In this document: piece after piece, positions 1 to 64,000 of the stretch
Numbering within the stretch: the first letter of the stretch is position 1
Layout of the letters: every line of letters begins with the position of its first letter
Assembly (NCBI GenBank): GCA_964617815.1
Contig: CAZTXY010000001.1
Span: 128 to 64,127, forward strand
From: an uncultured Candidatus Saccharibacteria bacterium
Lineage (GTDB): Bacteria; Patescibacteriota; Doudnabacteria; UBA920
Reading direction: 5' to 3'
Length of the DNA stretch: 64,000 bases
Notes under the pieces: generated by a model
Databases searched by the model: none
What the model was told of the DNA's origin: nothing
What the model saw: only the letters and a program-made list of their open reading frames with translations
Position numbers and translations under genes: made by a program

Positions 1-124
1 CACTTTTCTTGATCACTTTAATTTAAAATTGAAAAACCGGCATAACGCTTTAGAAAAAGCGAGGCTGTCAGGTGACATTCTCCGCCGCATGATAAAAAGT
101 GCTTAACTAATTAGAAAGGCCTCC

Positions 125-688
125 ATGTTTAATAAAGATATTCTATTAATTGACCTAGAATTTACCGGGCTAGATCCAAAGCGACACGATATCATTCAGA
201 TAGCGGCAGTTTTGTTGGACAAAAAAACTCTTAAGGAAAAAAAGTTTTTTAACGCCTATATTAAACCCAAGCACTGGGCCAGGCGTGACCCCCAGTCAAT
301 GGAAATAAATGGTATCCAGTGGGAAACCTTGAAATATGCTCCAACTTTACGAACTGTAATCAACGCTTTTAATAAAAAGTTCAGCAAAAATATAATGCTC
401 GCCTATTACGGCGGTAGTCTTGATATTGAATTTTTAAAAGCGGCTTATAGCCAAGTTGGCAAGAAATTTGAGTTTAATTACCACTACATTAATCTTTGGG
501 TTATTTTTTACACTTACTTAGTCGTAAAAAATAAATTTGCAACACCAAAAGGGCCCAAAAAATTCTCTCTTTCAAACCTAGCGAAATATTTTAAAATCCC
601 AGCAATAGACCTTCATGATGCGCTTAGCGATTGTAGAGTTGAGGCTGAGATTCTTCGTACAGTAATTAAAGAAATGAAAAAGCGATAA
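125..688 (+). CDS. DEDDh 3'-5' exonuclease (DnaQ/epsilon-like)
   Basis: Exo motifs DLEFTG, YYGGSLDIEF and HDALSDCRVEAE match the DEDDh family; 187 aa. Confidence 0.6.
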   Translation: MFNKDILLIDLEFTGLDPKRHDIIQIAAVLLDKKTLKEKKFFNAYIKPKHWARRDPQSMEINGIQWETLKYAPTLRTVINAFNKKFSKNIMLAYYGGSLDIEFLKAAYSQVGKKFEFNYHYINLWVIFYTYLVVKNKFATPKGPKKFSLSNLAKYFKIPAIDLHDALSDCRVEAEILRTVIKEMKKR

Positions 689-690
689 CT

Positions 691-1608
691 ATGAAACTAG
701 TTTTTTTCGGAACCAGTGAATTTGCTGTGCCAATTCTACAAAACCTAATTGAGCAAAAATTTGAAGTTGTGGTAGTCACCAGTCCAGATGCACTAGTTGG
801 ACGCAAACAACTTTTGACTCCATCCCCTATTGGAGCTTTTGCACAAAATAATAACCTTGCAGTCCACAAACCAGAATTTTTAAAAAACAATTTAGATTTT
901 TTAGACACTTTAAAAAACTCTAAGGCGGAGCTGTTTGTAGTTGCCGCCTACGGCAAAATTATTCCAAATAATATTCTATCCCTACCTCTACTGGGAAGCC
1001 TGAATGTTCATCCGTCTTTATTGCCAAAATATCGAGGACCATCCCCTATTCAATATGCCCTATTAAATGGCGACAGCGAAACTGGAACAACTATTATGCA
1101 AATGGATTCGGAAGTTGACCATGGTCCAATTTTTGCGCAAACCATCTTACCTATAGACTCAAATGATAATTTTAAAACGTTAGCAGATAAATTAGCAAAA
1201 TCCTCAAGCATGCTTCTTGAGGACACTATAGAAAAAATAAAGAAAGGTTCAATTAAACCACAAGAGCAAGATCATACTAAAGCTACTTTTACTAAAATTA
1301 TCACGAAAGAAGATGGAAAGATTAACTGGAATAGTAGCTCAACTAAAATTTACAATCAATTCAGAGCATACTCCAATTGGCCAGGGGTTTGGACCACTCT
1401 TGACGGAACAGTTCTAAAAATAACAAATTGTCTTGCTCAATCTACGAAAAGCGAGGCCTTACCCGGCACAATACTCCCAGACGGACATGTCCAATGCCTA
1501 GACGGCCAACTAGAAATTATTAGCCTTCAGCTTGCTGGAAAAACAGAAACAGATATAAAAAGTTTTTTAAATGGCCACCCTAAAATTGTTGGGCAACAGT
1601 TAAACTAA
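691..1608 (+). CDS. fmt: methionyl-tRNA formyltransferase
   Basis: N-terminal FGTSEFAVP, SLLPKYRGPSPIQ and C-terminal Fmt domain; 305 aa. Confidence 0.85.
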   Translation: MKLVFFGTSEFAVPILQNLIEQKFEVVVVTSPDALVGRKQLLTPSPIGAFAQNNNLAVHKPEFLKNNLDFLDTLKNSKAELFVVAAYGKIIPNNILSLPLLGSLNVHPSLLPKYRGPSPIQYALLNGDSETGTTIMQMDSEVDHGPIFAQTILPIDSNDNFKTLADKLAKSSSMLLEDTIEKIKKGSIKPQEQDHTKATFTKIITKEDGKINWNSSSTKIYNQFRAYSNWPGVWTTLDGTVLKITNCLAQSTKSEALPGTILPDGHVQCLDGQLEIISLQLAGKTETDIKSFLNGHPKIVGQQLN

Positions 1609-1615
1609 AAAATTC

Positions 1616-2542
1616 TTATTTTAAAAATTTATTTTTATTTTTTACATGCTCTGCAAAAGTCTTGCTATATACAACCTCTCCTGATGGTTGTTTATGCAAA
1701 AAATAATAGTAATCAGTTTTTGTAGGAGCCAAAACAGCTTGTAAACTTGAAAGTGAAGGGTTAGCAATTGGCCCAGGTGGAAGCCCTCTATTTATATAAG
1801 TATTATATGCTGACTTAATTCGTGTATCACTCAAAAGCGGACTAGGATCATTTTTACCGCTTACATAGTTTATAGTCGCATCGCTCTCTAGTCCTTGACC
1901 AATTAAAAGCCTGTTATAAAATATTCCCGCTACAATTGAGCGTTCTTCTTGAAGCGCCAATTTAGCTTCCTGGCCCAGACCTGCAATATTTCTCCCTGTC
2001 TCTTTTTCTAAAATAGAAGCAAGGGTGACTAGCTCGTGAATTGTTAAGCCCCGCGCGTCAGAGTTTAAACTTAAATTATTATACCCTGGTATAATAAATG
2101 TTTGATCTGCAGTTTGTGTTACATCGCGTTTTGCAATATTCCATTTTACTAAAAAATTATTAAGAAATTTTCTAACTACTTCATCTGCGGTTGCTGGTTT
2201 ATTAACTAGATAAGTATCAGGAAATAAATACCCCTCCAAAGACTGTTCTAGTGCTAACTTCGATAAATACTCATACTCTTGTAATAACTGCGGGTTTCCA
2301 AGGGTATTTTTTAAATCTGTTTCCGAAACAACATTTTTTTCAGACAAATATTTTTTAATTTGAAAAGTGTCCCAACCTTCAATAATAGTAATCTTCTGTT
2401 GCTCTTTTGCTGATATTGACTGAACTTTAGACTGCGATTGTTTATGCTGATACCAAACGAGGCCACCAAAAGTAGCAGTAATAGCAGCTAATATAATCGC
2501 AATAATAAAAACTCTAGTATACATATAACTAGTATACCACAA
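1616..2542 (-). CDS. mltG: endolytic murein transglycosylase MltG (YceG-like)
   Basis: N-terminal TM segment, then YceG-like motifs (IAGIFYNRL, GLPPGPIANP, YYYF). Confidence 0.75.
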   Translation of the reverse strand: MWYTSYMYTRVFIIAIILAAITATFGGLVWYQHKQSQSKVQSISAKEQQKITIIEGWDTFQIKKYLSEKNVVSETDLKNTLGNPQLLQEYEYLSKLALEQSLEGYLFPDTYLVNKPATADEVVRKFLNNFLVKWNIAKRDVTQTADQTFIIPGYNNLSLNSDARGLTIHELVTLASILEKETGRNIAGLGQEAKLALQEERSIVAGIFYNRLLIGQGLESDATINYVSGKNDPSPLLSDTRIKSAYNTYINRGLPPGPIANPSLSSLQAVLAPTKTDYYYFLHKQPSGEVVYSKTFAEHVKNKNKFLK

Positions 2543-2567
2543 GGCTATTTTTTAACACTAGCTTAAT

Positions 2568-3008
2568 TTAATCACCAATAATTTTAACGAAAAAATTACG
2601 CGCTCTTCCTCCATCAAACTCAATAAAAAATAGGCTTTGTTTCTCGCCCATAAGTAATTTGCCGTTGTCTAAAGAAAGCGTTTCTGAGGAGCCAAGCAAA
2701 AATGACTTCACGTGAGCATGCCCATTACTTCGCTCATTTAGGGCTACCTTTTGTCGGACCTCAAACAAGTCATGTCCATAACTCATTTCAAGAGGCACAA
2801 GCCGATATAACATTTTCATTATATCCTGCAAAAGTAAAGGCTCATTGTGGTTAAGCCGAATACTTGCTGTTGTATGTGGACTGTAAACAACAACGATGCC
2901 ATTTGTAATATTAGAAGCTGTGACAGCAGAAAGCACCTGCTCTGTTACTACCACCAGCTCAAATTGTCGTTTTGTTTCTAATTCTACTTTTTGTAAAAAA
3001 GTTTTCAT
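2568..3008 (-). CDS. YjbQ/UPF0047 family protein (secondary thiamine-phosphate synthase-like)
   Basis: 146 aa; conserved HTTASI, HxxEP and HGHAHVK motifs of the YjbQ family. Confidence 0.7.
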   Translation of the reverse strand: MKTFLQKVELETKRQFELVVVTEQVLSAVTASNITNGIVVVYSPHTTASIRLNHNEPLLLQDIMKMLYRLVPLEMSYGHDLFEVRQKVALNERSNGHAHVKSFLLGSSETLSLDNGKLLMGEKQSLFFIEFDGGRARNFFVKIIGD

Positions 3009-3010
3009 GA

Positions 3011-4288
3011 TTAATTTGGCTGATTTTTAGTTAGATCCAAAAAGCTACTATCCTGTAAGCCATTATGGATTGGTAGTGTCATTACAAAATTAGATCCTTT
3101 ATTTAGACCGTCACTCTCTGCCCAAATTTTTCCTTTGTGCTGAGTGACAATAATTTTTGCTAAATATAATCCAAGCCCCATGCCAGTAGCTCTAGTCAAG
3201 AGGTCTTTTCCTTGGCTAAATTTTTGGAAAACGGCTTTCATTTGATCTTTGGTAATTCCTTTACCAGTGTCAGAGACTTTAACCGTAATATTTTTGTCGT
3301 CAAAACTTAAAGTCACAACAATTGAACCTTCTTTTGTATATTTAATCGCATTGTCAATCAAGTTACTAATAACCTGTCGAAATTTTTGTCTGTCAGCCAT
3401 AACAATAGGAGCTGGTGTATTAGGCTTTACAAACTTTAACGACAATTTTTTTAGGTTTGCTAGTGGCAAAAGCTGATCTATTGAAGATTGTATCAATTCT
3501 GCTAAAGACGTATCTTCAAAGAAAAATTCCATAGTCCCTCGCTCAATCCGAGAGACATTTAGCAATTCGTCGCTTAGTGCGATAAGACTATTATTGGTAA
3601 TTTCAGACTTCTTAAGCGCGTCACGCACTTCAGGGTTTACCTCACCGTAGTCACCGGCCAAAATTGTTTCCAAATACCATTTAATGGTTGAGGGTGGCGT
3701 TCTAAGTTGGTGACTTGCCATAGCCACGAATTCAGACCTTGCCAAGTCTAAATTTTGGAGCTTTCGGTTGGCCTCGTTTAAAGTAATGTTCAAAGCTGAA
3801 AGCTTTTCCTGCTGTTCAACATCCCGTCTTGCATTCCACATTAATAAAATACCAAATAAGACAACTGCAGTGAGTACTAATAACGGGACTAGATTTTCAT
3901 CTAGGCTCTTGGTAACCAAAGTTAAACCAATTAACAAGACCCATAAAATTATAATTACTGGCTCGCTAGTTATAATTTTAATATCAAACAACTTACGTTT
4001 GACAATAGCAAACACCGTTAAAGCCAAAAAAACCAAGGTATAAAGAGGAACAAGTCCAAAAAATAAATTAACTTTAAAAAATACGGCGGGAATAAAAACC
4101 GTAGTTATCATTAATGCCAGCAATATGAAAACTGCTGTTTTAACCAAATGAGACTGCGGGCGGGCAGCAACAGGTGGCACAAAACTAGGATTATCAATAA
4201 CATCCATTTTTTGTGGCTGAACATTCTTTCCAGCTATAGCAATTTTCGATTTTGCTACTTTTATTTTTGAATTTTTCTTAACAACCAT
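3011..4288 (-). CDS. sensor histidine kinase
   Basis: Several TM helices, HisKA H-box (ASHQLRTP), HATPase N/G boxes (NLIDNAIKYT, DTGKGI, GLGL). Confidence 0.8.
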   Translation of the reverse strand: MVVKKNSKIKVAKSKIAIAGKNVQPQKMDVIDNPSFVPPVAARPQSHLVKTAVFILLALMITTVFIPAVFFKVNLFFGLVPLYTLVFLALTVFAIVKRKLFDIKIITSEPVIIILWVLLIGLTLVTKSLDENLVPLLVLTAVVLFGILLMWNARRDVEQQEKLSALNITLNEANRKLQNLDLARSEFVAMASHQLRTPPSTIKWYLETILAGDYGEVNPEVRDALKKSEITNNSLIALSDELLNVSRIERGTMEFFFEDTSLAELIQSSIDQLLPLANLKKLSLKFVKPNTPAPIVMADRQKFRQVISNLIDNAIKYTKEGSIVVTLSFDDKNITVKVSDTGKGITKDQMKAVFQKFSQGKDLLTRATGMGLGLYLAKIIVTQHKGKIWAESDGLNKGSNFVMTLPIHNGLQDSSFLDLTKNQPN

Positions 4289-4447
4289 TTTGTTTCATAT
4301 TTCTAAACTTTTTATTAGTATACTAGAAATTAGATCAAATGACAAATTTTTGTTATACTGCGGATATAGAATATTTGGCAAATTCCCAACTTATTGCATT
4401 TTTTGTCTTTTGGAGTACAATAAAATTAGATTAAGTAACTAGCTTGT

Positions 4448-4843
4448 ATGGATAAACCAAAAAAAATCCTTGTAGTTGAAGATGATCTTGATATGCGCGA
4501 AATTATCATTCATAAGCTGAAAAGTCATGGTTTTGAATGTGTTGGCGCCGAAGATGGACGCAAAGGAATAGACCTCACCCTTTCTGAAAAACCAAATTTA
4601 ATTCTGTTAGACTTAATGCTTCCAGAAGTAGATGGTTTTAAGGTTCTAGAAACAATCAGAACAAACCCAGATAAACAAATTGCTGACACACCTATAATTA
4701 TTCTCAGTAACCTCTGGAGCAATAAGGACATTTTGAGAACTAAAGCTTTAAAAATACAAGCTTACATGGTTAAGGCTTACTTTACCACCGAAGAAATTCT
4801 CAGCAAAATTAATGAGATTTTGAAAATTAATAAAGTTGCTTAA
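4448..4843 (+). CDS. response regulator receiver domain protein (stand-alone REC)
   Basis: ILVVEDD and LLDLMLPEVDG CheY-like receiver motifs; 131 aa with no output domain. Confidence 0.8.
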   Translation: MDKPKKILVVEDDLDMREIIIHKLKSHGFECVGAEDGRKGIDLTLSEKPNLILLDLMLPEVDGFKVLETIRTNPDKQIADTPIIILSNLWSNKDILRTKALKIQAYMVKAYFTTEEILSKINEILKINKVA

Positions 4844-4873
4844 TTCTCAAAATTAAACTTTTAAAAATAATAA

Positions 4874-4902
4874 AACCCCTTCGCCAGAGCGAAGGGGTTT
4901 TA
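4874..4902. terminator. bidirectional rho-independent terminator
   Basis: Perfect stem CCCCTTCGC/GCGAAGGGG with A-run before and T-run after; lies between the convergent REC gene and hup. Confidence 0.6.
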
Positions 4903-4917
4903 TATATACAACAAGAT

Positions 4918-5190
4918 TTATAGAATAGCGTCCTTAGCTGCCTTGGCTAAGCGAAACTTAACCACAGTCTTTGCAGGAATTTGAATTGAAGCGCCTGTGG
5001 CAGGGTTACGACCCATGCGAGCAAGACGAGCTTTCTTTTGTAATTTTCCTAAACCAGGAATAGTAAATTCTCCACTTTTCTTGGTTTCTTGGTATGCCAA
5101 TGCTACCATAGCATCCATCATTTCACTTACTTCTTTACGGGTCTTGCCGAGCGTTTCAGCTAAGGCTTGTAAGACTTCTGATTTAGTCAT
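4918..5190 (-). CDS. hup: DNA-binding protein HU
   Basis: MTKSEV...GLGKLQKKARLARMGRNPATG is the HU/IHF signature; start moved to the internal Met, which has an AAGGAA-like RBS. Confidence 0.85.
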   Translation of the reverse strand: MTKSEVLQALAETLGKTRKEVSEMMDAMVALAYQETKKSGEFTIPGLGKLQKKARLARMGRNPATGASIQIPAKTVVKFRLAKAAKDAIL

Positions 5191-5406
5191 CCTATTTGTT
5201 TCCTTATCCGTAACCAGCAATGTGGATACGGGGTTACCTAATTAATAATTTTCTTATACAGAAGGCTGGTAAGCCCTATTTATATAAGACTAATAACATT
5301 CTAAGTATAAACAGAAAAAGCTAATAAAATCAAGGTTTTTTTAAATTTCTGTCAATAGTTTAGTGGTAAAAAACTAAAAATATTTCATTGCATGCAAAAT
5401 TCTCTT

Positions 5407-5880
5407 TTATTTAAGCCTTTTTTTACTAAACGGTAAGTGTCTTTGGATAAAAGCTAACCCTGGATGAAATGTTAACAATACTACGAAAACTGAAGCTACA
5501 ATTAAAAATCCATCGTAGTCCCAGCGAAGTGGATTATCATCTCTCAAATTTAACCACATCGCAAATTCATCAAAAGCCAATCCTAAACCAAAGCCAAATA
5601 ATCCAGCAATCCAAAACTTTGCTCTAGGGCCTTCAAAAATTAAAGCCAAATAAGAAGTAAGGGCTAAAATAAAGACACCGTAAGTAAAGTGATGCACATG
5701 TAAACCAGGACCAATCTCTAAATATAGCCATGGCATTAAGTACCCAATTATTCTAGAGCCAATAAAAGTTAACAAGAAGGTCGTTGCTATGGGAAAAAGC
5801 AAATCCAAATACAACCCCGGCTTGTGAGTCACAATCTTCTGCCGAATTAAATTCTCTACTTTACTAATTGGATGCCACAT
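5407..5880 (-). CDS. hypothetical polytopic membrane protein
   Basis: 157 aa, about 4 hydrophobic helices; no recognisable motif. Confidence 0.35.
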   Translation of the reverse strand: MWHPISKVENLIRQKIVTHKPGLYLDLLFPIATTFLLTFIGSRIIGYLMPWLYLEIGPGLHVHHFTYGVFILALTSYLALIFEGPRAKFWIAGLFGFGLGLAFDEFAMWLNLRDDNPLRWDYDGFLIVASVFVVLLTFHPGLAFIQRHLPFSKKRLK

Positions 5881-6019
5881 AGAATGTTAGCAGGGCTTAC
5901 GGGATTGAATTGAGTACGAGGCATTTTGCAAGGATTTTTGGAGGCGTAGTCAGACTACGACGACAAAGACCACAGCAAAATAACAAAGTAATCAACCAAA
6001 CCCGTAAGTCCTATTTATT

Positions 6020-6781
6020 TTATTTTACTTCAAACACAACTGTCATTGTTGCTGTAATGTCTTGATTTCCAGGTTCAATATTTGGCGAAGCAGCCTTATC
6101 GTAAAGGGGCATCGCTCCACCTGAGCCTTCACCATAAGCGACAGGAGGGCTATAAAAGCCTCCCGACTCAGAAACATTCACAACCTTACCCAATCGAAGT
6201 CCAGAAGCCTTTGCTAATTCTTCAGCTTTGGCTTTAGCTTTTTCAATTGCCAACTTTCGAGCTTCTTGACGTTTTTCATCTGGATCATCAAAACCAAGCG
6301 AAACACCATTAATTTGATTTGCTCCATTACTGGTCACACCAGAAAGAACTTCTCCTAATTTTTCTGTAGACTTATCCACACCCCTAATTTTAATTGTAAT
6401 TGTCTGGTTAGCTTGATACCCAGTAATTGTAGCTTTGCCATCTCTGTAATCCTGATTAGGATAGATATTAAACTGTGAGGTGGAAATATCATCACGCTCT
6501 ATCCCCTTTTGTTTTACAAAGTCAATAATTTTATTAACTTTTTGGCTATTTTCACTTTGTACCCGCTCTGCTGTGTCCCCTTGTGTCAACACCCCTAAAT
6601 TGACCGTAGCGAGGTCTGGGATACTAGAGACCTTACCTTCTGCACTGACAGAAATTGTATTTTTGGGATTCTTATTTTGTAAAGTTTGGGTAAGACTTAT
6701 AGCCTTATCCGCGATAAGAATAGCGACAAAAGCCACAAGAAGACCGCCTAGGCCTTCAACTAACCATTTGGGTAGATTCAT
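6020..6781 (-). CDS. SIMPL domain (DUF541, BP26/YggE-like) protein
   Basis: N-terminal TM anchor; size (253 aa) and periodic beta/alpha pattern typical of SIMPL proteins. Confidence 0.6.
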   Translation of the reverse strand: MNLPKWLVEGLGGLLVAFVAILIADKAISLTQTLQNKNPKNTISVSAEGKVSSIPDLATVNLGVLTQGDTAERVQSENSQKVNKIIDFVKQKGIERDDISTSQFNIYPNQDYRDGKATITGYQANQTITIKIRGVDKSTEKLGEVLSGVTSNGANQINGVSLGFDDPDEKRQEARKLAIEKAKAKAEELAKASGLRLGKVVNVSESGGFYSPPVAYGEGSGGAMPLYDKAASPNIEPGNQDITATMTVVFEVK

Positions 6782-6903
6782 AAATTTAGTTGGGCCGTCT
6801 GCAACTTTCGCAGAAGCCGATAATAATTTAGTTATTTATATATAGTAGTATAGCAAAAGATCCCGCTCTTTAATAATAAAGGGCGGGATCTTTAAAATTT
6901 TGT

Positions 6904-7479
6904 TTAACGCTTGGCCCACTGTGGAGACCTGCGAGCGCCACGAAGACCTGGCTTCTTACGTTCTTTCTTACGGTCATCACGAGTTAGCATACCATTCTTT
7001 TTTAAGACTTTGCGTATATCTTCACCAAGGCTCGCTAAAGCCTGAGCAATGCCATGCTGGACTGCCTGAGCCTGGGCGTTAATACCACCACCATTAACTG
7101 TCGCTGTAAAATAGAAGTCACCAGCAAGACCAGTTAACTGAAGAGCCCTAATAGCTCGGTCCTGATTCATACTTTGAGAAAAATACTTTTCCAATGGCTT
7201 TTTATTAATTTGATTCTGGCTTGAGCCTGAAAGCAAACGAATATTAGCAACAGCCGTTTTGCGACGGCCAGTTGCAAAGACATATCTACCACTTGCAAGT
7301 TCTGGTTTACCTAAGCTAACAACAACAGGAGCAGGTGCTTGTTCAATAACGACATCGGAAGCAACAACTTTAGGAGCTTCTTCAGTCGCAACTTTCTTTT
7401 TTATGACGCGCTTTTTAGCAACCGCTTTTGGAGCCGCTTTAACTTTCTTTACATCTTTAGTTGTAGTATCTTTTACCAT
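6904..7479 (-). CDS. rpsI: 30S ribosomal protein S9 with a K/A/V-rich N-terminal extension of about 60 aa
   Basis: C-terminal ...GLRGARRSPQWAKR S9 signature. Confidence 0.85.
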   Translation of the reverse strand: MVKDTTTKDVKKVKAAPKAVAKKRVIKKKVATEEAPKVVASDVVIEQAPAPVVVSLGKPELASGRYVFATGRRKTAVANIRLLSGSSQNQINKKPLEKYFSQSMNQDRAIRALQLTGLAGDFYFTATVNGGGINAQAQAVQHGIAQALASLGEDIRKVLKKNGMLTRDDRKKERKKPGLRGARRSPQWAKR

Positions 7480-7485
7480 AATTGT

Positions 7486-7905
7486 TTATATCTTCTTTTC
7501 AATAGTATATGAATGCTCTGTCCCTTTGACTAATTTCAATCTGGAAAGTATCTTTTTGCGGAATTTAATATCATCTATCATGCTAAATACAGCTTTTTGT
7601 AAGACTGTTTCTGGGCTTCGGACAATTTCATCTTTCAAAGTTTTAACTTTCAGTCCACCCAAATAACCAGAGTGGTGGTAGTATTTCTTTTGATCAATCT
7701 TTCTTCCAGTGAATTTCAGTTTATCGACATTAATAGCTACTACAAAATCGCCCATATCCATATGAGGAGTAAAGGAACGCTTGTGCTTACCACGTAAAAT
7801 ATTTGCAATCTTTGTGGCAACACGGCCCATACTTTGGCCTGAGGCATCAACCTCGTACCAATTGCGAGCAACAGTTTTAGGTAATGTGATTTTCTGAGTT
7901 TTCAT
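7486..7905 (-). CDS. rplM: 50S ribosomal protein L13
   Basis: WYEVDASGQSMGRVATKIANILRGKHK L13 signature. Confidence 0.9.
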   Translation of the reverse strand: MKTQKITLPKTVARNWYEVDASGQSMGRVATKIANILRGKHKRSFTPHMDMGDFVVAINVDKLKFTGRKIDQKKYYHHSGYLGGLKVKTLKDEIVRSPETVLQKAVFSMIDDIKFRKKILSRLKLVKGTEHSYTIEKKI

Positions 7906-7933
7906 ATAATCGTTCTTAGTACTTAACGCAAAT

Positions 7934-8278
7934 TTAGTCTACAAATTCTAGGAGAACTTTACTCTGTCCCGCAGTTGGGTCATTTAACTTTGTGAGTCTA
8001 GTATAACCACCATGGCGCTCTTTGTACTTAGGCCCCATAACTTCCAAAGCTTTCTTGGCAGCATTACGGGTAAGACCTGAAAGTAATAGCCGTCTGACAT
8101 GTAAAGAATCTACTTTAGACTTGGTAATAAGTTTCTCAACGTAAGGTTTTACAGCTCGGGCATTAGCATAACTTGTTTCAATGCGTTCGTACAAAATAGC
8201 CGAAGACGCTAAAGTCCGGAGCAGTTTTCTGCGGTGATCGGGACCTTTACCAAATTTTCGCTTCTTTAAATGTCTCAT
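7934..8278 (-). CDS. rplQ: 50S ribosomal protein L17
   Basis: MRHLKKRKFGKGPDHRRKLLRTL L17 N-terminus. Confidence 0.9.
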   Translation of the reverse strand: MRHLKKRKFGKGPDHRRKLLRTLASSAILYERIETSYANARAVKPYVEKLITKSKVDSLHVRRLLLSGLTRNAAKKALEVMGPKYKERHGGYTRLTKLNDPTAGQSKVLLEFVD

Positions 8279-8306
8279 ATAATAGTTCTTAGATCTGAGT
8301 AATTAG

Positions 8307-9245
8307 TTAACGTCCAAGGGCTTCCTTAATTTCTGTAATAGTTTTTTCCCCAAGTCCTGCAATATTATTAATATCATCGTCAGACAATGCTTTAAGTGCT
8401 TCTACTGAAATAATTCCATTTTTAATCAAAGCATTTTTAGCTCGATTTGATAACTGTAAATTATCTAAATCTTCTGTGCCTTGTGGAACTTCGGTAGGAG
8501 CCTCTGCTGTTTCCTCAGCTACAACTTCCTCTTCGGAAACAGATTCTTCTGCCAATGTAGCACTTCCACCAAATAACATTGCAAAATGGTCTACAAGAAT
8601 GTGAGAAGCAATCTCAATGGCTTCACTACCAGTAATAGTCCCGTCGGTTTCCATGTTCAAAATTAACTTATCATAGTTGGTAATTTGACCAACACGAACA
8701 TTGGTTACATCAAAATAGACAGACTTAACAGGGCTGTAAATAGCGTCAATTGAAAGCATTCCAACTTCAAGCTTCTGGTTTTCTCGAGCTTCAACTGGAA
8801 CATAACCGCGGCCCTGTTCAACTATTAGCTCTAAATCAAAATCACTGGTTTTGTTATCTAAAGTTGCAATGTGCAAGTCTTTGTTTATAACTTGAACCTG
8901 GTCGGTTTCAGAAATATCAGCGGCAGTAACTATACCTTCGCCTTTTTTCTTTAACATTAGTCGCACGGGTTCAGTGCTCACGCTTTTTAAACGAAGCTGT
9001 TTTAAACTCAAAATAATCTGAATCACATCTTCTTTAACATTTGGTATTGTTGAAAATTCATGATCAACATACTTAATCTTAACTGCAGTAACTGCAGCTC
9101 CAGGCATTGAGGACAAGAGCACTCTACGCATTGCATTAGCAATGGTTACACCATAACCAGGATACAATGGCTCTAAGGTCACTGTATACTTATTGCCTTC
9201 AACGTGCTCGATGTGAGCTTGATTTGGTAATGGAATCGCTTCCAT
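8307..9245 (-). CDS. rpoA: DNA-directed RNA polymerase alpha subunit
   Basis: N-terminal domain plus C-terminal domain (LSNRAKNAL...G) architecture; sits between rpsD and rplQ. Confidence 0.9.
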   Translation of the reverse strand: MEAIPLPNQAHIEHVEGNKYTVTLEPLYPGYGVTIANAMRRVLLSSMPGAAVTAVKIKYVDHEFSTIPNVKEDVIQIILSLKQLRLKSVSTEPVRLMLKKKGEGIVTAADISETDQVQVINKDLHIATLDNKTSDFDLELIVEQGRGYVPVEARENQKLEVGMLSIDAIYSPVKSVYFDVTNVRVGQITNYDKLILNMETDGTITGSEAIEIASHILVDHFAMLFGGSATLAEESVSEEEVVAEETAEAPTEVPQGTEDLDNLQLSNRAKNALIKNGIISVEALKALSDDDINNIAGLGEKTITEIKEALGR

Positions 9246-9349
9246 AGTTTACCTCTCTAACGATTGACGTCAACCCGTAATCTTGCGTGATCAAACGTTA
9301 ATTAATGGATTATATCTAGTGACTAGGCACTAGTAGCTAGGGACTAGGT

Positions 9350-9958
9350 TTAAATACGACTGTAATGTTCAACAATTAACTGAGTGTTGATAATATTTTC
9401 AATCTGTTCTGGCGATGGAGCAGTTAGCACTTTTCCAGACAGATCTTTAGCTGTGAGTTCCAACCAATCCTGTGTAGATGTAGCTTTCATCTTGTCTTTC
9501 TGAGTAATCATATATTTAGAAGTCTGCTTACTCTCCCTGACACTCACAATATCACCAGGCTTTGTTGCGTAAGAAGGAATATCAACTTTTTTTCCATTAA
9601 CAGCAAAAAATCCATGATTCACTAATTGTCTGGCTTGAGCCCGAGTTTCTGCAAAACCTAATCGGTAGACTACATTATCAAGTCGGAATTCTAAAAGTTT
9701 AAGTAAATTATCACCAGTAACACCAGCTTGCTTCAAAGCTTTATTAAAATAACGCAAGAACTGTTTTTCCAAAACTCCATAATTAATTTTAGCTTTTTGC
9801 TTTTCACGTAGCTGCGTTCCATATTCTGAAAGACGACCTCGTCCTTGACCATGTTGACCAGGAGGGGTGCTACGTTTTTGCAAAATCCTAGCATCCTTAG
9901 CAGTAAATGCCATGCCTAGTCTTCTTGCTTTTCTAACTTTTGGGCCAGTATATCTCAT
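9350..9958 (-). CDS. rpsD: 30S ribosomal protein S4
   Basis: MRYTGPKVRKARRLG and the S4 domain. Confidence 0.9.
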   Translation of the reverse strand: MRYTGPKVRKARRLGMAFTAKDARILQKRSTPPGQHGQGRGRLSEYGTQLREKQKAKINYGVLEKQFLRYFNKALKQAGVTGDNLLKLLEFRLDNVVYRLGFAETRAQARQLVNHGFFAVNGKKVDIPSYATKPGDIVSVRESKQTSKYMITQKDKMKATSTQDWLELTAKDLSGKVLTAPSPEQIENIINTQLIVEHYSRI

Positions 9959-10020
9959 AGGGTAGTACTTAGTTCTTAGTGCTTAGTACTTAGTGAGTAC
10001 TAAATACAAAACTGTATAAA

Positions 10021-10485
10021 TTAAACGCGACGGACTTTCTTAGGGCGAACACCGCCGTGAGCGGTTGGAGTCTGATCTTTAATAGTTAAAACTGTTAAGC
10101 CAGAACCTTGTAATGCGCGAATGGCTTGTTCTCGGCCACTACCGATTCCTTTAATCAATACATCAACTTCAGCAAGCCCACGTTCCTTGATTCTAACAAG
10201 CGTGTCTTCCATTGTTTTACCACCAGCATAAGGAGTAGACTTTTTAGAACCTTTAAAACCAGCTTTTCCTGCGCTGCCCCAAGCTATAACATTTCCGCTT
10301 GGGTCAGTTGCCGTAACAATCGTGTTGTTATAAGTCGAGTTAATATAAATCTTGCCTTTAGTAACCTTAATCTTAGACTTTTTCTTTTTACTAGACTTAA
10401 TCTTTGAGGCAATATCAGCAGTAGCAGGAACAATAGCTTCAGCTTCGGTGGTTACTTCTTCAGTTGTTGTTGTTTCTTCAATCAT
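10021..10485 (-). CDS. rpsK: 30S ribosomal protein S11 with a T/E/K-rich N-terminal extension of about 45 aa
   Basis: GIAWGSAGKAGFKGSKKSTPYA...HGGVRPKKVRRV S11 core. Confidence 0.9.
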   Translation of the reverse strand: MIEETTTTEEVTTEAEAIVPATADIASKIKSSKKKKSKIKVTKGKIYINSTYNNTIVTATDPSGNVIAWGSAGKAGFKGSKKSTPYAGGKTMEDTLVRIKERGLAEVDVLIKGIGSGREQAIRALQGSGLTVLTIKDQTPTAHGGVRPKKVRRV

Positions 10486-10576
10486 AAAAAAAGTTCTTAG
10501 TGCTTAGTTCGTAGTGCTTAGTGTGTAACCCAAATGCAGATCTGAGGACTGAGCACTTAGGACTTGGGACTCCTGA

Positions 10577-10966
10577 TTAGGTCTTTTCTGAAGACTTCTT
10601 ACGGCCACTACCTGCTGTTTTTCTAATGTTACCGTGTCTAGTTCGGGAGTTAGTTTTAGTTCTTTGTCCTCGTACTGGCAATCCACGCATATGTCTGATC
10701 CCGCGATATGAGCCAATTTCTTTAAGTCGCTTTATATTAAGGACAATTTGTTGGCGTAAGTCTCCTTCAATTTTATAATTCTTTTCAATAAAATCTCGGA
10801 GCTTGTTAACATCTTCATCACTAAGATCTTTGGTACGAATATTTGGATCAATTTTGGTCGCAGCTAAAATTTTCTTAGATAATGTCAAACCAACACCAAA
10901 AATATAAGGCAATGCTGCTTCAATTCTTTTTTCGTTTGGAATGTTTACTCCTGCGATACGGGCCAT
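10577..10966 (-). CDS. rpsM: 30S ribosomal protein S13
   Basis: [10 protein letters not shown]...[16 protein letters not shown]. Confidence 0.9.
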
Positions 10967-11019
10967 AAAATAGATGAAAAGTTAAAAAGTAATAATTTGA
11001 TAATTTTGGGGTTGAGTAC

Positions 11020-11133
11020 TTAACCCTGACGTTGTTTGTGCTTCGGTGTTGTGCAAATAACGTAAACTCGGCCAAACCGTTTTACGATTTTACAATTTTT
11101 GCACATTGGTTTTACACTTGCTCGGACTTTCAT
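11020..11133 (-). CDS. rpmJ: 50S ribosomal protein L36; not in the ORF track, found by manual translation
   Basis: Minus strand translates to [37 protein letters not shown], 37 aa; canonical position between infA and rpsM. Confidence 0.8.
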
Positions 11134-11187
11134 AAAAATAAATTCAAATTGATCTGATAAATAAGTAGTATTTGGTGACTAAGGTTT

Positions 11188-11424
11188 TTAAATCTGACGA
11201 AGTCTTCGAGTAATTCGCCCTTTTTTTAGATCATAAGGGGTCATCTCAATTAAAACTTTGTCTCCTGGTAAAACCCTAATTCTATTCAAACGCATCTTTC
11301 CGGCTAAATGTCCTGTAATAATTTGGCCAGAATCTAATTCGACGCGAAAAACAGCATTAGGCAAGCTTTCTAAAACCTTGCCTTCGAGTTCAATTGTTTG
11401 CTTATTTTGGTCTAAACTTCCCAA
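11188..11424 (-). CDS. infA: translation initiation factor IF-1
   Basis: S1-like fold sequence [16 protein letters not shown]...[10 protein letters not shown]...[14 protein letters not shown]. Confidence 0.9.
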
Positions 11425-11473
11425 ATTCGTGTGTGCGGAGATAAATAACCAATAAAATACATAAATCTAAATA

Positions 11474-11501
11474 ATTGTAGCACAAATAGGCAAAATGTCA
11501 A
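11474..11501 (-). promoter_or_regulatory. putative sigma70 promoter upstream of infA (TTGACA-16-TACAAT)
   Basis: Hexamers read on the minus strand about 45 nt upstream of the infA start. Confidence 0.4.
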
Positions 11502-11603
11502 GAATTTTAAAACTATTGCCAAATGAGTTGACAAAAACAAAAATTTATTGTCAAATTAAGAATTTTTATCAACAAAACTGTCTAAAAATCTCAAAAACAA
11601 ACT

Positions 11604-13289
11604 CTACCGTTTAATCTCAATATCTACCCGCTGACTAAATCTTGGAAGAGTGCTTTGCCAGCTTGGTTTCAGCAAAACCTCAACTCGGTCAACGTCATCA
11701 GCTGACAACAAAATCTCCCCTGCTTCCTGTTTCGTTTTTCCTAACAATTGTGGCATCAGTCCTTCTAAATCAAGCTCTGCGATGGCTTGAGACTCGTAGT
11801 GCACAGACAAAGTTGCAGTCCCAGCTGCAATATCCATTACTTTAACTTCATATTTTATATTGTCCAGCGATGGATCTTGCAGTGTTCGATTGCCTGATAA
11901 ATTAGTGACAATTCGGTCACGCATTAACTGACTTAATTGAGAAGAATCAAATGCTAAACCTTTAATGTCTACTTTTGCTGTTGCAGTAAAGTTTGGACTT
12001 TCTGTGCCGGCAAGCTTATCGGGCACAAAAGAATTAAAAGTGACAGCGTAGCCTTTGTCTGGAATTATCAAATTACTATCTTTTAATTTTGTTCGCAACT
12101 CCTCGATAATTTTATTTTCTAACGCAGTCTTGGCTTTAACCAAATCTTCTTCGCTAATAATAGAAATAAACCGAGAAGTTCCGCCAACAATTGGAGTTTC
12201 AGTTTTCGCGTACAAAAATTGAGGATTACTCCCAAAAACTTGATTTGTAATTTCAATTCGCGTACCAGCAGGTAAATTATAATCTTCCCCGCCACTACTT
12301 GCTATAATTTCTGCAGAAACTGAGCCTTCTTCTTTATTACTAGAGGGTTTAATCCCAGCTTGGTCTAAAGTAAAAGTATAATTTTTGTTACCGAGCGTTA
12401 AAGTGGTGGTAGCAGCTTTTAAATTAAGAGGATTTGAGGTTAAATTAAAAATTTTAACGGTCCCATGAGCTTTCGTTCCTACTTCTTTTTTCCCTGTAGT
12501 AGCAAAAGACTCCTCGGCCGTCATTGTCTCTTGGACCCGCTCTGCTTGCAAAAATGGCGATCTGACATCGGAATTAGTCGTGGCAGAATTTAATAGTACG
12601 TCAATGTCTCTGGTAATCGGCTGACTTTTGGCATATACCAAAATTTGTGCTCTTGGCAAGATTACAAAGACTACCAACAAAACAATAATTAAAAACACGC
12701 TGATAATTCCAATCGCAAACTTTCTGTATCCTCGCGCTTTTTTTCGAGTTAACTCTTGCTCAAAGGCGGGAGCCTCATCAAATAACGCCTGAACCAAGTC
12801 ATCTTGTTGGGCATTCTCTTTATTGCCTTGATGGACTGAAATATTAGGAACAGCAACTCGGCGAAGAGGAGCCTTGCCAACCCTTTCCATTCTTACTGCA
12901 ACTGGACGCGGAATTTTTCTTGAAAGTTTTTTCTCAACAACTGGTGCTTCGGCAACTTCTAATGGCAGTGCTTGACTTGGGCTATGGGAGAATTCTATTC
13001 CTGGACGGATATCTGAAAAGTTTTTGTTAACAATTCTTTTGGGTAAAAATTTCAAATCAAAACCAGCCTCTTTAGCGTACATCTGACCCATTTCATCCAT
13101 TGTCAAAATTGAGAGTTTTTTCCCTAAAATGTCAGCCTGTTTTTTTAAAAGTCGCAGATTAATACTGTCGGCAAATAAAAAACTTTTTTTGGGGAAAACT
13201 AAAACTAACTCACTGCTGACCTCTTTTTTGAGGCGAGCAGTAATCTTAGTAATATCATCCTCTAAATTTAGATAGAGGGTTTTTATCAT
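11604..13289 (-). CDS. hypothetical bitopic membrane protein (cytoplasmic N-domain of about 190 aa, one TM, large extracytoplasmic domain)
   Basis: 561 aa; single hydrophobic stretch IGIISVFLIIVLLVVFVIL; no recognised motif. Confidence 0.35.
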   Translation of the reverse strand: MIKTLYLNLEDDITKITARLKKEVSSELVLVFPKKSFLFADSINLRLLKKQADILGKKLSILTMDEMGQMYAKEAGFDLKFLPKRIVNKNFSDIRPGIEFSHSPSQALPLEVAEAPVVEKKLSRKIPRPVAVRMERVGKAPLRRVAVPNISVHQGNKENAQQDDLVQALFDEAPAFEQELTRKKARGYRKFAIGIISVFLIIVLLVVFVILPRAQILVYAKSQPITRDIDVLLNSATTNSDVRSPFLQAERVQETMTAEESFATTGKKEVGTKAHGTVKIFNLTSNPLNLKAATTTLTLGNKNYTFTLDQAGIKPSSNKEEGSVSAEIIASSGGEDYNLPAGTRIEITNQVFGSNPQFLYAKTETPIVGGTSRFISIISEEDLVKAKTALENKIIEELRTKLKDSNLIIPDKGYAVTFNSFVPDKLAGTESPNFTATAKVDIKGLAFDSSQLSQLMRDRIVTNLSGNRTLQDPSLDNIKYEVKVMDIAAGTATLSVHYESQAIAELDLEGLMPQLLGKTKQEAGEILLSADDVDRVEVLLKPSWQSTLPRFSQRVDIEIKR

Positions 13290-13353
13290 ACTGGAAATTT
13301 AGCTAATATTTGTCTTTATTCTAAGGCAATTCTAGGGGCTTTGGCAAATCAAC

Positions 13354-14523
13354 CTATAATAAACCCTTATAACCTAAGCGTTTGTTAAAACTAATATTCT
13401 TACTATTTTCAACAGCAGGCTGGTCAAAAGCGTTTACATCTCGCAAAATCGCACTATAAATAGCATACATTTGCCAAAAAGCGATAAGCTCACCGATAAC
13501 TAAAGGGTCGCGATCTGGTAAGGACATGTGAATTACGGGGATGCTTTTAATCTTTGCATCCTCGAGCGTACCTTCAAGCTCAAATTGCATCGCAGCCCCA
13601 AGCGGGACCTTATTGAGCATATGCAAATGTTGATTTTTTATCGGCACGCTATGCAAGCTAGGAGGAACTATTGTTTCAGTTTGATGACGATAACTATCTT
13701 GGCTAATAAAACAACCAATAATATTTTTTCTACCTCCTAAGAAACGTTGGTTGGTGTGATGCTGTGACTCTGGTGCTTCATGCACAAAATATGTTTGCCC
13801 CAGACCACCTTTGCCAAATGTTTCGTGACAAAGCTGAACAATTAAAGTACTCAAAGCAAATAAATAATGCGAATAGATTGGAATAAAAACATTGCTATAA
13901 CCTTTGCTCTCGAGTTGGTAAATCACACTAGCTAATTTCCATGCTAAATTATCGCCAGCAAACTGTTTATACAAAGGCTGGCCACCAGCAAAAAACTCTT
14001 GGACGGGCAAGCCTGCAATTGCAGCAGGAAGTAGCGCTACTTCTGTTAAGCCTGTAAACCTGCCGCCTATTGGTGGATAGTTTATGATACTGGCTTTAAG
14101 ACGCTTCCCAATTTCATAAAGTGGTGTGTCTTGCCCTGCCACCACAAGCAATGGATAGTTTATAAAATGCATCATGGCTTCTAACTGAGTGACAGTTTCA
14201 CCAGATTTACTTATGGCAACTACCAAAGTTGTTTTTGAATCTAATTTTGCTTTTAATTCCGCAATATCGTCTGGATCTAGTGTGCTTAAAAAATATATTT
14301 TCTTTTTTGTGCGATCATGCATGGCATAGTAAAGCCCATAGAGGCTGGTGATACTGCCTCCATGGCCTATAACTAAAATGTGTTGATAGTCTTTAAATTG
14401 TTCTGCTGCTAAACTTACCAACTCCCAATTTGGTTCATAGGTAATAAAGTTTGGCGGTTCGGCCAAACTTAATTCCTGGGGAAAACTAGCAGGCTTGGGA
14501 CAATTAAAAAAATCTAATTTCAT
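13354..14523 (-). CDS. SIS-domain sugar-phosphate isomerase, probably bifunctional phosphoglucose/phosphomannose isomerase
   Basis: ILVIGHGGS...VVAISKSGETVTQ is a SIS phosphosugar-binding motif; size 389 aa. Confidence 0.55.
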   Translation of the reverse strand: MKLDFFNCPKPASFPQELSLAEPPNFITYEPNWELVSLAAEQFKDYQHILVIGHGGSITSLYGLYYAMHDRTKKKIYFLSTLDPDDIAELKAKLDSKTTLVVAISKSGETVTQLEAMMHFINYPLLVVAGQDTPLYEIGKRLKASIINYPPIGGRFTGLTEVALLPAAIAGLPVQEFFAGGQPLYKQFAGDNLAWKLASVIYQLESKGYSNVFIPIYSHYLFALSTLIVQLCHETFGKGGLGQTYFVHEAPESQHHTNQRFLGGRKNIIGCFISQDSYRHQTETIVPPSLHSVPIKNQHLHMLNKVPLGAAMQFELEGTLEDAKIKSIPVIHMSLPDRDPLVIGELIAFWQMYAIYSAILRDVNAFDQPAVENSKNISFNKRLGYKGLL

Positions 14524-14570
14524 TTTTTTGTTTCGTATAAACTTTTTATCTTTTTTGTCTGAAATTTAAA

Positions 14571-16352
14571 CTATTCTTCAATAACTGCTTTAATGCGGCG
14601 CATTCCAGCTGAGACCGCTTCTTCTTTTGCAATTCTAACTTTACCAATCTGGCCTGTGTGCTCAACATGGGGACCACCACAAAATTCTCTGGAAATAACT
14701 TCGTTTGTTTTGGAATCTATAATTGTGTAAACAGAAACAACGTCATCGTATTTTTCACCAAACAGTCCAATCGCGCCAAGTTCACGCGCTTTTGCAAGAG
14801 GCATCATTTCACGTGTCACAGTCGCATCTCTCACAATCCAGTCATTCACTAAATCTTCAACTTCTTTTTTTTGTTCATCGGTCATCTTTTGCGGATAGGT
14901 AAAGTCAAATCTTGTTCGCTCTTCGGTAATATTACTGCCTTTTTGCCAAACATCTTCGCCAAGAACTTGCCGTAAAGCCTTATGCATTAAGTGAGTGGCG
15001 GTGTGGTAACGCACAACTTTGTCGCTAGTATTTGCTAAGCCGCCTTTAAATTCTCCGGCGCTGGCAGTTCGAGATAAGTCTTGATGTTTTTTAAATTCAT
15101 CTTTAAATTCTTGCTCGTCTACATGCTGACCTGAGGCTTCTGCTAATTCTTTTGTAAGTTCCCACGGGAAACCAAAAGTTTGATATAAGTTAAAGGCGTC
15201 TGTCCCAGTAATTTTATTTTGGGAAGCAAACTGTTTCTCAAATTCTTTCAAACCTTTTTCCAAGGTTTTAACAAACTTAGATTGTTCTCCTTCAATGATG
15301 GCAAAAATGTGCTCAGATCGTTCAACCAATTCAGGATAACTTTCAGCATAAATGGTTACAACTTTACCGACTAAACTTTCAAGCCAATGCGGCTGTAAAT
15401 TAAGTAACTTGGCGAAGACCATGGCGCGACGAAGAAGTCTTCGGACAATATAGCCACGATCTTTATTTGAAGGCTCAACGCCATCCCCCACAATGAAAAC
15501 GCTAGCTCGGATGTGATCGACAATAATACGAGCTCGCCTAACTTCAGTGTTAGTCATAATATCTTGCGACAATGCAATAACTTCAAATAATGGCGCAAAA
15601 AGTTCAGTATCATAAACAGAAGTTTGACCATTAAGCACAGTCAGTGTGCGATCTAAGCCCATACCTGTATCAACGTTTGTTTTTGCCAAAGGAATTAGTG
15701 CTCCATCGGCTTTCTTTTCATACTGCATGAAGACATTATTCCAAATTTCTACCCAACGCTTATCGTCTTTGGTTTCTTGAAAATTTGCCGGAGTTGGAGT
15801 GCCGTCATCTATCCAGTAAAACATCTCTGTGTCTGGTCCACATGGTCCTGTGGTCCCCGCAATCCACCAGTTATCTTCTTTTGGCAAAAATGCAACGCGT
15901 GAATCCGGTACCCCTAGAGATTTCCAAATCGAAGCAGATTCATCATCACGAGGGGCGTCTTCGTCACCTGCAAACACTGAAAAAGCTAAACGATCTAAAG
16001 GAATATTTAACCACTCTGGTGAAGTTAAAAATTCAAAGCTCCATTTTATAGAGTCTTCTTTGAAATAATCTCCCAAACTCCAGTTGCCGAGCATTTCAAA
16101 AAAAGTTAGATGAGTGTCATCACCCACTTCATCAATATCGCCAGTGCGAATACATTTTTGCGAATTTGCTAAACGCTTTCCTTTTGGGTGATCTTGGCCA
16201 AGCAAAAAAGGCACCAAAGGATGCATGCCGGCCATGGTATATAAAACGGAAGCGTCATTCTCTGGAACTAAAGAAGCTGATGGAATAATTACATGGCCTT
16301 TGGAAGCAAAAAAATCAAACCATTTCTGTCTTAGCTCATTTCCTGTAATCAT
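14571..16352 (-). CDS. alaS: alanine--tRNA ligase, short form lacking the C-terminal C-Ala/DHHA1-like domain
   Basis: Class II catalytic motifs (FFASKGH, CIRTGDIDEVGDDTHLTFFEMLGNWS) plus editing-domain HxxxH (HTATHLMH) and CGGPHVEHTG motifs; only 593 aa. Confidence 0.8.
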   Translation of the reverse strand: MITGNELRQKWFDFFASKGHVIIPSASLVPENDASVLYTMAGMHPLVPFLLGQDHPKGKRLANSQKCIRTGDIDEVGDDTHLTFFEMLGNWSLGDYFKEDSIKWSFEFLTSPEWLNIPLDRLAFSVFAGDEDAPRDDESASIWKSLGVPDSRVAFLPKEDNWWIAGTTGPCGPDTEMFYWIDDGTPTPANFQETKDDKRWVEIWNNVFMQYEKKADGALIPLAKTNVDTGMGLDRTLTVLNGQTSVYDTELFAPLFEVIALSQDIMTNTEVRRARIIVDHIRASVFIVGDGVEPSNKDRGYIVRRLLRRAMVFAKLLNLQPHWLESLVGKVVTIYAESYPELVERSEHIFAIIEGEQSKFVKTLEKGLKEFEKQFASQNKITGTDAFNLYQTFGFPWELTKELAEASGQHVDEQEFKDEFKKHQDLSRTASAGEFKGGLANTSDKVVRYHTATHLMHKALRQVLGEDVWQKGSNITEERTRFDFTYPQKMTDEQKKEVEDLVNDWIVRDATVTREMMPLAKARELGAIGLFGEKYDDVVSVYTIIDSKTNEVISREFCGGPHVEHTGQIGKVRIAKEEAVSAGMRRIKAVIEE

Positions 16353-16389
16353 ATTGGTATTATATCTAAATTTTGAAGATAAAAGAAGA

Positions 16390-16415
16390 GCCGGCGTCCC
16401 TCGTGGAACGCCGGC
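16390..16415 (-). terminator. hairpin terminator downstream of the island-A gene
   Basis: Stem GCCGGCGT/ACGCCGGC followed by a T-rich run on the minus strand. Confidence 0.5.
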
Positions 16416-16438
16416 ATACTCGAACCTACTAACAATGA

Positions 16439-17479
16439 TTACCGCGCCGGAATACGTCCGGCAGAAACAAGCAATCGCTTGAGCAGTTTGTTCGTCTGAG
16501 CGCCAATCTTATTGGATCTCCGAACCTCAGCCAGGATCTCCTTGAGAATCACGTCTTGGCTGATGAACTCTTCGAGCTCAGGAGGCTCCACTGCCAAGTT
16601 GCGACTGGTCGGAGCAGAATCTGCAGACAACACCCCAGTGGCAGTGTCGATGATCCTCTGGGCGTCCGAACCTGCCGGCACTTCGAGTTCACTTGTGCTG
16701 AAACGTAAGTCAACTCGCTCATTGAAAAATGCCTTAGCCAAATCTGCGAAGAGCAAGCGCCTTTCGATCAGCGTATTAATCATCATCACTTCAATGGCCG
16801 TCCGATGAACAGGATCCATATCCCATCCATTGTTTACCAGTAGTTGCATAAACAGCTGACCCCTCTCCAAGTCAATGCCCACGATGTACATGGTCGGCTC
16901 GATGAATCCCCGGTCTCGAGTTTGCTTGGTAAGCTCTTCGCACACCTCATCATAGAGACGCGGAAAACTTATATACCGGAGAGTTCCTTGATACCCTCCG
17001 AAGTCAAGGGGTTTATCTAGCGGCTTATACTGGGGATACTCCGCGAAGTTATGCACGAACTGAAACAGCATGCTCAGTTGTGGGAGACTAGTCATCTGAC
17101 TTTTGATCTTGTTGACCTCCACGATCCAGTCTGGATCATTAGTCGATGACCCCTCTGGTACTGGAGGTAAAGTATAGATCATGCCGCGGACTTTGCCCTT
17201 AGCCTTATGACCATCACCACAACAATACCCAATGTTCCCTGACGTAGCCCCCACAACATGGCAAAACCTTGTCAGCATGGCATTCCCGTGTGTTAAGACA
17301 TTGAGGTGATCTGGATCGCTCTTCTCCTGAGCACGAAAATCAGACTCAAAATCGTCTAGAGCTATTCCAATTTCAGGCGCAAACTTCGCAGTTAGCGCGT
17401 TGATGTTTGAATTCCCCCCTTTCAGATTTTCCCCCAAAATCTGCGTCGCCGCCAAGACTATTCCGGATTTATTGCTCAC
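16439..17479 (-). CDS. hypothetical protein in GC-rich island A
   Basis: 346 aa ORF at about 50% GC versus under 40% for flanking genes; GGGAGG RBS 6 nt upstream; Cys-rich patch CHVVGATSGNIGYCCGDGH; no family recognised. Confidence 0.5.
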   Translation of the reverse strand: MSNKSGIVLAATQILGENLKGGNSNINALTAKFAPEIGIALDDFESDFRAQEKSDPDHLNVLTHGNAMLTRFCHVVGATSGNIGYCCGDGHKAKGKVRGMIYTLPPVPEGSSTNDPDWIVEVNKIKSQMTSLPQLSMLFQFVHNFAEYPQYKPLDKPLDFGGYQGTLRYISFPRLYDEVCEELTKQTRDRGFIEPTMYIVGIDLERGQLFMQLLVNNGWDMDPVHRTAIEVMMINTLIERRLLFADLAKAFFNERVDLRFSTSELEVPAGSDAQRIIDTATGVLSADSAPTSRNLAVEPPELEEFISQDVILKEILAEVRRSNKIGAQTNKLLKRLLVSAGRIPAR

Positions 17480-17544
17480 GGTCTTCCTCCCTTTGGTGCG
17501 CTAGTAGCGCAAAAATGTCGGCGTCTGTTGTGCGCGAACATCCT

Positions 17545-17573
17545 AATATATAACAAAAACCGGCTTTAGTCAA
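17545..17573 (-). promoter_or_regulatory. sigma70-like promoter for the island-A gene (TTGACT-17-TATATT)
   Basis: Hexamers read on the minus strand; the -35 overlaps the terminator hairpin (17558-17580) of the upstream cyclase gene. Confidence 0.5.
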
Positions 17574-17592
17574 GCCGGTTTAGTAATTCTTC

Positions 17593-19359
17593 TTAAATTT
17601 TCTCTAAATCAAGTGTGTAAATTTTAATTGGCTCTACTCGCCCCTTCACCGTAGCGTCGTCTACATAAACTAATGGATATTCTTTTTTTAACAAATCTTT
17701 GGTGGACTGACTAATAAGAATTTTAGTATTGTACTGCTTATTAGAACTTTCTAAGCGTGATGCGGCGTTAACAGTGTCACCCATCGCAGTGTAATCAAAA
17801 CGCTGATCAGAACCAACATTTCCTACAACTGCAGGACCGCTGAACAAACCAATCCCTATATTTATTTCTGGATCCCCGGCTGCAACTAATTCTTCATTCA
17901 AAATTTTCAACGCTTTTAACATTGCGATAGAAGTTTGCAAAGCTTTATCTGCCTGATCATCATCAACCAGTGGTGCACCCCAAAAAGCCATAATCGCATC
18001 CCCAATGTATTTATCTACCACTCCATCGCGCTCCAAAATAATTCCAGTCATTACGGTAAAATATCTGTTCAGCACGCGGACCAGTTCTGTTGGTGAAAGT
18101 TTTTCTGAAATTGTAGTAAAGCCACGAATGTCAGAGAAAAATAAGGTAACTTGTTTTTCTTCTCCACCCAATTTTACTTGAGCTGGGTTACTCATAATAT
18201 GATTGAGCACTTCTTTCGAAACATACTTACTAAAAATATCTTTCATTTCATGGCGTTCACGTTCCGCGCTAACATACCGAAAAACTATCAAACCGACCAA
18301 AGAAAGTATCCACGACAGCTGAACATGAATCAATGGCAAAACTATACCGCTGTCAAACAATATAACCGAAGCAGTAATCGCAACGATTCCAGAAACTAAG
18401 CTGACAATAAGCACAAGCCATGTGCGTCGAAATAGAATAAACCAAAGTAGCGGCAAAAAGCTTGCAATAAAAATGAATAGCAACATCTGCCACGGAGAAA
18501 CTTCATGCAAAGACCAATTTTGCAAAATCATGTTGGCAATATTGGCTTGTATTTCTACGCCCGGCATTTTTGTTCCAAAACTAACTGGCGTACTTTGAGT
18601 ATCCTGCAGATCCGCTGCCGTAGCGCCAATTAAAACTTTTTTTCCTGCTAATTCACTTAGTCGTTCTCCATTGGCGACCTGCCAAAAAGGAATGCGCGTA
18701 ACACTGCCTGGCGCACCTGCGTAGACAATTGACCGAACAAGTAATTCATTTTCATCAATCTCACGGCCTGCCATCAGTCTGCCAAAACTTGGAATACTGT
18801 TACCCGAAGAATCAAAAATAATATGTGGGTATAACCGAACCACGTTGTCAGGATCGGTAATTAAATTAATGTGCCCAAGGACAACAGGCTTATTGGTAAA
18901 CTGTAACTTTGTTTTAGTTAAGCTAGTTGCAGTCGGAGTTCCATTGGATAATTTTAAGTCCAAGGCTTCAACAGGCAAAACTACCGGGTAATTAGCTTGG
19001 CTGAGAGCAGTTTCCAAAGACAAGTCATCAGCTTGCCCCAAGCGACTGTCTTCAGCAAACATAACATCAATGCCAAGCCTTGCTGGAGCAACTTGATTTA
19101 ACGCACTAATAACTTTAGCAAACTCGAGTCTTGGCCATGGCCACTGACCAATTTTTTGCAAAGACTCGTCGTCAATTGCCACAATTACTAAGCTGGAATC
19201 AGCCTCTCTTCCCCCTTGCAAGCGATCTTGCAAAATTCTGTCCATCCCCGCAAACAAACCAATAGAATGCGAAGCATAAACAACTACAAAAATAACAAAA
19301 CACACTCCTAGTTGGCTAAGTATTTTTCTGTTAGATTTTACCCAAGCATTCTTTATCAT
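17593..19359 (-). CDS. CHASE2 sensor-domain adenylate/guanylate cyclase (class III)
   Basis: N-terminal CHASE2-like periplasmic region, TM helices, C-terminal cyclase motifs FSDIRGFT and YIGDAIMAFWGAP. Confidence 0.8.
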   Translation of the reverse strand: MIKNAWVKSNRKILSQLGVCFVIFVVVYASHSIGLFAGMDRILQDRLQGGREADSSLVIVAIDDESLQKIGQWPWPRLEFAKVISALNQVAPARLGIDVMFAEDSRLGQADDLSLETALSQANYPVVLPVEALDLKLSNGTPTATSLTKTKLQFTNKPVVLGHINLITDPDNVVRLYPHIIFDSSGNSIPSFGRLMAGREIDENELLVRSIVYAGAPGSVTRIPFWQVANGERLSELAGKKVLIGATAADLQDTQSTPVSFGTKMPGVEIQANIANMILQNWSLHEVSPWQMLLFIFIASFLPLLWFILFRRTWLVLIVSLVSGIVAITASVILFDSGIVLPLIHVQLSWILSLVGLIVFRYVSAERERHEMKDIFSKYVSKEVLNHIMSNPAQVKLGGEEKQVTLFFSDIRGFTTISEKLSPTELVRVLNRYFTVMTGIILERDGVVDKYIGDAIMAFWGAPLVDDDQADKALQTSIAMLKALKILNEELVAAGDPEINIGIGLFSGPAVVGNVGSDQRFDYTAMGDTVNAASRLESSNKQYNTKILISQSTKDLLKKEYPLVYVDDATVKGRVEPIKIYTLDLEKI

Positions 19360-20678
19360 TATGGTTTATCGTTTGGAGATGGTGGTCGTTGAAAGATAAT
19401 TTGCACTAAACTCTTGCCAGAAAGTTGGACTCCTGTTTCTGGGCTAGTCCATTTTGCGGAAATATACCCGCTGACACTTGGACTTTGATTATATGTTGGA
19501 GCGGTAAGCACTCCAGGACTACTAATTGCTCCTATATTACTGTCCGCTGACCAACTACTACTTGAAGTTACGTCTTGCTGAGATCCATCTGAATAGCTAA
19601 CTAAAGCTTTAAAAATTAAAGTTGCACCGGATTTAATATTAGCAGTGTCAGAAAAACTATAAACTGCTAAGCGCTGTGGCACAGCTTGGGGGGAAGGAGT
19701 GCTTACTTGTGGTGTACCAGTATTGGTGCCACCACCTGTTGTTGGCTTTGGCGTTGGTTTTGTAGCTCCAGTCGTTTCTAAAACACCATCTTCAGTCCTT
19801 AGTTCCTCTTGCAACTCCATAACAAACCGATAAACTGGATTGCGACCAATTCTACGTTGTCTTTTAATATCATCGCGGAACCTATCTTGAAAATGCTTAG
19901 CAACAGCTTTTCGATAAGCTCCCTGTTCAGAGTTTTTATCCTTAATGTCTTTTAAAATCAAATTTCGGTTATCGTCTTGACTACGATTATTATTCCACCA
20001 CTCAGAATTTTTTAGATCTTCAGGAACATCAACCACAGCTTCAATTAAAGCTTTAGGATTATCTTTTAAGCGAGCCAAGAGCCCTTCGTCAATCACAATA
20101 TATTTCTTTTCACCAATTAAAGCTGGATCCCCGATTGGGCTTGATGTTTGTGAATCTCTTATCTGCAGGCTAATTTCATGCTCTGAGCCTGCAATAATAG
20201 TTCGATTACCTTCAGCGCTGACACCAAAGGCAGTTCCGCGCACTGTCGCTACAGTATTACTTGTTTTTACGTCCCAAGAAGAACTAGGAGTAGCCAATTC
20301 AAAAACCTTAGACCAAATTCTCCCTGCCTCCAATTTTAGCCCAGTACTTTGCTGGCCTGTACTACTATTATAATTATGATTGTCTATAGTAAAAGTAGTA
20401 TTAGGATCAATACGTGCGACAGAGCCATCTGGATAGTGAATTGTGGCAATGCCTGCGTTATTAGTTTGAAGTACATCACCAATTTCCAACTCATCACCAC
20501 TGGCGATAGTAGCTTTTGGCTCTCGGGTAGTTGCATCAAGCTCAAAGAGACTGTCAGATAAAACTTCTGCCCAAGGCTGGGTAATTGGCTGAGCCTGAGT
20601 CTTACGAGATGACCAAATTCCAAAACTTACAGCCAATAACACTAAGACAACGACACCAATAACTATTTTGAATTTCAT
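19359..20678 (-). CDS. FecR-domain protein with Pro/Thr-rich linker and C-terminal beta domain
   Basis: Signal anchor plus FecR-like segment (TVATVRGTAFGVSAEGNRTIIAGSEHEISL); start overlaps the cyclase stop by 1 nt. Confidence 0.55.
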   Translation of the reverse strand: MKFKIVIGVVVLVLLAVSFGIWSSRKTQAQPITQPWAEVLSDSLFELDATTREPKATIASGDELEIGDVLQTNNAGIATIHYPDGSVARIDPNTTFTIDNHNYNSSTGQQSTGLKLEAGRIWSKVFELATPSSSWDVKTSNTVATVRGTAFGVSAEGNRTIIAGSEHEISLQIRDSQTSSPIGDPALIGEKKYIVIDEGLLARLKDNPKALIEAVVDVPEDLKNSEWWNNNRSQDDNRNLILKDIKDKNSEQGAYRKAVAKHFQDRFRDDIKRQRRIGRNPVYRFVMELQEELRTEDGVLETTGATKPTPKPTTGGGTNTGTPQVSTPSPQAVPQRLAVYSFSDTANIKSGATLIFKALVSYSDGSQQDVTSSSSWSADSNIGAISSPGVLTAPTYNQSPSVSGYISAKWTSPETGVQLSGKSLVQIIFQRPPSPNDKP

Positions 20679-20682
20679 ATAA

Positions 20683-21933
20683 TTATTTAGTTACTTCTTC
20701 TAACGCTTTTTCTAATTGAGGATCTTTTTGTCCAGCAATGTCTTCTTCTGACAAAACAACTTCGATATCAGGAACAAGGCCATCTTTGTGCAAATTTCGG
20801 CCACCTGGAGTAATCCATTTCGCAATGGTCACTTTAACTGCACTACCACCTGGTAAATCTATAAGTTCTTGCACACTACCTTTACCAAAACTTTTTTCAC
20901 CAACTAAAGTCGCTAGCTTGTTGTCTTGCAAAGCTCCAGCCAAAATTTCTGAAGCAGATGCAGATCCGCCATTAATTAAGACAACTGTTTTCATAGAAGT
21001 TAAGCGTCCATAACCAAAAGATTTGTAAGGAGTTTTGTCGCTATCACTTCTAGCTTCACTAACAATTAATCCGTCTTTTGGAACCCAGTTAGAAGCAATA
21101 TCAACTGCTGTTTGTAAATATCCACCAGGATCATTTCGCAAATCCAGCACCAAACCTTGCGCGCCTGAAGCAAGCGCGTCTGTAACAGACCTGTCAAACA
21201 AAGCTTTGGTGTCATCTCCAAAACGAGATAATTTAATTATCGCAATTTTTTTGTTGTTGATAGTTTTAATTTCTGACTTAACACTTTTAACTTCAATGGT
21301 CTGCCGTTTAATTTTAACATCAAAAGTTTTTGTACGACCTTCGCGATAAATAGTTAGCGTGACTTCTGAACCCTTTGGTCCACGAATTTTTTGCACCGCT
21401 TGTTCGACAGACCACTCAGCTGATTGCTGTCCATCTACTGCTACAATGACATCTTTTGCCAAAAGGCCTGCCTTAGCTGAAGGACTGTCATCCAGTGGAG
21501 CAATAATAACTAAATTGTTATTTCGTTTCCCAATCTCTGCGCCAATCCCATCGAAACTGCCTTTAAGGTCAACTTTAAAACTTTCTAACTCTTTGGGGTC
21601 AAAAAACTGTGTGTACTGATCCCCGCTAGCGGCTACCGCTCCGCGAATCGCCCCATAAAGGACTTGTTCTTGATTAATTGGCCTATCAATATAATTATTA
21701 TTGACAACATCAATTGCTTTCCACAGTAAACTGTAGTCAACAGTTTTTGGTTGATCGGCTTGATTGATAATTTTAAAATCTTTAGGTTCAAAAGTATAAC
21801 CTTTGTTACCTGAAACATAACCGGCCCTGAAAGATCCGGCAATTAGAATAAACAAAATAATTGCCACAAGCAAGCGGTGTCTTTTTGGCTTGCTTAACTC
21901 ACCTGACGACTGGTAATTTTCTAAATTTTCCAT
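20683..21933 (-). CDS. ctpA: carboxyl-terminal processing protease (S41 family, with PDZ domain)
   Basis: GLVLDLRNDPGGY, GGSASASEILAGALQD and KSFGKGSVQ S41 motifs. Confidence 0.85.
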   Translation of the reverse strand: MENLENYQSSGELSKPKRHRLLVAIILFILIAGSFRAGYVSGNKGYTFEPKDFKIINQADQPKTVDYSLLWKAIDVVNNNYIDRPINQEQVLYGAIRGAVAASGDQYTQFFDPKELESFKVDLKGSFDGIGAEIGKRNNNLVIIAPLDDSPSAKAGLLAKDVIVAVDGQQSAEWSVEQAVQKIRGPKGSEVTLTIYREGRTKTFDVKIKRQTIEVKSVKSEIKTINNKKIAIIKLSRFGDDTKALFDRSVTDALASGAQGLVLDLRNDPGGYLQTAVDIASNWVPKDGLIVSEARSDSDKTPYKSFGYGRLTSMKTVVLINGGSASASEILAGALQDNKLATLVGEKSFGKGSVQELIDLPGGSAVKVTIAKWITPGGRNLHKDGLVPDIEVVLSEEDIAGQKDPQLEKALEEVTK

Positions 21934-22036
21934 AAAGTAAAATTTTAATAACTATAGATATAATAGCACATTTGCCATGGATTTGAGATAAGACTTTATT
22001 ACTTCCAAGATGGTAATAAAATTATTTTAAAATTTG

Positions 22037-22933
22037 TCATTTACTAACAATCTTTTCAGTTTTGAAAAAATTTATAAACCGCTTTAAATAATACCTTCCC
22101 CAAATGCCGACATAAACTAACCAAGAAAAAGGCTTTGGATATTTGTGATATAAATGTTTTTTGTAGAAAATCCACATAGCGTCGTGAAATGCATACAAAG
22201 CATAGGGATTTTGCCTAGAGGACTGTCCTTTATAATGAATAGTAGTTGTTTTTGGATAATACCAAACTTTAAAACCAGCCTCTTTGGCCCTAAAACACCA
22301 GTCCAAATCCTCTCCATACATATAGAAACCTTCATCGAGCAGGCCTATCTTCTCATAGCAAGCTGGGCTTACAAATAAAAACGCTCCCGAGCCAGAATCT
22401 GTTTCAGTTTCTTCATCAATGGATTTATAAGTTAAATTATACGCGGCAAGTTTCTTATTCTTAGGAAACAATTTTGAAAGTCCAGACAATCTAAAAAATG
22501 ACACCCAAGGATCAGGAAAACTGCGGCGACAAGCTAAATCCAAAGTGCCATCTCCTTTGACCATCTTGCAAGTGCTAATACCTACATCTGGTCTGGAGTC
22601 CATAAAATCTACCATGGCTTGCAGAGTATCAGGAGAAACTTTAGTGTCAGGGTTTAACAATAACTTGTATTTACCAACGGATAATTTTAGACCTTGATTA
22701 TTGGCTTTGGGAAAACCAACATTTTCAGTATTAGGAACATACGTTGTCTTAGATGCAAGCTCAGGTTTAGATAAATATTTTGTCCTGATTAAATCTTCGG
22801 TCCCACTGCTCGGCAAATTATCAACAACTATAACTTCATAGTCAAAATTAACCACTGAAGCATAAACAGCGTCGAGCGTTACTTCAACTTTTTCTTTAGC
22901 CTTATAAGGGACAATGATTATTGATAATTTCAT
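22037..22933 (-). CDS. glycosyltransferase family 2
   Basis: N-terminal SIIIVPYKAKEKV...YEVIVVDN GT2 (GT-A) fold. Confidence 0.75.
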   Translation of the reverse strand: MKLSIIIVPYKAKEKVEVTLDAVYASVVNFDYEVIVVDNLPSSGTEDLIRTKYLSKPELASKTTYVPNTENVGFPKANNQGLKLSVGKYKLLLNPDTKVSPDTLQAMVDFMDSRPDVGISTCKMVKGDGTLDLACRRSFPDPWVSFFRLSGLSKLFPKNKKLAAYNLTYKSIDEETETDSGSGAFLFVSPACYEKIGLLDEGFYMYGEDLDWCFRAKEAGFKVWYYPKTTTIHYKGQSSRQNPYALYAFHDAMWIFYKKHLYHKYPKPFSWLVYVGIWGRYYLKRFINFFKTEKIVSK

Positions 22934-22937
22934 AAAA

Positions 22938-23936
22938 TTAACTTAATAGTTTTTCAAATTCTTCAATAGCAATCTTTCGGTTAGCTTGAATATATTTTCT
23001 TTTTTTCCAAATTAATGGAAGTTGCTTAAAAAATGTTGGTAAAATTGACAATGTTTTAATCTCGAAAATTAAAATAAATCCTAGCATAAACAATTCACGA
23101 ATAAAAAACTGTGTGTACCATTTTGGTGAATTTTTTATAAATAAGAAAATATGGTTTTTAAAATTGTTTTTTCGAATCCACGGAGCCAGTTTATTATGAT
23201 GTTTAACAAATGCAAAAATCTTTTTATATCCTCCAACGCTCGAGCTCGCTGTTCTGCCATGGTAGCAAATTGCGCTTGGAACAAATTGACATTTATAGCC
23301 TGCGTTTATAAAACGCATTGAAATATCACTGTCATCCCAGTACATATCAAAATCTTCATCAAAATACTCGAAACTGCCATCAGCCCTTTTATATTTTATG
23401 TCCTCAAGGGCCGTCTTGCGAAACATCGGAGATGCCCCATCTACCGCCAGCAAATTAACCTGATCATCAAATTGACCAGTATCCACTTGATGTTGTCCCC
23501 GACTACGGCCACTACCACTCTTGCTATATATAATTCCAGTACTGTCTAAACGTTTCGTTCTTTCATCTGTAGCAAAGTTGTATTGATAAATTTTTCCCTG
23601 AGAAGCCGCAACTTTTGGATCTGCAAAAACCTTTACCATTTCTTCGACATAATTTGGCTCAAGCCATAAGTCGTTATTAACCAGCTGAAAAAAGTCTGCT
23701 TCAATAGTTCGGAAAACCATATTACAACCGCGGACAAACTTTAAATTTTCTCCAGGATCAATAACTTTTACCGTTGGGAAATGTTTTTGAATATACTCTT
23801 TACTTCCATCATTATCTCCATTAATTACAACCACCACTTCAGTATCTGGATAAGTTTGATTAACCATGCTCCCAATAGACTTGGGAATATAGCGCATTGC
23901 GTTATAAACCATTTGAACTAAAACAACCTTAGGCAT
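22938..23936 (-). CDS. glycosyltransferase family 2
   Basis: GT2 N-terminal DxD-type motifs (VVVVINGDNDGS). Confidence 0.7.
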   Translation of the reverse strand: MPKVVLVQMVYNAMRYIPKSIGSMVNQTYPDTEVVVVINGDNDGSKEYIQKHFPTVKVIDPGENLKFVRGCNMVFRTIEADFFQLVNNDLWLEPNYVEEMVKVFADPKVAASQGKIYQYNFATDERTKRLDSTGIIYSKSGSGRSRGQHQVDTGQFDDQVNLLAVDGASPMFRKTALEDIKYKRADGSFEYFDEDFDMYWDDSDISMRFINAGYKCQFVPSAICYHGRTASSSVGGYKKIFAFVKHHNKLAPWIRKNNFKNHIFLFIKNSPKWYTQFFIRELFMLGFILIFEIKTLSILPTFFKQLPLIWKKRKYIQANRKIAIEEFEKLLS

Positions 23937-25548
23937 CTGGAGTCCTTTCCGAGACTAAATTTTGATAGTTACGCATAATTATTCCTTGAAGAGCTAAACC
24001 AATTAAAAAGTAGCTAAATACTCTGTCATTAAAAATAGTTACATCAAAAAAACTATAACCTGCAATCCAAATATTTGTAAAGAGTATGCTAGCAATAAAA
24101 AATAGATAAAAGTTATTATCAAACCGATGTTTCCATAAAAATTTTCCAACGAATATCAAATAATGACTAAGTCCGACCAATAAAATTAGCAACCCTACAA
24201 AACCAAGTTCAACTAAAATACTCAGATATAAACTATGTGCGCTCACAAATTTCTGCGGTAAATTATAACGTAAGTTTTTTTGGCTTGCAACGTCTTCAAA
24301 ACTCATTTCAGAACTCACATCCTTTACCAGTGTTACCACAAAATTCCCATACCCTACACCTAACGGATGTATTAACGAATATTTTAAACTATCACGCCAA
24401 ATAATTAATCGTCCAACATTTGAGTGCTCTTCCAGGTCGTAAATTGACCGTGCACGGTCAAGAAAATTTTCTTCAAAACTGCTAACTCGAAGCCAGTTCA
24501 GTCCTTGGTTAATAAGTGGAGAAGCTGCAAAAAATAATATAATCATTAAAAATGACAGTATTAATTTACGCATTACAGGTCTCATTACATTTGCAAAATA
24601 TGCCACAACTGAAAGTCCCATCGCTGGCAACATTCCCACCCAAAGCCCACGTGTACCGGACAAAATAATTGCCAAACCAGAAAAACGGACCAAATCCCAA
24701 ACATACATATTTTTGGAAGTCAATATTTCGCGCCAACTTTTCCCTTGTCTCCATAGCGAAGGGTATAAATACAAAAATGGCAATAAAAAAGCGATAAAAA
24801 ATACAGCGACCAAACCAAAAGAATGAGAATCAGGCATAATGCTAAACATGCGCAAGCTTTGAGTGTCGCCTGTATAAGTAAACCACGAGTTAGAGTACGC
24901 TAAAATATTCGAAAGCCCTAAACCGTAGTAAGCCTTAGAAATTAAAAGCGACCAGTATTGCCAAAAATAATATGGTGTCGTAAAAAAAGTAGCCGCAAAT
25001 TGAACATAACCAAGCAAAACAATTATCCCAGTTGAAATTGCAGCATATTTTACCAAGTTTACTATCTGCGCTTTGGTTTTAAGACTGTGTGATACAACAA
25101 CATAGAGCAAATATAAGTTTACTAAAAACAAAGTTTGCTTGATTGACTGTATTGGAAATCTGGCAAACAATCCTGAAAATCCTGCTAAAAGTAAACATGC
25201 TACTATATATGCGTCCCAAACAAAAAATGTCTCACGCCATTTTGACCAAAAACTTTTGTAATTTTTTAATAAAAAAACTACAAATAACCAGGCATAAAGA
25301 ACTCGCAAACTTGTTAGTGTCTCGAAATATGGATTTGGAACAATAATATAAAAAGGTAATGACGCTACCAAAAGCAAAGTACTTTCAAAACTATCAAAAT
25401 TAATAATAAAAATTGCGCATAAAGCCACAGAAATAAAAACCACAGATCCAGGCCAGACCCCAATTGAAATTAAATAAACAGAAATTATCTGCCACAAAAC
25501 TAACAGCCAAATAATTGTTTTAGGTTTTGAGTTTAACAAATACTGCAT
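23929..25548 (-). CDS. O-antigen ligase/polymerase-like (Wzy/WaaL family) polytopic membrane protein
   Basis: 539 aa, at least 10 TM helices with a large loop; 8-nt overlap with the upstream GT2 gene. Confidence 0.5.
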   Translation of the reverse strand: MQYLLNSKPKTIIWLLVLWQIISVYLISIGVWPGSVVFISVALCAIFIINFDSFESTLLLVASLPFYIIVPNPYFETLTSLRVLYAWLFVVFLLKNYKSFWSKWRETFFVWDAYIVACLLLAGFSGLFARFPIQSIKQTLFLVNLYLLYVVVSHSLKTKAQIVNLVKYAAISTGIIVLLGYVQFAATFFTTPYYFWQYWSLLISKAYYGLGLSNILAYSNSWFTYTGDTQSLRMFSIMPDSHSFGLVAVFFIAFLLPFLYLYPSLWRQGKSWREILTSKNMYVWDLVRFSGLAIILSGTRGLWVGMLPAMGLSVVAYFANVMRPVMRKLILSFLMIILFFAASPLINQGLNWLRVSSFEENFLDRARSIYDLEEHSNVGRLIIWRDSLKYSLIHPLGVGYGNFVVTLVKDVSSEMSFEDVASQKNLRYNLPQKFVSAHSLYLSILVELGFVGLLILLVGLSHYLIFVGKFLWKHRFDNNFYLFFIASILFTNIWIAGYSFFDVTIFNDRVFSYFLIGLALQGIIMRNYQNLVSERTPDA

Positions 25549-25557
25549 TGATAAAAA

Positions 25558-26637
25558 TTAAGATTGAAAAACGGACAAAGTCTCTTTGGCGCACTTATCC
25601 CAACCAAAAAGAGATAGTCGTGCTGTCCCCTGACTAATTAGTCTATCGGACAAGGACTTATCGAATAAAATTTTAGAAATTGCTGATTTGATTTCTGAAA
25701 CTCTTACAGGGTTAAAATATACTGCGGCCTCTCCAGCAACTTCTGGCATGCTCGAAATATTCGAGGTGGCCACCGGCACACCAGAGGCAAATGCTTCGAG
25801 GATAGGAATGCCAAATCCTTCATACAAACTTGGAAAGACAAACAGCCTAGCTTTTTTCATAACCATATACCGCTCATCATCTGAAACATGGTTTAAATAA
25901 ATAACAAAATTTTTGTTATTTTCAATTTGTTTTAATATTGATTCAAATTTCCAACCCGGCTTACCTACTACCACCAATTTATAGTGAGCTAACTCTGGAT
26001 ATTCTAAAACTAACTCCTTCATCGCCTGAATCAAAGTTGATAAATTCTTTCGCGGCTGAAGCGTTGATAAAAACAACACATATTGATCAGGGAGCTCTAA
26101 CTGACTGAGCGCATTCATTTGTAGCGGCGGCTGATCAAAACCATGGTGCACAACAATAATCCGTTCTGGGGGGACATTCCAAAATTTCAGGAAATCTTGC
26201 TTAGTACTTTCTGAAACTGCAATAATTTTCCACGCAAATTTGGCAACCAACCAATCTTCAAATTTATGAAAAGTTCGCGCAAACAAAGTGTAAGTTTCAG
26301 GAAAATGCATAAAGGCAAGGTCATGAACCGTCACAACGGTTTTTTTGGGGTGAATTATGGGCATAGAAGAAGCAGGAATAAACAGTAAGTCTACTGGACT
26401 AAATAACATTTCTACTGACAGTCTTACTTGTGTCCAAAAAATTGGAAAAGGCATAACTTTGAGGCGAAAGTTTTTAGGCAAATTCAATAACCAAGCCTCT
26501 GGTTTGGTCCGAAGATACAATATGTATTGATTTTGTAAATCTATTGTGGATAAATGCAAGATTAACTGCTTTGCATAATGCTCCACACCAGTTTTTTGAG
26601 TGCTATTTGCACGTTCAGCCTCTATCCCAATAACCAT
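25558..26637 (-). CDS. glycosyltransferase family 4 (GT-B)
   Basis: C-terminal EGFGIPILEAFASGVPV motif. Confidence 0.8.
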   Translation of the reverse strand: MVIGIEAERANSTQKTGVEHYAKQLILHLSTIDLQNQYILYLRTKPEAWLLNLPKNFRLKVMPFPIFWTQVRLSVEMLFSPVDLLFIPASSMPIIHPKKTVVTVHDLAFMHFPETYTLFARTFHKFEDWLVAKFAWKIIAVSESTKQDFLKFWNVPPERIIVVHHGFDQPPLQMNALSQLELPDQYVLFLSTLQPRKNLSTLIQAMKELVLEYPELAHYKLVVVGKPGWKFESILKQIENNKNFVIYLNHVSDDERYMVMKKARLFVFPSLYEGFGIPILEAFASGVPVATSNISSMPEVAGEAAVYFNPVRVSEIKSAISKILFDKSLSDRLISQGTARLSLFGWDKCAKETLSVFQS

Positions 26638-26706
26638 ATATTCATTGTAACATAGCAGAGCCCGTCGTGCATTTTGCCATATAAACCAAATTAGTTTCTA
26701 TTTCTA

Positions 26707-27234
26707 CTACTCAATAATACCTAATGCATAGGCTCTCATTTGCTGTTCCATTTTTTTTATATCCAAAAATTCAGCGCCCATTAATTGCTTAAATTGCTTT
26801 CCATGACCAGCTACTTTTAAATGACATAGTTCATGGTACAAAATATACCAAATCAAACCTTCTGGTAAATTCTGAATGTGGGCATTAAGAGTAACCACAC
26901 CACCGCTCGTACAACTCCCCCAACGTGAGCGCATTTTTCTAAAACGAATCTGCTTTGGTTTTACTCCTAATTTTTCAAAACCTTTTTCTAAAAAACCTTT
27001 TATTAATTCATGCAACTCCACTTGAGTTCTTTGATACTTCACTCCAGCATTATAAATGCTCTTTAGTATTTCTAAATGTTTCTGTTTTTTTTCAATCCAC
27101 GCCTTGTGACGCTCAATAAATGAAGGGATATCGAAGCTTCGCTTAAGTGGAACAACTATAAATAAAGAATCGCGCCTGAATTCCAGACGCGCCCTTTTAA
27201 CATTTCTTTTCTCAATTGTATATTCCAAAGCCAT
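26707..27234 (-). CDS. YgjP-like metal-dependent hydrolase (DUF45, SprT-like HExxH)
   Basis: HELCHL zinc motif; 175 aa. Confidence 0.6.
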   Translation of the reverse strand: MALEYTIEKRNVKRARLEFRRDSLFIVVPLKRSFDIPSFIERHKAWIEKKQKHLEILKSIYNAGVKYQRTQVELHELIKGFLEKGFEKLGVKPKQIRFRKMRSRWGSCTSGGVVTLNAHIQNLPEGLIWYILYHELCHLKVAGHGKQFKQLMGAEFLDIKKMEQQMRAYALGIIE

Positions 27235-27240
27235 TGGCGC

Positions 27241-27591
27241 CTAAGCTTTTTTAAACCTCACGCTAAAAACTGGTTGGTATCGATTATTATCGCCATCAAC
27301 AATTTCCACAGTCTCACCACTAACTAATTTATTAAAAGCCACGTCACTGAGTAATTCCATGTCAGTTTTTACATGCATTTTATATGCATCAAGCGCTTTA
27401 AAATTTCCAGCATTGTTATCTTTGATATCTGTTTCAATTTGTTTCTTACGCAATTTTAACTCCTCCAGTTTTTCTAGTAAATTCTGATACTCGGAGGAGC
27501 TTTCAAGCTCATCTTTATACATTTTTCTTAATTCTTTTTGTTTTTGTTTTGTCTCACGGATTCGATCAAAAATTTCTTTAATATCTTGCAT
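27241..27591 (-). CDS. hypothetical coiled-coil protein
   Basis: 116 aa, K/E-rich heptad region then a small C-terminal domain. Confidence 0.3.
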   Translation of the reverse strand: MQDIKEIFDRIRETKQKQKELRKMYKDELESSSEYQNLLEKLEELKLRKKQIETDIKDNNAGNFKALDAYKMHVKTDMELLSDVAFNKLVSGETVEIVDGDNNRYQPVFSVRFKKA

Positions 27592-27633
27592 GAACTATAT
27601 TTAAGGCTTATAAGATCTTTAAATTATACCATA

Positions 27634-27912
27634 TTAAATTTCACTCTCTTTTTTCCAGCGCTTTAAATTAGGAATTAAAGCATAGCTAAACTCTCGAGAC
27701 TTTTCATCATCAATCTTCATTTTTTTTGTCATAAACTCAAAATTGCGAGCAATCATAAGTTCAACAGTTAATTCTGGCTCAACAAACACTCCATCAGCAT
27801 AACAAAACCGGCAATAATCTCGATTAGTGCTTCCGTCCTGCTCAGTACCCCAAAACCAATCTTCTAAGGGGACACCGCAACTTTGACATCTAATTTTTTG
27901 TGGTTGTTCCAT
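27634..27912 (-). CDS. zinc-ribbon domain protein
   Basis: CQSCG ... CRFC four-Cys arrangement; 92 aa. Confidence 0.4.
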   Translation of the reverse strand: MEQPQKIRCQSCGVPLEDWFWGTEQDGSTNRDYCRFCYADGVFVEPELTVELMIARNFEFMTKKMKIDDEKSREFSYALIPNLKRWKKESEI

Positions 27913-27932
27913 AATTTAAATCTCAATAATTA

Positions 27933-28253
27933 CTATCTTAGTTTGACTAATTTCTGCTTAATGTCAAGCGCCCAAGCACGCCCCTCGTCTCCTCCCCACA
28001 ACAACCAAGCAATATAACCATTTGAGGGATGCAAATCATTTCCAAAATCTTTAGCGCGCTTATCCACTTCATGGCGCGCAAAATATGAAACCATGCGCAT
28101 AATTATTTCTGGACTTAAAGTTTTTCTGTTTTTTAATTGCTGACCACGACCAAAACCAATCTCGGTTCCCCCACGATTATATTTTGCCCGAAATACAAGC
28201 CCTTTTGCTGCAGCTTTAGCCACAGCTATTGGAGGTTTTAAATTTATTTTCAT
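27933..28253 (-). CDS. hypothetical protein
   Basis: 106 aa ORF in an operon-like array with the neighbouring small genes. Confidence 0.3.
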   Translation of the reverse strand: MKINLKPPIAVAKAAAKGLVFRAKYNRGGTEIGFGRGQQLKNRKTLSPEIIMRMVSYFARHEVDKRAKDFGNDLHPSNGYIAWLLWGGDEGRAWALDIKQKLVKLR

Positions 28254-28793
28254 TTATATTAATAAACTTGCAAACTTTTTTCTAAACTTTTCTAACTTCG
28301 GATTAATTATAACCTGACAATATGGTTTATCGCCATTTCTGTTGAAATAATTTTGATGATAATCCTCAGCTGGATAAAACTTTACCAGTGGTTCAATAGT
28401 CGTGACAACTTTCGCTTCAAAAATTTTATCATTATTGAGTTTTTGCAAAAACTTTTGAGCTTCCTGCTTTTGAATATCACTGCCATAAAAAATTACCGAG
28501 CGATACTGTGTACCCACATCATTACCCTGCCTATTTAGCGTAGTCGGGTCGTGGGTTGCAAAAAAAACTTCAAGCAAATCCTGAAACGAAATTTGCTCTG
28601 GATCATATTCAAACTTAATTACTTCAGCATGTCCCGTATTACCCAAGCTAACTTGTTCGTAAGTTGGATTATCTAGTTGGCCCCCAGCATAGCCAGAAGT
28701 CACGCTTAACACTCCCCGCAATTGCTGGAATACGGCCTCCGTACACCAAAAGCATCCTCCACCAAATATCGCTGTGTCTAATTTGATTTCCAT
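28254..28793 (-). CDS. msrA: peptide methionine sulfoxide reductase A
   Basis: GGGCFWCTEAVF active-site motif. Confidence 0.9.
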   Translation of the reverse strand: MEIKLDTAIFGGGCFWCTEAVFQQLRGVLSVTSGYAGGQLDNPTYEQVSLGNTGHAEVIKFEYDPEQISFQDLLEVFFATHDPTTLNRQGNDVGTQYRSVIFYGSDIQKQEAQKFLQKLNNDKIFEAKVVTTIEPLVKFYPAEDYHQNYFNRNGDKPYCQVIINPKLEKFRKKFASLLI

Positions 28794-28797
28794 ATTC

Positions 28798-29112
28798 TTA
28801 TTTTAGCTTATATCTGTACTTTTCGATATCCACAAGAAAGTCTGCCCCCACAAAGACCCCATCTTTCTGGAGTAACTCTCTTTGTAACTCTTTTGTAACT
28901 TCCCAATTTCCTTTAATACTAATTTGCCCTTTATTATTAATCACGCGCCACCAAGGAACGTTTGAGCCTTGCCCAAGAGCGCGTAATATCCCTCCAACCT
29001 GCCTGCTAGCTCTAGGACTGCCGGCATTTGCTGCGACCTGGCCATAACTAACCACAGCACCCTTTGGCACCGACTTTACAAATACTATGACTCTATCCTT
29101 AAAATCACTCAC
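28798..29112 (-). CDS. alkyltransferase-like (ATL) protein: MGMT DNA-binding domain without the active-site Cys
   Basis: VVSYGQVA...PWWRVIN, where Trp replaces the Cys of the PCHRV motif. Confidence 0.65.
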   Translation of the reverse strand: MSDFKDRVIVFVKSVPKGAVVSYGQVAANAGSPRASRQVGGILRALGQGSNVPWWRVINNKGQISIKGNWEVTKELQRELLQKDGVFVGADFLVDIEKYRYKLK

Positions 29113-30733
29113 TGGTTTTTGTTTTAAAATTATTTAAAAAAGTCACCACACGCTCGTCTAATTTTATATCATTTACATGGATAGGGCGTTGAAGTGTAAT
29201 ACCCTGCAACGTGCGACAACGCGAAAGTGCTACATATAATTGCCCATGCGCAAATGTTCCCGTCCCTAAATCAATATGAACTTTACTAAAAGTTTTTCCT
29301 TGACCTTTGTGAATTGTCACAGCCCAAGCCAGCTTTATTGGATATTGCGTAAATGATCCGATTACTTCGCTTTCTATTTTATTTGTTTCTGAATCAAAGA
29401 CATACTTAAAAAATTCCCAAGTGTACGGCTCAATCTGCTGTGTCGTGCCGTCTTCCAACTCTACTATTATATTATCTGCCTTATCTTCCTGTTTTTGAAA
29501 ACTTAAAATTTTTCCCATGGTCCCGTTAACCCACCGGCTTTCCATGTCATTATTAAGCAACATAACCTGTGCACCCTCGCGCAACGTTACTATCTCTTCT
29601 GTAGGCAGACGACTACCTGAAAAAGTTCCGTGAAGACGCCCGCGATATTTTTTTGCCTCTCCAAAAAGTTTGTTTAAATGTGTCTGATTAATAGCTGAGG
29701 CACGGCTATTAGTCGTAGTCAAACTGATAATAAAATCCCCTTCCTCATATTGAAAATCTGGGTTAACCTGATTGTTTAAATGTGCCAAATCCTCATCTGT
29801 CGTGCAATTATCACGAACCGCATTTAATAAATTAATAAAGACTTCATCTTTTTGACGATAGACAGTTTCCAGTTCAATTAAACGGCAATCAATTTGGTTA
29901 AACACGTGAGCATCAAAAAAATATGGCGTAGCGTATTCTCCAAATAAATTAGCACCAGAATCCTCCGAAACGGCCTCCACAGGTGGAAGCTGGTAAAGGT
30001 CGCCAATAAAAACAAGCTGGTAACCCCCAAATGGGGCGTGCGAACTGCGACCATTAAGACGCAAAAATTTATCCAAACAATCCAAAAGGTCAGAGCGCAC
30101 CATAGAAATTTCGTCTATTATTATAGTGTTTAACTTTTGCAATAATTTTCTTTTTGGCTGATATGGCTTTAGCTGTTTTACTCGTCCAACAGTAATGTCT
30201 GCCGGAAAACCGCAAAACGAATGAATTGTTTGGCCTTCGACATTTAGCGCAGCCACTCCTGTTGGCGCTAACACCACAACCTGCTTTTCTGTGGTTGCCC
30301 GAAAATAATTTAGTAACGTAGATTTTCCCGTACCAGCACGTCCAGTAATAAAAACATTGCTATTGCTGTTATTTAAAATCTGCAGTGCATTTTTTATTTG
30401 TGGATTCTGGTCCATGACTGGAATTTCATGAATAGAGCCATGGGCGATACCAGATTTCTTTTTTTTGCTAAGTGTTCGAGCTGGATTTTTGGCACCTATT
30501 TTACTAAGCCGCGAAGTAATAGCCCCCGGGTTGCGTCCGTAATGACCAACGGCCCATTCGACAAAGCCCCCGTAATCTTCGGGCATGCCTTGTTCTTTTT
30601 GCATAAACTTTTCCCAATCCTGTTTTAATTCATCCAACTCTGAATCTTTCCAAGGCTCATAAGCACGCGGAAAAGTCTTGCGAATTTCCAAAAGTTCTTC
30701 TGGTGGTGGAATGCTATGTGCCATGATATTCAA
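29105..30733 (-). CDS. Pif1/RecD-like SF1 DNA helicase
   Basis: Walker A GRAGTGKST, DEISMV and the C-terminal TIHKGQGKTF motif. Confidence 0.75.
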   Translation of the reverse strand: MNIMAHSIPPPEELLEIRKTFPRAYEPWKDSELDELKQDWEKFMQKEQGMPEDYGGFVEWAVGHYGRNPGAITSRLSKIGAKNPARTLSKKKKSGIAHGSIHEIPVMDQNPQIKNALQILNNSNSNVFITGRAGTGKSTLLNYFRATTEKQVVVLAPTGVAALNVEGQTIHSFCGFPADITVGRVKQLKPYQPKRKLLQKLNTIIIDEISMVRSDLLDCLDKFLRLNGRSSHAPFGGYQLVFIGDLYQLPPVEAVSEDSGANLFGEYATPYFFDAHVFNQIDCRLIELETVYRQKDEVFINLLNAVRDNCTTDEDLAHLNNQVNPDFQYEEGDFIISLTTTNSRASAINQTHLNKLFGEAKKYRGRLHGTFSGSRLPTEEIVTLREGAQVMLLNNDMESRWVNGTMGKILSFQKQEDKADNIIVELEDGTTQQIEPYTWEFFKYVFDSETNKIESEVIGSFTQYPIKLAWAVTIHKGQGKTFSKVHIDLGTGTFAHGQLYVALSRCRTLQGITLQRPIHVNDIKLDERVVTFLNNFKTKTSE

Positions 30734-30817
30734 TAAAAATAAATAAGACTGCTATATATTACACTATATCAGATAAAGAAATTCTAAAGACTTTTAAATA
30801 AAATTTCTTTACATTTC

Positions 30818-30846
30818 TTGCGTATTTAAGCTAATAATTTTATACT
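30818..30846 (+). promoter_or_regulatory. sigma70-like promoter for the island-B gene (TTGCGT-17-TATACT)
   Basis: Hexamers with 17-nt spacer about 50 nt upstream of the ATG at 30897. Confidence 0.5.
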
Positions 30847-30896
30847 GTCGCTACTCGCACACCTCGAGACACTTGGAAAATCCTGTAGGAGGGAAG

Positions 30897-31445
30897 ATGA
30901 ACACAAGCCATCAAGAAGGCGTTGTGCGGTTGCAGAGCAGGCTGGGATTGCTTGGATTTAACTACTTTCCCCCGAAAAGCGGAAGGGATGACAAGAAGCA
31001 CTGCTTTTCAAAATCTGTCGGGCCTGCCCGCCACAAGACTGCAGTCCGAATTTGGCTGAAGCTTTTCAACGAAGGCTTCGGCAGCAAAGAACGGTATGCC
31101 GCTTCTATCATTCTGGTCGGCAATGGCTGGGGAGAACTCTGGAAGTTTAAATCCTTGGCCTGGAGCAAAAATCCTGAGGGAAATCTCAAACGCTTGTTTG
31201 CTAAAGCAAAGCTAGCAAGCAAATTTCTAGGCTCCCAGATTTACTGCCCCACTTTGGGGCACGGCTTGGGAAAAGGGATGAAACCCATTCTCGTCGCAGA
31301 CAGACGGCGACACATGACCATTGCCTGGCGCTGTTGCCACGCTGGATGTCAGTCGACTTTCAGGCTTGAAAGCAAACTCTCCAATGCAATCATGGTTCAG
31401 ACCGACAAGGCCTTTCTGCTTGAACTAGCGACCACTGGCGTCTAA
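30897..31445 (+). CDS. hypothetical Cys/His/Trp-rich protein in GC-rich island B
   Basis: 182 aa from the ATG at 30897, preceded by AGGAGG at 30887-30892; the ORF-track start at 30873 is TTG. About 50% GC; contains WRCCHAGC and YCPTLGHG. A stop-free 190-codon frame is improbable by chance. Confidence 0.5.
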   Translation: MNTSHQEGVVRLQSRLGLLGFNYFPPKSGRDDKKHCFSKSVGPARHKTAVRIWLKLFNEGFGSKERYAASIILVGNGWGELWKFKSLAWSKNPEGNLKRLFAKAKLASKFLGSQIYCPTLGHGLGKGMKPILVADRRRHMTIAWRCCHAGCQSTFRLESKLSNAIMVQTDKAFLLELATTGV

Positions 31446-31451
31446 CGCAAA

Positions 31452-31485
31452 GCGCCACAGCCTACCAACTGGTAGGTTGTGGCGC
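31452..31485. terminator. bidirectional terminator
   Basis: 15-bp stem GCGCCACAGCCTACC/GGTAGGTTGTGGCGC with one G-U pair, 4-nt loop, immediately after the island-B stop. Confidence 0.6.
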
Positions 31486-31497
31486 TAAAATTTTATA

Positions 31498-32211
31498 CTA
31501 ATACTTAATAAAGGTGTTTACTTTAGCCTTTGCTCTCAAATCGGCTAATAACTGATTGGAATGCTCAGATAATTTTTCTTGCTTTAAGCCTTCTTTTATC
31601 TGCTCTTTTGCTTCCTGTTCCTTACCTGCTTCTGGCGTAATGGAGTTGTCTTTCATATATTGCACGATCTCTTCGTCGGTAATGTTTACTTTATCACCGA
31701 GTATTTTTTCTACCTTCTTTTGAATTTCAATCTGATCACGTAAATCTTGGCGAGTCATCCCTTGAACCGCTAAGCTTTCGTCTAAGGTTCCCCCATTCGC
31801 CGAGAATTGATCTTCATATCGTTTTATATCTGGATCAATATCTGAATCGGTAATCACAATATTCATGTCACTTGCCGCCTTATTAACAAGCTGTTTGTTT
31901 ATCAACAATTCCAAAGCATCTTTTCCACCTTGCTTTTCAAGCTCTGAAATTACCGAAAAACGAGTAATTACATGGCCATCAACCGAAGCCACTACAACTA
32001 AATTACCGAACTTGTAAATTAATCCTGCCAAAATTAACAAGCAGCCAAGCACAATGGCGCCATTTAAAAATTTCTTTTTGTGCTTATCCCAAAAACTTCG
32101 ACTATTTAATTCCCCATTTTCTGAAACTAGAGAATTCCCCGTAACTGTTGCTAACTCACTGTCTTTTAAATTTTGTGTCTCAATTTGAGACTCATTTTGT
32201 TGTGTATCCAT
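31498..32211 (-). CDS. membrane-anchored SurA-N/PpiD-like chaperone domain protein
   Basis: N-terminal TM helix, then a SurA N-terminal-like helical domain (LINKQLVNKAASDMNIVITDSDID); no clear PPIase motif. Confidence 0.45.
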   Translation of the reverse strand: MDTQQNESQIETQNLKDSELATVTGNSLVSENGELNSRSFWDKHKKKFLNGAIVLGCLLILAGLIYKFGNLVVVASVDGHVITRFSVISELEKQGGKDALELLINKQLVNKAASDMNIVITDSDIDPDIKRYEDQFSANGGTLDESLAVQGMTRQDLRDQIEIQKKVEKILGDKVNITDEEIVQYMKDNSITPEAGKEQEAKEQIKEGLKQEKLSEHSNQLLADLRAKAKVNTFIKY

Positions 32212-32258
32212 TTATAAATAATATCATATAGGCAAAAAAATGCCAAAATAATGAAAAT

Positions 32259-32283
32259 GCAGGGAGCTTATTCAGCTCCCTGC
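32259..32283 (-). terminator. terminator after the island-C operon
   Basis: Perfect stem GCAGGGAGC/GCTCCCTGC followed by a T-run on the minus strand. Confidence 0.55.
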
Positions 32284-32313
32284 ATTAAGCGCGCGTAGTT
32301 TGCGCAAAAAAAT

Positions 32314-32562
32314 CTAGTGCGTTTCGCCCCGAAGGCGGACGACCCGAATGACGTGTGGCTTCACGTAATTCGGGTGACGATGACAGCCTGGGCAACCGAG
32401 CTGTAGTTCATACATCATGCCCATTTCTCGCTTTAGGCCTTCGGCCAAAGTAATGACTTCCTGTCTGGAGAACTCCTCAGGATCTAGCCTGGCGGTGAAC
32501 TCTCGTCCTGGCTGAAGCGCGATACTAACCCGCAAAATATCGCAAGGTGTTGCAAGTGACAT
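32314..32562 (-). CDS. small CPGC/His-motif protein, island-C paralogue 1
   Basis: 82 aa; AGGAGG RBS 5 nt upstream; C-terminal GCPGCHRHPNYVKPHVIRV; paralogous to the upstream gene. Confidence 0.5.
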   Translation of the reverse strand: MSLATPCDILRVSIALQPGREFTARLDPEEFSRQEVITLAEGLKREMGMMYELQLGCPGCHRHPNYVKPHVIRVVRLRGETH

Positions 32563-32576
32563 GGTTTCCTCCTGGC

Positions 32577-32855
32577 TTAACAGACATAGTCTGTGCCGGA
32601 TATGCTTGTGGCCACAGCCAGGTTTAAAACTTCCCGCCTGACCACCAGTACGTGATTAATCGGCTGGCCCTCATGACAACTACACCCAGGGCAACCGCCG
32701 CCGTGTTCCGTGACGCAGAACTCACGAGCAAGTTCTGCTTGCAAGCGCGCAATACGTTCAGCCGTAAACTGGTACCGCAACTCTGCGGCAAAGCTTTGGC
32801 CTTCGCGCAAAGTCCGAGCAAGAGCCATAACCCTTGCTGGCGTCATCAATTCCAT
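32577..32855 (-). CDS. small CPGC/His-motif protein, island-C paralogue 2
   Basis: 92 aa; GGGAGG RBS; C-terminal GGGCPGCSCHEGQPINHVLVV aligns with paralogue 1 (TP...L, GCPGC, HV..V.R). Confidence 0.5.
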   Translation of the reverse strand: MELMTPARVMALARTLREGQSFAAELRYQFTAERIARLQAELAREFCVTEHGGGCPGCSCHEGQPINHVLVVRREVLNLAVATSISGTDYVC

Positions 32856-32903
32856 GAGCCAACCTCCCTTCTCTCAAATGTCCTCCGTCAAAATCGATCC
32901 CAA

Positions 32904-32932
32904 AGTCTAGCACACTTACGTTAGTTAATCAA
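32904..32932 (-). promoter_or_regulatory. putative promoter for the island-C operon (TTGATT-17-TAGACT)
   Basis: Read on the minus strand between the terminator hairpin and the paralogue-2 start. Confidence 0.4.
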
Positions 32933-32940
32933 GGCAAACT

Positions 32941-32968
32941 AAAACGCCTTGGCAAGCCAAGGCGTTTT
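32941..32968. terminator. bidirectional terminator
   Basis: Perfect 12-bp stem AAAACGCCTTGG/CCAAGGCGTTTT; serves the pilin gene above it. Confidence 0.6.
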
Positions 32969-32982
32969 AGACTAACTATAAT

Positions 32983-33444
32983 TTATCTAGTTACTGAAAT
33001 AGTTTCCGACAACTCTGCGCTCGGCGCAGAGACTGTGATTCTGTTAGTAGTACTATCTTTTACAATACTATACCCAGTACTGTAGTCACTACTGCTGGCA
33101 AAGTGTGCACCACTACTTGATGGATCAAACGGTAAAGTAGATAAATAATTTGGAGAAAGGCAATTTGCAATATCATACCCGCCAGAACTTGCCATATTAC
33201 TAGCAGTTGTGGGAATGTCACCGCTACTGCAAGTAAAGACACCTTTATTATCAACCATATTTTGACCAACTGCATTTAAGATTGCATTAACATTACTAAC
33301 TCGCTGTGTATTGCGACTTTGTGCAAACTGTCGCCCTGGATTTATAGCGACTAAAACTATAGTTGCTAAGATTGCGATTATGCCAATTGCGACCAAGATT
33401 TCAATCAAAGTAAATCCCTTTTGGGGAAATTTATGTGAGTTCAT
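32983..33444 (-). CDS. pilA: type IV pilin (major pilin-like)
   Basis: Prepilin leader plus KGFTLIEILVAIGIIAILA N-methylation/cleavage motif. Confidence 0.8.
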   Translation of the reverse strand: MNSHKFPQKGFTLIEILVAIGIIAILATIVLVAINPGRQFAQSRNTQRVSNVNAILNAVGQNMVDNKGVFTCSSGDIPTTASNMASSGGYDIANCLSPNYLSTLPFDPSSSGAHFASSSDYSTGYSIVKDSTTNRITVSAPSAELSETISVTR

Positions 33445-33483
33445 ATTCTTAGCTATTAATTAGTAAATACTCAGCAACTAAGA

Positions 33484-33891
33484 TTAAGGCGGCTCCGATA
33501 ATTCTTGCAAAGAAAGAATTGAGCGCTCGGCCAATAATAATTCTGTTTTTAGAACTGTGGTACTTCCTCCAACGACTGCTTTAGTAATAATATTTGTACT
33601 TTCTGGGCTTGCATTAATAGAGAGTATCGAACAAAACTCTTCTGAACCTGTATTAACATCGCAAGGTAACTGTGGCCTAAAATAATTAACTGCTAATTTT
33701 AAAGCTAGTTTTTGACAAGACAATGCCAAATTATAACTTAGATCTTTATTTTCCAAAGCAATCTGACTTGATTGTGATAAACGCAAATGCGAACTAATGC
33801 TAACAACCGCCAAAGTCAGCAAGGCTGATAAAATAATACTAGTCGTTAAGGCAATATACCCTGACTCAGACGTAAAATTATTTGAATTCAT
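33484..33891 (-). CDS. pilin-like/pseudopilin protein with a degenerate N-terminus
   Basis: Hydrophobic N-terminal helix SGYIALTTSIILSALLTLAVV; sits in the pilus operon. Confidence 0.4.
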   Translation of the reverse strand: MNSNNFTSESGYIALTTSIILSALLTLAVVSISSHLRLSQSSQIALENKDLSYNLALSCQKLALKLAVNYFRPQLPCDVNTGSEEFCSILSINASPESTNIITKAVVGGSTTVLKTELLLAERSILSLQELSEPP

Positions 33892-33894
33892 ATA

Positions 33895-34359
33895 TTAATA
33901 GTAATAATCAGACTCAACCAATCTTCCATTTAATCTGTATGTAGCTCTAATATATCCAGGAGATAAAATTGTCGCTGAGTAATTAGTAAACTGCGCTTCC
34001 GAAACACTAACAAGTTGTCCGACTAGAACTACTGGCTCTTCTGTCTCGCACCAAGTTTGCATATTTCCTAAACTAAAAATACATACCCTCCCATCAAATA
34101 ACTTAATTTCTAATATGTCATCACTTTGCGCCTGTACTGGAAGTAAGATTTCATCTGCCGAATCCACGAACAAATTTAATCTGTAGTTGATAAATCTTTG
34201 TTCCTGCATAACAATAAAATTTTGCTCAATCTGATTTCCTCCAAGCACTAAACTGTAACCACTAATTACCGCAACTGACATAAGTGTAGAAAAAAGTGCT
34301 GTATACATAACAGTTTCGATTAAAGTAAAACCTTGGATAAATTGCATATTTTTCTTCAT
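33895..34359 (-). CDS. minor type IV pilin (prepilin-type N-terminal domain)
   Basis: QGFTLIETVMYTALF motif. Confidence 0.7.
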   Translation of the reverse strand: MKKNMQFIQGFTLIETVMYTALFSTLMSVAVISGYSLVLGGNQIEQNFIVMQEQRFINYRLNLFVDSADEILLPVQAQSDDILEIKLFDGRVCIFSLGNMQTWCETEEPVVLVGQLVSVSEAQFTNYSATILSPGYIRATYRLNGRLVESDYYY

Positions 34360-35762
34360 GGCTGACCCCTTATAACTACAAAACTCGGAGTTCCTTCATT
34401 AACTCCATATAGATTTGAATTTTCGCAATCCATATCAACTAAAGTCCCAGGCAAGTCTAGACTTGATAATAAACTTGGATTATTTGAATTAGTTATATCC
34501 CATACCTGATACTCTTTATTAACATCGGACGTTCCTATAAATAAGAATTGGTGATGAGCAATCATTGCTTTTATGCTAGATCCTGTGTCTTTAGAAAAAT
34601 TAGTAAAAAAGCTTTGATCTATAACAACACTTAAACCAAATAATTCATGCTCTAAAACATTATTAAAACCCCCGACCGATCGACCAAAAAAGATACTAGT
34701 TCCTAAAACAGACAAACTCTCACCATCTTGCCTTTGCCAGCCTGGGGCTGAAAAGTTAGAAACTATAACTACTTGACTTGGATTGCTTACATTTAAGGTA
34801 CGGAGTTGTTGTTCTGTGCTTGTGGCAATAAAGGCCAAGTTGTTACTTAAAAAAATATCATTTACCACTGTGTTTGTTTCAAAACTTCCTAAAAGATTCG
34901 GATTTTGTGGATCGCTAACATCAATAACATTAAATTCTGGCCCATTGGCTTTGGTTAGTCCTAAATAAATTTTGTTCTCTGAAAACCACAAACTCCGCCC
35001 AACCCCAGCACCATTACTTACAATTACTCCTGGAATTTTATAACTACTTATTAATTGTGGTTGTGTGGGATCACTAATATTGATAATTTGAAGTTGGCTA
35101 TTTGTACTAGTATTAGCCACGTATGCAAAATTTCCTGCAACATGAACAGCCACTAACCCTGGACCCGTATTTAAAGCTGCACTAATAACAGGACTCCCCT
35201 GTATAGAAAGATCAAAAATATAAAAATCTGGCTCACTTGGTAAGTTTGAGTCTGTAGTGATATAAGCAAAACCATTTAATACATCAATGCCTGTTGGCTT
35301 ATTATTTTGAGCAAGACTTGTGCTACTAATAATTTGGGGTTGAGACCAGTCACCATTTAAAAATAAATCACACGTACTACTTCCCAAACCTGACTGCCAA
35401 TTTGTAACTACTGTTTTTCTTTCCAACTCACTCTGATTTTGCTTTAAATCTGTCCAAATCACCGTAAGTATTACTAACTTTGTCCAAGGATCAACGTCCT
35501 CTACTTTTTGTTTTACAATAAAACCATCTTTTGAATACTCTGTACTATAAACATCATAAAAATTATTGTTAGATAAAATTTGTATTTCACGGATTTTTTG
35601 AGAAATTAATTCCTGAGCAGAAGCACGGATTTGTAAATCTACAAGATTGCTGTGTATCTCTAAAATTGGAACTGTTGTTGCTGAAATACAAAATACAACT
35701 ACAGAAAATGCAATTAAAATTTCTAAAGTACTAAAACCACTCTCTGGTTTTTTCACTACCAT
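34356..35762 (-). CDS. pilin-like protein fused to an LVIVD-repeat (beta-propeller-like) domain; candidate pilus tip or adhesin
   Basis: N-terminal SGFSTLEILIAFSVV pilin-like helix; repeated NxSxPxQPxLxSS modules (INISDPTQPQLISS, IDVSDPQNPNLLGS, LNVSNPSQVVIVS, DITNSNNPSLLSS). Confidence 0.55.
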   Translation of the reverse strand: MVVKKPESGFSTLEILIAFSVVVFCISATTVPILEIHSNLVDLQIRASAQELISQKIREIQILSNNNFYDVYSTEYSKDGFIVKQKVEDVDPWTKLVILTVIWTDLKQNQSELERKTVVTNWQSGLGSSTCDLFLNGDWSQPQIISSTSLAQNNKPTGIDVLNGFAYITTDSNLPSEPDFYIFDLSIQGSPVISAALNTGPGLVAVHVAGNFAYVANTSTNSQLQIINISDPTQPQLISSYKIPGVIVSNGAGVGRSLWFSENKIYLGLTKANGPEFNVIDVSDPQNPNLLGSFETNTVVNDIFLSNNLAFIATSTEQQLRTLNVSNPSQVVIVSNFSAPGWQRQDGESLSVLGTSIFFGRSVGGFNNVLEHELFGLSVVIDQSFFTNFSKDTGSSIKAMIAHHQFLFIGTSDVNKEYQVWDITNSNNPSLLSSLDLPGTLVDMDCENSNLYGVNEGTPSFVVIRGQP

Positions 35763-36253
35763 AAAATTCCTCCTTTGCTGTTGACTCTTAGTTCTTTTTG
35801 CCTCTGCCCTAAACTCAAATTAAAAATCACTGGCGAAACCGTCTGTCCAGTCAGCGGCAAAAAAGCTACAACCTGTGGCTCACCAGTGCTTCCAATTGTA
35901 ACGAAATCTTCCATAACTATAGTACTAGATTGATTTTGATTATACTTATTACCGGCAAAAAGAATAATTTTAGAACTTGTTAATTGCACGCCATAACCAC
36001 TCCCATTCAAATTTGCCATCGACAACGCCCTAGCATAATACAAATAATTTAAAACTAACTGAGTTTGATTCGAAAAAAGATGTCCCCGATAACCATCAAA
36101 ACTAATGACTAAACCAAGCCCAAGTAAACTTGACCACAAAGCCATTACAAAGATTATTTCAATTAAAGTAAATCCATTAGGGACGGAAGCTTTGAGTAAT
36201 GCCATAGATAGGAGTAATAATAGAAACAGCAATAAAACCGACAAGAAGTCCAA
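35756..36253 (-). CDS. minor pilin (GspH/FimT-like)
   Basis: NGFTLIEIIFVMALW motif; the true start is probably the internal Met near 36205. Confidence 0.6.
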   Translation of the reverse strand: MDFLSVLLLFLLLLLSMALLKASVPNGFTLIEIIFVMALWSSLLGLGLVISFDGYRGHLFSNQTQLVLNYLYYARALSMANLNGSGYGVQLTSSKIILFAGNKYNQNQSSTIVMEDFVTIGSTGEPQVVAFLPLTGQTVSPVIFNLSLGQRQKELRVNSKGGILW

Positions 36254-37226
36254 GACCTATTAACAACGCCGGCTCCATAAGAGTATTTACACGCTTAACC
36301 AAAGCGTCTAACTCTTGTTCATAGTAATCGGCTAAAAATAAAAATGTCTGAGAGAATTGCCCAGAAGATTCTGCAGCCTCTACCATTTGACTAAAGGTTA
36401 AAGGCCACAAACTTTTTTCTAGATACAAAGAACCTGCAACCGGTCTCCCTTCTTTAATTTCTGCTGATATTTTAAAAAGATTACTTTTATACCGGCTTGG
36501 TATTTTACTGTTTGCAACTGTTTGAAGGGCAAAAAAAATATCAGAGCTATAAATTAAACTAATACCTAACATTCGTGCTATATAACTTGTGTAATAAAAA
36601 CGGAGACAGTCACCGGCAATCCATAGATGTAATATAAAATTAAAAATAACTTTAACAGCGGGTGTTTTAATTAAAATAAATATTGCGACACCGATTAAAG
36701 CTACCAAACTCACAATTAACACTAGCCAATGTTCCGAAATTAAGTTTGTAACAAAGATAAGCATCCTTGTCGTCCAGGGTAGAGTGACATGCAAACTCGC
36801 AAACACAGGCATAATTTTGGGAAAAAGGTATCCAAGCAATAAACCACCTAACACAATAGTTGCAAAACAAATCACTGCTGGATATAAAAATATCCCGACA
36901 ATTTTTTGTTGTAAAATTTTTTGTTTTTCCAACAATCCTGCAGCATAATCTAAACACTCGACTAAATGGCCAGAGTTTTCACCAACTTCCAAAATTGCAA
37001 ACACTGTGGGGTTTACTCTCGTGCTTACTTTTTCTAAAGTTACAGATAAAAGCTCACCTCTCGCCACTGCCTTAGTTAATCTGTCAAAACTATTTTTTTG
37101 TTTGGGCTCGCTGCTTTTTGCTAAAAACTCAAGAGCCAAACCAAGGGGTAACCCAGACTTAAGCAATAACGCCAAGCGTTTGCATAAAATTACTACATGA
37201 CTTCCCCGTAACTTACCGTTGTTCAT
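36177..37226 (-). CDS. pilC: type IV pilus assembly platform protein PilC (GspF family)
   Basis: GspF-domain motifs and 3 TM helices; 349 aa. Confidence 0.75.
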   Translation of the reverse strand: MNNGKLRGSHVVILCKRLALLLKSGLPLGLALEFLAKSSEPKQKNSFDRLTKAVARGELLSVTLEKVSTRVNPTVFAILEVGENSGHLVECLDYAAGLLEKQKILQQKIVGIFLYPAVICFATIVLGGLLLGYLFPKIMPVFASLHVTLPWTTRMLIFVTNLISEHWLVLIVSLVALIGVAIFILIKTPAVKVIFNFILHLWIAGDCLRFYYTSYIARMLGISLIYSSDIFFALQTVANSKIPSRYKSNLFKISAEIKEGRPVAGSLYLEKSLWPLTFSQMVEAAESSGQFSQTFLFLADYYEQELDALVKRVNTLMEPALLIGLGLLVGFIAVSIITPIYGITQSFRP

Positions 37227-38328
37227 ACAAAACCCTTTCCAGTTCCATTGTCGTAGTTAGGCCATCTCTAATTTTTTGTTGCCCATCACTTTGCATTGTG
37301 GTCATCCCAAAGCGTAGCGCTAATTCTTCAACCACCCCAAAAGATTGTTTTTTGGCAATGGCTTCCGCAAGTAAACCGTCAACAGCTAAAGTTTCATAGA
37401 TTCCTACTCGACCAGAAAAACCACTCAGAGAACAAATACTGCATGTATCTACTAAGCCTTGCCCAAAACAATACGAACACAACTTTCTTACTAAACGTTG
37501 GCCAACAACAAGCTTCAAAGTTGCAGCAATTAAATACGGAGCTATTCCCATATCTGCCAAACGTACAATACTACTTAGAGCATCAGTCGTATGAAGTGTC
37601 GAAAGTACTAAATGCCCTGTTAGGGCAGCCTGTATAGCCAAACTTGCAGTCTCACTATCGCGTATCTCACCGACCATAATAATATCCGGGTCCTGTCTAA
37701 GCACACTTCTTAAACCGCCAGCGAAACCAAAACCTCTGGCTGGAGAGACTGGAATTTGGCGCACTCCGCCAATTGCATATTCAACAGGGTCTTCTATAGT
37801 TATAATCGAAGACTCCGCAGTGTTTAACATTTGGAGTAGAGCGTAAAGTGTTGTGGTCTTACCGCTTCCAGTTGGTCCAGTTGCAATAATAAGTCCTGAG
37901 CGCATGTCCAGCGCAGACAAAACTCGCCGCTGATCAGACTCAGACATTCCCAACTCAAAAAGGCTTAAAGCAGTATTATCGGTACGCAAAACTCTGAGCA
38001 CAGCGTTCTCTCCATAATGTGTTGGCATGATTGATACTCGCACATCAAATTCATAATTTGGAGCAACAGAGTATCGGAAACGCCCGTCCTGAGGAAGACG
38101 ATGTTCGTCTATTCGAAGACCGGCTAAATTCTTAATCCGATTAATTACTTCTGTATGAGTGTATGTAGCTAGTGGCTCGACATCCCGAAGTAACCCATCC
38201 ACGCGCAAGCGAATACGCACACACGTATTTGTGGGATCAATATGTATGTCTGAGGCCTTATACTCCTTGGCAGTTGTGAGTAATTCTTTAACGATATCAG
38301 TTTCTTGCATGGCTAAACTATAAACCAC
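37213..38328 (-). CDS. pilB: type IV pilus ATPase (GspE/PilB family, short form)
   Basis: Walker A GPTGSGKTTTLY, Asp and His boxes, C-terminal tetracysteine CSYC...CSIC. Confidence 0.8.
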   Translation of the reverse strand: MVYSLAMQETDIVKELLTTAKEYKASDIHIDPTNTCVRIRLRVDGLLRDVEPLATYTHTEVINRIKNLAGLRIDEHRLPQDGRFRYSVAPNYEFDVRVSIMPTHYGENAVLRVLRTDNTALSLFELGMSESDQRRVLSALDMRSGLIIATGPTGSGKTTTLYALLQMLNTAESSIITIEDPVEYAIGGVRQIPVSPARGFGFAGGLRSVLRQDPDIIMVGEIRDSETASLAIQAALTGHLVLSTLHTTDALSSIVRLADMGIAPYLIAATLKLVVGQRLVRKLCSYCFGQGLVDTCSICSLSGFSGRVGIYETLAVDGLLAEAIAKKQSFGVVEELALRFGMTTMQSDGQQKIRDGLTTTMELERVLYEQR

Positions 38329-38382
38329 AAGAGTTCAAATAAAGTTAAAGAAATTATCAATTTTTTCTAAAGATTTAAACAA

Positions 38383-38419
38383 AGACCCCCAACGGAAGGG
38401 AGTCTTCCGTTGGGGGTCT
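38383..38419. terminator. bidirectional rho-independent terminator
   Basis: Perfect 16-bp stem AGACCCCCAACGGAAG/CTTCCGTTGGGGGTCT with AT-rich flanks. Confidence 0.65.
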
Positions 38420-38444
38420 TAGCAAATTTTTAGTTTAAATTCCT

Positions 38445-38879
38445 TTATTTATGGGCTTTTTTCATTTTCAAAATTGAGGATTTATACAAATGTGGTTTAT
38501 GAGCTTTAAGTCGCACAATTTTGACACGCAGTCCCAAGGCCTTCAAATCTTGTTTCAACGTTTTTGTGTAAGCAGACTGGTCATAGCCGAGTGCTATAAT
38601 TTGCGGTTTTTCTTTGACAATATGAGTCAGATAGTTACGAAGTCCTCCAAGTAATGCACGATCAACTAATTTACAGCCTGCCACAGTGACCAATCGTTGT
38701 TTCTCATTGTAAAGCGGAAAACTGCCCTTAATTTTTTTGACATTAACATCACGCGCAATTGAAACAACTAAAAAAGGTTCTTGGGCTAGGCTTCGCGCTT
38801 GCCTAAAAAAATCCAAATGTCCTTTATGTAAAAAGTCGAATGTTCCAAAGACCATTATTTTTGATTGCTGTGATTCCAT
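38445..38879 (-). CDS. cytidylyltransferase-like nucleotidyltransferase (HxGH family)
   Basis: FGTFDFLHKGH motif; 144 aa. Confidence 0.6.
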   Translation of the reverse strand: MESQQSKIMVFGTFDFLHKGHLDFFRQARSLAQEPFLVVSIARDVNVKKIKGSFPLYNEKQRLVTVAGCKLVDRALLGGLRNYLTHIVKEKPQIIALGYDQSAYTKTLKQDLKALGLRVKIVRLKAHKPHLYKSSILKMKKAHK

Positions 38880-38881
38880 AC

Positions 38882-40381
38882 TTAAACAGATTGGCGAAAT
38901 GGTAACATTTTTTTTATCATTACCAAATCATTTTTTTGCCAAAAATTTAAAAGTACCAAGACAACAAAGTACACAGTTACTCCAATAACTCCCATTCCAA
39001 TTAGATTTGCCAATTCACGAACAAAGCTCTGTGCAACTTGATCAAGCCAATTTTGCCAAATACTTGAGTCTTGCACAAAATATACCACGACACCCATAAC
39101 AGCGGCCGCTAAAGCTGGTCGCCACACAAAACGAGCAAAGGAAAAATTAGTTAATTTTGTTTTAACAAAATAAAAATACAATGCGCCCTGAATAAACTCT
39201 GAGGCTACTGTCACACTTGCGGCTGCCACAATTCCATAGCGCGGTAAAAGAATTAAATTAGCGGCAATGTTAATGACTACATTTATCACGGTCACTACCA
39301 CGGCCCATTTAGTTAGTTGGGAAATAACCAAGGCATTGGCCACAATATAAGTTAACAGTATGGCGGGAGCCCAAATTAAAACCGACAAAACCGAACTTGC
39401 GCCCAAAAATTCTTCGCCTGCCAAAATAAATATAATCGATTTTGCCAGCAACATACCACCAACAGCCAACGGCAAAGCTAAGGCCAACAATAAACGCAAA
39501 TATTTTTCAACTATGGCTCTGACCTCAGAAATCTGCCCCTTGGCCACCAAACCCGCAAACACAGGATATAAAGTAAATGAAACTATCGATGGAAAAAAAG
39601 CAACAAGGTCAAAAAATCGGTACGCACTAGCATAGAGTCCAGTAGCTTCCGCCCCTAACATTTTATAAATAATAACCATATCAATTCGGTTATAGATAGT
39701 ACTAAAACCAACAAGCAACGCAAAGGGAAGAGCTGCGCGCATAATTTGTTTGGCAAAACCAAAGTCAAAATATCTAAATGCATTCCAAATTTCCGCACGC
39801 GGGATGTAAACACGCACAAACCGGCGGTATAAAAACAATCCAATAATTCCAAAAATTAACTGGTTGCTGACTAAAAACACAATGTATTTACCCAACACAA
39901 TGGTCAATGTGATAATGACCACGTTAACCATGGAATTCATAAAGTTTATCAGCGCAACTTTTTTTAAATCCTGATGTGCGCTCATCACGGCCAAATACGG
40001 ATAAGTTAACCCGGCAAAAACAAAACCTAAACCAGAAACAGCAATCGCGCCCATCACCACTGGCTCATACCCATTCCCAAAGGCAATCGCCATCATTAGA
40101 GCATAGACCACAGTTGCCAACACAACTTCAACGGCAAAAAAGTTTTGTAAATAATATTTAGCGCGAGTTGGCTCTTCGCTAATTTTTTTGATAATAAACT
40201 GCTGAAGACCAAAGTCAATTATTACTCCAAAGATAGTTGTGAACGATAAAACAAACTGATGCTGTCCGGTACCATGCGGGCCTAAATATCTAAGCAAAAA
40301 AATATACGCTACGGCAAGTAACGCAATAGCGATGGTGCGCGAAAGCGACAACCAGAAAATATTTTGTGAGGGTGTAGCCAT
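38882..40381 (-). CDS. oligosaccharide flippase (MOP/Wzx family)
   Basis: 499 aa, about 12-14 TM helices typical of polysaccharide-biosynthesis flippases. Confidence 0.65.
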   Translation of the reverse strand: MATPSQNIFWLSLSRTIAIALLAVAYIFLLRYLGPHGTGQHQFVLSFTTIFGVIIDFGLQQFIIKKISEEPTRAKYYLQNFFAVEVVLATVVYALMMAIAFGNGYEPVVMGAIAVSGLGFVFAGLTYPYLAVMSAHQDLKKVALINFMNSMVNVVIITLTIVLGKYIVFLVSNQLIFGIIGLFLYRRFVRVYIPRAEIWNAFRYFDFGFAKQIMRAALPFALLVGFSTIYNRIDMVIIYKMLGAEATGLYASAYRFFDLVAFFPSIVSFTLYPVFAGLVAKGQISEVRAIVEKYLRLLLALALPLAVGGMLLAKSIIFILAGEEFLGASSVLSVLIWAPAILLTYIVANALVISQLTKWAVVVTVINVVINIAANLILLPRYGIVAAASVTVASEFIQGALYFYFVKTKLTNFSFARFVWRPALAAAVMGVVVYFVQDSSIWQNWLDQVAQSFVRELANLIGMGVIGVTVYFVVLVLLNFWQKNDLVMIKKMLPFRQSV

Positions 40382-40411
40382 GAGCCTTTATTATAGCAAA
40401 ATTAGCCCTAT

Positions 40412-40440
40412 TTGACCAAAATCAAGATATGTGGTAGAAT
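40412..40440 (+). promoter_or_regulatory. near-consensus sigma70 promoter for the island-D gene (TTGACC-17-TAGAAT)
   Basis: Hexamers seen directly; leaves a 5' UTR of about 100 nt before the ATG at 40548. Confidence 0.55.
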
Positions 40441-40547
40441 TGGAACTATGAATTCGTCGCCTGTTTTGGGGCTTTAGCATGCCTACGCTAAACCTTGAAA
40501 CAGCCGAAATCTGAAATGTAGTTACAACCAAATAGGAGCGATAGACT

Positions 40548-40862
40548 ATGAATGGTCTGAGCACTGTCGAAATCGATGGCCGAAGGGTCATCGAAATCAC
40601 TGACTTCAACAAGTCCAAGGCGATCGCCGCCCCGATCCATCTCGCCATCACGGCGGCCAAGATGGGCATCGAGACCCAGAGCGAGAGCCATCATCCGGCC
40701 CACCCGGAAGCAAAGGTCATTTCGTACCCGGTGTGGATGGCAGGATGGGGGGGCAACATGAAGGTTTTCCCGATGACGGCCCCGCAGTTGATCGACTATC
40801 TGCGTCGTGGCCGTGGCGAGCACTCGCCCGACCACACGACCGTCGTCGCCGCGACGGTCTAG
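40548..40862 (+). CDS. hypothetical protein in GC-rich island D
   Basis: 104 aa, about 58% GC; AGGAG RBS 7 nt upstream; no family recognised; minus-strand ORFs here are composition artefacts. Confidence 0.5.
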   Translation: MNGLSTVEIDGRRVIEITDFNKSKAIAAPIHLAITAAKMGIETQSESHHPAHPEAKVISYPVWMAGWGGNMKVFPMTAPQLIDYLRRGRGEHSPDHTTVVAATV

Positions 40863-40888
40863 ACCGAAACCGCGCAACCCGCGCACAC

Positions 40889-40920
40889 AGGCCACCCCGA
40901 CACTTTGTCTGGGGTGGCCT
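40889..40920 (+). terminator. terminator of the island-D gene
   Basis: GC-rich stem AGGCCACCCCGACA/TGTC(T)GGGGTGGCCT followed by TTCTCATTT. Confidence 0.55.
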
Positions 40921-40940
40921 TTCTCATTTATAATCAAAAA

Positions 40941-40973
40941 AAGCGGCACCCTTTGTTGCAAAGGGTGCCGCTT
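40941..40973. terminator. bidirectional terminator
   Basis: Perfect 15-bp stem AAGCGGCACCCTTTG/CAAAGGGTGCCGCTT, A-run before, T-rich after. Confidence 0.6.
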
Positions 40974-40988
40974 CTATAATTTCTCAAT

Positions 40989-42833
40989 TTACTTTAACAA
41001 TACTTCACCTTGGCTATAACCATCAACTTCAACTTGTGGCAAGGTTACAACATTTTTGAAACTATATTTACGAGCCTTAAATGCTGCAGCTGAAAGCAGT
41101 CGCAACTGACTTTTCAAAACAACATACACAGCGCCACTACCGTCACCTTTTACTAAAGTATTATCACGTGGAGTAATACCAGGACCAACAGGCCAAGCAT
41201 CGTGTTCAGATTGACTAAATGTAAAATCTGGAGTAATTTTGCGTTGGCCTTTTACAAAATTAGAAATAGAATGCTTTGAGCCGTCTTTGAATAACCACAA
41301 TTGCCCAGTACTACCAACTGTGTAAAAACTTTGCTCTTTTGGCGTAGCCCAAACACCAAGACTAATGCCGTCAACTTCCTCACTGCTTAGTACTGCGATT
41401 TGTTTTGGGACGATATTACGACTGCGGAAAACTTCGCCGCTCATTGGACGCTTCTGTCCTTTATCTGTGACATAAACCGCTTGGCTATTTGACGCCTTGA
41501 TAATGGTACCATCAAGTGGTGCTACAAACCCTTTTTTTGGATAACTTTCAAGCTCACTGTCATCTATAATTTGCATTCTTTTACTGGCTCCGTGCTGAGC
41601 AAAAGTATAACCACTAAAAAGTTGTAAAAAACCACCACTGACTAAATAGACAGCATGATTAGTCTTACCACGAAGAACTGTACCATCATTTGGTGTAAGC
41701 TGTGGGCCTTTTTCAAACAAAGCTGCATCAAGTGCTGAGACATTCAAAGCATTTGCAACATTTAGCCCACGCTGGGCAATTACCACACTTGTTGCAGGAA
41801 GTTTCAAATTATTTTGAAATACATAATAACCATTCTCACCTTCTACTTTGATAACCGTATTATCAACAGGACCGAGAAGTTTGTCCGTTACATAACTCTC
41901 AAATTCCGTTTGAGAAACTGTAATTGCGGAGGAAGGATTTAGACCTCGCGCAATAATAACAAACTGAGGGACAGGCTGTTTTACCCCATTTAAGATAATG
42001 TAAATTTTCGTGTCGTTGGCTAACTTAAAAAGCGTATTGTTTGGATATCTAAACCATTCGTTAAAATATTTCCAAAAATTATAATTACCGTTAAAAATAT
42101 GTGGCGTATAGTTGTAAAGTGCCGCAGTAGCTGAATTTCCAAGCGTAATGCTTTGCTGACGCATAATGCCGTCATAAGCGCCTTCGGTATTGTCCAAAGT
42201 AATTACACTTCCCACCCGCGAAACTGACCCGTTAAACATGGGGCCACGACCACCAGGAGTATTAAAAGACTTCATTAATGAGCGAGCAGCGCCTAAATAA
42301 CGACTGCCCTCACTGTCAAAGTTTCCAAAAAGTTGGTGATAAAAACCGGTAAAGACTGCACCACATCCGCCACTATCAGGACAACCAAAACCAAGTGAGA
42401 AGTCCAAAGCGCGCTGAAGCTGTTCTGGAGTTGATGTTTGCCTTCCAGTAATCAAGCTCTGTTCTTTTTGCAACGTAACAATAATCACTTGTGGGTTCAG
42501 ACCGCTCTGCACGCTAGCGTCCCAAATAAGTTCTGCAGCTGTGCGCAGGCGAGGCAAGTTTGGCTGTGGATCCTCTAAACCTTGTTTTAACAAACTAATT
42601 TGAGGTTCTTTTAGCTTAGCTAAAAAATCTGGGTTTGCATTGGCTAATATACTGCCTTTGCTTTCCAAAAACTTTTGAATACCACTTGCTCCACCAAAAG
42701 TTTTCGTATCAGAGAAAACGGCGTCATCTATAATTTTATCTGGGTTAAAAGCAGGATTAACCGGAAGCCCTGCCGAAACAAGACTTGGAGATAATAAGAA
42801 AATAGAAAATAAAATTGCGCTAATGTATTTCAT
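40989..42833 (-). CDS. secreted protein with about five C-terminal repeat modules of about 57 aa
   Basis: Signal peptide; repeats G(T/S)L(I/V)K...AVY(V/L)V..G.K... shared with the neighbouring S8 protease. Confidence 0.45.
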   Translation of the reverse strand: MKYISAILFSIFLLSPSLVSAGLPVNPAFNPDKIIDDAVFSDTKTFGGASGIQKFLESKGSILANANPDFLAKLKEPQISLLKQGLEDPQPNLPRLRTAAELIWDASVQSGLNPQVIIVTLQKEQSLITGRQTSTPEQLQRALDFSLGFGCPDSGGCGAVFTGFYHQLFGNFDSEGSRYLGAARSLMKSFNTPGGRGPMFNGSVSRVGSVITLDNTEGAYDGIMRQQSITLGNSATAALYNYTPHIFNGNYNFWKYFNEWFRYPNNTLFKLANDTKIYIILNGVKQPVPQFVIIARGLNPSSAITVSQTEFESYVTDKLLGPVDNTVIKVEGENGYYVFQNNLKLPATSVVIAQRGLNVANALNVSALDAALFEKGPQLTPNDGTVLRGKTNHAVYLVSGGFLQLFSGYTFAQHGASKRMQIIDDSELESYPKKGFVAPLDGTIIKASNSQAVYVTDKGQKRPMSGEVFRSRNIVPKQIAVLSSEEVDGISLGVWATPKEQSFYTVGSTGQLWLFKDGSKHSISNFVKGQRKITPDFTFSQSEHDAWPVGPGITPRDNTLVKGDGSGAVYVVLKSQLRLLSAAAFKARKYSFKNVVTLPQVEVDGYSQGEVLLK

Positions 42834-42879
42834 ATGATTGTCTTTCTATAATAACATAATTAAAGCTTGGTACTAAGTA

Positions 42880-44718
42880 CTAGAGAATATACGCGTCCCC
42901 TTTTGAAAAACTTTTTAAATCATTGTCTGATACGTAAACCACTGGAAATATTGTAAGACCACGGGCTTGATAAAAGTTAAAGTTTATGGGATGAAGCACC
43001 CCTTCTACGGCCCAATAAACAGTTGTGTCTTTAGCCGTCCGAACTAAGCTTCCATCGGGAGGAGCCAGAAAATTTCCCGTCAGCCAAGAATTCACTTCAG
43101 AATAACTAAGCGATATAATGTTTGTGAATTTAAAACCTCTCAGATTAAAAATTTGTCCGGTTATCGGTAACTTTAAGTCTTTGGAAATATAATAAACTGT
43201 TGGGTCTGTTGTTAGCTTTATTAAAGTCCCCTCAAGTGGCGCTGCAAAATTACTTTCTGGATAGCGACTAAGATCGTCTAGTGTAACTATTTTAATAACT
43301 GCCCCGCCGAAGCGCTGGCTTTTTACAAAAGGGCTAATGTATTGTCTTTTTCCGCCATTAATATAATAAAAATTTCCAGTATTTTGAATCTGCACAACAT
43401 CTCCATCTTTTAAATTTGGCGTAACTATTTCTTGTGCCAAACTTTTCACAACATTAATGCGTCCAGTCCCAAGTAAACCTGCACAAGAACTGCCATTGCA
43501 TTGGCTTAAATTTAAATTATCAATTGGATCTGCAGACGCGAGTATCCGGTCACGAATTTGTTTATTAGTCGCTCCGGGAAATTTACTTTTAAGTAACGCG
43601 GCCTGCCCAACTACAAACGGGACAGCCATGGAAGTTCCCGACGCATAAGCATAGTCGTCTGGACGAATTGCTCCACTAAGCGGATCATGATTAATAGTAG
43701 AAAGAATACGCCTGCCAGGGGCTGCAACATCAATACAAGCTTTACCGAAATTGGAAAAAGAAGGTTTTTGATCGTTGAAGTCTGTGGCCAGCACTCCAAT
43801 GATCATATTTTCACCATTATCATCACAAATTGGGAAAACTGGCTCTTGGTCTAAGTTCCCTCCGGTAATTGCAACGTCATTGCCTGCTGCTGCCACAATT
43901 ACTACGTCTTTGCGAAAAGCATAAGTAATTGCGTTAGCTAAAGTTGTGTCATGGCCAAAGCCAATGCCACCCAAACTTAAATTTATAATATGCGCACCTT
44001 GATCGGCTGCCCAAACAATTGCTTCAGATACGCTGGAGGAACTACCACTCCCAAGAGCGTCGAGTGCTTTTACTGGCATCAAACTAATTTGCCAATTAGT
44101 GCCAGCAACTCCAATCCCATTGTTGGGCGAGGCTCCAATAATTCCAGTGACTAAAGTTCCGTGCCCATTGTCATCAGAATTAGTTCCTGAAACAATAATA
44201 TTTCTTGTCAAAGTATTAAAACCTGTAACAAACTTCACACCAGCAAAGTCTTCATGGGTTTGATCTATTCCAGTATCAATAACAGCAACAATGGTTTTAA
44301 TAGAGCCCTTCTCTTTGTCCCAGACTTCTGGAAAACCAGTTTTTGCCAGTCCCCATTGTTTGTCTATATTTAAAGGATTTAAAGTAAAGCCTGGATCGTT
44401 TGGCGTAATTTGTGCGTGAGTTTGCAAAATTTGATCTTGCTCTACATAATCAAAACTGCCTGCAAGTTTCTCTTTAATTTTATTGAGACTAAGACTTGAA
44501 GAAAAACTATAGACATTTTGGAATTGAGGATTTGAGGAAAAAGTAAATTTTTGCTCTATTTTGTCTGAGAAAGAAGACAATGCTGATAACTCGTTACTCT
44601 TGAGTTTAATGATAAAATTACTACTGGTTTGCTGCTCTGCAAAAACAGGACTTGGCAGAACCAAGCCTGAAATTAAAAGAGTGAGTAGTGATTTTAAAAA
44701 GAAATGTTTTAATTTCAT
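42880..44718 (-). CDS. subtilisin-like serine protease (S8) with three C-terminal repeat modules of about 57 aa
   Basis: Catalytic triad motifs VAVIDTGID (Asp), HGTLVTGI (His), GTSMAVPFV (Ser); signal peptide. Confidence 0.85.
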   Translation of the reverse strand: MKLKHFFLKSLLTLLISGLVLPSPVFAEQQTSSNFIIKLKSNELSALSSFSDKIEQKFTFSSNPQFQNVYSFSSSLSLNKIKEKLAGSFDYVEQDQILQTHAQITPNDPGFTLNPLNIDKQWGLAKTGFPEVWDKEKGSIKTIVAVIDTGIDQTHEDFAGVKFVTGFNTLTRNIIVSGTNSDDNGHGTLVTGIIGASPNNGIGVAGTNWQISLMPVKALDALGSGSSSSVSEAIVWAADQGAHIINLSLGGIGFGHDTTLANAITYAFRKDVVIVAAAGNDVAITGGNLDQEPVFPICDDNGENMIIGVLATDFNDQKPSFSNFGKACIDVAAPGRRILSTINHDPLSGAIRPDDYAYASGTSMAVPFVVGQAALLKSKFPGATNKQIRDRILASADPIDNLNLSQCNGSSCAGLLGTGRINVVKSLAQEIVTPNLKDGDVVQIQNTGNFYYINGGKRQYISPFVKSQRFGGAVIKIVTLDDLSRYPESNFAAPLEGTLIKLTTDPTVYYISKDLKLPITGQIFNLRGFKFTNIISLSYSEVNSWLTGNFLAPPDGSLVRTAKDTTVYWAVEGVLHPINFNFYQARGLTIFPVVYVSDNDLKSFSKGDAYIL

Positions 44719-44846
44719 CTAACCTACGATGACTGTCATCCTGAGCGGAGCGAAGGATCTCTGCAGAGATTCCTCGACAAGCTCGGAATGACAATACTTA
44801 TTTAGTTTCATTGTTTTCCTAAGTACCAAGTACTTAGTACTAAGTA

Positions 44847-45566
44847 CTACTTTGTGTACTTTCCTGTCATCAAATTCAATCTAGTTTGCATAATTTCCAA
44901 AAGCATTTTTATCATTCCTGAAAGCTTCACGTGACTCTCTGCGTCATTGACCCAAACAATTGGCAACTCTTTAATTTTAAAACCAAACTTGCGAGCTAAA
45001 GCTAAAATTTCAACATCAAACGCCCAGCGCATAATTCTCTGTTGAGGAAAAATTTTACTCGCAGCTTTGGCGGAGACTGCTTTAAACCCACACTGTGAAT
45101 CTGTAACACCCAAAGGTACCAAGGTATGAACTATCAAACGAAACACACCGCCCAAAAAATCACGCAAAAGTGGCTGATGTGCCGCAATGTTGCTTCCTGC
45201 AATCCGGCGAGAACCAATCACTAAGTCATAGCCCTGCTCAAAATAAGGCAAAAATGGTAAAACCTGATCTACGGTTGTGGAGTTATCCGCATCCATAAAC
45301 AAGCGGACATCGCCATTAGCTTCAAGCATACCTTGGCGCACTACCCAGCCTTTGCCATGATTATCCTTGTTATCTATAAGACGTAAGTTTTTGACAGTTG
45401 TTTCTAAATTTTTTACAACTTCTCCTGTATTATCTGTTGAACCATCACTAACTACCAGTATTTCATAGTCAAATGACTGTTTAGTTAAAAACTCATTAAC
45501 TGAATAGAGAGTTTTTTCAATGCGCTTACCTTCGTTATAAGCCGGGATAACTACGGATAGTTTCAT
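44847..45566 (-). CDS. GT2 polyprenyl-phosphate glycosyltransferase (DPM1-like)
   Basis: KLSVVIPAYNEGKRI...VVSDGSTDNT...DADNS motifs; 239 aa. Confidence 0.8.
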   Translation of the reverse strand: MKLSVVIPAYNEGKRIEKTLYSVNEFLTKQSFDYEILVVSDGSTDNTGEVVKNLETTVKNLRLIDNKDNHGKGWVVRQGMLEANGDVRLFMDADNSTTVDQVLPFLPYFEQGYDLVIGSRRIAGSNIAAHQPLLRDFLGGVFRLIVHTLVPLGVTDSQCGFKAVSAKAASKIFPQQRIMRWAFDVEILALARKFGFKIKELPIVWVNDAESHVKLSGMIKMLLEIMQTRLNLMTGKYTK

Positions 45567-45652
45567 ATTTTTTGTGTTAATTTCGCCAAATTTTTTACAA
45601 CTAATATATTTGTATTATAGCAAAAAAATGTCATCTATGCGACTTGAATTCT

Positions 45653-45692
45653 ATATTTTCTCTTTTTCACAAATGTGAAAAAGAGAAAATAT
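45653..45692. repeat. perfect 18-bp inverted repeat (40-nt AT-rich palindrome)
   Basis: ATATTTTCTCTTTTTCAC-AAAT-GTGAAAAAGAGAAAATAT in the spacer between the DPM1-like gene and island E. Confidence 0.6.
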
Positions 45693-45734
45693 AAACACTA
45701 ATTTATGAATTTAAAAAAATAGATAAAATGAAAA

Positions 45735-45783
45735 CGCGGCACTTGTGCTTTCCGTCCGAAGACAGGAAAGACACGAGTACCGC
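45735..45783 (-). terminator. terminator of the island-E operon (UUCG-type tetraloop hairpin)
   Basis: Imperfect long stem with a TTCG loop on the minus strand followed by a T-rich run, just after the 45800 stop. Confidence 0.45.
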
Positions 45784-45799
45784 GCATCGCGACTAGCGA

Positions 45800-46990
45800 T
45801 TAGTTGTTGGGCTTCATAGCCCTGTTCCAGCGGCTGCCGCTGGAGTTGTTCCGAACCTGCCCACCACCGTCGGTGGGAGCAAGAGCGCGTTGTCCTCCGT
45901 TGTTACGCCGATCCCCGCGGCGCTCATCCGGAGCGACCACAGGATCGTCCTGATGCTTGATCGGCTTGGTGTCAGGACTTTGCCCATTGTTACGGATGAT
46001 CACCGGAACGAGAACCCAATTTCGGGTTACTCGCGGCTCAAAAGTTGCACACTCCCTCTCCCCAAAGGAGACTGTGATCACGCCATCTTCCCAGACAGCC
46101 GATCCGTTTCGATCCAGCGCAGTTGTCTTGTTGCGCTTGACCTCAACGGTTTGAGTGTGATTGTCAGGCCAGCTGACCTTGAGTTGGCCTTTGTCGTGCG
46201 AAGGATTTGTCGCATTCGCGACACGATCGCCAGCAGCTGTGCTGGTGGTCGAAAGCAGTACTGCCTTCCCACGCTCACCCTTCGAGCTACCGGCGTACGA
46301 AATCACGCCGGCGATGACCGTCTTCACCACAGTGCCCACGATCCCACCGACAGCCTTTTCGCGGCCAGAAGCCTCGCCCTTATATGAAATCTCAGGGCAA
46401 TCCGGACACGGAACGGTCACTGTTGTGGTCACCGGTTTTGGAGTCTCCGGTGTCGGCGGCAATGGTACCTCGGTAGTCCAAGTGTTCTCACACTTGTCCT
46501 CCCAATAGTAAATCCTCTTGCCGTCCCGATCCTCGAACTTGATGAGGGTCGGCGGTTCGTCCACGACACAGGGTGTCGCTTCCGGCTCAGGCGGGGTTGT
46601 AACCCACTTGAGCCGATTGAACGTCACACCGCCAGTGGAAGTTCGACATCCCTCCAAGTAACCAAGGGTCCAAGAACCTGGATCAAGGTAGACCCAGGCT
46701 TCGGGGTTGTCGCCCAGGTAGATCACCCGAGCGATTTTTCCGAATTCGTTCCAGGCCGGGAGCTTCCGGTATTTCTCCGGAATCTCCTTGACCTGGACAC
46801 GCTTGTACCCCTCGAACACCGACTTATCACCGGTGTACTTGGGGTGCGAGAAGACCTCGCTGGAGAGCTTCGTCATCTCATAGCGATCGCTACGGATGAG
46901 AGCCTTGCGATTCTGCGCATGCGCTGCCTGGGCCGTGAGGCCCAGGAGAAGCGCCGTGAGAAGAACGAGGGAAAAGATCACCTTGTTCAT
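45800..46990 (-). CDS. hypothetical secreted protein in GC-rich island E
   Basis: 396 aa, about 58% GC; signal peptide MNKVIFSLVLLTALLLGLTAQAAHA; Pro/Thr-rich linker; CPDCPE; C-terminal low-complexity R/N/G-rich tail. Confidence 0.45.
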   Translation of the reverse strand: MNKVIFSLVLLTALLLGLTAQAAHAQNRKALIRSDRYEMTKLSSEVFSHPKYTGDKSVFEGYKRVQVKEIPEKYRKLPAWNEFGKIARVIYLGDNPEAWVYLDPGSWTLGYLEGCRTSTGGVTFNRLKWVTTPPEPEATPCVVDEPPTLIKFEDRDGKRIYYWEDKCENTWTTEVPLPPTPETPKPVTTTVTVPCPDCPEISYKGEASGREKAVGGIVGTVVKTVIAGVISYAGSSKGERGKAVLLSTTSTAAGDRVANATNPSHDKGQLKVSWPDNHTQTVEVKRNKTTALDRNGSAVWEDGVITVSFGERECATFEPRVTRNWVLVPVIIRNNGQSPDTKPIKHQDDPVVAPDERRGDRRNNGGQRALAPTDGGGQVRNNSSGSRWNRAMKPNN

Positions 46991-47005
46991 TTCGTCTCCT
47001 TGGGC

Positions 47006-47734
47006 TCAGCGGCCCTCAACCAAATTTGCATCGTTCGCCGCCTCCAAAATCATGCGGAGGCTAGCGAAGAGAGTTTCTTGCCCATAGTAGTTCCGGGTCT
47101 TTGGCAGACGCACACCCAGTTGGGCCAGCGCGCCAATTGCCGGACCTCCTGTCTGCGCCGAAAAGGTGGAGCTCTGAGAGCCCCCCCACGGAATCCTCAA
47201 CTGTCCTGACCCCGTGGTAAATTCAAACACCTCGGCGTCAGATAGTGACTTTCCCGTGATCTCACCGCGCTGATTGCGCAGTGTGATTTCGACGTAAACT
47301 CGGTATGCGACCTTACGCGAGTTCTGCCCGCGCAAAGAGAAACTCTCCTGCACCGGCACCGAACTGACGTTCGGCTGAATACGCATAATGAGCTCGGCGT
47401 ACTTACGCTCCGCAACTGGTCGGCTGTCACCGAAAGCCCCCGCTTCGATCAAGCGGTTCACCAGTTTCTCGGCCATTGCCGAGTTCTGGAAACCACTAAC
47501 CTCTACGAAGACCGGAGTGAGCTGCTGAGGCGCGGATTGCGCCGGAGCATTAGGAACCGGCTGAGATGCCGGAACCGGCGCTGGCTGCGACGTCGCATTC
47601 GGGTCACCCTGCGCGGGACCCCAACGACGAGCCGCTTCTTCGCGGGTCATCAACTTGCGGCCCGACTGGGCCAAAGCGATCGGTGCCAACACGGCAACGA
47701 TCAGGAACGCGACAAAAATCTTGGTGGTGCTCAT
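47006..47734 (-). CDS. hypothetical secreted protein in GC-rich island E
   Basis: Start moved to the internal ATG (MSTTKIFVAFLIVAVLAPIALAQ signal peptide), which has an AAGGAG RBS 7 nt upstream; Pro/Gln-rich linker; about 58% GC. Confidence 0.45.
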   Translation of the reverse strand: MSTTKIFVAFLIVAVLAPIALAQSGRKLMTREEAARRWGPAQGDPNATSQPAPVPASQPVPNAPAQSAPQQLTPVFVEVSGFQNSAMAEKLVNRLIEAGAFGDSRPVAERKYAELIMRIQPNVSSVPVQESFSLRGQNSRKVAYRVYVEITLRNQRGEITGKSLSDAEVFEFTTGSGQLRIPWGGSQSSTFSAQTGGPAIGALAQLGVRLPKTRNYYGQETLFASLRMILEAANDANLVEGR

Positions 47735-47963
47735 GGATCTTTCTCCTTGTGTATCTGCGTGATGTATGGCCATGAACAGCCATGGGGACGACTAAATATT
47801 AACTAATCGCTTAGTTATCATTAGCCCTCCTCAGAGCTGTCAATGAACTTTCCAACTGATTGTGCTTTTAGGCACATTCCTGCCCCGCCCTCGCGGCGGG
47901 ACAAGATCTGCATGAAAGCTGTAACTTAATAGTATACTCTTCTACTTACATTCCTGTCGAGGC

Positions 47964-49409
47964 TTAATTTAAGTTCTCTGTTTGGCTTAATTTTCCGAAA
48001 ACTACAAGGCGACGGGCAGTAGTATTTAGTGGCCAGCAAGTTGAGAGAGCCACGACTGAATCTGCGGTGCTGGCGAACTGAGCTTGGTCATTGGCTTTGT
48101 ACTCACCACGGCGAGTAACCACATAATTATAACGAACTTGTTTGCCGTTTTTCAAAATTACTGTAACAGAGAAGGAAGAACCATCTGCTAGATTGCCAAG
48201 CTTGCTAAAGACTGTTTTGTACTTATTATTACTCCAAGCATAACCACTGCTGTGTCCAGAAATATAGGCAGTACCGACTTGTCCTGGAAGAGAAGTGCCA
48301 GGATAATGCGCAACACCTTGGCTTAAGTCTTTGTCAAAACTTGCTACGTTCTTTGTCCATACAACTGGCACTGTAACGTTTAAGGATGGGATATTCAGGC
48401 TTCCAAAACTATTTAAATTTATATCAGTACTTGTAACGCCGGTGACTGGAGCAGTGGAACGAGTCTGCCCATTTGTTGATGGTTGAGTTTGTGTGGTCTG
48501 AGATGGTGACTGTTCTGTAGTGATGCCTGCAACACTTCCCGACTCTGAACTAAAACCTTGGCTACCTCTGAAGTCTGTACTGTTTGAAGTTTGCTCAATA
48601 ACTGAAGGTGTACTGATACTACCCAGAGCGATACGGTTAGAGATAACTTCTAGATCAAAATAATTATCAACCAAGTCTTTACGGTTACCGACAAATGGCT
48701 GGAGTGTTACCGGGTCGATGCCTTCAACGACAAGCTGGCCGTCTGCAGTACCATTTCCACTTGTGCTATATTCTTTTGGATTGAGGTTCAATAAATACTT
48801 TTGAAAGTTTGATAGTCCATTCTGTGAATTATCAGCTTCGGGATCAATAACTGAATTATCACTAACATCAAAGTAGAACTGAGAAATCCAAGCACTATAA
48901 TTTTTTGATTGAGCCTTTATCAACTCTTCCATAGCAGATGCCTTTTTGGTATTGCTGGAACTAGAAATAGAAACGCGGTTCTTCAAAAAATTATTTAGTG
49001 AAAAGTCGTTAAAATAATAATTATAGAGGAATATTCCGATAGCGAAGACTAAGACGTATGGCCCAACCATGCGCACAAATGGAGGAATGCGTGGTTTTGT
49101 AGCTTTGGCCACATCAGCCTCTAAAGCAGAGTCAATTTCCACGACAGTCTTGTTTGGCTCTGGGAATGTTTCTGGAGTTTCAATTTCTTCAGTGCTAACA
49201 TCAAAAGGCTGATTGCTTTCTACAGCAACAGCATCAATAACTGGCAACTGACCTGGAAAATGACTTGGTACTTCCTTCAGACCAGCGTTCAGTTGTGTTC
49301 CTGTACCGAACCCCAATAAATCAGCTACGCTGTCGGTTGCAGGAGGATAAATTTTGCTAGATTCGGCCATAAAACTAGGTTTATTTGTTAATAGATTATA
49401 ATACCACAA
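47964..49409 (-). CDS. membrane-anchored protein with C-terminal sortase-like transpeptidase domain
   Basis: TM helix near residue 110; C-terminal His (YISGHSS), Cys (VALSTCWP) and Arg (TARRLVVFG) in sortase order. Confidence 0.55.
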   Translation of the reverse strand: MWYYNLLTNKPSFMAESSKIYPPATDSVADLLGFGTGTQLNAGLKEVPSHFPGQLPVIDAVAVESNQPFDVSTEEIETPETFPEPNKTVVEIDSALEADVAKATKPRIPPFVRMVGPYVLVFAIGIFLYNYYFNDFSLNNFLKNRVSISSSSNTKKASAMEELIKAQSKNYSAWISQFYFDVSDNSVIDPEADNSQNGLSNFQKYLLNLNPKEYSTSGNGTADGQLVVEGIDPVTLQPFVGNRKDLVDNYFDLEVISNRIALGSISTPSVIEQTSNSTDFRGSQGFSSESGSVAGITTEQSPSQTTQTQPSTNGQTRSTAPVTGVTSTDINLNSFGSLNIPSLNVTVPVVWTKNVASFDKDLSQGVAHYPGTSLPGQVGTAYISGHSSGYAWSNNKYKTVFSKLGNLADGSSFSVTVILKNGKQVRYNYVVTRRGEYKANDQAQFASTADSVVALSTCWPLNTTARRLVVFGKLSQTENLN

Positions 49410-49566
49410 TTTTGGGTTTTTGTCAATAGTATTCAGTCCACAATTTTTTGTCTAAAATCGCCTGTTTATATAGTGATTCAAGCTATTTAGAAGTTTTAGG
49501 CCTTTTGACAAAGTGGTCCCCCACTTGTACCATAAATGTACGACTAATGCTTTAGAAATACAAATT

Positions 49567-50580
49567 ATGTCTCAAAATATTTTAATTACTGGAGGAGCTG
49601 GATTTATTGGTAGTAATTTTGTACATTATTGGACTAAAAATTACCCAGAAGACAAAATTACAGTATTTGACGCTCTAACTTATGCTGGCAATCTTGAGAA
49701 CCTGGAATCCATAAAAGATAAAATTACTTTTGTTAAAGGAGATATTACAAATGATGCTGATGTTAACGCCGCAGTTGCAGGACAAGACGTTGTTGTGCAT
49801 TTTGCAGCCGAAAGTCATAACGACCGAGCGATTTTAGACCCAGATATTTTTATTAAAACTAATGTAGCTGGCACACACGCACTACTCCGCGCCAGCCGTA
49901 AACACAACATCAAACGTTTTCATCATATCTCGACAGATGAAGTTTTTGGCCACATTGAATTGTCATCAAATGATAAATGGACGGAGGACTCCCCTTACGC
50001 ACCACGTAGCCCTTATTCAGCCAGCAAAGCCGGCAGTGACCATATTGTTCGAGCATACTTTCACACTTTTGGTTTACCAATAACCATTACAAACTGCACC
50101 AACAATTTTGGCCCGTACATGTTTCCAGAAAAACTAATGCCACTTGCCATTACTAACGCTTTGGAAGATAAAAAAATTCCTGTGTATGGTCAAGGCGATC
50201 AGATTCGCGACTGGCTTTATGTTAACGATCATTGTCGCGCTATAGATCTAGTACTGAGCAAGGGCATGGTTGGCGAAACTTATTTAGTTGGTAGTCAGCA
50301 CCGCGAGTATACAAATTTAGAGATTATCAAAATTATTTTAAAACTGCTGGGTAAAGATGAAAGCCTCATTGAATTTGTGGCAGACCGCCCAGGCCATGAT
50401 GCTAAATACGCTATAGACGCTAGTAAAATTAGTCGTGAACTTGGTTGGCAACCAGAACATAATGTTGAGGACTGGCTAGAGGTTATGGTCAATTGGTATA
50501 AAGACAACGAAGCTTGGTGGAAAAAAGTTAAAAGCGGTGAATATCAAAAATATTACGAACAAAACTATTTAAATCGTTAA
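49567..50580 (+). CDS. rfbB: dTDP-glucose 4,6-dehydratase
   Basis: ILITGGAGFIGSN Rossmann motif, YSASKAGSD catalytic YxxxK; start placed at MSQNIL. Confidence 0.9.
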   Translation: MSQNILITGGAGFIGSNFVHYWTKNYPEDKITVFDALTYAGNLENLESIKDKITFVKGDITNDADVNAAVAGQDVVVHFAAESHNDRAILDPDIFIKTNVAGTHALLRASRKHNIKRFHHISTDEVFGHIELSSNDKWTEDSPYAPRSPYSASKAGSDHIVRAYFHTFGLPITITNCTNNFGPYMFPEKLMPLAITNALEDKKIPVYGQGDQIRDWLYVNDHCRAIDLVLSKGMVGETYLVGSQHREYTNLEIIKIILKLLGKDESLIEFVADRPGHDAKYAIDASKISRELGWQPEHNVEDWLEVMVNWYKDNEAWWKKVKSGEYQKYYEQNYLNR

Positions 50581-50581
50581 C

Positions 50582-51208
50582 ATGAACATTCCATCAATTA
50601 ATTTTATAAGTCTCGACAATTACAAGGATCAAAAACTTATCGACGGCGTCGTAATACATCCCCTCATCCGTGCACGCCGTGGTGAGGTTGATCCCCGTGG
50701 TTATTTGGTAGAAATGTTTCGCAGTGACTGGTCCGATATGCAATACGACAATATCCAACCAGCAATGACCTATAGTTCTTTTACATATAAAGGTATAGCT
50801 CGAGATGAAGACCAATGGCATGTCCATCCTCATGAAAACACAGAGGGGGGTATTGAACAGTACGATCGATGGGCTTTTATTGGCAAGGCTATTGCAGTCA
50901 TAGCCGATCCAAAAACACATGAACTAAATTTATTTAAAATTGGTACTGGGTGGGGAAATCAAGGATTCTATACATTACTCATCCCACCTCATAAGTATCA
51001 TGGTTTCCTCTCTGCTGGTGGAGTAACTGATGACGAAAACAAGGAAGGAGTATGGATACTTAACTGGCCAAACCATTTATACGATTACGGCAATCCTGGA
51101 CTCATTGAAGGTCGAGTCCCTTATGCGGGGTCGCAGATTCTTTTGCCAGATAACGCAGAATTTAATTGGAACTCTGTTCGTTCAGAATTAGGACTTTCCA
51201 TATCATGA
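50582..51208 (+). CDS. rfbC: cupin-fold dTDP-4-dehydrorhamnose 3,5-epimerase-like protein
   Basis: DPRGYLVEMFR resembles the RmlC N-terminal motif; position between rfbB and rfbD. Confidence 0.55.
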   Translation: MNIPSINFISLDNYKDQKLIDGVVIHPLIRARRGEVDPRGYLVEMFRSDWSDMQYDNIQPAMTYSSFTYKGIARDEDQWHVHPHENTEGGIEQYDRWAFIGKAIAVIADPKTHELNLFKIGTGWGNQGFYTLLIPPHKYHGFLSAGGVTDDENKEGVWILNWPNHLYDYGNPGLIEGRVPYAGSQILLPDNAEFNWNSVRSELGLSIS

Positions 51209-52041
51209 AAAAAATCTTAATTCTTGGAAAAAATGGCAACTTAGGCAGTGAGCTGATGAACCTCTACTCCGGTGAAGGTGTTACTGGCTGGGACAGAAAT
51301 GATATCGATGTAACGAGTCAAGAAATGGTTACAAAAAAAATTACAGCTCTACATCCAGATATTGTTTTTAATTGCACAGCCTATAACAATGTAGATGGCG
51401 CAGAAGAAGATTTTACCGCTGCTAAACAAGTCAACGGTGACGCACCAGGTTTTCTGGCCACAGCCTGCAAAAATATAAATGCTGTACTTATACACTTTAG
51501 CTCTGGGCAAATTTTCGCCGGGGATAATCCTCACGGCAACAACGAAGACGATACACCACTGCCGGTTAATGCTTACGGACAGTCAAAGCTTATTGGGGAA
51601 AAATTCGTGCAAGAGAAAACCGAAGCCTACTATATTATCCGCACCGAATGGCTTTACGGCAAAGGCTCTGGCAAAAAAAGTTTTATTGACATCATGCTAG
51701 AGAAAGCAACTGAGGGCAAACCCATGCAAGGCGTAGATGATGAAATTGGCAAACCCACTTGGGCTCAGGACTTAGCAGAGTTTAGCCGAATGATTGTTGA
51801 ACAAAAACATCCTTATGGGATATACCATGGGATTAATGAAGGGCAAGCTTCCAGACATGACTGGGCCCAAGAAATATTTAAAATCAAGGAATTAAATCCG
51901 CAACTCTCGGCCGTCTCTAGCTCAACTTTTCCTCCTCGCAAAGCCAAACGTCCAAAATATGAACTGCTAAATAATACAAAGCTCATTAAAATGCGTCCAT
52001 GGCAAGAAGCATTGGCCGAATATCTAACTACTAATAACTAA
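51205..52041 (+). CDS. rfbD: dTDP-4-dehydrorhamnose reductase
   Basis: MKKILILGKNGNLGSEL Rossmann N-terminus; start placed at the internal Met, overlapping rfbC by 4 nt. Confidence 0.8.
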   Translation: MKKILILGKNGNLGSELMNLYSGEGVTGWDRNDIDVTSQEMVTKKITALHPDIVFNCTAYNNVDGAEEDFTAAKQVNGDAPGFLATACKNINAVLIHFSSGQIFAGDNPHGNNEDDTPLPVNAYGQSKLIGEKFVQEKTEAYYIIRTEWLYGKGSGKKSFIDIMLEKATEGKPMQGVDDEIGKPTWAQDLAEFSRMIVEQKHPYGIYHGINEGQASRHDWAQEIFKIKELNPQLSAVSSSTFPPRKAKRPKYELLNNTKLIKMRPWQEALAEYLTTNN

Positions 52042-52058
52042 TTACTTATACAAATTTT

Positions 52059-52784
52059 ATGAAAGGTATTATCCTCTCCGGCGGCGCAGGTACGCGACTC
52101 ATGCCACTAACAAAAGTCACCAGCAAACAACTCTTACCTATCTATAATAAACCAATGGTGTTTTATCCTTTGGAAAAATTATTGCAGGCCGGGATTAAGG
52201 AAATTCTAATTATTGTAGCTCCTGACCACTGCGGAGACTATATGAAAGTTTTGGGAAGCGGCAAAGAATTTGGCGAAGGAGTTCGCTTTACTTATGAAAT
52301 TCAAGACAAGCCATTGGGTTTAGCCCATGCCTATATTATGGCCGAAAATTTTCTTGATGATGGCGAGAGCTCAGCTATGATTTTGGGTGATAACATGTTT
52401 GACGCGGATTTTTCCGAAGCCATCCAAAATTTTAAAAGTGGGGGCAAAGTCTTTGCTAAAGAAGTTCCGGATCCAGAACGGTTTGGAGTAGTGAAATTCG
52501 ACCAACAACAAAAAGCTGTGGAGATTATTGAAAAGCCAAAAACTTTTCTCTCAAACCACGCGCTCACTGGCATGTATATTTTTGACAACCGAGTTGTAGA
52601 AATTGCGAAAAACGTAAAACCTTCAGACCGTGGTGAAATTGAGATTACAGAAATAATGAACTGGTACTTACAAAAAGAAGAGCTTGATGTAGAAATTATA
52701 AATGGCCAATGGATAGACGCTGGCACATTTGAAAGCTACTACAAAGCTAATCAGTGGGCTTACGAAAAATCTCAAAAAGAATAA
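52059..52784 (+). CDS. rfbA: glucose-1-phosphate thymidylyltransferase (short form)
   Basis: MKGIILSGGAGTRLMPLT nucleotidyltransferase motif. Confidence 0.85.
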   Translation: MKGIILSGGAGTRLMPLTKVTSKQLLPIYNKPMVFYPLEKLLQAGIKEILIIVAPDHCGDYMKVLGSGKEFGEGVRFTYEIQDKPLGLAHAYIMAENFLDDGESSAMILGDNMFDADFSEAIQNFKSGGKVFAKEVPDPERFGVVKFDQQQKAVEIIEKPKTFLSNHALTGMYIFDNRVVEIAKNVKPSDRGEIEITEIMNWYLQKEELDVEIINGQWIDAGTFESYYKANQWAYEKSQKE

Positions 52785-53057
52785 CTTGCCTTAAGTTTAA
52801 CTACTTAATACTGTGTTCGTTGCAACACAGAAGGATAAGCTGCATCAGATTCTACTCCGTGAAGACGTGGCCCAAACACAGCCAATAGCGATAAGAAAAG
52901 TGCGACTAATGCTATTATCCATAATAACAATTGTTTTTGTTTCATAATTTTTTTGATTATCTAATCTATCATAAGCATACTAACAACAAAGAAAAAGGCA
53001 AGCGAGTTATCCACAAAAGGCTGTTTTCGCAACTTGAATCAAAATTTAGACAAAAAA

Positions 53058-53088
53058 AATCCCCCAGCTAAAAGCTCGGGGGATTTTT
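53058..53088. terminator. bidirectional rho-independent terminator
   Basis: AAAAAAAATCCCCCAGC-TAAAA-GCTCGGGGGATTTTTTT, abutting the rplU stop. Confidence 0.65.
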
Positions 53089-53394
53089 TTAGATTTTTGT
53101 AATTTCTATTTCAGTGTAATGTTGTCTGTGACCAGCACTTCTGCGATACTTACTTTTAGCTTTATACTTCAAGATGTGAATCTTCCTATCACGACCCTGC
53201 TTAGTAACTTTAGCCTCAACAACAACACCGGAAACATAAGGCTTACCAACATTGTAAGTCTTGTCATCACCAGTAAATAAAACTTTATCAAACTTTAAGT
53301 CACTACCAACTTCTGCTTCCAATTTTTCAATTTGAAGACTGTCTCCTTTAGCAACAAGGTATTGCTTGCCACCTGTTTCAATAATTGCGTACAT
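53089..53394 (-). CDS. rplU: 50S ribosomal protein L21
   Basis: MYAIIETGGKQY... L21 signature. Confidence 0.9.
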   Translation of the reverse strand: MYAIIETGGKQYLVAKGDSLQIEKLEAEVGSDLKFDKVLFTGDDKTYNVGKPYVSGVVVEAKVTKQGRDRKIHILKYKAKSKYRRSAGHRQHYTEIEITKI

Positions 53395-53467
53395 GATTTT
53401 AATCAGAAATTAAGAATTTATAGGAAAGTTTTTAACCTTCGTAGTATACCAAAACTACCCAAAAAAA

Positions 53468-54520
53468 TCAAGTGTTCACCTTTGAGCTAGATTTTCGACT
53501 CACCGCGGTGATTAGCAAAATCATTATAATAATTAAGGCTAATAGCGCGATGGCTTTTCCAAAAGTTTGAGAAAAAATAGCAATTAAGCCAAAAAGGACT
53601 GAAACGCCGTACAAAATAAGAACAGTCTGCCTTTGAGAAAACCCTCGATCAAGAAATCTAAAGTGTAAATGCAGACGATCTCCTCGAAAAACACTTCGAC
53701 GTTGCCACAAGCGCTGAAGCAAAACCCAAGCCACATCGAGGATAGGAATACCCATAACTAAAAGTGCTGTGGCAATTTTCCCGCCTAAAATTATGGACAA
53801 AACGCCTAGCAAAAATCCAACTAACAGACTTCCGCCATCTCCCAAAAAAATTGAGGCTGGATGAAAAGCATAGACCAAATAGCCTGCTAAACTGGCAGCT
53901 AAAATAATTGAAATTGCAGCGGTCATGGGTTGGTTAATGTGTGGCAAAAGTGACAGCGCAAATAAAGTTAAGCTGGCAATAGTTCCAATACCACTTACTA
54001 AACCATCGATGCCGTCAAGAAATTTTGTTGTAAACATCATTCCCATCATCCACAACCACACAAAAACTGCAGATGCAGGAATTCCAATAATTAAAAACTT
54101 CAAGCTAATTGCATCCCCAAATGGATTACCAATCTCAGTAATACCTACGCCAACCCCGGCACTAACCATAATCAAAGCGCTAATAGCTGGAAACAACCAC
54201 AAAACTTTTGGTGGTAAATTATAACGATCATCTAAATATCCCTCTACCATTAAAAGAGCCCCGCCTGCTAGCATGGCCAGAAAAAACTTAAACGGTATCA
54301 CCGCATAATTTATATCCCCATAAATTAAATAAAGAGCAACGCTAATTCCAAATGACAAAAATACCGCAAGTCCTCCGAGCTTAGCTGTGGGTCGTGAATG
54401 TAAATTGCGTGGAGGCCTCGGGATATCGACGCACCCCAACCTAAAAGCTAATTTTCGAACCAATGGAGTTAAAATAAGCGACAAAGCAAAAGCTAAACCA
54501 CTTAAAATTAGGTAGTGCAT
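53468..54520 (-). CDS. polyprenyl-phosphate N-acetylhexosamine-1-phosphate transferase (WecA/MraY family)
   Basis: About 10 TM helices, DDxxN-like motif (LDDRYNL), 350 aa. Confidence 0.7.
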   Translation of the reverse strand: MHYLILSGLAFALSLILTPLVRKLAFRLGCVDIPRPPRNLHSRPTAKLGGLAVFLSFGISVALYLIYGDINYAVIPFKFFLAMLAGGALLMVEGYLDDRYNLPPKVLWLFPAISALIMVSAGVGVGITEIGNPFGDAISLKFLIIGIPASAVFVWLWMMGMMFTTKFLDGIDGLVSGIGTIASLTLFALSLLPHINQPMTAAISIILAASLAGYLVYAFHPASIFLGDGGSLLVGFLLGVLSIILGGKIATALLVMGIPILDVAWVLLQRLWQRRSVFRGDRLHLHFRFLDRGFSQRQTVLILYGVSVLFGLIAIFSQTFGKAIALLALIIIMILLITAVSRKSSSKVNT

Positions 54521-54523
54521 AAA

Positions 54524-56197
54524 TTATAAATTATTTGGCTTAGTCGTAACGTCTTGCATTTCTTGCATGTGCAAACCAGTGTTCTCACCCTTACGGGCTT
54601 TGGGAGTAACCCAAAATTCTAAATATCTTCCAAACATTAAACGCGTTTGAGCTTCAATAGCAGGCAGGCTCCCAAAAATAACTGAAGTTGCCGGAACCAA
54701 AAACCACTGTAAGTACATCATAATACTGCTCATTTTACCATATTTTTTAGGGCGTGGGGGTAATAAAATCAAATTAATATAAACACTAAAAACTAAAAAG
54801 AAAGTGGCTATTGTCATTAAAGCTTTCGTCGTTTTTGGTAAATTATATGCTACGACCGACTCAGTAAATTGGGTTCCCCCAATGAATAATGGCAACCACC
54901 CGAGCAAAGAAATTAATATACTTGCGGTAGCCCAATTAAAATTTCCTTCAATGTATTGATATAACTTATACATCCTATCCCAAAAGGGTGCCGGACTTCG
55001 AAGTAACGCAGGAACCAAATGTGGATAATATTCAACATTATAAGCCCAGCGTTTCTTTTGTGAATACTGATTCTTCATGGTTTTCCAAATAGTTGTGTCT
55101 AAACAAGTATCTAATGATACCGGGATAAACAACGGGACAACTTCATAATCGCCTTTGTAATGCAAATAGCACTGCCAAAAAATAAAGCCATCTTCATTTA
55201 CGATATCCTTTTTCCAAAATCCTACATCGACTAATGCTTGCAAGGTCATGCTATGTGCAGCAAAAGTGCGCAGCCTATCTGGCCGCGAACTTTCAGTAAA
55301 TTGCCAAAAAGAATTAGACACAGACACGACACGAATGAATGCAGGGCTGTCCCAAATATTATTATTGTAGATGGCAATTGGCTGATAACTTTTTTGATAC
55401 GGCTTTTCCGCGGTTAAAAACTCATACAAGACTCGAGCAAAATACTGCGGATGAACTATAGTGTCACTATCTAAATTTGACACAATAACTTGAGGGATTT
55501 GTATGCCTAACTCTTTTATCTTTGGTAAAAGACTTTGCATGGCAAAACTAGCATTTGAGCTCTTGCCTTTTATCTCACCTTCCAACCCATCTGGATGAAC
55601 TGTCACAAAAAATGCATAGAAGTCTTTGGCGTATTTTTCTCTAACTTGTTCTGCAGTCTCGCTAGCAGGTTTTCCAGCCCGTTCTTCGCTAGCCATTACT
55701 ACTATCATCCGTTCTTTTGGATACCGCGAGGTTTTAATAGCAGATAAGGTGCTATCTAAAACTTCAAAGCTTTCATTAACAAACGGAATGATGACAACTT
55801 GATAAAAATCTAAGTGGGAAGTTCCTAGTAATGTCTTGCCTTTGCCAGAGTTAAGTCTCAAGATTTCTTCTTGATAATATTTTTTTTCTAACTTTTTCTT
55901 TGTGCTAGGAATTTGAGCTTCCAAGAATTTAATAAATTCATCTGGGTGATTAAGCCTTTGCACAAAATCCATCCAATCAATGGTAACAAGCACGCGAAAC
56001 TTTCGGTAACTCCAAATTAAATGCATTGACACATTTAAAGCCTTAAGGACCCAATATAAATCAAAACAAATAATAAAAAGCGCAGCCCACACCGGTTTAT
56101 AGTAGGAAGCAGCAATGGCACCAAAAAAAACAAGCCAAAACTGTAAGCCTGGCAATATTTCCCAAAAACGATCTGCTGGAGTGCGTTTACGAAACAT
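54524..56197 (-). CDS. membrane-embedded processive GT2 glycosyltransferase (cellulose/chitin-synthase-like)
   Basis: D, DxD (NLDSDT) and QxxRW (QKKRWAYN) motifs in order, flanked by TM helices. Confidence 0.6.
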   Translation of the reverse strand: MFRKRTPADRFWEILPGLQFWLVFFGAIAASYYKPVWAALFIICFDLYWVLKALNVSMHLIWSYRKFRVLVTIDWMDFVQRLNHPDEFIKFLEAQIPSTKKKLEKKYYQEEILRLNSGKGKTLLGTSHLDFYQVVIIPFVNESFEVLDSTLSAIKTSRYPKERMIVVMASEERAGKPASETAEQVREKYAKDFYAFFVTVHPDGLEGEIKGKSSNASFAMQSLLPKIKELGIQIPQVIVSNLDSDTIVHPQYFARVLYEFLTAEKPYQKSYQPIAIYNNNIWDSPAFIRVVSVSNSFWQFTESSRPDRLRTFAAHSMTLQALVDVGFWKKDIVNEDGFIFWQCYLHYKGDYEVVPLFIPVSLDTCLDTTIWKTMKNQYSQKKRWAYNVEYYPHLVPALLRSPAPFWDRMYKLYQYIEGNFNWATASILISLLGWLPLFIGGTQFTESVVAYNLPKTTKALMTIATFFLVFSVYINLILLPPRPKKYGKMSSIMMYLQWFLVPATSVIFGSLPAIEAQTRLMFGRYLEFWVTPKARKGENTGLHMQEMQDVTTKPNNL

Positions 56198-56199
56198 AT

Positions 56200-56565
56200 T
56201 TAGTTAACTTGAAACAAAAATATTACTGAAAGAAAAATAATTAGCGAAACTAACAAACTAATCCAAGCTGCCATATACGATAAAAAGTTTCGATCTATCT
56301 TTAAGGCTCGAGTGATTCCAAAATTCAAAGTAGCAATAAAAAAACTAATTAGTGGGAGTTTATATAACTCGCGGTAGGAGCCAAAAGTGTCTACTCCAAA
56401 GACAACGTTATAGTGAAGAGCTAAGTTATTTTGAGCAGGGCTAATTTTGAAGTAGATTAACAATAATGTTATAATAGAAACAATAATCGAAGCGACCCAC
56501 AGAAACAAAATCTTGTTTGTAGCCCAAGCGGAAAATAGCTTAATTCGAATAGACATAACATTCAT
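56200..56565 (-). CDS. small membrane protein (hypothetical)
   Basis: 121 aa, 3 TM helices; immediately upstream of the processive GT2. Confidence 0.3.
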   Translation of the reverse strand: MNVMSIRIKLFSAWATNKILFLWVASIIVSIITLLLIYFKISPAQNNLALHYNVVFGVDTFGSYRELYKLPLISFFIATLNFGITRALKIDRNFLSYMAAWISLLVSLIIFLSVIFLFQVN

Positions 56566-56646
56566 ATTGCCTCCTTATTATAACAAATTACCATTAAACA
56601 CGATAGGTGCTCCAAATTAGAATCTTTAACCAAAACCAAATAGCCA

Positions 56647-58332
56647 ATGAATAAAAAAACAGCTTTTTTACTTGCCGGAATAATTATTTTAGCCATATTC
56701 TTTAGATTCTATCAAATTGCTGTTCTACCTGGCGGGCTTTTTCCGGATGAAGCGGCCAACGGCTTAGATATCAACTCAATGCAACAGGGTGATCTCCAGC
56801 CTTTTTATGAACGTGGCAACGGAAGAGAAGCCTTATTTTTTTACATGCTCTGGGGTAGCGTAGAAAGTTTTGGCAAAGGACCATGGCAACATCATGTTGT
56901 ATCAAGCTTTGTAGGACTACTTTCTGTTATTCTTTGTTTCTTTGTAACTAGAAAATTACTTGGTCTCGCTACTGGTTTTACTGAAAAACATGCAACAATG
57001 GCCGCTTTATTAGCGTCTTTTTTTATGGCCACGTCAACTTGGCATACAACTCTCTCACGTACAGCTTTTCGAGCCAATCTTATTCCTCTTTTTACTACCG
57101 CTACTATCTATTTACTACTTCTTGCGTATAAATCAAGTACAAAAGTTAAACAATATATCTTTTCAATTCTAGCTGGGGCGTGCTTTGCCCTTGGCTTTTA
57201 TAGTTATATCGCCTACCGAATTATGGCGCCACTTCTAATTTTGATTATTTTATGGCCACTGCTTGCCGAAATTTTCAAAACTAAATCCTTTTTAATTATA
57301 AAAAAATGGTTTTTAGCTTTCGTGCTATTTTGTATTGCTTTTGCAATAGCCATTGCTCCACTAGCCCATTATTTTTACACTCATCCTGGCTCTTTTGTCG
57401 GACGTAGTGGTCAAGTTAGCGTCTTTAATCCAGAATTAAACAATGGAAATCTCATCGGTACAATTGGTGAAGTCACCAAGCAAAGCCTGTTAGGATTTGT
57501 AACTGTGGGTGACTTAAACTGGCGTCATAATATTTCAGGAATGCCTTTTTTAAGCCCACTTTACTCCGTATTTTTTGTGCTTGGTTTAGTTAGCATGACT
57601 CTTTTAGCAGCACGCTATACCTTTGCTCCACGTAAACGCTCTGGGGACTGGCCGTATTTTGTACTTGCTGGATGGTTTTGGTCCATGCTTATTCCTGTTA
57701 TTACAACTGCCGAAGGTATCCCGCATGGCCTACGAAGCATTGGCGCAATCCCTGTCGTATTTATAATGTCAAGCTGGGGCTTAGTCCAAATCTATAAATT
57801 TGCAGCCAAATTAATTGAATTTCGCCACACAATGCAAAAAGACTGGCAATTAAACTTAGTAAAAAATGCGGCTAAAGTTATGGTTGTAGTTTTTATAATT
57901 GCGGTGACTTTGCATGGATACACTAGCTATTTTGTTTATGCAGCAAACAGCCCTGAAAATTACTACGCTTTTCGCTCAGACCTCACTGTTGTCAGTAACT
58001 ATATCAATAATAAGTTTGATAACAGTAACGCAAACGGCAAAAAAGACAACACCTTTTTAGTACTTGATAAATTTTCAGTCCAAACTGTTGACTACCTTAC
58101 AAGCTTAGATGGTAAGCATCCACAAAACCCCATTAATCAACCTTACACTCAAGTTGATCCTGAAGATTCTTGGAAACTTTCAGGACTTAAAGGCGGCGAC
58201 CAAATTATTTTCTGCCAATCTAGCATATTCGATATTCCTAAATTTAAAAATTTTCATCCTAACGCAAAATTAGAACGAGAAGCTCGTAATAAATTTGGCC
58301 AAACAGTAATGGCTATATATAGAATCTACTAA
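56647..58332 (+). CDS. GT-C glycosyltransferase (ArnT/PMT-like, GT39/GT83 family)
   Basis: N-terminal TM plus FPDEAANGLD-type DE loop motif; 561 aa polytopic. Confidence 0.6.
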   Translation: MNKKTAFLLAGIIILAIFFRFYQIAVLPGGLFPDEAANGLDINSMQQGDLQPFYERGNGREALFFYMLWGSVESFGKGPWQHHVVSSFVGLLSVILCFFVTRKLLGLATGFTEKHATMAALLASFFMATSTWHTTLSRTAFRANLIPLFTTATIYLLLLAYKSSTKVKQYIFSILAGACFALGFYSYIAYRIMAPLLILIILWPLLAEIFKTKSFLIIKKWFLAFVLFCIAFAIAIAPLAHYFYTHPGSFVGRSGQVSVFNPELNNGNLIGTIGEVTKQSLLGFVTVGDLNWRHNISGMPFLSPLYSVFFVLGLVSMTLLAARYTFAPRKRSGDWPYFVLAGWFWSMLIPVITTAEGIPHGLRSIGAIPVVFIMSSWGLVQIYKFAAKLIEFRHTMQKDWQLNLVKNAAKVMVVVFIIAVTLHGYTSYFVYAANSPENYYAFRSDLTVVSNYINNKFDNSNANGKKDNTFLVLDKFSVQTVDYLTSLDGKHPQNPINQPYTQVDPEDSWKLSGLKGGDQIIFCQSSIFDIPKFKNFHPNAKLEREARNKFGQTVMAIYRIY

Positions 58333-58349
58333 GCACTCAAACATAAACA

Positions 58350-59933
58350 ATGAATAAAATAAAACACTACCTACCACTAATCGCTATTTTAATAATCGGC
58401 ACGATCTTACGTTTTTATCACAATACAGATATTTCTCTTTGGCACGACGAAGCTTTTTCCGCTTTGCTAATAAAATATTCTTGGGGTGAAATGTTTTATC
58501 GAATTGGCTTAGACGTTCATCCACCAGCATACTACATCCTCTTGCGTCTCTGGCATTATATTTTTAGTGACTCGCTTTTGGCGCTACGAAGCTTTTCCAT
58601 ATTTTTTGGCCTTGGTACGGTTTTGGCTGGATATGCTTTTGTTAAAACTGCTTTTAAAAATGAACGCACAGCGCTAATAGCAGCAATGCTTTTGGCCATC
58701 AACCCATTCGGGCTACATTATGTGACAGAAGCGCGCATGTACACCATGGGAGCCTGTTTTGCCCTCTTAGCAGCTTTTGCCATAACCAAGGCCCTGCATG
58801 CACAAAAAGACTATTTTCAAAGTCTGAAAAACAATATTCCCCACTCCCCAGAAAGCAGAAAACTTAAAAAAACAGCTGTCCTTTACTACAGCCTGTTTAC
58901 TCTTTTTTGCTCTTTAATAATGTACACCCATTACTATTTATTTTTTACAGTTGCGGCACTATGTCTTTACGGACTTGCGTACCATCTCTATCACTACAAA
59001 GATAACATTAAACGATATGCACTACTTGTTTCAAGTTACGTGTTGCTTGCTGTTCTGTTCTTGCCATGGTTAAAAACATTTCTCTTCCAATTCAAACAAG
59101 TCAGTGGCAATTATTGGATTCCACCTATGGATCGATGGAGCATTCCTTCAGCTATTTGGGAAATGTTTTTAGGTATTGGAATTGATATAGCAAAGTCCAG
59201 CACTCAAGCTATATTAGTAGCCGCAACAGCATTTACTATATTTTTTCTTTACCGCTTTATTAAAAAAACAACTAGCTGGGAAAAATGGTTAGTGCTTCTA
59301 AATGTTCTTGCTCCTTTTGCAGGCGCATTATTATTCCTAATTTTAGCAAAACTTCGAGGACAAGACTCGTCTGTATTCTTAGTTCGCTATTTTCTTTTTG
59401 CTTCCAGCTTCTATACTATTGCTCTTACAATTTGGCTAACTACCATTAAAAATATTAAGCTTCAAACAATTTTAATTTCGATTCTTCTTTTTGCAAATTT
59501 AGGAGCCTTTTTCCACTACTGGAACGAGCTTGATATCAAAACCAAACCAGGGATGGCTGCCGCTAGTAAATTTTTACAAGCTAACGTTGAGCCAACTCAT
59601 AAAATATATATTGGGAGCAGTTTTGAATTTTTTAACTTCAAATATTATAATCAAACTTCAGTAAGGCCACTTCTTTACAGTGGAGGCAACCGTGAAGTAC
59701 AAAATTTGCCACACTACGCTGGCACAGCAATTTTAACTAACCAAGACCTTTTGCCAAATTTTAGCGAGGGTGTAAAATCTGGCGATACAGTTTGGCTACT
59801 TTGGACAAATGGTTTTGGTGGAAGTAAACCTGACGTCCCTCTTAACTGGAAACAGATTGATGAAAAAGGCTACGCAGAAGTTCGGCCATACGTTGGCACA
59901 TGGGTTATTGTTACTGAGTATAAAGTCAATTAA
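58350..59933 (+). CDS. GT-C glycosyltransferase (ArnT/PMT-like), paralogue of the upstream gene
   Basis: LWHDEAFSAL DE-loop motif; 527 aa polytopic. Confidence 0.6.
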   Translation: MNKIKHYLPLIAILIIGTILRFYHNTDISLWHDEAFSALLIKYSWGEMFYRIGLDVHPPAYYILLRLWHYIFSDSLLALRSFSIFFGLGTVLAGYAFVKTAFKNERTALIAAMLLAINPFGLHYVTEARMYTMGACFALLAAFAITKALHAQKDYFQSLKNNIPHSPESRKLKKTAVLYYSLFTLFCSLIMYTHYYLFFTVAALCLYGLAYHLYHYKDNIKRYALLVSSYVLLAVLFLPWLKTFLFQFKQVSGNYWIPPMDRWSIPSAIWEMFLGIGIDIAKSSTQAILVAATAFTIFFLYRFIKKTTSWEKWLVLLNVLAPFAGALLFLILAKLRGQDSSVFLVRYFLFASSFYTIALTIWLTTIKNIKLQTILISILLFANLGAFFHYWNELDIKTKPGMAAASKFLQANVEPTHKIYIGSSFEFFNFKYYNQTSVRPLLYSGGNREVQNLPHYAGTAILTNQDLLPNFSEGVKSGDTVWLLWTNGFGGSKPDVPLNWKQIDEKGYAEVRPYVGTWVIVTEYKVN

Positions 59934-59953
59934 ACAAAGTTAAAAAAACTTTC

Positions 59954-59977
59954 CCCGCACGACACGCGTCGTGCGGG
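59954..59977. terminator. bidirectional terminator
   Basis: Perfect 10-bp GC stem CCCGCACGAC-ACGC-GTCGTGCGGG with A-run before. Confidence 0.55.
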
Positions 59978-59992
59978 AGTCTTTGAATCACT

Positions 59993-60421
59993 CTAGGTGA
60001 AAACAATCTCTTCGCGCCACTCGGACAAGCCGGCTTCAAAAATACTTGCCCGCTTCTCGATCTGCCAAAGAGGCACGCCATGAATATTGCGGCTTGCGGC
60101 CTCAAGTGGGTTACAAACCAAGCGAATGACTCGGCAGTGAGCCTGGCGAGATTTTGCTGCCTCCCAGTAACGCTCAGCCTCCCAGAGCATGACGTTGGTG
60201 TTGTCAACCACGATCAGCGGGGCACCTGCGTAAAGGATCTCCAAGAACTTGTCCCAGCAAGTCCCATGTGCATCGGGCAAGAGGCTCGAGCAGAACCTGA
60301 ACTCTCTGTTTTCATCATAGAAGTATTCGTCAGCAGAGCAAACGATTGCTTCCGGAAAATTCTGGGCCACATAGTGTGACTTCCCAGAACCTGAGATCCC
60401 GCGCATAATAACGATGGTCTG
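59993..60421 (-). CDS. P-loop kinase of the AAA_33 type (predicted nucleotide/polynucleotide kinase)
   Basis: Walker A GISGSGKS, LIVVDNTN Walker-B-like motif; about 52% GC; start moved to MQTIV, which has AGGAGG 7 nt upstream. Confidence 0.55.
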   Translation of the reverse strand, partial: QTIVIMRGISGSGKSHYVAQNFPEAIVCSADEYFYDENREFRFCSSLLPDAHGTCWDKFLEILYAGAPLIVVDNTNVMLWEAERYWEAAKSRQAHCRVIRLVCNPLEAASRNIHGVPLWQIEKRASIFEAGLSEWREEIVFT

Positions 60422-60457
60422 CATGACTATTCTCCTCCTCTTTGACATCCGACATCA

Positions 60458-60486
60458 TAGAATAGCAAAAACACAGCCTTGCGTCA
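60458..60486 (-). promoter_or_regulatory. putative promoter (TTGACG-17-TATTCT) for the AAA_33 kinase gene
   Basis: Hexamers read on the minus strand about 30 nt upstream of the start. Confidence 0.4.
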
Positions 60487-60578
60487 ATGTAGTGGACTGT
60501 GTTCATAACCTCATAATTTCAAGATTATCAAAAGTAAAACTCTGTGTCACGATAAGAAAATCTAAATGCAAAAACAAA

Positions 60579-60607
60579 AGAACTACTAACCCTCAATTAG
60601 TAGTTCT
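60579..60607 (-). terminator. terminator after the cmk-like gene
   Basis: Perfect 11-bp stem AGAACTACTAA/TTAGTAGTTCT, 7-nt loop, T-run on the minus strand. Confidence 0.55.
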
Positions 60608-60631
60608 TTAAGATTGCACAGCAGCCTAGGA

Positions 60632-61267
60632 TCAAACATGAGAGCCCATAGCAGCCACCACTTCAGCCACGGTCAACTTAGTAGTGTCTATGGTGATCGC
60701 GCCGTAAGGTTTTCGTGCCGGCGCAAATTCTCTATTTCTATCAACTGAGTCTCTCACTCGAAGTTGATAGCAGACTTCTGCAAAGGAGAGTTTCGGCTGA
60801 CTAGTGCGTAGTTCATTCCACCTCCTACTTGCTCGAGTGAAAAAATTACAGGCAAGGAAAAACTTGGCGTCTGCTTTGGGAAAAATGTCCAGCCCACAAC
60901 TTCTTCCATCACATATTAAATTTGCGTTTGTAAAACGCAAAGCAAAATCCTGGGCCCATTCTGCAACAGAAGTAAAAACAGCTGGATTACTGACGTAGTC
61001 AGCAGTTAATGCTGCCGCCTTTTCGCCCCTAAGATAGGCGGTTAAATCATTGCCGGACCAAAAAATCTTCTCAAAACCAACAGGTATCTCTAGGTGCTCT
61101 TTGTAAACAAAGCTGTCCAAAGACACGCAAAGTCGATTTTGCAAAGCGTAAACTGCAAACCGAAACAACAAGCCAAAATCCACGTAGCAAAAATCAAACT
61201 TTGCTGCAAAGAGCCTAGACACCGAACCTTTTCCCGAACCGGCCATACCACTTACTGCAACAATCAT
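60632..61267 (-). CDS. cmk: cytidylate kinase family protein (divergent NMP-binding site)
   Basis: AVSGMAGSGKGSVSRLFA P-loop, ICDGRSCGLDIFPKADAKFFL and C-terminal RDSVDRNREFAP align with the Cmk layout, but DFGLLFR replaces DSGAxYR; AGGAGG RBS. Confidence 0.65.
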   Translation of the reverse strand: MIVAVSGMAGSGKGSVSRLFAAKFDFCYVDFGLLFRFAVYALQNRLCVSLDSFVYKEHLEIPVGFEKIFWSGNDLTAYLRGEKAAALTADYVSNPAVFTSVAEWAQDFALRFTNANLICDGRSCGLDIFPKADAKFFLACNFFTRASRRWNELRTSQPKLSFAEVCYQLRVRDSVDRNREFAPARKPYGAITIDTTKLTVAEVVAAMGSHV

Positions 61268-61281
61268 GAAAACCTCCTGTG

Positions 61282-61626
61282 CTAGGTTTTGCTAGGACTT
61301 CGTTTCTTAGCAAAAGTCCCAGGGATTAAACGAAATGCCAAGCGGCCTTCCCAATGAAGCATAGGTATGCCAATTATAGTGCCGCACTTTTTGCACTCAA
61401 GCACACTAAAACTATGGGTCTCCTTTATTTCAGGATTATTTTGGAGACCAGCTAAATCTGGAGGGTCCAAAATTCGATTAAGGTAACAGCGCTTCAGTTC
61501 CCCATGTCCATCTTTTTGGTAAACCAAAATTTCAGACTGGCAAATTGCGCAAGAAAGGTAGAGCACCATAGCGCTTCCACCCCGACTTCTCCGAAACTTA
61601 TCGACCTTGAGTTTGTAAGCCATCAT
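61282..61626 (-). CDS. zinc-ribbon protein (hypothetical)
   Basis: CAIC ... CKKCG four-Cys ribbon; 114 aa; AGGAGG RBS lies inside the upstream gene's 3' end and start/stop overlap suggests translational coupling. Confidence 0.4.
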   Translation of the reverse strand: MMAYKLKVDKFRRSRGGSAMVLYLSCAICQSEILVYQKDGHGELKRCYLNRILDPPDLAGLQNNPEIKETHSFSVLECKKCGTIIGIPMLHWEGRLAFRLIPGTFAKKRSPSKT

Positions 61627-62501
61627 TATCCCTCCTTAAATTTTGTCGAAAAATTTTTTGACCAAAATTCTTTCTTTGCTCTTACATTCCTAATCAGTTG
61701 ATGATCTTTTGATTTGTAACCGTTTACAGACGACTTATTTGCTATTTCAAAACCCAATTTTGCAAATGCTTCTATTTTATATGGATTATCTGTATGAATA
61801 TTTAAACTATGTTTTGAGCTTAAACCTAGCGCTTTAATAATAATTGCAGCTTCTGTATAAGTCCGTTGATCAATAGATTTAGCATCGCCATAAAATAACT
61901 CCGCGGTTTCAATAGTGTCAAATCCTAACTCCTTCATAATTCGCTGGTTAGCCATTTTATATTCACCCCAGCCTCTACCATCTTGCCCAGGTATTTCCAC
62001 AATAATCCCAGATTTTAATTTAATTATCTCTTCTTGAGTTCTCCGAAGCTGATTTAAACAATCGCATGTTATATCCCCAAGTACCATTCCTGAAAAACAT
62101 CCCGAGTCAATTCTGATATTGACAATAGTATTATTAAAAACTTTTTGTAAGCTTGGATGAAGCAAAATATAATGTTGCCCCCATTGTCCGCCCACTACCT
62201 CAGCTGGAATAGATAAAAATTCACCCCGGTCCGTAATAATCGGGCCGGGGACTCCAAAGCAAACATATTTAGTCACACCTTGATGTTGAACCATGACAAA
62301 CTGATACTGCATTGACTCATGACGAAGTCGTAATATGTAATCAGAAACAGTTTCTGAAGATAGCCGAGCAGGTGATGGGATATAAACTTTATTTATAGCC
62401 GACCCTAAAATAGCTCTTTGCAGATGTTCATGCAAGTAGAGATTTTTTTTGGCTCTTAATTTGGAAAGCTGAGTATTCATACAAATTGAATTTATACTCA
62501 T
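61626..62501 (-). CDS. GTP cyclohydrolase II (RibA)-like protein with an N-terminal extension of about 90 aa
   Basis: Zinc-binding RIDSGCFSGMVLGDITCDCL and EIPGQDGRGWG...TIETAEL...TDNPYKIE align with RibA catalytic motifs. Confidence 0.6.
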   Translation of the reverse strand: MSINSICMNTQLSKLRAKKNLYLHEHLQRAILGSAINKVYIPSPARLSSETVSDYILRLRHESMQYQFVMVQHQGVTKYVCFGVPGPIITDRGEFLSIPAEVVGGQWGQHYILLHPSLQKVFNNTIVNIRIDSGCFSGMVLGDITCDCLNQLRRTQEEIIKLKSGIIVEIPGQDGRGWGEYKMANQRIMKELGFDTIETAELFYGDAKSIDQRTYTEAAIIIKALGLSSKHSLNIHTDNPYKIEAFAKLGFEIANKSSVNGYKSKDHQLIRNVRAKKEFWSKNFSTKFKEG

Positions 62502-62564
62502 ATCCTAAATAGTATTAGTATCTGTTGTCAAATATTAACAACAAAATTTGGAGAAATACATTTG

Positions 62565-62594
62565 TTGACAATAAATAATAACAAGCGCTATAAT
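62565..62594 (+). promoter_or_regulatory. consensus sigma70 promoter (TTGACA-18-TATAAT) about 120 nt upstream of the TrmB gene
   Basis: Hexamers seen directly; implies a long 5' UTR. Confidence 0.5.
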
Positions 62595-62719
62595 TAAGCT
62601 AACTAGCGTTAATACTGATTGTTTCTAAAGCAGGCCTTAATGTCAACAATTTTTATTAACAATGGTCAAATTTTAGGGCCTTTAATCTCTAAAATCATTA
62701 TTAATTAAGTTTTCCACAT

Positions 62720-63481
62720 ATGATAGACAAAATAACAAAATTTGGCCTTTCGCGCAAAGAAGCAAAAGTGTATTTATCTCTTCTTGAAATAGGTGCTTCT
62801 GTTGTCAGCGATATTGCCAAGAATACAAAAATGAATCGTAGTACTACTTATGTACTACTAGAATCTTTAACAAATCATGGTCTTGTCAGCATCTCTGAAG
62901 AAAATGGAGTTAAAGTTTATGCACCGTCCCCTCCTGAACGACTAGTTCACTACCTTGAAGATCGCGCTAAAGAATATACGCAACTTATTAGCACAGCTAA
63001 TTCAATTTTACCAGAACTAAAAGCTCTTTATGTTGGTGTTGGACCAAAACCTAAAGTGCAATTTTTTGAAGGCGTAGAAGGAATTAAAACAGCTTATGAA
63101 TATACACTAGCTTCCACTGAGACAATTCGAGCCTATGCTTCAATAGAAAATATGCATCAAGCTTTAGGCCATTATTTTCCAGATTACTATCAAAGACGAA
63201 CTGCAAAAGGTATCTCAATTAGAGCCATTTTTCCTGATACACCTGAATCAAGAGAACGCATAAAACATAATAAAGAAGAAGCCCGTGAGGCGTACTTGGT
63301 ACCAAAAGAAAAATTTGCTTTTTCTCAAGAAATAAATATTTTTGATAACAAAATAGTTTTTATGTCTCTTATAGAAAAATTTGCTTTGGTAGTAGAAAGT
63401 GAAGCACTGGCTGACGGACTAAAAAAAACTTTTGAACTAGCTTGGGAAGAAGCCAAGCGGCTACATAAAGAAATAATATAG
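62720..63481 (+). CDS. TrmB-family transcriptional regulator
   Basis: N-terminal wHTH FGLSRKEAKVYLSLLEIGASVVSDIAKNTKMNRSTTYVLLESL plus the C-terminal TrmB-type domain. Confidence 0.65.
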   Translation: MIDKITKFGLSRKEAKVYLSLLEIGASVVSDIAKNTKMNRSTTYVLLESLTNHGLVSISEENGVKVYAPSPPERLVHYLEDRAKEYTQLISTANSILPELKALYVGVGPKPKVQFFEGVEGIKTAYEYTLASTETIRAYASIENMHQALGHYFPDYYQRRTAKGISIRAIFPDTPESRERIKHNKEEAREAYLVPKEKFAFSQEINIFDNKIVFMSLIEKFALVVESEALADGLKKTFELAWEEAKRLHKEII

Positions 63482-63606
63482 ATTAAGTTATAAAAGCACG
63501 GACAAAAAGTTCACCTCTAGGATATTAAGTCCCTGAATAATTTCTATTTTCATAAAACTTTTTAAATTCCATGATTTTCTACCATCTGTGCTTAATCTCA
63601 ATAAAA

Positions 63607-64000
63607 TTATGATATAACTGTTCCTAAAAAATTCTGTCCTTCTAGTAATTTTTTCAAATTAGCTAATTTTTTTCCATTCACAATTATGACTTTTTGTTTA
63701 TGATGTGCCGCTGTACTAGAAGCAATGGGATCAAAAGGAACGTGCTTGCCTGGTGACCATTTCCCACCAATCATTTTTTTATAATCTTTCCAAGACATTT
63801 CTTTAATCGCCTTAGCATTTTTAAACTTACGTGGGTCTTTATTGTAAACGTAATCAATATTACTTAAATTGATAACTGTGCCGGCTCCATAAAGAAAAGC
63901 CATACGCACCGCAACATCGTCACTACTTCTTCCTGGCTTCCAACCTCCGGCAAGTAAAACTTTGCTAGAAAAATTTACTTTTTTACTGGGGTCTTCAACA
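63607..64000 (-). CDS. pyrH: UMP kinase (amino-acid-kinase family), 3' part; N-terminus lies beyond the window edge
   Basis: Frame is open to position 64000; LLAGGWKPGRSSDDVA...GTDGVY-like and C-terminal GTVIS match the PyrH layout. Confidence 0.55.
   Translation of the reverse strand, partial: VEDPSKKVNFSSKVLLAGGWKPGRSSDDVAVRMAFLYGAGTVINLSNIDYVYNKDPRKFKNAKAIKEMSWKDYKKMIGGKWSPGKHVPFDPIASSTAAHHKQKVIIVNGKKLANLKKLLEGQNFLGTVIS

Follow-up and report, generated by a model that had tools for sequence, protein, structure and literature searches.

Conserved GC-rich units of one or two genes, probably acquired long ago, in the AT-rich genome of a groundwater Patescibacteria bacterium

A groundwater bacterium of the Patescibacteria (CPR) carries, in the 64,000 nucleotide stretch of DNA analysed here (the window), eight genes arranged in six GC-rich units, A to F, between AT-rich housekeeping genes. 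The units recur at the same loci in related species. The reading that we favour, and judge probable, is that they are anciently acquired, moron-like islets of one or two genes that became fixed before the genus diversified and have been kept as coding genes with their own expression signals.

The GC content of these regions, measured in 400-nt windows, is 0.47-0.59 as opposed to about 0.30-0.43 in the rest of the window. At third codon positions (GC3) the values are 0.54-0.80 for the eight island genes (A 0.55, B 0.57, C1 0.54, C2 0.55, D 0.80, E1 0.66, E2 0.64-0.66 and F 0.62) and 0.19-0.39 for 57-59 native genes. The sliding-window and codon calculations that a first-pass annotation had called for therefore reveal a composition that is far from uniform, and its description of GC-rich cassettes in an AT-rich genome is borne out. 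GC at first and second codon positions (GC1, GC2) is also higher than in native genes, R/(R+K) is 0.40-1.00 in the island proteins and 0.36 in native proteins, and the combined share of G, A, R and P is 0.25-0.35 against 0.22, so that the shift extends beyond synonymous sites. CTG and CTC make up 0.22-0.75 of leucine codons in seven of the eight island genes compared to 0.11 in native genes; the exception is C2, with a share of 0.11, equal to the native value. The GC borders are sharp and coincide with transcription units, the leaders being included in the shift. The GC-rich regions hold open reading frames on both strands, and the spacing between units is 1-14 kb.

Judged from the sequence, each unit appears to have its own promoter and terminator and is placed between intact neighbour genes. 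Unit A (16353-17592, minus strand) fills the gap between a CHASE2-guanylate cyclase gene and alaS. Its gene (17479-16439) has a GTG start and encodes 346 residues. On the same strand the -35 hexamer TTGACT (17573-17568) falls inside the hairpin loop of the cyclase terminator. The -10 hexamer TATATT (17550-17545) comes next, then about 60 nt of leader with the Shine-Dalgarno (SD) sequence GGGAGG (17491-17486), and a terminator hairpin occupies 16415-16381. Unit B (30734-31497, plus strand) lies between a PIF1-type helicase gene and a SurA_N-like gene. A promoter-like TTGCGT-17-TATACT (about 30818-30846) and the SD sequence AGGAGG (30887-30892) precede a gene for 182 residues (30897-31445), and the terminator (31451-31486) is common to a convergent native gene. 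The unit is flanked on both sides by an imperfect direct repeat of 15-16 nt.

Unit C (32212-32982, minus strand) comprises two paralogous small genes, C1 (32855-32577, 92 residues, SD GGGAGG) and C2 (32562-32314, 82 residues, SD AGGAGG). The terminator of a pilin gene (32970-32939) lies upstream and the unit's own terminator is at 32286-32256. Unit D (40382-40988, plus strand) is positioned between a polysaccharide flippase gene and a native gene of 614 codons, on the opposite strand to both. Here a promoter TTGACC-17-TAGAAT (40412-40440), a leader of about 105 nt and the SD sequence AGGAG lead to a gene for 104 residues (40548-40862), followed by the unit's own hairpin (about 40889-40925) and a bidirectional terminator (40939-40975).

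Unit E (45567-47963, minus strand) occurs between a sortase gene and a GT2 glycosyltransferase gene. It encodes E2 (47734-47006, 242 residues) and E1 (46990-45800, 396 residues), each with a signal peptide and the SD sequence AAGGAG, and has a terminator at about 45788-45740. The N-terminal half of E1 is hypervariable and the C-terminal tail invariant. The region of about 190 nt upstream of E2 (47925-47735) is strongly structured (z = -5.1), with promoter-like sequences TCGACA-18-TATACT at 47960-47931 and TTGACA near 47845. Unit F (59934-60489, minus strand) adjoins a PMT_2 gene. A hairpin at about 60489-60455 has the -35 hexamer TTGACG in its loop, the SD sequence GAGGAGGAG stands before the ATG at 60424, and the gene (60424-59993, 143 residues) is followed by a terminator at about 59975-59945.

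The first-pass annotation had extended this last region over 59.9-61.6 kb, which is composite. Unit F is conserved in relatives as part of the GC-rich set, but cmk (60632-61267) and a Zn-ribbon-like gene for 114 residues (61282-61626), with GC3 of 0.40-0.42, belong to a separate segment of 3.1 kb (60490-63585). Two further genes there code for a GTP cyclohydrolase II-like protein (61626-62501) and for a regulator of the TrmB family (62720-63481), and the segment has Pfam and NCBIfam matches. In three related contigs (L092-L094) this segment is missing and window position 60489 joins 63586; CACAG occurs at both of its ends, and no copy was found in any relative locus fetched. The strain-specific part is confined to 60.49-63.59 kb.

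With the starts of B, E2 and F corrected to the ATG codons at 30897, 47734 and 60424, an AGGAG or GGAGG core is found 4-8 nt upstream of the start in all eight island genes. Only four of 57 native genes have even a four-base SD core at positions -18 to -4, no more than the level expected by chance (5.9% per window). The first-pass observation that strong ribosome-binding sites precede island genes, and that native genes lack them, is upheld on both counts. Predicted folding of the start region is -10.4 kcal/mol for island genes and -4.9 for native genes (Mann-Whitney p = 0.0005), and a -10 box lies 6-8 nt from the ATG in several native first genes. Hairpins had been noted at island ends, and indeed the strongest terminator-like hairpins within 30-48 kb sit there (31451-31486, 32256-32286, 32939-32970 and 40939-40975). 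The promoters described for A and D were found in the sequence as reported, although E, said to lack one, does have promoter-like sites. Such matches are common in AT-rich DNA (48 observed, 34 expected) and thus are weak evidence by themselves; it is conservation in relatives that counts. There the hexamers of the promoters have been preserved, as have the SD sites and the terminators, the last with compensating changes. In agreement with the earlier statement, no integrase was seen among the scanned open reading frames and no tRNA gene was found in the window.

In relatives of 82-87% nucleotide identity, known from independent assemblies, each unit occupies the same locus and is equally GC-rich; native dS values are about 0.4-1.2. 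These relatives are represented in ENA (ERZ1749587/613/643/656 and ERZ1292643, the last from Hainich groundwater), Logan (SRR21621038, SRR6158310 and SRR8893622) and JGI (3300045379). A has orthologues at its locus in L082-L085. Those of B, sharing 94% amino acid identity, are in L095-L098 and, in part, L091; C1 and C2 are found in L091 and L095-L098. For D the orthologue in L086/L096 has the same place and strand, with the promoter and first 80 nt of the leader conserved. E occurs in L086-L090. F, with 90% identity, lies beside the same PMT_2 gene in L092-L094, where promoter, SD sequence and terminator are retained. Among more distant relatives synteny is lost where DNA could be compared. 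The first-pass annotation held that homologous cassettes of matching composition at the same loci in all close relatives would refute its reading. The loci and the high GC are indeed shared, yet the contrast with the flanks persists.

These comparisons bear on the proposal that the units reflect a chimeric assembly, contamination with GC-rich DNA or recent, even engineered, insertion. The abrupt borders and the textbook order of promoter, SD sequence and terminator are what speak for it, but a Logan contig (L001) is identical over both junctions of A, the junctions of every unit are crossed by contigs from diverged relatives in ENA, Logan and JGI, and units and hosts have diverged together. 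Synteny across assemblies and species rules this out, and we regard it as scarcely credible; the suggestions of recent or deliberate insertion and of mis-assembly did not survive, given the same loci and high GC in other samples and with other assemblers. It is hardly more plausible that the GC-rich stretches represent genes for structured non-coding RNA, with open reading frames as by-products of high GC. Reading frames on both strands and the folded region upstream of E2 fit that idea. However, dN/dS is 0.06-0.43 over all eight predicted frames with synonymous changes in excess (A 0.10-0.43, B 0.08-0.10, C 0.10-0.19, D 0.28 and F 0.17; against one and the same relative, 0.06-0.08 for E2 at 95% identity and 0.38-0.39 for E1 at 41%), from which it follows that the units encode proteins under purifying selection. 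In addition the SD sites are at the right distance and conserved in relatives, F matches Pfam AAA_33, no Rfam family reaches its gathering score anywhere in the window, and none matches an island at E ≤ 0.5. The coding evidence contradicts a non-coding role for the coding parts, the leaders, notably 47735-47925, excepted.

Two further explanations concern how the composition arose and persisted. It may be actively maintained, the genes forming a distinct expression class whose composition is in equilibrium instead of decaying. Selection could act, for example, on mRNA stability, on condition-specific expression or on translational control through rare codons or SD sites. We consider this unlikely. 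All sampled lineages have the same high level of GC3 in spite of the native dS, leaders and SD sites are conserved and the region upstream of E2 is structured. In B, C2, D, E2 and F, a group chosen post hoc, divergence between the GC and AT classes (strong/weak, S/W) at four-fold sites is 0.219 as opposed to 0.332 under neutral decay (p = 7e-6), which hints at constraint on composition or later exchange. A two-state model of four-fold sites reproduces the present GC by neutral amelioration if the ancestral value (GC4) was 0.50-1.00, pooled 0.75. D would need about 1.0, but the values otherwise required are plausible for a high-GC donor. Polarised third-position changes lean from GC to AT by about 1.5:1, although the outgroups are saturated and these counts weak. 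A, C1 and E1 diverge out of step with their flanks; their S/W divergence is above, not below, the prediction of neutral decay, and selection at synonymous sites leaves the amino acid shift unexplained. Slow drift of GC toward the native level is compatible with these data. Alternatively, the islands might be recombination hot spots where GC-biased gene conversion raised GC in place, a possibility we think improbable. The A allele of one relative (L084) is window-like (dS 0.056), although the cyclase gene beside it shows the divergence usual among the relatives (dS 0.74). E1 combines, mosaic-like, conserved ends with a centre that cannot be aligned, and unit divergence departs from that of the flanks in both directions. 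Against this, the GC shift stops sharply at transcription-unit edges and takes in leaders, first and second codon positions and amino acid usage; the two genes richest in GC, E2 and D, have diverged to a similar degree as their flanks; and orphan proteins point to import, not local drift.

Ancient acquisition remains our preferred reading. No empty site was found: each related contig that extends over a locus contains its unit. The case for acquisition is therefore a compositional one. Mobility genes were not seen and flanking repeats occur at B only, which count against acquisition. The repeat that brackets B was itself counted in favour. The spread of GC3 from 0.54 to 0.80 between units and the failure to find a donor homologue for any of them bear on the notion of a single GC-rich donor. 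Since all units co-occur in every sampled relative, co-occurrence is uninformative on whether they constitute one system.

The first-pass annotation regarded the proteins as unassignable. This holds for A to E, which have no homologue outside the clade in any search run and no match in Pfam, PHROGs, PADLOC (including its defence models), NCBIfam or the PDB; in large protein collections, A and E1 have homologues within the clade only. It does not hold for F, an AAA_33 or polynucleotide-kinase-like P-loop protein that matches PF13671 with 39 bits (cut-off 27, E = 1.2e-9) and phrog_2071 ATPase (E = 5e-18) and contains the Walker A motif GISGSGKS. The match of F to a PADLOC CARF-PDDEXK-AAA model is weak (E = 1.8e-6 over 90 residues), and those to full-length Pnkp models are far below cut-offs. 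No viral or plasmid matches were obtained for A, B, D, E2 or F. C1 and C2 share 33% identity (E = 1e-7) and, in alignment, an invariant C-x2-C-x2-H-x6-H motif; an AF2 model for unit C (pLDDT 73) is an alpha/beta sandwich.

We suggest the following scheme. The units would have entered before the sampled species of the genus-level clade split, and since then have presumably been inherited at fixed loci and retained as protein-coding genes. Each would be transcribed from its own sigma70-type promoter into a leadered mRNA ending at its own strong hairpin, in A and F with the -35 hexamer placed inside the terminator loop of the upstream gene. GC-rich coding sequence should make the start region fold more stably than in native mRNA, so that translation would rely on a strong SD site, whereas native genes may start without one on AU-rich, weakly folded or near-leaderless mRNAs. 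E2 and E1 may be an exported or envelope pair, E1 with a hypervariable ectodomain, beside sortase and cell-surface glycosylation genes. C1 and C2 are predicted small CCHH metal-binding proteins, F a predicted small P-loop kinase, and A, B and D would add three orphan proteins. A more speculative idea, which we rate as rather doubtful, is that the GC-rich orphan genes, E1 included, with their SD sites and structured leaders constitute an expression class under control of its own. Selection or the exchange of cassettes between lineages would then keep its composition as it is, and translation would take place only in a particular state such as host-cell contact of this presumed episymbiont.

The units represent eight orphan protein families of one groundwater CPR clade. 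Lineage-specific roles at the cell surface or in host interaction are natural to consider for them, including the E1 family with its hypervariable exported domain and its sortase and glycosylation neighbours. As this case shows, a sharp compositional island with textbook promoter, SD sequence and terminator may be neither recent nor mobile nor artificial, and selection can keep it as a lasting component of a small Patescibacteria genome. SD-less native and SD-dependent GC-rich genes in one genome also offer a natural test of the trade-off between start-region folding and SD use. Unless active maintenance of the composition can be demonstrated, the wider importance of the case is modest.

Comparisons with known systems are informative. 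TusA/SirA-like sulfur carriers, a family considered for C1 and C2, combine a two-layer alpha/beta sandwich with a conserved N-terminal Cys-Pro-x-Pro active site. GC-rich intergenic regions mark structured RNAs in AT-rich genomes and have been used for ncRNA discovery; the units resemble these as short GC-rich blocks with hairpin ends between AT-rich genes, but contain reading frames under purifying selection and lack Rfam matches. Integron cassettes are promoterless, in tandem arrays with attC ends and an adjacent integrase gene. The units are likewise small, mostly single-gene, of unknown function and foreign composition, yet they are scattered, each with its own promoter and terminator; a shared end repeat is found only at B, with no integrase among the scanned reading frames. 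Under the concept reportedly due to Lawrence and Ochman, horizontally acquired genomic islets ameliorate slowly. The units share with such islets atypical GC, GC3, codon and amino acid usage, sharp borders, restriction to a lineage and an ancestral GC4 compatible with a high-GC donor. They differ in that no donor, empty site, mobility gene or tRNA target was found, in synonymous change below neutral decay in five genes, and in the GC-rich direction of the shift, foreign DNA being more often AT-rich. Hendrix and colleagues are said to have described morons as autonomous extra genes in lambdoid prophages. Morons consist of one or two genes between functionally adjacent genes, have their own promoter and terminator and atypical composition, and serve accessory, often unknown functions. 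The units, by contrast, occupy a cellular chromosome among alaS, ribosomal protein, pilus and cell-envelope genes rather than a prophage, show no PHROGs or viral-contig match for A, B and E2, and are fixed in all sampled relatives instead of variably present. In holding one or two genes with their own promoter and terminator and a deviant base composition, they are nevertheless like morons.

The eight island genes (A, B, C1, C2, D, E1, E2 and F) lie in six units, A (16353-17592, minus strand), B (30734-31497, plus), C (32212-32982, minus), D (40382-40988, plus), E (45567-47963, minus) and F (59934-60489, minus). A 400-nt sliding window gives 0.47-0.59 GC at 16.4-17.6, 30.8-31.6, 32.2-33.0, 40.4-41.2, 45.6-48.0 and 59.8-60.4 kb, against a background of about 0.30-0.43. 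GC at third codon positions (GC3) is 0.54-0.80 in the eight island ORFs compared to 0.19-0.39 in the remaining, native genes, and GC1, GC2 and amino-acid usage shift in the same direction. With three start codons corrected (B to 30897, E2 to 47734 and F to 60424), the start of each of the eight island genes is preceded, at a distance of 4-8 nt, by a core of AGGAG or GGAGG, whereas any four-nucleotide Shine-Dalgarno (SD) core at -18 to -4 occurs in 4 of 57 native genes, which is the chance rate (5.9%). The strongest hairpins of the region coincide with the island ends. The first-pass annotation, which had picked out GC-rich units with SD sites among native genes lacking them, is thus borne out by the GC windows, GC3, SD counts and hairpins. 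No tRNA gene is present in the window and no Rfam family reaches its gathering score there, nor is there any match inside the islands even at E <= 0.5.

The promoters cited in that annotation are found in the sequence. Promoter-like matches are, however, common in AT-rich DNA (48 found, 34 expected) and the weight is therefore placed on conservation in relatives. The -35 hexamers of unit A (TTGACT, 17568-17573) and unit F (TTGACG, at about 60470) fall within the loop of the hairpin that terminates the gene upstream, and the same is seen at 1887-1925 of L092, a relative's contig carrying the F locus. The overlap is compact, the T-run of the terminator being the spacer of the promoter.

The region described earlier as partly GC-rich at 59.9-61.6 kb merged two things, unit F, which is conserved, and a separate strain-specific segment. 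This 3.1 kb segment (60490-63585) has CACAG at both ends and is absent from three relatives (L092-L094), in which an amino-acid-kinase-family gene abuts the F promoter. It carries cmk and a 114-aa Zn-ribbon-like gene, both of which are equipped with SD sites and intermediate in GC3 (0.40-0.42), along with a GTP cyclohydrolase II-like gene and a TrmB-family regulator.

The units occupy the same loci in relatives. A word-index search of 5.8 billion proteins returned three homologues of protein A (95, 76 and 72% identity), each encoded, as in the window, with the CHASE2-cyclase gene on one side and alaS on the other, on ENA and JGI contigs with flanks 82-87% identical to the window; unit A is GC-rich there also (0.48-0.55 against about 0.39). 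E1 gave two homologues by the same type of search. Contig NODE_263 of ERZ1749587 reads rfb, sortase, E2, E1, GT2, S8 peptidase, a 622-aa protein, D (opposite strand) and flippase, then cytidylyltransferase, PilT, PilC, pilins, C1, C2, the SurA_N-like gene and B, matching the order in the window at every gene. A single alignment of 86% with a contig from Hainich (groundwater well H51, 0.1 µm fraction) runs from C1 and C2 through the SurA_N-like gene into the 3′ end of B, and on three more contigs F adjoins the PMT_2 gene that it adjoins in the window. Since the loci agree in independent contigs, all six units are ancestral to the sampled species-level lineages. At greater distance, a relative of the SurA-like gene with 50% identity has a different neighbourhood. 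An assembly artefact is rejected, as a Logan contig (SRR8893622) does not differ from the window over either junction of unit A and the relatives' contigs show the same arrangement. Units at shared loci are the outcome that the first-pass annotation had itself set against its reading of insertion, although the compositional contrast with the flanks persists in the relatives.

Between rplU and rfbA, relatives have a 586-aa ABC transporter gene (L087, 2408-4168; L092, 9540-11300) that is absent from the window (52785-53088). Directly upstream of unit B, one contig (L098 of ERZ1749656, 60-725) has an IS200-type Y1 transposase gene where others have a PIF1-type helicase gene. The helicase gene of the window (29105-30733, native) is 77% identical to its orthologues at the amino-acid level with a saturated pS of 0.74, compared to 88-100% for neighbouring native genes. 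An imperfect direct repeat of 15-16 nt, CTAA(T)AATTTTATACT, at 30831-30846 and 31485-31499 exactly brackets the GC-rich part of B, in relatives also; the left copy includes the -10 box of B. The repeat could be what remains of a target-site duplication.

The island units are genes with functional signals, as judged by comparison of the sequences. Nei-Gojobori dN/dS values between window and relatives are 0.09-0.43 for A, 0.08-0.10 for B, 0.18-0.19 for C1, 0.10-0.14 for C2, 0.28 for D, 0.27-0.39 for E1, 0.06-0.15 for E2 and 0.17 for F; native genes give 0.01-0.15. Relatives with synonymous dS of 0.4-1.2 have nearly invariant promoter hexamers (-35 and -10), SD sites and terminators, and where the hairpins do change, the substitutions are compensating or turn G·U into A-U pairs. 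A non-coding RNA reading is rejected on the dN/dS range (0.06-0.43) and the lack of any Rfam family in the islands.

Sequence and profile searches of Pfam, PHROGs, PADLOC, NCBIfam and the PDB gave nothing for those of the A-E proteins queried in each, viral contigs scanned with A, E2, B and F held no relatives, and tblastn of a plasmid collection with E2, B and D gave no match. Word-index searches of large protein collections, in which A and E1 were the only island queries, found no homologue of either outside the clade. A profile of A against 1.84 billion representatives matched, beyond the clade's own representative (P0002), only a 30-residue motif repeated within a SpaA/Cna-B-type repeat protein, and this was judged spurious. 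The closest PilT among species representatives belongs to Patescibacteria MAGs and is only 50% identical, so the genome belongs to a Patescibacteria (CPR) lineage with no close reference, and synteny is unusable at that distance; 80 PilT loci of species representatives lack the island proteins save for one chance match to C1. A, B and D are orphan proteins. F is a 143-aa AAA_33 P-loop protein with a distant likeness to polynucleotide kinases. C1 and C2 are paralogues (33% identity) with a C-x2-C-x2-H-x6-H motif invariant in both; the predicted model, of moderate confidence (pLDDT 73), has the order beta-alpha-beta-alpha-beta-beta and bears only a weak resemblance to TusA/SirA-like and other two-layer sandwiches. 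E2 and E1 have signal peptides and are placed between a sortase gene and surface-glycosylation genes, from which we infer a role in the envelope. Native content includes a short AlaRS, rpoA and ribosomal protein genes, a sortase, glycosyltransferases, rfb genes, and type IV pilins together with PilB/T and PilC.

Islands and native genes also differ around the start codon. The -30 to +30 region folds at -10.4 ± 3.1 kcal/mol in the islands and -4.9 ± 3.2 kcal/mol in native genes (Mann-Whitney p = 0.0005). Predicted island leaders are about 45-190 nt long. In several native first genes (alaS, 14571-16352; 25558-26637; 28254-28793; the SurA_N-like gene, 31498-32211; 38882-40381) a TATAAT-like -10 box ends 6-8 nt upstream of the ATG. 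The arrangement is that of leaderless mRNAs and suggests such mRNAs in this Patescibacteria lineage; in other native first genes the leader measures 20-28 nt. A GC-rich, more strongly folded mRNA would be translatable here only with a strong SD site, which would explain why high GC and SD sites occur together. A few native genes use AGGAG (34356, 56200), so the ribosome probably retains the anti-SD sequence.

Within the 35 nt that precede native starts (upstream of 7486-7905, 7934-8278, 9350-9958, 10021-10485 and 58350 among others), words of the type ACTAA/CTAAG (for example ACTAAGAAC and CTAAGCACTAAGAAC) are strongly over-represented, most clearly in the ribosomal protein operon, where they take the place of SD sites. 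ACTAA precedes 17 of 57 native genes against 3.2 expected (p ~1e-8), with the caveat that upstream stop codons may give part of the signal. The approximately 190 nt upstream of E2 (47735-47925, minus strand) fold at -69.5 kcal/mol (z = -5.1) and are almost unchanged among relatives, the first hairpin showing G·U-to-A-U substitutions. They match no Rfam family and could be a cis-regulatory leader RNA. Two sub-threshold Rfam matches are plausible in position, Alpha_RBS at 10934-11023 (minus), which precedes the S13 gene and scores 33.4 bits (E = 6e-4), and L10_leader at 4860-4991 (minus), with 31.6 bits (E = 0.28).

How did the units arise? A foreign origin is inferred solely from base composition and amino-acid usage, together with the expression signals and the sharp borders. 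The best explanation, and probably the correct one, is that they are ancient moron-like islets. The insertion proposed in the first-pass annotation survives insofar as the units are self-contained and foreign-looking; a recent or deliberate event does not, since they are old, fixed and selected, as shared loci and dN/dS indicate. Neutral amelioration was assessed with a two-state model at four-fold sites, using a native GC4 of 0.311 and a per-lineage decay factor of 0.636. Today's islands then require an ancestral GC4 of 0.50-1.00 (pooled 0.75), a range that a donor of 60-70% GC could have supplied, with D alone borderline. That feasibility argues against the GC-rich composition being actively maintained, as does a lean of polarised third-position changes towards GC>AT of about 1.5:1, although saturation of the outgroups and a mirror-image bias in native genes make this weak. 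We regard maintenance as unlikely but as a live rival, notwithstanding that B, C2, D, E2 and F show less strong/weak (S/W) class divergence at four-fold sites than neutral decay predicts (0.219 against 0.332, n = 342, p = 7e-6, genes grouped post hoc).

In A and C1 the same divergence exceeds the prediction. Island divergence, below or above neutral expectation, is therefore decoupled from that of the flanks, and so recombination of cassette alleles, compositional constraint or both have acted on top of vertical descent. The decoupling shows at two loci. In L084, a relative's contig, the A allele is window-like (dS 0.056) beside a cyclase gene whose divergence (dS 0.74) equals that in other relatives, with a breakpoint near the A start codon. 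E1 retains its signal peptide and a central PCV...VTTTVT.PCP.CP block, and its C-terminal tail of 45 residues is invariant, yet its N-terminal half is unalignable at the nucleotide level and the whole protein is 41% identical. Such patterns would suit biased gene conversion at recombination hot spots, which we nevertheless consider an improbable, though still live, source of the GC richness. As moron-like islets, the units represent new orphan families of a known kind, compositionally atypical acquired genes; it is the setting that is unusual, GC-rich and SD-dependent genes inside an SD-less CPR genome.

Follow-up and report, generated by a model that had tools for sequence, protein, structure and literature searches.

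Sequence evidence that a GC-rich island in a 64-kb stretch of bacterial DNA is a conserved gene for a rare, basic Cys/His protein

Judged from its sequence and from comparison with its relatives, the GC-rich island between a Pif1 helicase gene and a SurA-like gene of the window (the whole 64-kb stretch of DNA that we analyzed) is a translated gene, maintained by selection and transcribed independently, whose product is a basic Cys/His protein; it lies in a conserved genomic slot. The island is thereby identified as a protein gene of an ordinary kind, kept by selection, and not as a hidden gene for an RNA, which removes a false lead. Taken as a whole, the best explanation, to which we assign a little better than an even chance, is a genuine monocistronic protein gene whose product may carry a zinc-type site and bind nucleic acid. 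The features to which we refer throughout are the following:

30776–30860, plus strand: upstream region with a putative sigma-70 promoter (sequence reading; conservation against L001 and L094)
30836–30846, plus strand: 11-bp direct repeat AATTTTATACT, left-hand of two exact copies, which overlaps the −10 hexamer; significance uncertain
30887–30892, plus strand: Shine-Dalgarno sequence AGGAGG, separated from the ATG by 4 nt, GAAG (direct reading)
30897–31445, plus strand: coding sequence of the 182-aa basic protein (open reading frame, codon-position bias, invariant residues, AF2 model, pI)
31451–31486, no strand assigned: hairpin of 16–17 bp, a probable bidirectional intrinsic terminator (fold and compensatory change)
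31489–31499, plus strand: right-hand copy of this 11-bp repeat, which closely follows the terminator and overlaps the SurA-like gene's stop codon; significance uncertain

Reading frame and expression signals

The 182-codon ORF (30897–31445) begins with the ATG at 30897 and ends with the TAA at 31443–31445. Both this start and the length of 182 amino acids agree with the original prediction, and the three peptide strings on which it had remarked (WRCCHAGC, YCPTLGHGLG, and HCFSKS) were all found in the translated product. An upstream candidate start, the TTG at 30873, would yield a protein of 190 amino acids; since this codon is not conserved in L001, we place the start at the ATG. Comparison of alleles provided the main evidence for translation. 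Five contigs (L001–L005) carry one allele of the ORF, with a DNA identity of 90% to the window. The 55 ORF differences between the window and L001 are distributed over codon positions 1, 2, and 3 as 10, 10, and 35, respectively, and within codons 14–108 all 17 differences, one after another, are synonymous third-position changes. A similar distribution was seen between L007 and L008 (22/20/81) and between the window and a partial copy on L094 (16/6/32). The sole ORF indel among the relatives, seen in comparison with L001, is 3 nt long, in frame and close to the C-terminus, and no stop interrupts the frame in any of the eight other full-length sequences of the family or in the partial copy on L094. 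The original argument that a stop-free frame favors a protein over an RNA is therefore strengthened by third-position bias in three comparisons, and a frame-disrupting difference in relatives, which would have spoken against it, was not found. Between the two subfamilies, which share 49–50% amino-acid identity, synonymous sites are saturated (identical codons: 33 observed, 30 expected); that the amino-acid sequence is nevertheless kept indicates that the protein, and not an RNA, is what is conserved. On this comparative evidence the ORF at 30897–31445 is a protein-coding gene under purifying selection.

The putative promoter (−35 TTGCGT, 30819–30824; 17-nt spacer; −10 TATACT, 30842–30847) lies in the intergenic space that the gene shares with the Pif1 gene, which starts at 30733 and runs divergently. 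A consensus promoter scan did not call TTGCGT-17-TATACT, because its −35 element shares only 3 of 6 bases with TTGACA. The hexamers that had been proposed as a promoter are present, in a conserved region, but without a call from the scan. The upstream region diverges by ~8% from that of L001 and is nearly identical to that of L094 across 30812–30860. This segment is near-invariant across three alleles whose third codon positions differ by 19–37%, a contrast that argues for a functional promoter within it. At the equivalent place, the homologues in L092 and L093 are preceded by a near-consensus TTGACA-17-TAAAAT. The AGGAGG had been placed 5 nt before the ATG; the motif is there, with a spacing of 4 nt. 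The same motif with a 4-nt spacer is found in L007, L008, L092, and L093, and AGGGGG is found in L001 and L094.

Downstream of the ORF, a hairpin that starts 6 nt past the stop codon sits between the ORF and the SurA-like gene, which converges on it from the minus strand (stop codon 31498–31500). A terminator hairpin had been predicted here with a 15-bp stem directly after the stop; its presence held, with the stem at 16–17 bp and the 6-nt gap as corrections. In L001, the hairpin shows a compensatory change from C-G to T-A at 31455/31482, and a G to A change at 31460 that converts a G.U into an A-U pair. The T-tract is weak (AAAATTTT). In L007, L008, L092, and L093, a GC-rich hairpin followed by a T-run is found immediately past the stop codon. 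We consider that the hairpin at 31451–31486 is probably a bidirectional intrinsic terminator. Equipped with its own conserved promoter region, a strong ribosome-binding site (AGGAGG) and a hairpin terminator, the gene is therefore monocistronic, diverging from Pif1 and converging on the SurA-like gene.

Genomic slot and rarity of the family

Pfam searches identified the left neighbor as a Pif1 helicase (PF05970, E = 2e-31) and placed the right neighbor, a SurA_N_3-like protein, slightly below the family cut-off (E = 5e-6, 26.9 bits; Pfam cut-off 27.2), in agreement with the Pif1 helicase and chaperone-like gene originally named. A 49%-identical homologue of the ORF occupies the syntenic slot in L092 (20.6 kb out of a contig of 38 kb) and in L093 (19.5 kb out of 22 kb). 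The shared order is glycosyltransferase, YgjP-like, 116-aa protein, Zn_ribbon_2, MsrA, ATL, SET or Pif1, and then our gene on the opposite strand, with SET in L092 and L093 standing where the window has Pif1. The protein that we call alkyltransferase-like (ATL) was so assigned since its DNA_binding_1 domain has PWWRV in place of the PCHR active site. On the operon strand, MsrA comes directly after ATL in the window's lineage and one to two genes later in L092 and L093; L093 also carries a NERD protein. In all three diverged lineages the gene is divergent from the (Pif1 or SET)-ATL operon and convergent with the next gene downstream. Neighboring proteins are 35–80% identical between lineages, compared to 49% for this ORF, and the synonymous divergence of the ORF from L001 is 0.19, compared to 0.12–0.26 for its neighbors. 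Occupation of the same slot in diverged lineages argues that the island is not a recent arrival, and the gene is an old syntenic resident of the clade and not a recent mobile insertion. The description of the island as a self-contained cassette consequently stands with respect to its monocistronic organization and foreign composition, but not in the sense of a recent or demonstrably mobile insertion.

Distant relatives found by means of ATL (L095–L097; 68–69% identical) are without the gene, and also without Pif1, SET, and the flanking genes, so that they offer no clean empty site. The ATL relatives bear Patescibacteria names in NCBI, which in combination with the pilin and T2SS genes would suggest a Patescibacteria (CPR) host; the diverged relatives that carry homologues are probably Patescibacteria. 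Pif1 was uninformative as a probe for close genomes, with a best match of 54% identity and matches scattered over many phyla.

The family is very small. An exhaustive phmmer search against 1.84 billion cluster representatives retrieved only P0001 (94% identical), P0002 (51%), and a 74-aa fragment, P0003, and a profile search of 5.8 billion clusters added only P0004. Overall, we count 9 distinct full-length sequences (8 besides that of the window) among ~15 billion proteins, as given by the cluster listings, and these form two subfamilies that are ~50% identical. The family was not found in the 185,579 GTDB representative genomes or in IMG/VR, and a JGI search returned no locus besides one contig already known. 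We do not take P0003, on contig L091, for a natural gene fusion, since only the middle of that contig corresponds to the window and it looks chimeric. Among the phage collection and the PLSDB plasmids there was no family copy. One phage match, to the DUF7483 (tail-region) protein of a Pelagibacter phage (HTVC048P gp46; tblastn E = 5e-4, 28% identity, residues 58–180), was rejected as a homologue and taken as a chance match, given that P0002 reached only E = 4.8, that hhalign with the family profile gave a probability of 0.9%, and that the invariant cysteines of the window protein are not aligned.

No significant match to the protein was obtained with Pfam, NCBIfam, PHROGs, or PADLOC profiles (best PHROGs match E = 0.049, to a family of unknown function; PADLOC anti-phage defense profiles, 0 families), or in profile searches of PDB sequences. 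The remark that this protein resembles nothing recognizable therefore extends to every library searched, and by sequence comparison no relatives are known beyond one very small clade of bacteria. This is a novel family of great rarity, but nothing about it points to a new kind of mechanism; it illustrates cleanly how a gene can be confined to one lineage, here in a bacterium that is reduced and probably episymbiotic.

Predicted protein, base composition and competing readings

The protein has a mass of 20.4 kDa and a pI of 10.2, with 30 Lys and Arg residues against 11 Asp and Glu; the pI of the other subfamily is 9.6 (family range 9.6–10.2). An AF2 model of medium confidence (pLDDT 74, pTM 0.76; built on a 4-sequence alignment) predicts an alpha/beta domain in residues 1–112, composed of an N-terminal helix, five strands and a long helix, followed by a C-terminal part with a beta-hairpin at 128–146 (strands 128–135 and 137–146), a short strand and two helices. 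Foldseek searches of PDB and BFVD gave no significant structural neighbor. Five Cys and His residues (C117, H122, H139, C146, and C151) are invariant in the family, such that a CPxxxH motif precedes the predicted hairpin and a CxxC or CxxxxC motif follows it (C117-x4-H122 ... C146-x2/4-C151). We read the invariant set that brackets the predicted hairpin as a zinc-ribbon site, in which C117, H122, C146, and C151 would hold a structural zinc. Sub-threshold Pfam matches of P0002 and P0004 fall on residues 127–155 (Zn_ribbon_RPB9, DUF4379, and FmdE treble clef; E = 0.04–0.15), at 12–14 bits where the curated thresholds are 23–25, and the window protein itself gives none.

The basic charge, the zinc motif and the neighbors, all of them DNA-related (ATL, Pif1, SET, and NERD), together suggest that the protein would bind nucleic acid, most likely DNA. 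Its role might be to control transcription of the divergent operon or to assist in chromatin organization or repair. We hold this assignment to a zinc-dependent DNA-binding regulator or chromatin/repair accessory with low confidence, well short of an even bet; the divergent neighbor differs by lineage (Pif1 or SET), which speaks against a fixed pairing of regulator and target or of enzyme and substrate. Should the link to ATL and Pif1 or SET prove true, DNA-damage handling would gain a new component, DNA-binding or regulatory in nature, in a bacterial group where regulation of this process is, to our knowledge, almost uncharted.

Other polar residues are invariant as well (H5, Q6, E7, D32, K33, K34, H35, N76, E80, K83, D135, R138, and D170), and these are also compatible with an enzyme active site. 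The protein could then be an enzyme acting on nucleic acid, e.g., a divergent metal-dependent nuclease, and not a simple binder or regulator. The density of the invariant polar residues (H5-Q6-E7 and D32-K33-K34-H35 are contiguous, and H139 joins D135 and R138), the alpha-beta-beta-beta-beta-alpha core in the N-terminal part of the AF2 model and the DNA-repair and DNA-metabolism genes next door are in keeping with such an activity. We nonetheless regard it as unlikely, for no nuclease family was recognized by sequence or fold, and HNH, GIY-YIG, and HUH motifs are absent. The PD-(D/E)xK spacing is missing too: D32 precedes the strand at 34–41, the next strand (48–55) is without an acidic residue, and E80 and K83 stand at i and i+3 in the fifth predicted strand. 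A nucleic-acid-binding protein with a zinc-type site remains our preferred reading.

The ORF stands out by its composition. Its GC content of 0.508, compared to a window mean of 0.39, matches the ~50% GC in AT-rich surroundings that first drew attention to the island, and its GC3 is 0.58 compared to 0.21–0.39 in neighboring host genes. It is without TTA, GGT, CGT, AGT, and CCA codons, all of which are common in host genes. We rejected expression-driven codon bias as the cause, because genes for ribosomal proteins and the like (S9, L13, L17, S4, S11, S13, and RpoA) have a GC3 of 0.24–0.34 and the ORF avoids GGT and CGT; a strand effect was rejected because plus-strand host genes have normal GC3. 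Across lineages, GC3 is 0.58, 0.53, 0.47, and 0.47, uniform along the gene, despite saturated synonymous sites. The foreign composition is most readily explained by an old acquisition in the clade's ancestor, and not by current mobility. Against an ancient transfer stands the fact that no donor homologue was found, and for simple amelioration to explain the lasting GC3, the donor must have been extremely rich in GC. Three explanations come into question: an ancient transfer, as yet incompletely ameliorated, from a very GC-rich donor absent from all databases; selection for mRNA stability; and repeated replacement at the same site. The stable excess of G+C at synonymous sites across diverged lineages is thus a small but real puzzle concerning the amelioration of foreign genes.

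One bolder reading combines several of these elements: a new fold or family, serving as a zinc-dependent DNA-transaction protein of a small Patescibacteria clade and coupled to ATL and Pif1 or SET, with a GC-rich coding sequence kept by mRNA selection and not by ancestry. Conceivable examples are a regulator that senses damage or redox state and a chromatin protein methylated by SET; we think this reading quite improbable in this combined form. Slightly less probable still is that, in addition to the coding function, selection acts on the RNA itself (for mRNA stability, or because the mRNA has a dual function) and so keeps GC3 high. This would account for a GC3 that stays above that of the neighbors in every lineage even though synonymous sites are saturated, and for the absence of GC3 enrichment in ribosomal-protein genes, which leaves no room for translational codon bias. 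Moreover, every mRNA folds more stably than its synonymous-codon shuffles (z = −2.3, −3.0, −2.3, and −1.5), though only modestly so by these z-scores, and with four sequences that do not count as independent. The mRNAs share no specific structure, however: RNAalifold on a codon-guided 4-sequence alignment across the subfamilies found no conserved consensus structure (SCI 0.04–0.42), with only a few short local hairpins in the consensus. Furthermore, 7 other window ORFs share the signature of a GC3 of at least 0.54 and look like ordinary foreign genes, which makes a horizontal origin more economical.

A further reading takes the gene as the cargo or enzyme of a mobile or selfish cassette of ~650 bp that inserts site-specifically, with the 11-bp repeats as a target duplication or attachment core. 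The exact 11-mer AATTTTATACT occurs only twice within 64 kb and brackets the GC-rich part precisely, a flanking match whose empirical frequency is ~0.3%. Codon usage is foreign, DNA homology of L007 and L008 ends right past the terminator with different genes downstream, and the surroundings are variable, with Island C in the window and, in L092, GC-rich ORFs of 98 and 103 aa. In L004, a RAYT-like Y1 transposase gene lies upstream, as a separate neighboring gene. We consider this reading very doubtful all the same. The relatives do not support the repeat as a target duplication, as its right copy is matched at 10 of 11 positions in L001 and no flanking repeat was found in L092 or L093. The slot is held in lineages whose neighboring proteins are only 35–80% identical, and the synonymous divergence of the gene equals that of its neighbors. 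No recombinase, transposase, or HUH signature was detected in the protein: Y1_Tnp and Resolvase Pfam profiles gave no match at E up to 1–10, and there is no His-hydrophobic-His among the invariant residues. There was no second copy in the window or in any fetched locus, no copy at all among phage or plasmid records or in IMG/VR, and close relatives yielded no empty site. An old resident gene of foreign composition accommodates these observations better.

Finally, we considered the region as RNA. Rfam 15 gave 0 matches at the gathering threshold across the whole 64 kb, and at E up to 10 gave only chance-level matches in 30600–33000, none of them spanning the ORF; ARAGORN found no tRNA or tmRNA in the region. 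The Rfam scan, proposed at the outset as the way to exclude an RNA formally, has thus come out in support of a protein. A structured noncoding RNA (RNase P RNA, tmRNA, or an undescribed large RNA) with an incidental open frame, suggested by the GC jump within an AT-rich genome and by folding that is better than that of dinucleotide shuffles (z = −3.5, terminator included) and of the synonymous shuffles given above, is effectively excluded, its probability being negligible, by these empty searches together with the third-position concentration, the run of 17 synonymous changes, the 49% amino-acid conservation across saturated synonymous sites and the weak consensus structure between subfamilies.

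Comparison with known systems

The putative zinc site resembles those of the zinc-ribbon and treble-clef families (PF02150, PF14311, and PF23475) in having two Cys/His knuckles around a predicted beta-hairpin. It differs by one His ligand in place of Cys, and those families have no counterpart of the 110-residue N-terminal domain of the window protein. The predicted order of secondary structure (4–5 strands and a helix, then 3 strands and helices) is similar to the beta-beta-beta-beta-alpha repeats of PUR-alpha and Whirly proteins. Weak Foldseek matches to structures of this type recur (8cht, 5fgp, 3k44, and 2gia), at a probability of 0.02–0.18 and a TM-score of ~0.2, so that the likeness is not significant.

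Ada is a small zinc-cysteine protein, with a Cys4-zinc methyl-acceptor N-terminal domain, that controls alkyltransferase and alkylation-repair genes. The parallel is that of a Cys/His protein encoded divergently from an operon with an alkyltransferase-like gene, and we draw it as an analogy only: the window protein is without an Ada_Zn_binding Pfam match or an AraC-type DNA-binding domain, and its ligand pattern differs.

A second comparison comes from the SET-carrying lineages. Prokaryotic SET enzymes methylate the basic, DNA-associated proteins Hc1 and MC1-alpha (PMC3980110). Like chlamydial Hc1 and MC1-alpha of Methanosarcina, the window protein is small and rich in Lys and Arg, and the gene lies beside SET in two of three lineages. 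It has no sequence similarity to either of them, and in the lineage of the window the position of SET is taken by Pif1. Based on the methylation of Hc1 and MC1-alpha, the SET-adjacent homologues are candidate substrates, and in those lineages the protein could be modified by the adjacent lysine methyltransferase.

Sequences bordering the orphan gene

The GC-rich segment that carries the orphan gene (30897-31445, +) is bracketed by the two copies of an exact direct repeat, which are the only copies of this sequence in the 64 kb.

30836-30846: 11-bp repeat AATTTTATACT, left copy, with the -10 hexamer inside it
31489-31499: 11-bp repeat AATTTTATACT, right copy, overlapping the SurA-like gene at its stop codon

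The AATTTTATACT repeat is not conserved at distant homologues of the orphan gene. We also observed that a gene other than Pif1 lies upstream of the orphan gene in one strain variant (contig L004 of a close relative, positions 1-746), with a junction at approximately window position 30771. The upstream gene in this variant encodes a 221-aa Y1_Tnp (RAYT-like) protein, with GGGGACTCCTTTG-type hairpins inside and flanking it; L004 is a short contig whose sequence ends before the region beyond the Y1_Tnp gene.

A further match to the orphan protein, P0003, is a 74-aa chimeric ORF that includes the last 41 residues of the orphan protein. It is encoded on L091, a 988-nt JGI contig of which only the middle (positions 222-898) matches the window (31314-31991, 98%) while both ends are unrelated to it, and which is probably an assembly chimera.

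Island C and other compositionally foreign ORFs

Beyond the SurA-like gene lies a second GC-rich island, Island C, which contains two small ORFs.

32314-32562 (-): Island C ORF, 82 aa
32577-32855 (-): Island C ORF, 92 aa

These ORFs are tandem paralogues with a common G-C-P-G-C ... H motif and a GC3 of ~0.55, each preceded by its own Shine-Dalgarno sequence, and perfect hairpins stand on either side of the pair (32256-32286 and 32939-32970). Compared with L002, the contig of a close relative, they carry 5/3/13 and 24/20/37 substitutions at codon positions 1/2/3, respectively. Neither has a significant match in Pfam, NCBIfam, PHROGs or PADLOC.

At 32212-32324 (+), Rfam gives a hit below threshold to the traJ 5' UTR (30 bits, E = 0.033). 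It is due to the perfect AATGCAGGGAGCT/AGCTCCCTGCATT hairpin that separates the SurA-like gene from Island C and is most likely no more than a terminator. Neither tRNA genes nor Rfam families at the gathering threshold were found in the 64 kb; this tRNA-less window nonetheless has ribosomal-protein and RpoA genes clustered at 6904-10966, and it encodes an alanyl-tRNA synthetase at 14571-16352.

Five further ORFs have a GC3 of 0.55-0.66, compared to a tight host range of 0.19-0.42.

16439-17479 (-): high-GC3 ORF
40488-40961 (-): high-GC3 ORF
45800-46990 (-): high-GC3 ORF
47006-47773 (-): high-GC3 ORF
59993-60448 (-): high-GC3 ORF

One encodes an AAA_33 kinase-like protein and four have no match in Pfam. 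Compositionally foreign orphan genes seem to be scattered over the genome.

The ATL-Pif1 segment

Next to Pif1 lies a gene that overlaps its 3' end by 8 nt.

28798-29112 (-): ATL, 104-aa DNA_binding_1 protein, PWWRV at the PCHR site

Between the window and L001, another close-relative contig, Pif1 and ATL differ at 42-53% of third codon positions, compared to 14-26% for the surrounding genes, suggesting that the two-gene segment (28798-30733) was replaced through recombination from a more distant relative. Since PWWRV stands at the PCHR position of O6-alkylguanine transferases, the 104-aa protein is an alkyltransferase-like (ATL) damage-binding protein and not an active transferase.

Follow-up and report, generated by a model that had tools for sequence, protein, structure and literature searches.

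Many small prokaryotic proteins carry a C(P)XCG motif; most of them lack annotation, and they are regarded as zinc fingers (PMC6562870). The examples from Haloferax and Halobacterium, Brz among them, are micro-proteins that often act as regulators through binding; Brz is of the C3H type, with a mixed set of Cys and His ligands (PMC6562870). Here we describe two adjacent small genes, A and B, whose products resemble these micro-proteins in being shorter than 100 aa, in having a Cys-Pro-x-Cys knuckle (GCPGC in both A and B) and in mixing Cys and His residues of the ligand type. As a kind they are familiar, prokaryotes having numerous small proteins with a metal knuckle of Cys and His; as a sequence family A and B are new, being present in no curated library.

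The window referred to below is the whole 64,000-nt stretch of DNA that was analysed. The positions of the two genes within it, together with those of their conserved sites and of the signals around them, are given in Table 1.

Table 1. Features of the A-B locus (positions are those of the window)
Feature	Position	Strand	Description	Source
Gene A	32577..32855	minus	92 aa	ORF list
Gene B	32314..32562	minus	82 aa; paralogue of A	ORF list and BLASTP
C-x2-C-x2-H-x6-H of A	32652..32693	minus	residues 55-68, CPGCSCHEGQPINH; C55, C58, H61 and H68 invariant	
C-x2-C-x2-H-x6-H of B	32353..32394	minus	residues 57-70, CPGCHRHPNYVKPH; invariant site	
Shine-Dalgarno sequence of A	32863..32868	minus	GGGAGG, 7 nt 5' of the ATG	read from the sequence
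Shine-Dalgarno sequence of B	32568..32573	minus	AGGAGG, 5 nt 5' of the ATG, within the A-B spacer	
Promoter-like site of the pair	32904..32932	minus	TTGATT, 17-nt spacer, TAGACT; preceded by TGc (extended -10)	
Upstream intrinsic-terminator-like hairpin	32939..32970	minus	14-bp stem	terminator scan
Downstream terminator of the A-B unit	32256..32286	minus	13-bp stem, then a T-run	terminator scan, repeat I5

A preliminary description of this DNA had taken the two genes for a tandem pair of paralogues, and they are: A and B are 33% identical over 76 residues (BLASTP, E 5e-9), and a third, independent member of the family, P0004, matches both of them (E 3e-10 and 7e-9). A residual repeat between the two motif regions can still be seen at the DNA level (D1, 79% over 24 nt), and the window holds no further paralogue of either gene. 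For dN/dS, A and B were compared with their orthologues in two other lineages (loci L001 and L007). The ratio was 0.08–0.13 for B, with the changes concentrated at third codon positions, and 0.23–0.34 for A, again with an excess of third-position changes; since the flanking genes gave 0.07–0.30, both are similar to their neighbours in this respect. The start and stop codons and the ribosome-binding sites of A and B are retained in all four lineages, and at one locus (L006), although the gene caller overlooked B, its ORF is intact. A and B are genuine genes under purifying selection.

These data also bear on whether the pair might be an artefact, that is, one gene split by a frameshift or a structured non-coding RNA with incidental ORFs. 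In AT-rich genomes a patch of high GC is often an RNA, and two observations point the same way: the A-B transcript folds somewhat better than its shuffled versions (z = -3.06, from only 20 shuffles), and a 14-nt inverted repeat (I6) lies inside the 3' end of B. However, A and B align end to end and are two copies rather than two halves, P0004 is a stand-alone ORF of 80 aa, dN/dS is well below 1 with mostly third-position changes, and Rfam, searched with the whole window, yielded nothing at gathering thresholds and, at E <= 1, matches no better than chance. The paralogy, the selection and the conservation of starts, stops and ribosome-binding sites in four lineages therefore exclude both the frameshift and the non-coding RNA, and the artefact reading is effectively refuted.

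The signals around the two genes were largely as first described. Each gene has a strong Shine-Dalgarno sequence, and the one in front of A is conserved in an alignment of the four lineages. Only 14 nt separate the stop codon of A from the start codon of B, and the location of the AGGAGG of B within this spacer suggests that translation of the two is coupled. The strong terminators said to bracket the pair are both present on the minus strand. The upstream hairpin (inverted repeat I2 of the repeat search, with 15-nt arms that are 100% complementary) is invariant across the four lineages and is also the terminator of a pilin (N_methyl) gene at 32983-33444. Altogether, the terminator scan of the region found 6 terminator-like hairpins, against 1.8 +/- 1.5 in shuffles, and none between A and B. 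The promoter-like site TTGATT-17-TGcTAGACT scores 8/12, which is below the threshold of the consensus scan, and it was accordingly not listed by that scan; it is nevertheless kept in 4/4 aligned lineages, its sole variable base being the n of TGn, and we infer that it is the promoter of the pair. Read in order, the unit consists of the promoter-like site, a 45-nt leader, A, the AGGAGG-containing spacer, B and the terminator. The best reading of the short spacer, the lack of an internal terminator, the terminators at both ends and the conserved leader is that A and B are probably co-expressed. Furthermore, since a separate promoter-like site (32246-32218), 3' of the A-B terminator, precedes the SurA-like gene downstream, and since the pair has signals of its own, A and B form an autonomous bicistronic unit between two other transcription units.

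Upstream of the pair lies a type IV pilus/competence-like operon (T2SSE, T2SSF, several N_methyl pilins and an LVIVD beta-propeller protein). The genes downstream encode a membrane-anchored SurA_N-like protein, a PIF1 helicase and, on the opposite strand, a GC-rich orphan of 183-190 aa. These neighbours hint at no function for A and B, which are transcriptionally insulated from them. The genome around the pair is of low GC and probably Patescibacteria-like.

The family to which A and B belong is extremely narrow, consisting of one lineage and one singleton. A word-indexed search of 5.8 billion protein clusters matched only P0001 and P0002, which are of the A type, and P0003, which is of the B type. 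HMMER, run exhaustively with a profile on 1.84 billion representatives, recovered close syntenic orthologues and a single distant protein, P0004 (80 aa, profile E 8.5e-9); P0005 and P0006, also matched by HMMER, were discarded as repeat-protein noise, and an HMMER search with a profile that included P0004 yielded nothing further. The orthologues of A are P0001, P0002 and P0008-10, and those of B are P0003 and P0011-16. P0004 is encoded on a 1.1-kb contig, downstream of the 3' end of recR and of a divergent 91-aa ORF, and its composition is native to that contig (GC 0.42 for the gene and 0.41 for the contig). It is apparently a single gene; the contig stops 28 nt past its stop codon, which leaves room for a second copy.

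Searches of Pfam, NCBIfam, PHROGs, PADLOC and PDB sequences, with single sequences and with the profile, returned nothing, or noise at E >= 0.09, and against Pfam neither A nor B had a match even at E <= 10. This agrees with the preliminary description, which had been unable to place either protein in a known family; no confident homology to a characterised family was found. Searches at the DNA level extended the family no further. A scan of GTDB genomes with B gave a single match, in a member of the Anaerolineales (L011), which was rejected: it runs antisense to an uninterrupted GAF/PAS histidine-kinase frame and ends at the seeded word QLGCPGCH, without the His-x6-His. Scanning 2.9 million viral contigs with the back-translated motif revealed no member, the only 2 matches being chance ones with stop codons, and tblastn at E <= 1 gave no match for A, B or P0004 in phages or for B in plasmids. 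The same kind of motif scan on JGI metagenome contigs gave 59 matches, which by our own estimate is about the number expected by chance. One of them was a family contig, the A/B contig already known, and eight were Tgt, reading '..E(E/N)xCGCxxCxxHSRxY(I/L)RHL..' at the Tgt zinc site CxCxxC...H. The ligands of Tgt are three Cys and a distant His. We consider this likeness a coincidental local pattern inside a TIM-barrel enzyme, as the surrounding sequence is unrelated to A/B.

All members of the family share the invariant core E-x3-G-C-x2-C-x2-H-x6-H-x-[LI]-x-V. In six aligned sequences the invariant columns (numbered as in A) are P6, L16, G19, F22, A24, L26, L38, E50, G54, C55, C58, H61, H68 and V72; they comprise core hydrophobic residues and exactly one C-C-H-H set, while other Cys and His residues vary. 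The A types, the B types and P0004, whose mutual identity is about 31-37%, all have the invariant Glu five residues before the first Cys, and the four ligand-type residues are kept in 5/5 A variants and 7/7 B variants. The motif had first been written as GCPGC(H/S)(R/C)H...P..HV. In that full form it holds in this window only: what is invariant is Cys/Cys/His/His, whereas the Pro-Gly of CPGC is PG, QG or YT among members and the extra Cys/Arg position varies too, as in CQGCSAH (P0002, A-type), CPGCYRH (B orthologues) and CYTCPRH (P0004). The '...P..' spacing ascribed to both proteins fits A and not B. Outside the core, all A and B proteins end in His or Cys (..YVC, ..LIH, ..ETH, ..ESH) after a tail that is otherwise variable, and P0004 has no C-terminal tail.

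This pattern of conservation separates the two halves of an earlier proposal, that of a small metal- or redox-binding fold. The four invariant residues fit a metal site, whereas the redox reading of CPGC is weakened because its Pro and Gly are unconserved. A thioredoxin-fold CxxC oxidoreductase was rejected on further grounds: there is no Pfam or NCBIfam match, and the CxxC, whose two middle residues vary, lies in a loop after strand 3. The haem-like CxxCH is likewise not a family property. CPGCH occurs in this window's B alone, its His61 being Tyr in all other B orthologues (CPGCY in 6/6 variants), and neither A nor B has an evident signal peptide; we therefore rejected a c-type cytochrome. 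Finally, the nucleic-acid binding suggested in the preliminary description gains no support but may still apply: the near-neutral pI of A (6.3) and B (7.8) does not favour it; that of P0004 is 10.1.

The third Cys of A raises another reading. Nitrile hydratase alpha subunits carry a CxxCSC metal motif, which the CPGCSC of A resembles, and tandem paralogous small ORFs with Cys in the C-terminal part could encode RiPP precursor peptides, with a conserved helical leader followed by a Cys-rich core. That A and B are such precursors is highly improbable. The third Cys of CxxCSC is lost in P0002 and absent from B and P0004; the supposed core is conserved and the tail variable, which is the reverse of RiPP precursors; the structure models described below predict a compact globular fold that includes the motif; and no gene for a modifying enzyme, a transporter or a protease is adjacent to A-B. 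A genuine nitrile hydratase alpha-type site, C-(S/T)-L-C-S-C, was rejected as well: CPGCSC is found only in the window type of A, and the corresponding position reads CQGCSA in P0002, CPGC(H/Y)R in B and CYTCPR in P0004.

AlphaFold2 (AF2) models were built with the small family alignment. The model of B is a compact domain (pLDDT 88.5, pTM 0.74). That of A (pLDDT 74) has an alpha/beta core at residues 1-74, followed by a variable tail of low confidence (residues 75-92, with 79-92 below pLDDT 50). In both, the predicted order of elements is (beta-bridge)-helix-strand-helix-strand-[ligand loop]-strand. The four invariant ligand-type residues are placed in the loop and at the start of the last strand, and in the B model C57, C60 and H63 each fall at an isolated beta-bridge, as they would in a metal knuckle. 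A Foldseek comparison of such models had been proposed in the preliminary description; it gave no match at E <= 0.001, either in PDB with both models or in BFVD with the A model, and thus no significant structural neighbour for A or B. Among the best matches was an uncharacterised 79-aa protein of an Erwinia phage (E 6.5e-3).

Two known folds deserve comparison below that threshold. Class I SAM methyltransferases, in their Rossmann-like half (TrmI/Trm61 m1A58), were top Foldseek matches for both models at E 0.011-0.3: B matched 5eqj_A at E 0.011 (TMq 0.53), and the best methyltransferase matches of A were at E 0.13-0.2. What they have in common with A/B is a helix/strand/helix/strand/strand sub-structure. 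However, the matches are not significant, the RMSD is 4-8 Å, A/B have neither the GxGxG SAM-binding loop nor a sequence match, and they correspond to about one third of a methyltransferase domain, which itself has no Cys/His knuckle; we rejected this identity. TusA/SirA-like proteins (PF01206; E. coli TusA/YhhP, 1dcj) resemble A/B in having ~80 aa and the element order predicted for A/B, beta-alpha-beta-alpha-beta-beta, with a Pro at the N-terminus of helix 1 and an 'x-x-G-(E/Q)-x' turn into strand 2 that is in register (hhalign). Identity with TusA was rejected too: the family alignment, compared by hhalign with four PDB sequences of the TusA family, gave a probability of 3%, there is no Pfam match, and 1dcj is found only at rank 37 of the Foldseek matches (E 0.53, TM 0.44-0.48). 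The catalytic Cys of the TusA CPxP is absent from the family, which reads M-T-P-A, A-T-P-C or M-V-P-S there with no invariant Cys, and TusA, unlike A/B, has no Cys/His knuckle in its beta3-beta4 hairpin.

The composition of the two genes differs from that of their surroundings. GC content is 0.54 for A and for B and peaks at 0.555 in 200-nt segments, somewhat below the 60% or so first given for them. GC3 is 0.54-0.55, against 0.21-0.34 in neighbouring genes, and the proteins contain few lysines (0 in A and 2 in B) and 9 arginines each. The idea of a foreign cassette is supported by this GC3 contrast and by the pair having its own promoter-like site and terminator. No sign of mobility was found: the repeat search revealed no convincing direct or inverted repeats flanking the A-B island and no convincing target-site duplications, and all known relatives have the pair in one location, with the pilin gene on one side and the SurA-like gene on the other. 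DNA identity across A-B in these relatives is 86-90%, similar to that of the flanks. No empty site, that is, a pilin/SurA-like junction without the pair, was found among the known relatives, an exact-sequence look-up of the window's pilin gave no match, and we found neither a donor lineage nor a mobility signature. Judged by composition alone, the simplest reading is that A and B probably came by horizontal transfer, before the known strains split, from a donor that has higher GC and has so far escaped sampling; purifying selection would have retained them after the transfer. The pattern is one of a low-GC, reduced genome with several GC-rich orphan genes that are still held by purifying selection and whose donors are missing from databases comprising 15 billion proteins.

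Foreign composition, an extremely patchy distribution and a separate promoter-like site and terminator for two small co-transcribed genes are also what might be expected if a foreign cassette carried a conflict or addiction module, whether toxin/antitoxin-like, anti-defence or of the 'moron' type, maintained selfishly; in one relative (L009) an IS200/IS605 Y1 transposase is located ~1.6 kb from the pair. A toxin/antitoxin pair had been among the first suggestions. It is not borne out: no toxin/antitoxin or defence family is matched, and the partners are paralogues that share one fold and one motif, whereas in known pairs toxin and antitoxin are unrelated. The wider class of conflict modules is improbable on the same evidence, given that nothing was matched in PADLOC, Pfam, NCBIfam or PHROGs, that the tblastn searches of phages and plasmids and the motif scan of viral contigs found no member, that the chromosomal site is fixed in all relatives without flanking repeats, and that both genes are under purifying selection.

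Altogether, we favour, tentatively and with a probability of about 0.42, the reading that A and B are a co-transcribed, translationally coupled and horizontally acquired pair of small alpha/beta proteins, each stabilized by structural Zn(II), which probably form a heterodimeric binding module. Both are cytoplasmic proteins of about 9-10 kDa, and both would be built on the same small alpha/beta domain. The Cys-x2-Cys-x2-His-x6-His of each chain may hold one tetrahedral metal ion, a proposal that fits the invariance of the four ligand-type residues. The metal would most likely be structural Zn(II), and it would make the terminal beta-hairpin rigid, which is also the effect of the C(P)xC knuckle in other zinc-finger proteins of small size from prokaryotes. 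From their paralogy and from the layout of the operon, the two proteins would be produced in the same quantity and work jointly, probably as a heterodimer, and their task would be to bind another macromolecule rather than to catalyse a reaction. That P0004 is seemingly a single gene counts against the heterodimer, although its contig stops shortly after it.

A [2Fe-2S] cluster or copper can likewise be bound by two Cys and two His, and the same set of ligands is found in the [2Fe-2S] clusters of the Rieske and Apd1 types. The site might accordingly be functional rather than structural, as a bis-His/bis-Cys [2Fe-2S] centre or for the transfer of Cu, Ni or Zn, making A and B metallochaperones or small redox carriers in which the flexible C-terminal tail, whose last residue is always His or Cys, would swing in as an additional ligand. 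The invariant Glu five residues ahead of the first Cys is consistent with such a site. The best PDB sequence match was the [2Fe-2S] loop of PyrK, the electron-transfer subunit of DHODH-B, but its E of 0.54 is not significant, and the ligands in PyrK are four Cys. Moreover, the order in A/B is CxxC and then H..H, against CxH...CxxH in Rieske proteins; P0004 lacks the tail; HMA, CopZ, NifU and Rieske models are not matched; and no gene for metal homeostasis, Fe-S assembly or a redox partner lies near A-B. We regard a functional site of this kind, the main alternative to structural Zn(II), as unlikely, and for the metallochaperone or chaperone/partner role put forward in the preliminary description we found nothing in support. 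More doubtful still is the particular version in which the heterodimer carries a redox-active or transferable Cys2His2 metal centre, perhaps completed by the tails, for example a bis-His [2Fe-2S] cluster that is not of the Rieske type, in a fold that would be new for one. If true, A and B would represent a class of small metalloproteins not described before, from an unsampled donor, in a symbiotic bacterium with a reduced genome.

Returning to the structural Zn(II) reading, the proposed site can be set against the established zinc-binding motifs. Rubredoxin-like proteins and zinc ribbons need two CxxC knuckles, with four Cys, and A/B have one CxxC and H-x6-H. Classical C2H2 fingers (C-x2-4-C-x12-H-x3-5-H) have their His ligands in a helix, whereas the AF2 models place those of A/B in a loop and at the start of a strand; the C-x2-C-x2-H-x6-H spacing differs, and there is no zf-C2H2 match. 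To our knowledge, this spacing matches no zinc-finger class that can be named. In itself the pair opens no long-standing question, being one more orphan family of small metalloproteins if the proposed metal site is right; it would then be a very rare new family among the poorly charted small metal-binding proteins of prokaryotes. As for the C(P)XCG micro-proteins, no sequence relationship to them was detected. In those proteins the second half-site is another CxxC(G) or CxxxH, and in A/B it is His-x6-His. Within the A/B family, unlike in the C(P)XCG proteins, the Pro varies, as does the residue that follows the second Cys. Finally, a C(P)XCG protein is a minimal finger, whereas the site of A/B is embedded in a predicted alpha/beta domain of ~75 residues, so that A and B, if correctly interpreted, would carry an unusual Cys-x2-Cys-x2-His-x6-His arrangement of half-sites on an alpha/beta scaffold.

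The two tandem paralogues, A (92 aa) and B (82 aa), have not diverged evenly from the related locus L001, which carries orthologues of both. For A, dS is 1.08 at 66% amino acid identity, far above the values for B (0.29) and for the flanking genes (0.26-0.58), and the two versions have different tails, one replaced relative to the other with an indel. This excess over B and the flanks suggests either that A evolves more quickly or that a recombination patch is limited to A. A and B each have a C-terminal tail that varies in sequence and is predicted to be disordered; in every variant the last residue is a potential metal ligand (..DYVC, ..ALIH, ..ETH or ..ESH). No such tail is present in P0004, a distant single member of the family. 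Nine nucleotides past the P0004 stop codon, an ATG opens a frame (MFIAPA..) that reaches the contig end and faintly recalls the family N-terminus (M-x-L-x-T-P). Another tandem copy may begin there, but a run of six codons is too short for a verdict.

Within B, a 14-nt inverted repeat covers the codons between both predicted ligand His residues. Synonymous change is nearly absent across four lineages in the ~70-nt stretch around it; this may be chance, or the sequence may be constrained as RNA or DNA.

Coordinates of the features discussed (in the window unless a locus is named)
Feature	Position	Strand	Remark
A	32577-32855	-	92 aa
A orthologue	L001 10001-10270		
C-terminal tail of A	32577-32630		
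C-terminal tail of B	32314-32335		
C-terminal tail in L001	L001 10220-10270		
Inverted repeat, 14 nt	32342-32375	-	within B; ACCCGAATGACGTG / CACGTAATTCGGGT, 93% complementary
Frame MFIAPA..	L010 1113-1131		after P0004
GC-rich orphan gene, 183-190 aa	30873-31486	+	opposite strand to A/B; second such orphan
Very strong terminator, 16-bp stem	31451-31486		3' of 183-190-aa orphan
PIF1-like helicase gene	29105-30733		also in L003
IS200/IS605-type Y1 transposase gene	L009 2033-2698		at the helicase position
Orphan gene, 104 aa	40548-40862	+	strand opposite to neighbouring genes
Two adjoining orphan genes, 396 + 255 aa	45800-47773	-	
Sortase-domain protein gene	47964-49409		adjoins 396/255-aa pair
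ORF, 346 aa	16439-17479	-	GTG start; compositionally deviant orphan

On the side opposite A and B, the SurA-like gene, which forms the next transcription unit downstream of them, is flanked by the 183-190-aa orphan (GC 0.51, GC3 0.57, pI 10.2), which has no match in Pfam or PADLOC. Its dN/dS of 0.10 against the L001 orthologue indicates that it is a real gene. Just past it the strains differ: in one relative (locus L009) a Y1 transposase takes the place of the PIF1-like helicase found in the window and in L003, indicating a variable neighbourhood.

Other orphans in the window also deviate in composition. The 104-aa gene has a GC of 0.61 and a GC3 of 0.80, extreme for this genome, with dN/dS = 0.27 against its L001 orthologue. 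The 396-aa and 255-aa genes, both with signal-peptide-like N-termini, occupy the window's GC-richest stretch (0.55-0.57). None of the three matched Pfam. The 346-aa ORF (GC 0.50, GC3 0.55) had no match in Pfam or PADLOC. BLASTP detected no mutual resemblance among these deviant islands and A/B.

Across the 64-kb window, ARAGORN found no tRNA genes and no Rfam family reached its gathering threshold. The low GC (about 0.36) and a gene content that includes type IV pilus-like genes, a sortase, glycosyltransferases and many proteins lacking a Pfam match suggest a reduced, Patescibacteria-like genome.

Follow-up and report, generated by a model that had tools for sequence, protein, structure and literature searches.

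The locus analysed here raises the question of whether a short GC-rich open reading frame (ORF), standing against the direction of its neighbours in a low-GC genome, is a gene at all, and if so how it came to lie there. The window, which is the whole 64,000-nt stretch of DNA that was analysed, has a mean GC content of 39%, and the segment at positions 40517-40994 reaches 56%. An earlier note on this DNA had described a GC-rich island (Island D) with a gene of 104 aa on the plus strand, and this gene was recovered: the coding sequence (CDS) at 40548-40862 (+) is coding, encodes an orphan protein of 104 aa and has 61% GC and a GC3 of 0.80. Pilus, flippase, S8 peptidase and sortase genes are the neighbours of the island.

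Five more distant relatives (L093, L094, L096, L098, and L100) have a gap of only 3-70 nt at the corresponding site, with both flanking genes on one strand. This indicated that Island D, rightly called an island in the earlier note, is a lineage-specific insertion of a complete antisense transcription unit. The inserted segment, comprising promoter, leader, ORF and its own terminator, extends approximately from 40399 to 40935 (boundaries inferred; roughly 535 nt). In island-free relatives, whose flippase is 54-57% identical, the site consists of a terminator hairpin and an extended -10 box followed by the flippase ATG. Taken as a whole, the explanation that we consider probable is that Island D was inserted antisense between an ancestral terminator and a leaderless flippase promoter within a conserved cell-envelope cluster. 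The island is confined to one narrow lineage of a low-GC bacterium, probably belonging to the Patescibacteria/CPR. The neighbouring PilB is at most 50% identical to that of any GTDB species representative, so that this lineage has no close representative in GTDB. Neither terminal inverted repeats (TIR) nor target-site duplications (TSD) were found flanking the island, no second copy was present within the window, and no integrase, tRNA or direct repeats were found at the island. Thus, Island D does not have the character of a transposable element, a MITE or an integron cassette, for which TIR or TSD, multiple copies or an attC-like site would be expected.

The same site was used independently in another lineage by an unrelated gene. 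The relative L099 carries an antisense insertion of a zf-HC2 gene of the anti-sigma-factor type (Pfam E = 1e-9). Like Island D, this insert lies between the terminator of a 616-aa gene and the leaderless flippase promoter, has the same orientation and possesses its own terminator, whereas its gene is unrelated and the insert measures about 1 kb. A similarity of the YPVWMAGW motif to the syntenic gap of L099 (tblastn E = 0.1-0.2) was considered as a possible degraded homolog and rejected, since in a profile search against a 1.35-Mb six-frame background it did not rise above chance matches. The locus offers a clean and datable case of a complete transcription unit entering a terminator-promoter gap of roughly 30 nt and splitting a conserved envelope operon.

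Searches of 5.8 billion (5.8e9) proteins, with the single sequence and with the profile alike, revealed three homologs of the Island D protein, all of them at the same chromosomal position between the flippase and a 614/622-aa gene. An exhaustive HMMER search of 1.84e9 representatives yielded no further relatives; two candidates from the HMMER search (P0004 and P0005) were spurious repeat proteins and were rejected. Neither the single protein nor all four members together matched Pfam, NCBIfam, PHROGs, PADLOC or PDB sequences, the best family matches below the cut-off being RRF (E = 0.17, 12 bits vs 29.7) and BimA (E = 0.045, 12.7 vs 800). Translations of the other five frames of the island had no Pfam match. 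The island matched nothing in GTDB genomes, viral contigs (IMG/VR), plasmids or phages (INPHARED), the plasmids and phages having been searched by blastn, and a search of GTDB genomes, JGI metagenomes and IMG/VR returned only the already known L001-type contig. Within these collections, the protein thus has no detectable relatives outside the four syntenic alleles. The homology searches proposed in the earlier note hence bear out its view that the ORF belongs to no recognisable family. Lack of conservation had been named there as the observation that would speak against the gene; leader and ORF are both conserved in relatives.

The protein is computed to be soluble (11.3 kDa, pI about 7) and to lack a transmembrane segment. 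Its structure models were of low confidence (pLDDT 49 and 46) and therefore gave no clue to function. With low confidence, we would guess that it acts in the cytoplasm as a small regulatory or binding protein and has no relation to its neighbours. Nothing directly relevant was found in the literature on leaderless translation or GC-rich orphan genes in Saccharibacteria/Patescibacteria. As a protein, it is one more small protein without a family, and is so far of limited wider significance.

The origin of the gene was addressed through its composition, which shifts abruptly at the start codon. The GC3 of the ORF is 0.73-0.80 in the four alleles, compared with 0.29-0.37 in seven neighbouring genes. 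At 4-fold sites, it has diverged as far (17/40) as the neighbours have (0.436), which gives the gene the same age as the lineage split. When third-position changes were polarised, 21 GC-to-AT and 5 AT-to-GC changes were counted in Island D as compared with 27 and 20 in the flippase gene, which shows that the gene is losing GC and rules out that its GC3 is not decaying. A GC3 that is high and slowly falling fits a foreign origin from a donor absent from the searched collections. As neither donor nor homolog was found, we infer this horizontal origin from composition alone. The transfer, from an unsampled donor of very high GC content, would have preceded the divergence of the four alleles, and the gene would have lost GC slowly since then.

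Alternatively, the gene may be native and its high GC content actively maintained, either through selection acting on the mRNA or the DNA or through a mutational bias at the locus. In favour of this, GC3 has stayed at 0.73-0.80 in all four alleles despite a background-level 4-fold divergence, and a neutral two-state model built on 1,253 neighbouring sites predicts values of only 0.59-0.70 even from an ancestor at 0.8-1.0. The observed GC4 of 0.80 and 0.70 lies above this prediction and leaves room for selection on GC content, although with only 40 four-fold sites the excess amounts to about 1.5-2 standard errors. Moreover, other GC-rich orphan genes persist across the clade, for instance that at 45800-47773 (GC3 0.63-0.69) with GC-rich counterparts in L093 and L096, and the mRNA has a mild excess of structure. 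However, the 4:1 excess of GC-to-AT changes means that the composition is not at equilibrium, and the unit is missing from the five relatives with an empty gap and has no homolog elsewhere. We therefore regard maintenance of a native GC content as unlikely, though as an alternative to be taken seriously.

A different reading starts from the diversity of the gene. The ORF occurs as four discrete alleles, 25-30% apart and without intermediates, and a given allele recurs unchanged in samples that differ by 7-15% in the flanking genes. In L008, a flippase gene and leader of the L011 type are joined to an ORF of the L007 type with the breakpoint within the leader, and the alleles P0002 and P0003 were found together in one metagenome. 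These observations, together with the position of the variable ORF between invariant 5' and 3' blocks, speak for an allelic cassette under balancing selection (e.g., a strain-specific compatibility or immunity factor) that is swapped via its invariant flanks. Yet the neighbouring genes, too, are mosaic throughout, with tracts of about 600 nt, so that recombination is not specific to the Island D ORF. The synonymous divergence of the ORF equals that of its neighbours, its dN/dS is well below 1, and the co-occurring alleles may belong to two co-existing species. Balancing selection on a cassette consequently appears improbable. We would give equally little credence to a scenario in which a gene with an ancestral GC3 of at least 0.9, captured from a very GC-rich donor (e.g., a high-GC host of an episymbiotic CPR bacterium), was domesticated behind a native, ultra-conserved promoter and hairpin and kept as deeply divergent alleles, shuffled between co-occurring strains through recombination in its invariant flanks, as a strain-specific interaction or compatibility factor. 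In such a scenario, the GC-rich mRNA with its invariant 3' hairpins could carry part of the function.

Under the preferred explanation, the antisense insertion of a complete unit, transcription would start near 40447 from an extended -10 promoter of the sigma-70 type, as judged from promoter geometry. The predicted promoter at 40412-40440 (+), TTGACC-17 nt-TG-n-TAGAAT, matches at 10 of 12 positions and has a TG extension. The earlier note had ranked it among the best in the window; the promoter is present as described and good, but it is not exceptional, since the window has 44 sites that match at 10/12 or better and 5 sites that outscore it. In a 10-kb scan, 31 sites were found as compared with 22.3 +/- 4.7 in shuffles. 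Across the five sequence variants, not one base of the island promoter differs, and it is this invariance, rather than the consensus score, that gives the predicted promoter its real support.

The island promoter would stand back-to-back with that of the leaderless flippase gene and share its -35 region. The predicted flippase promoter at 40390-40418 (-) consists of an extended -10 box, TGCTATAAT, at 40398-40390 and a -35-like TGGTCA at 40418-40413, which overlaps the -35 box of the divergent island promoter. The flippase ATG at 40381 follows the -10 box (TATAAT) after 8 nt, a geometry from which the mRNA is probably leaderless. Distant relatives have the same arrangement (TACAAT, 6-8 nt, then ATG), and the flippase promoter sequence is invariant in all variants. 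Within the window, several genes that open an operon likewise have leaderless geometry. No other stretch of the 15 kb compared is as conserved as the island promoter together with the ~50 nt that begin its leader; the longest mismatch-free alignment of L001 to the window spans 191 nt (40272-40463) and encloses the island promoter, against a background identity of 84.5%. Because recombination is pervasive around the locus, part of this extreme conservation of the flank could reflect homogenisation and not constraint.

With a start near 40447, the leader would be about 101 nt long. The Shine-Dalgarno sequence AGGAG at 40534-40538 (+) lies 9 nt before the ATG, and relatives have AGGAG or GAGG in the same place; the ribosome-binding site and the leader of about 100 nt described before are thus both present, the length of the latter depending on the inferred start. 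The leader contains a hairpin of 19 bp at 40458-40506 (+), identified by folding and by compensatory changes. Its apical stem UUUAGC/GCUAAA (40473-40478 and 40487-40492) encloses the loop AUGCCUAC (40479-40486). In the window, the hairpin folds with a minimum free energy of -22.7 kcal/mol (z = -4.4), and in relatives z ranges from -3.0 to -4.1. Covariation among the five leader variants comprised two compensatory pairs (AU to GC and CG to UA) and two repaired mismatches; in the alignment 90.8% of cells were paired, compared with 28-43% when the partner columns were slid. As the two compensatory pairs lie side by side and come from one lineage, a single event could account for both, and L007 has a cluster of uncompensated changes on the 5' arm of the hairpin. 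These pair changes nevertheless support a structured leader, as had been suspected from its length. A covariance model of the hairpin found only the hairpin itself in the window and 15 related loci, and viral contigs, scanned with DNA motifs of the leader and 3' hairpins, contained no match.

A long leader of about 100 nt whose first ~50 nt are strongly conserved and form a stable hairpin could be a ligand-sensing riboswitch or a transcription attenuator. However, the whole window had no Rfam match at gathering thresholds, and at E <= 10 nothing appeared in the leader, the only sub-threshold matches lying on terminator hairpins. The leader has a single simple hairpin instead of a multi-helix junction. 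Since Rfam gave no match and no U-tract follows the hairpin, nothing points to a riboswitch or an intrinsic attenuator. Moreover, the hairpin leaves the Shine-Dalgarno sequence free about 30 nt downstream, and conservation is poor in the 3' half of the leader. A sensing or attenuating leader is thus very unlikely. For the inserted unit as we understand it, a post-transcriptional role of the 5'-proximal hairpin is a plausible, still tentative, suggestion: it might stabilise the mRNA or serve as a sequence-specific protein-binding site controlling translation. More speculatively, a leaderless upstream ORF of nine codons (MNSSPVLGL-stop, 40448-40477, +) may exist, its ATG lying 7 nt after TAGAAT and its UAG stop within the apical stem of the hairpin. 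Its start and stop are kept in all five variants, and codons 6-8 change non-synonymously. Translation of this putative upstream ORF may melt the hairpin. To our knowledge, almost no gene regulation has been characterised in this phylum, and the hairpin represents a small, conserved candidate for a cis-acting RNA element, with support from covariation.

The coding status of the plus strand was assessed from the differences between alleles. Substitutions at codon positions 1/2/3 numbered, e.g., 17/17/33, the third position changing about twice as often as the first and second; dN/dS was 0.22-0.35 between alleles, and every indel in the alignment was a multiple of three. At 0.29, the dN/dS of the ORF exceeds the 0.05-0.13 of its neighbours. 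These patterns mark the 104-aa ORF as a genuine gene that is subject to purifying selection.

Across the GC-rich segment, every one of the six frames is unusually open, and structured RNAs are a frequent cause of GC-rich islands in AT-rich genomes. The segment could accordingly be a structured non-coding RNA with the 104-codon ORF as a chance by-product of high GC; compared with synonymous-codon shuffles, the mRNA does have some excess of structure (z from -1.1 to -3.5), and its 3'-end hairpins are invariant. However, a non-coding RNA does not agree with the codon periodicity, the low dN/dS and the in-frame indels, and it has no Rfam match. Within the ORF body RNAalifold gave a covariation term of +0.75 with many broken pairs and no net support; a conserved RNA structure inside the ORF was therefore rejected, the shuffles giving a mild signal. 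We consider this alternative highly improbable.

Even less credible is that the true gene lies on the opposite strand, the case named earlier as speaking against the island gene. The public gene call P0130, an antisense ORF of 153 aa at 40488-40949 (-), is identical to an NCBI-derived protein encoded on a contig of 147,678 bp, and the 104-aa product is absent from that record. The antisense frame (153-157 aa, from 40949/40961 to 40488) is longer than the plus-strand ORF and is open in three of the four alleles. However, open frames are expected opposite genes of high GC3. This one fails the coding tests that support the plus-strand ORF: most substitutions fall at its codon position 1 (e.g., 33/17/17), and the L011 allele has an in-frame stop. 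Furthermore, the antisense ORF has no Pfam match and would start within the terminator of the 614-aa gene, and gene callers picked the plus-strand ORF in all relatives. P0130 was thus judged spurious, which corrects a wrong-strand call in a public genome and illustrates how gene callers are led astray by the GC-rich genes of AT-rich genomes. Finally, an assembly chimera or contaminating sequence, which the abrupt change of composition at the start codon might suggest, is refuted to the point of being negligible, as independent assemblies (ENA, JGI and Logan) have the same arrangement in at least 11 contigs.

From the AGGAG site the mRNA would be translated into a soluble alpha/beta protein of 11 kDa, and it is predicted to end at 40889-40930. 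The 3' region folds at -75.2 kcal/mol (z = -10.5). The putative intrinsic terminator of the island gene at 40889-40930 (+) is conserved and consists of a GC-rich hairpin (40889-40920) followed by UUUCUCAUUU, with three compensatory pairs in L001. A second hairpin (40941-40973, z = -7.4) belongs to the predicted intrinsic terminator of the convergent 614-aa gene at 40936-40975 (-), a perfect stem of 15-17 bp followed by T7. Its sequence differs in every lineage yet always forms a hairpin, and long, perfect stems of this kind are also seen in other terminators of the genome. On the plus strand, this hairpin is followed by CUAUAAUUUC, and the U7 run lies on the minus strand (after 40975-40939). 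Island-free relatives have a terminator at the same position after the homolog of the 614-aa gene. From the strand of the T-run and this shared position, the second hairpin is mainly the terminator of the 614-aa gene, and it may back up termination on the plus strand. The two hairpins that had been read as tandem terminators therefore both exist, but they are not a tandem. Two further hairpins, not described before, were seen at the 3' end of the gene. One, of 9 bp and GC-rich, is formed by the last codons (40838-40859, +) directly before the stop codon (40860-40862); it is invariant, with no substitutions even at synonymous sites in the four alleles, whereas elsewhere about 40% of third positions differ. 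The other, a small hairpin in the 3' UTR (CGCG-CAACC-CGCG, 40872-40884, +), is also invariant.

The leader hairpin can be compared with the 5'-terminal stem-loops that stabilise mRNA in the E. coli ompA 5' UTR and the B. subtilis aprE and ermC leaders. It resembles them in being stable, in its place near the 5' end of a long leader and before the Shine-Dalgarno sequence, and in having its structure preserved by compensatory changes. It differs in starting about 10 nt from the predicted 5' end and in that the sequence itself is nearly invariant. The leader-peptide translational attenuation of ermC, cat-86, and cmlA shares with Island D a short upstream ORF (here of nine codons) overlapping the 5' arm of a hairpin. 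In Island D, however, the hairpin does not occlude the main ribosome-binding site, and the upstream ORF has no Shine-Dalgarno sequence, would need leaderless translation and is not conserved at residues 6-8.

As a unit, Island D recalls the phage morons, which are reportedly autonomous extra transcription units of lambdoid prophages (Juhala et al. 2000; Hendrix et al. 2000). As in a moron, one small ORF that has, as judged from consensus matches and conservation, a promoter and an intrinsic terminator to itself lies between genes that are adjacent in relatives and has an atypical composition (GC3 0.80 vs about 0.3). In contrast to morons, Island D is chromosomal, has pilus and envelope genes as neighbours and no phage context (no match in PHROGs, IMG/VR or INPHARED), and it runs antisense to the operon that it splits. 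With horizontally acquired ORFan genes and islets it shares the atypical GC3, a narrow distribution, the lack of homologs, a dN/dS above that of its neighbours and signs of ongoing amelioration. It differs from ORFan islets in being only about 0.5 kb long, in having no integrase, tRNA or repeats, and in its promoter and leader, which resemble the host in GC content (about 40%) and surpass the gene in conservation.

Island D stands out from the window mean of 39% GC with 56% over 40517-40994. It carries on the plus strand an ORF of 104 aa at 40548-40862 (61% GC, GC3 of 0.80), which is preceded by an AGGAG Shine-Dalgarno sequence at 40534-40538. Three homologs of its product were found (P0001 to P0003, 66-72% identity). 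When the four alleles were aligned by codon, third positions differed about twice as often as the others (e.g., 17/17/33) and dN/dS was 0.22-0.35; all indels in the DNA alignment were multiples of three. These patterns indicate that the plus-strand ORF is a protein gene, as the earlier note had proposed. An antisense ORF of 153 aa (40488-40949, minus strand) was rejected: its substitutions fall mostly at its own codon position 1, and in L011, one of the loci with an Island D homolog, it contains an in-frame stop. The exact antisense product is present in a public protein collection (P0130, whose source is a 147,678-bp NCBI contig), whereas the 104-aa product is absent from it. Judged by the substitution patterns and the stop in L011, the antisense call at 40488-40949 is wrong, and the public annotation of the window's genome therefore appears to have the wrong strand here.

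The 104-aa protein (11.3 kDa, pI near neutral) has no hydrophobic segment. It was said to have no recognisable family, and this held in Pfam, NCBIfam, PHROGs, PADLOC and the PDB sequences, none of which gave a match. When 5.8 billion proteins were searched with a profile, no homolog beyond P0001-P0003 emerged, and the two extra matches that HMMER gave in an exhaustive scan of 1.84 billion representatives were spurious repeat proteins. Island D had no match in 185,579 GTDB species genomes, IMG/VR, or the plasmid and phage collections. Two AlphaFold2 runs had a beta-beta-alpha-beta-beta-beta-alpha order in common at a pLDDT of only 46-49, and Foldseek searches with these low-confidence models found no structural match. 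Island D is a real and tidy case, but still one more small orphan gene. The closest PilB-like ATPase to that of the window (37213-38328, minus strand) among the same GTDB genomes is only 50% identical and comes from a Candidatus Saccharibacteria MAG; these genomes seem to include no close representative of the window's lineage.

At the 3' end, the plus-strand RNA folds into four hairpins (-75.2 kcal/mol, z = -10.5). H1 (40838-40859) consists of the last codons and ends just before the stop; H2 (40872-40884) follows, and then H3 (40889-40920) with UUUCUCAUUU behind it. In all alleles, H1, H2 and H3 vary hardly or not at all, even at synonymous sites of the last eight codons, and three compensatory pairs are seen in H3 of L001, a further homolog-bearing locus. 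H3 and its U-run are the predicted terminator of the island gene itself. The sequence of H4 (40941-40973) differs in every lineage, yet it always forms a long perfect hairpin, a style which it shares with other terminators of this genome and which appears to be the usual one there. Because its U-run is on the minus strand, H4 is predicted to terminate the convergent 614-aa gene, perhaps bidirectionally. The two tandem terminators described earlier exist as hairpins, but the second belongs to the neighbouring gene. Elsewhere in the window, long perfect-stem intrinsic terminators conserved in L001 occur on the minus strand at 38353-38391 (17 bp, z = -6.9) and 32941-32972 (14 bp, z = -6.3).

The gene order Polysacc_synt flippase, Island D gene and gene of a 614/622-aa secreted orphan protein was found in 11 of 11 homolog-bearing contigs, the two outer genes lying on the strand opposite the Island D gene. 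The next-nearest flippases share only 54-57% identity. In five distant relatives (L093, L094, L096, L098, L100), no other gene separates the homolog of the 614-aa gene from the flippase downstream of it; the two lie on one strand and the gap between them is 3-70 nt, which marks Island D as a true island. In L093 and L094 this gap consists, in order, of a terminator hairpin, a T-run, an extended -10 box (TGATACAAT or TGCTACAAT), 6 nt and the ATG. The ancestral terminator and promoter are still recognisable at the edges in the window, as H4 with a minus-strand T7 run on one side and as TGCTATAAT, 8 nt and the flippase ATG on the other. About 535 nt (roughly 40399-40935) have therefore been inserted between them, which makes Island D a lineage-specific insertion. 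No terminal repeats or duplications were found at its ends, and no tRNA genes or Rfam hits in the 64 kb window. At exactly the same intergenic site, L099, a sixth relative, has another insert, of about 1 kb (1939-3000). Within it lies a small antisense gene (2964 to 2581) that encodes a zf-HC2 protein of anti-sigma-factor type (E = 1e-9) and is followed by a terminator of its own at 2544-2517; the rest includes about 500 nt of GC-rich sequence without assignment. Since this insert is unrelated, the gap between the flippase and the 614-aa gene appears to be a recurrent target of insertion. The weak resemblance of the L099 insert to the Island D protein failed the background test.

GC3 of the ORF is 0.73-0.80 in all four alleles, versus 0.29-0.37 in the neighbouring genes. 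Divergence between the window and L001 at 4-fold sites is equal in the ORF (17/40) and its neighbours (0.436 over 1,253 sites); the Island D gene therefore dates back at least to the split of these lineages. With third-position changes polarised by majority rule, the ORF showed 21 GC-to-AT versus 5 AT-to-GC and the flippase 27 versus 20. GC is being lost from the gene, as expected of a foreign gene in amelioration. Under a neutral two-state model derived from the neighbours, GC4 should be 0.59-0.70 even if the ancestor stood at 0.8-1.0, and the observed values, from only 40 sites, are 0.80 and 0.70; either the donor would have been extremely GC-rich or some force would have slowed GC decay. 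The window contains five other GC-rich islands (45715-47798, 30882-31488, 32248-32921, 16381-16776 and 59944-60327). The six ORFs of the first four have no Pfam match, and a 151-aa ORF in the fifth matches AAA_33. Such GC-rich, Pfam-less genes are also kept in relatives: in the window as in L001, GC3 of the 396-aa and 255-aa genes at 45800-47773 is 0.63-0.69, and weak homologs of the fast-evolving 396-aa protein (dN/dS 0.37) in L093 and L096 are likewise GC-rich. Given this persistence, GC-rich orphan genes seem to be a long-standing feature of the clade.

Contigs with identical ORF alleles carry flanking-gene tracts that differ by 7-15%. In locus L008, the flippase, promoter and hairpin are of L011 type (identical between -800 and -27, counted from the ORF start, with only two differences at the far end of the range examined), and the ORF and 3' end are of L007 type (zero differences from -75 to +497). 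This switch places a crossover inside the conserved leader, making L008 a recombinant with its breakpoint there. Among L001-L011, tracts of about 600 nt around the ORF that are 15-20% divergent abut difference-free stretches (e.g., L008 1406-2067 against L011 and L007); recombination is pervasive and mosaic. A dedicated cassette mechanism could swap ORF alleles, but similar patchy tracts also occur inside the neighbouring genes. Two ORF alleles are present together in metagenome JGI 3300045379, and we read the pattern as general mosaic recombination between co-occurring relatives.

The Island D promoter, TTGACC-17-TAGAAT with a TG extension (40412-40440, plus strand), is a good consensus match, as the earlier note had stated, but not a rare one: 44 promoter-like sites in the window match at least 10 of 12 positions and five outscore it. 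Its weight comes from conservation. Over the 15 kb compared (84.5% identity), no perfect match between the window and L001 is longer than a run of 191 nt (40272-40463), which takes in 36 codons at the start of the flippase gene, the two divergent promoters and 17 nt at the beginning of the predicted leader. The -35 boxes of these promoters overlap (TTGACC, 40412-40417, plus; TGGTCA, 40418-40413, minus). Polymerase at one promoter could exclude the other through the shared hexamers at 40412-40418, and the island and flippase genes would then be coupled in expression. The flippase ATG lies 8 nt past its own -10 box (40379-40398, minus strand). An extended -10 box 6-8 nt before this ATG recurs in relatives only 54-57% identical (L093 4980-5003, L094 4978-5003, L099 3006-3045), which points to a conserved leaderless flippase mRNA. 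As a similar geometry is seen at several operon-first genes of the window (starts 26637, 16352, 62501), leaderless mRNAs are probably normal in this organism.

The island gene has a leader of 101 nt, given a presumed start near 40447. The suggestion that it could hold an RNA structure gained support from folding and covariation analysis, which revealed a 19-bp hairpin (40458-40506, plus strand); its apical stem, UUUAGC/GCUAAA, is invariant and closes a loop of 8 nt, AUGCCUAC (z = -4.4 for the fold in the window, -3.0 to -4.1 in relatives). Compared with the other four variants, the window has both arms changed in concert, with two compensatory pair switches (AU to GC, CG to UA) and two internal mismatches now paired. 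Hairpin cells were paired in 90.8%, versus 28-43% with partner columns slid, and the covariation score was reached in 21 of 500 shuffles. A cluster of uncompensated changes in the 5' arm of L007 weakens the stem without abolishing it. These data, from only five variants, support selection on the leader structure. The leader is unlikely to act as a known riboswitch or as an intrinsic attenuator, since no U-tract follows the hairpin, the Shine-Dalgarno sequence lies outside it and Rfam gave no match for the leader. An ATG at 40448, 7 nt past the -10 box, opens a 9-codon frame with its UAG stop inside the apical stem; the frame is kept in all variants, with positions 6-8 varying, and a leaderless upstream ORF unwinding the hairpin is a possible but speculative reading. 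The hairpin may act as a 5' stabiliser or protein-binding operator, the likeliest of the readings considered.

The best-supported explanation is that Island D is a moron-like autonomous transcription unit, comprising its own promoter, a structured leader, an orphan ORF and its own terminator. The ancestor of a narrow clade would have acquired this unit once, by antisense insertion into the gap between terminator and promoter. Because the phage context that defines a moron is lacking, Island D is not classed as a phage moron; its likeness to one lies in being an autonomous unit with its own promoter and terminator.
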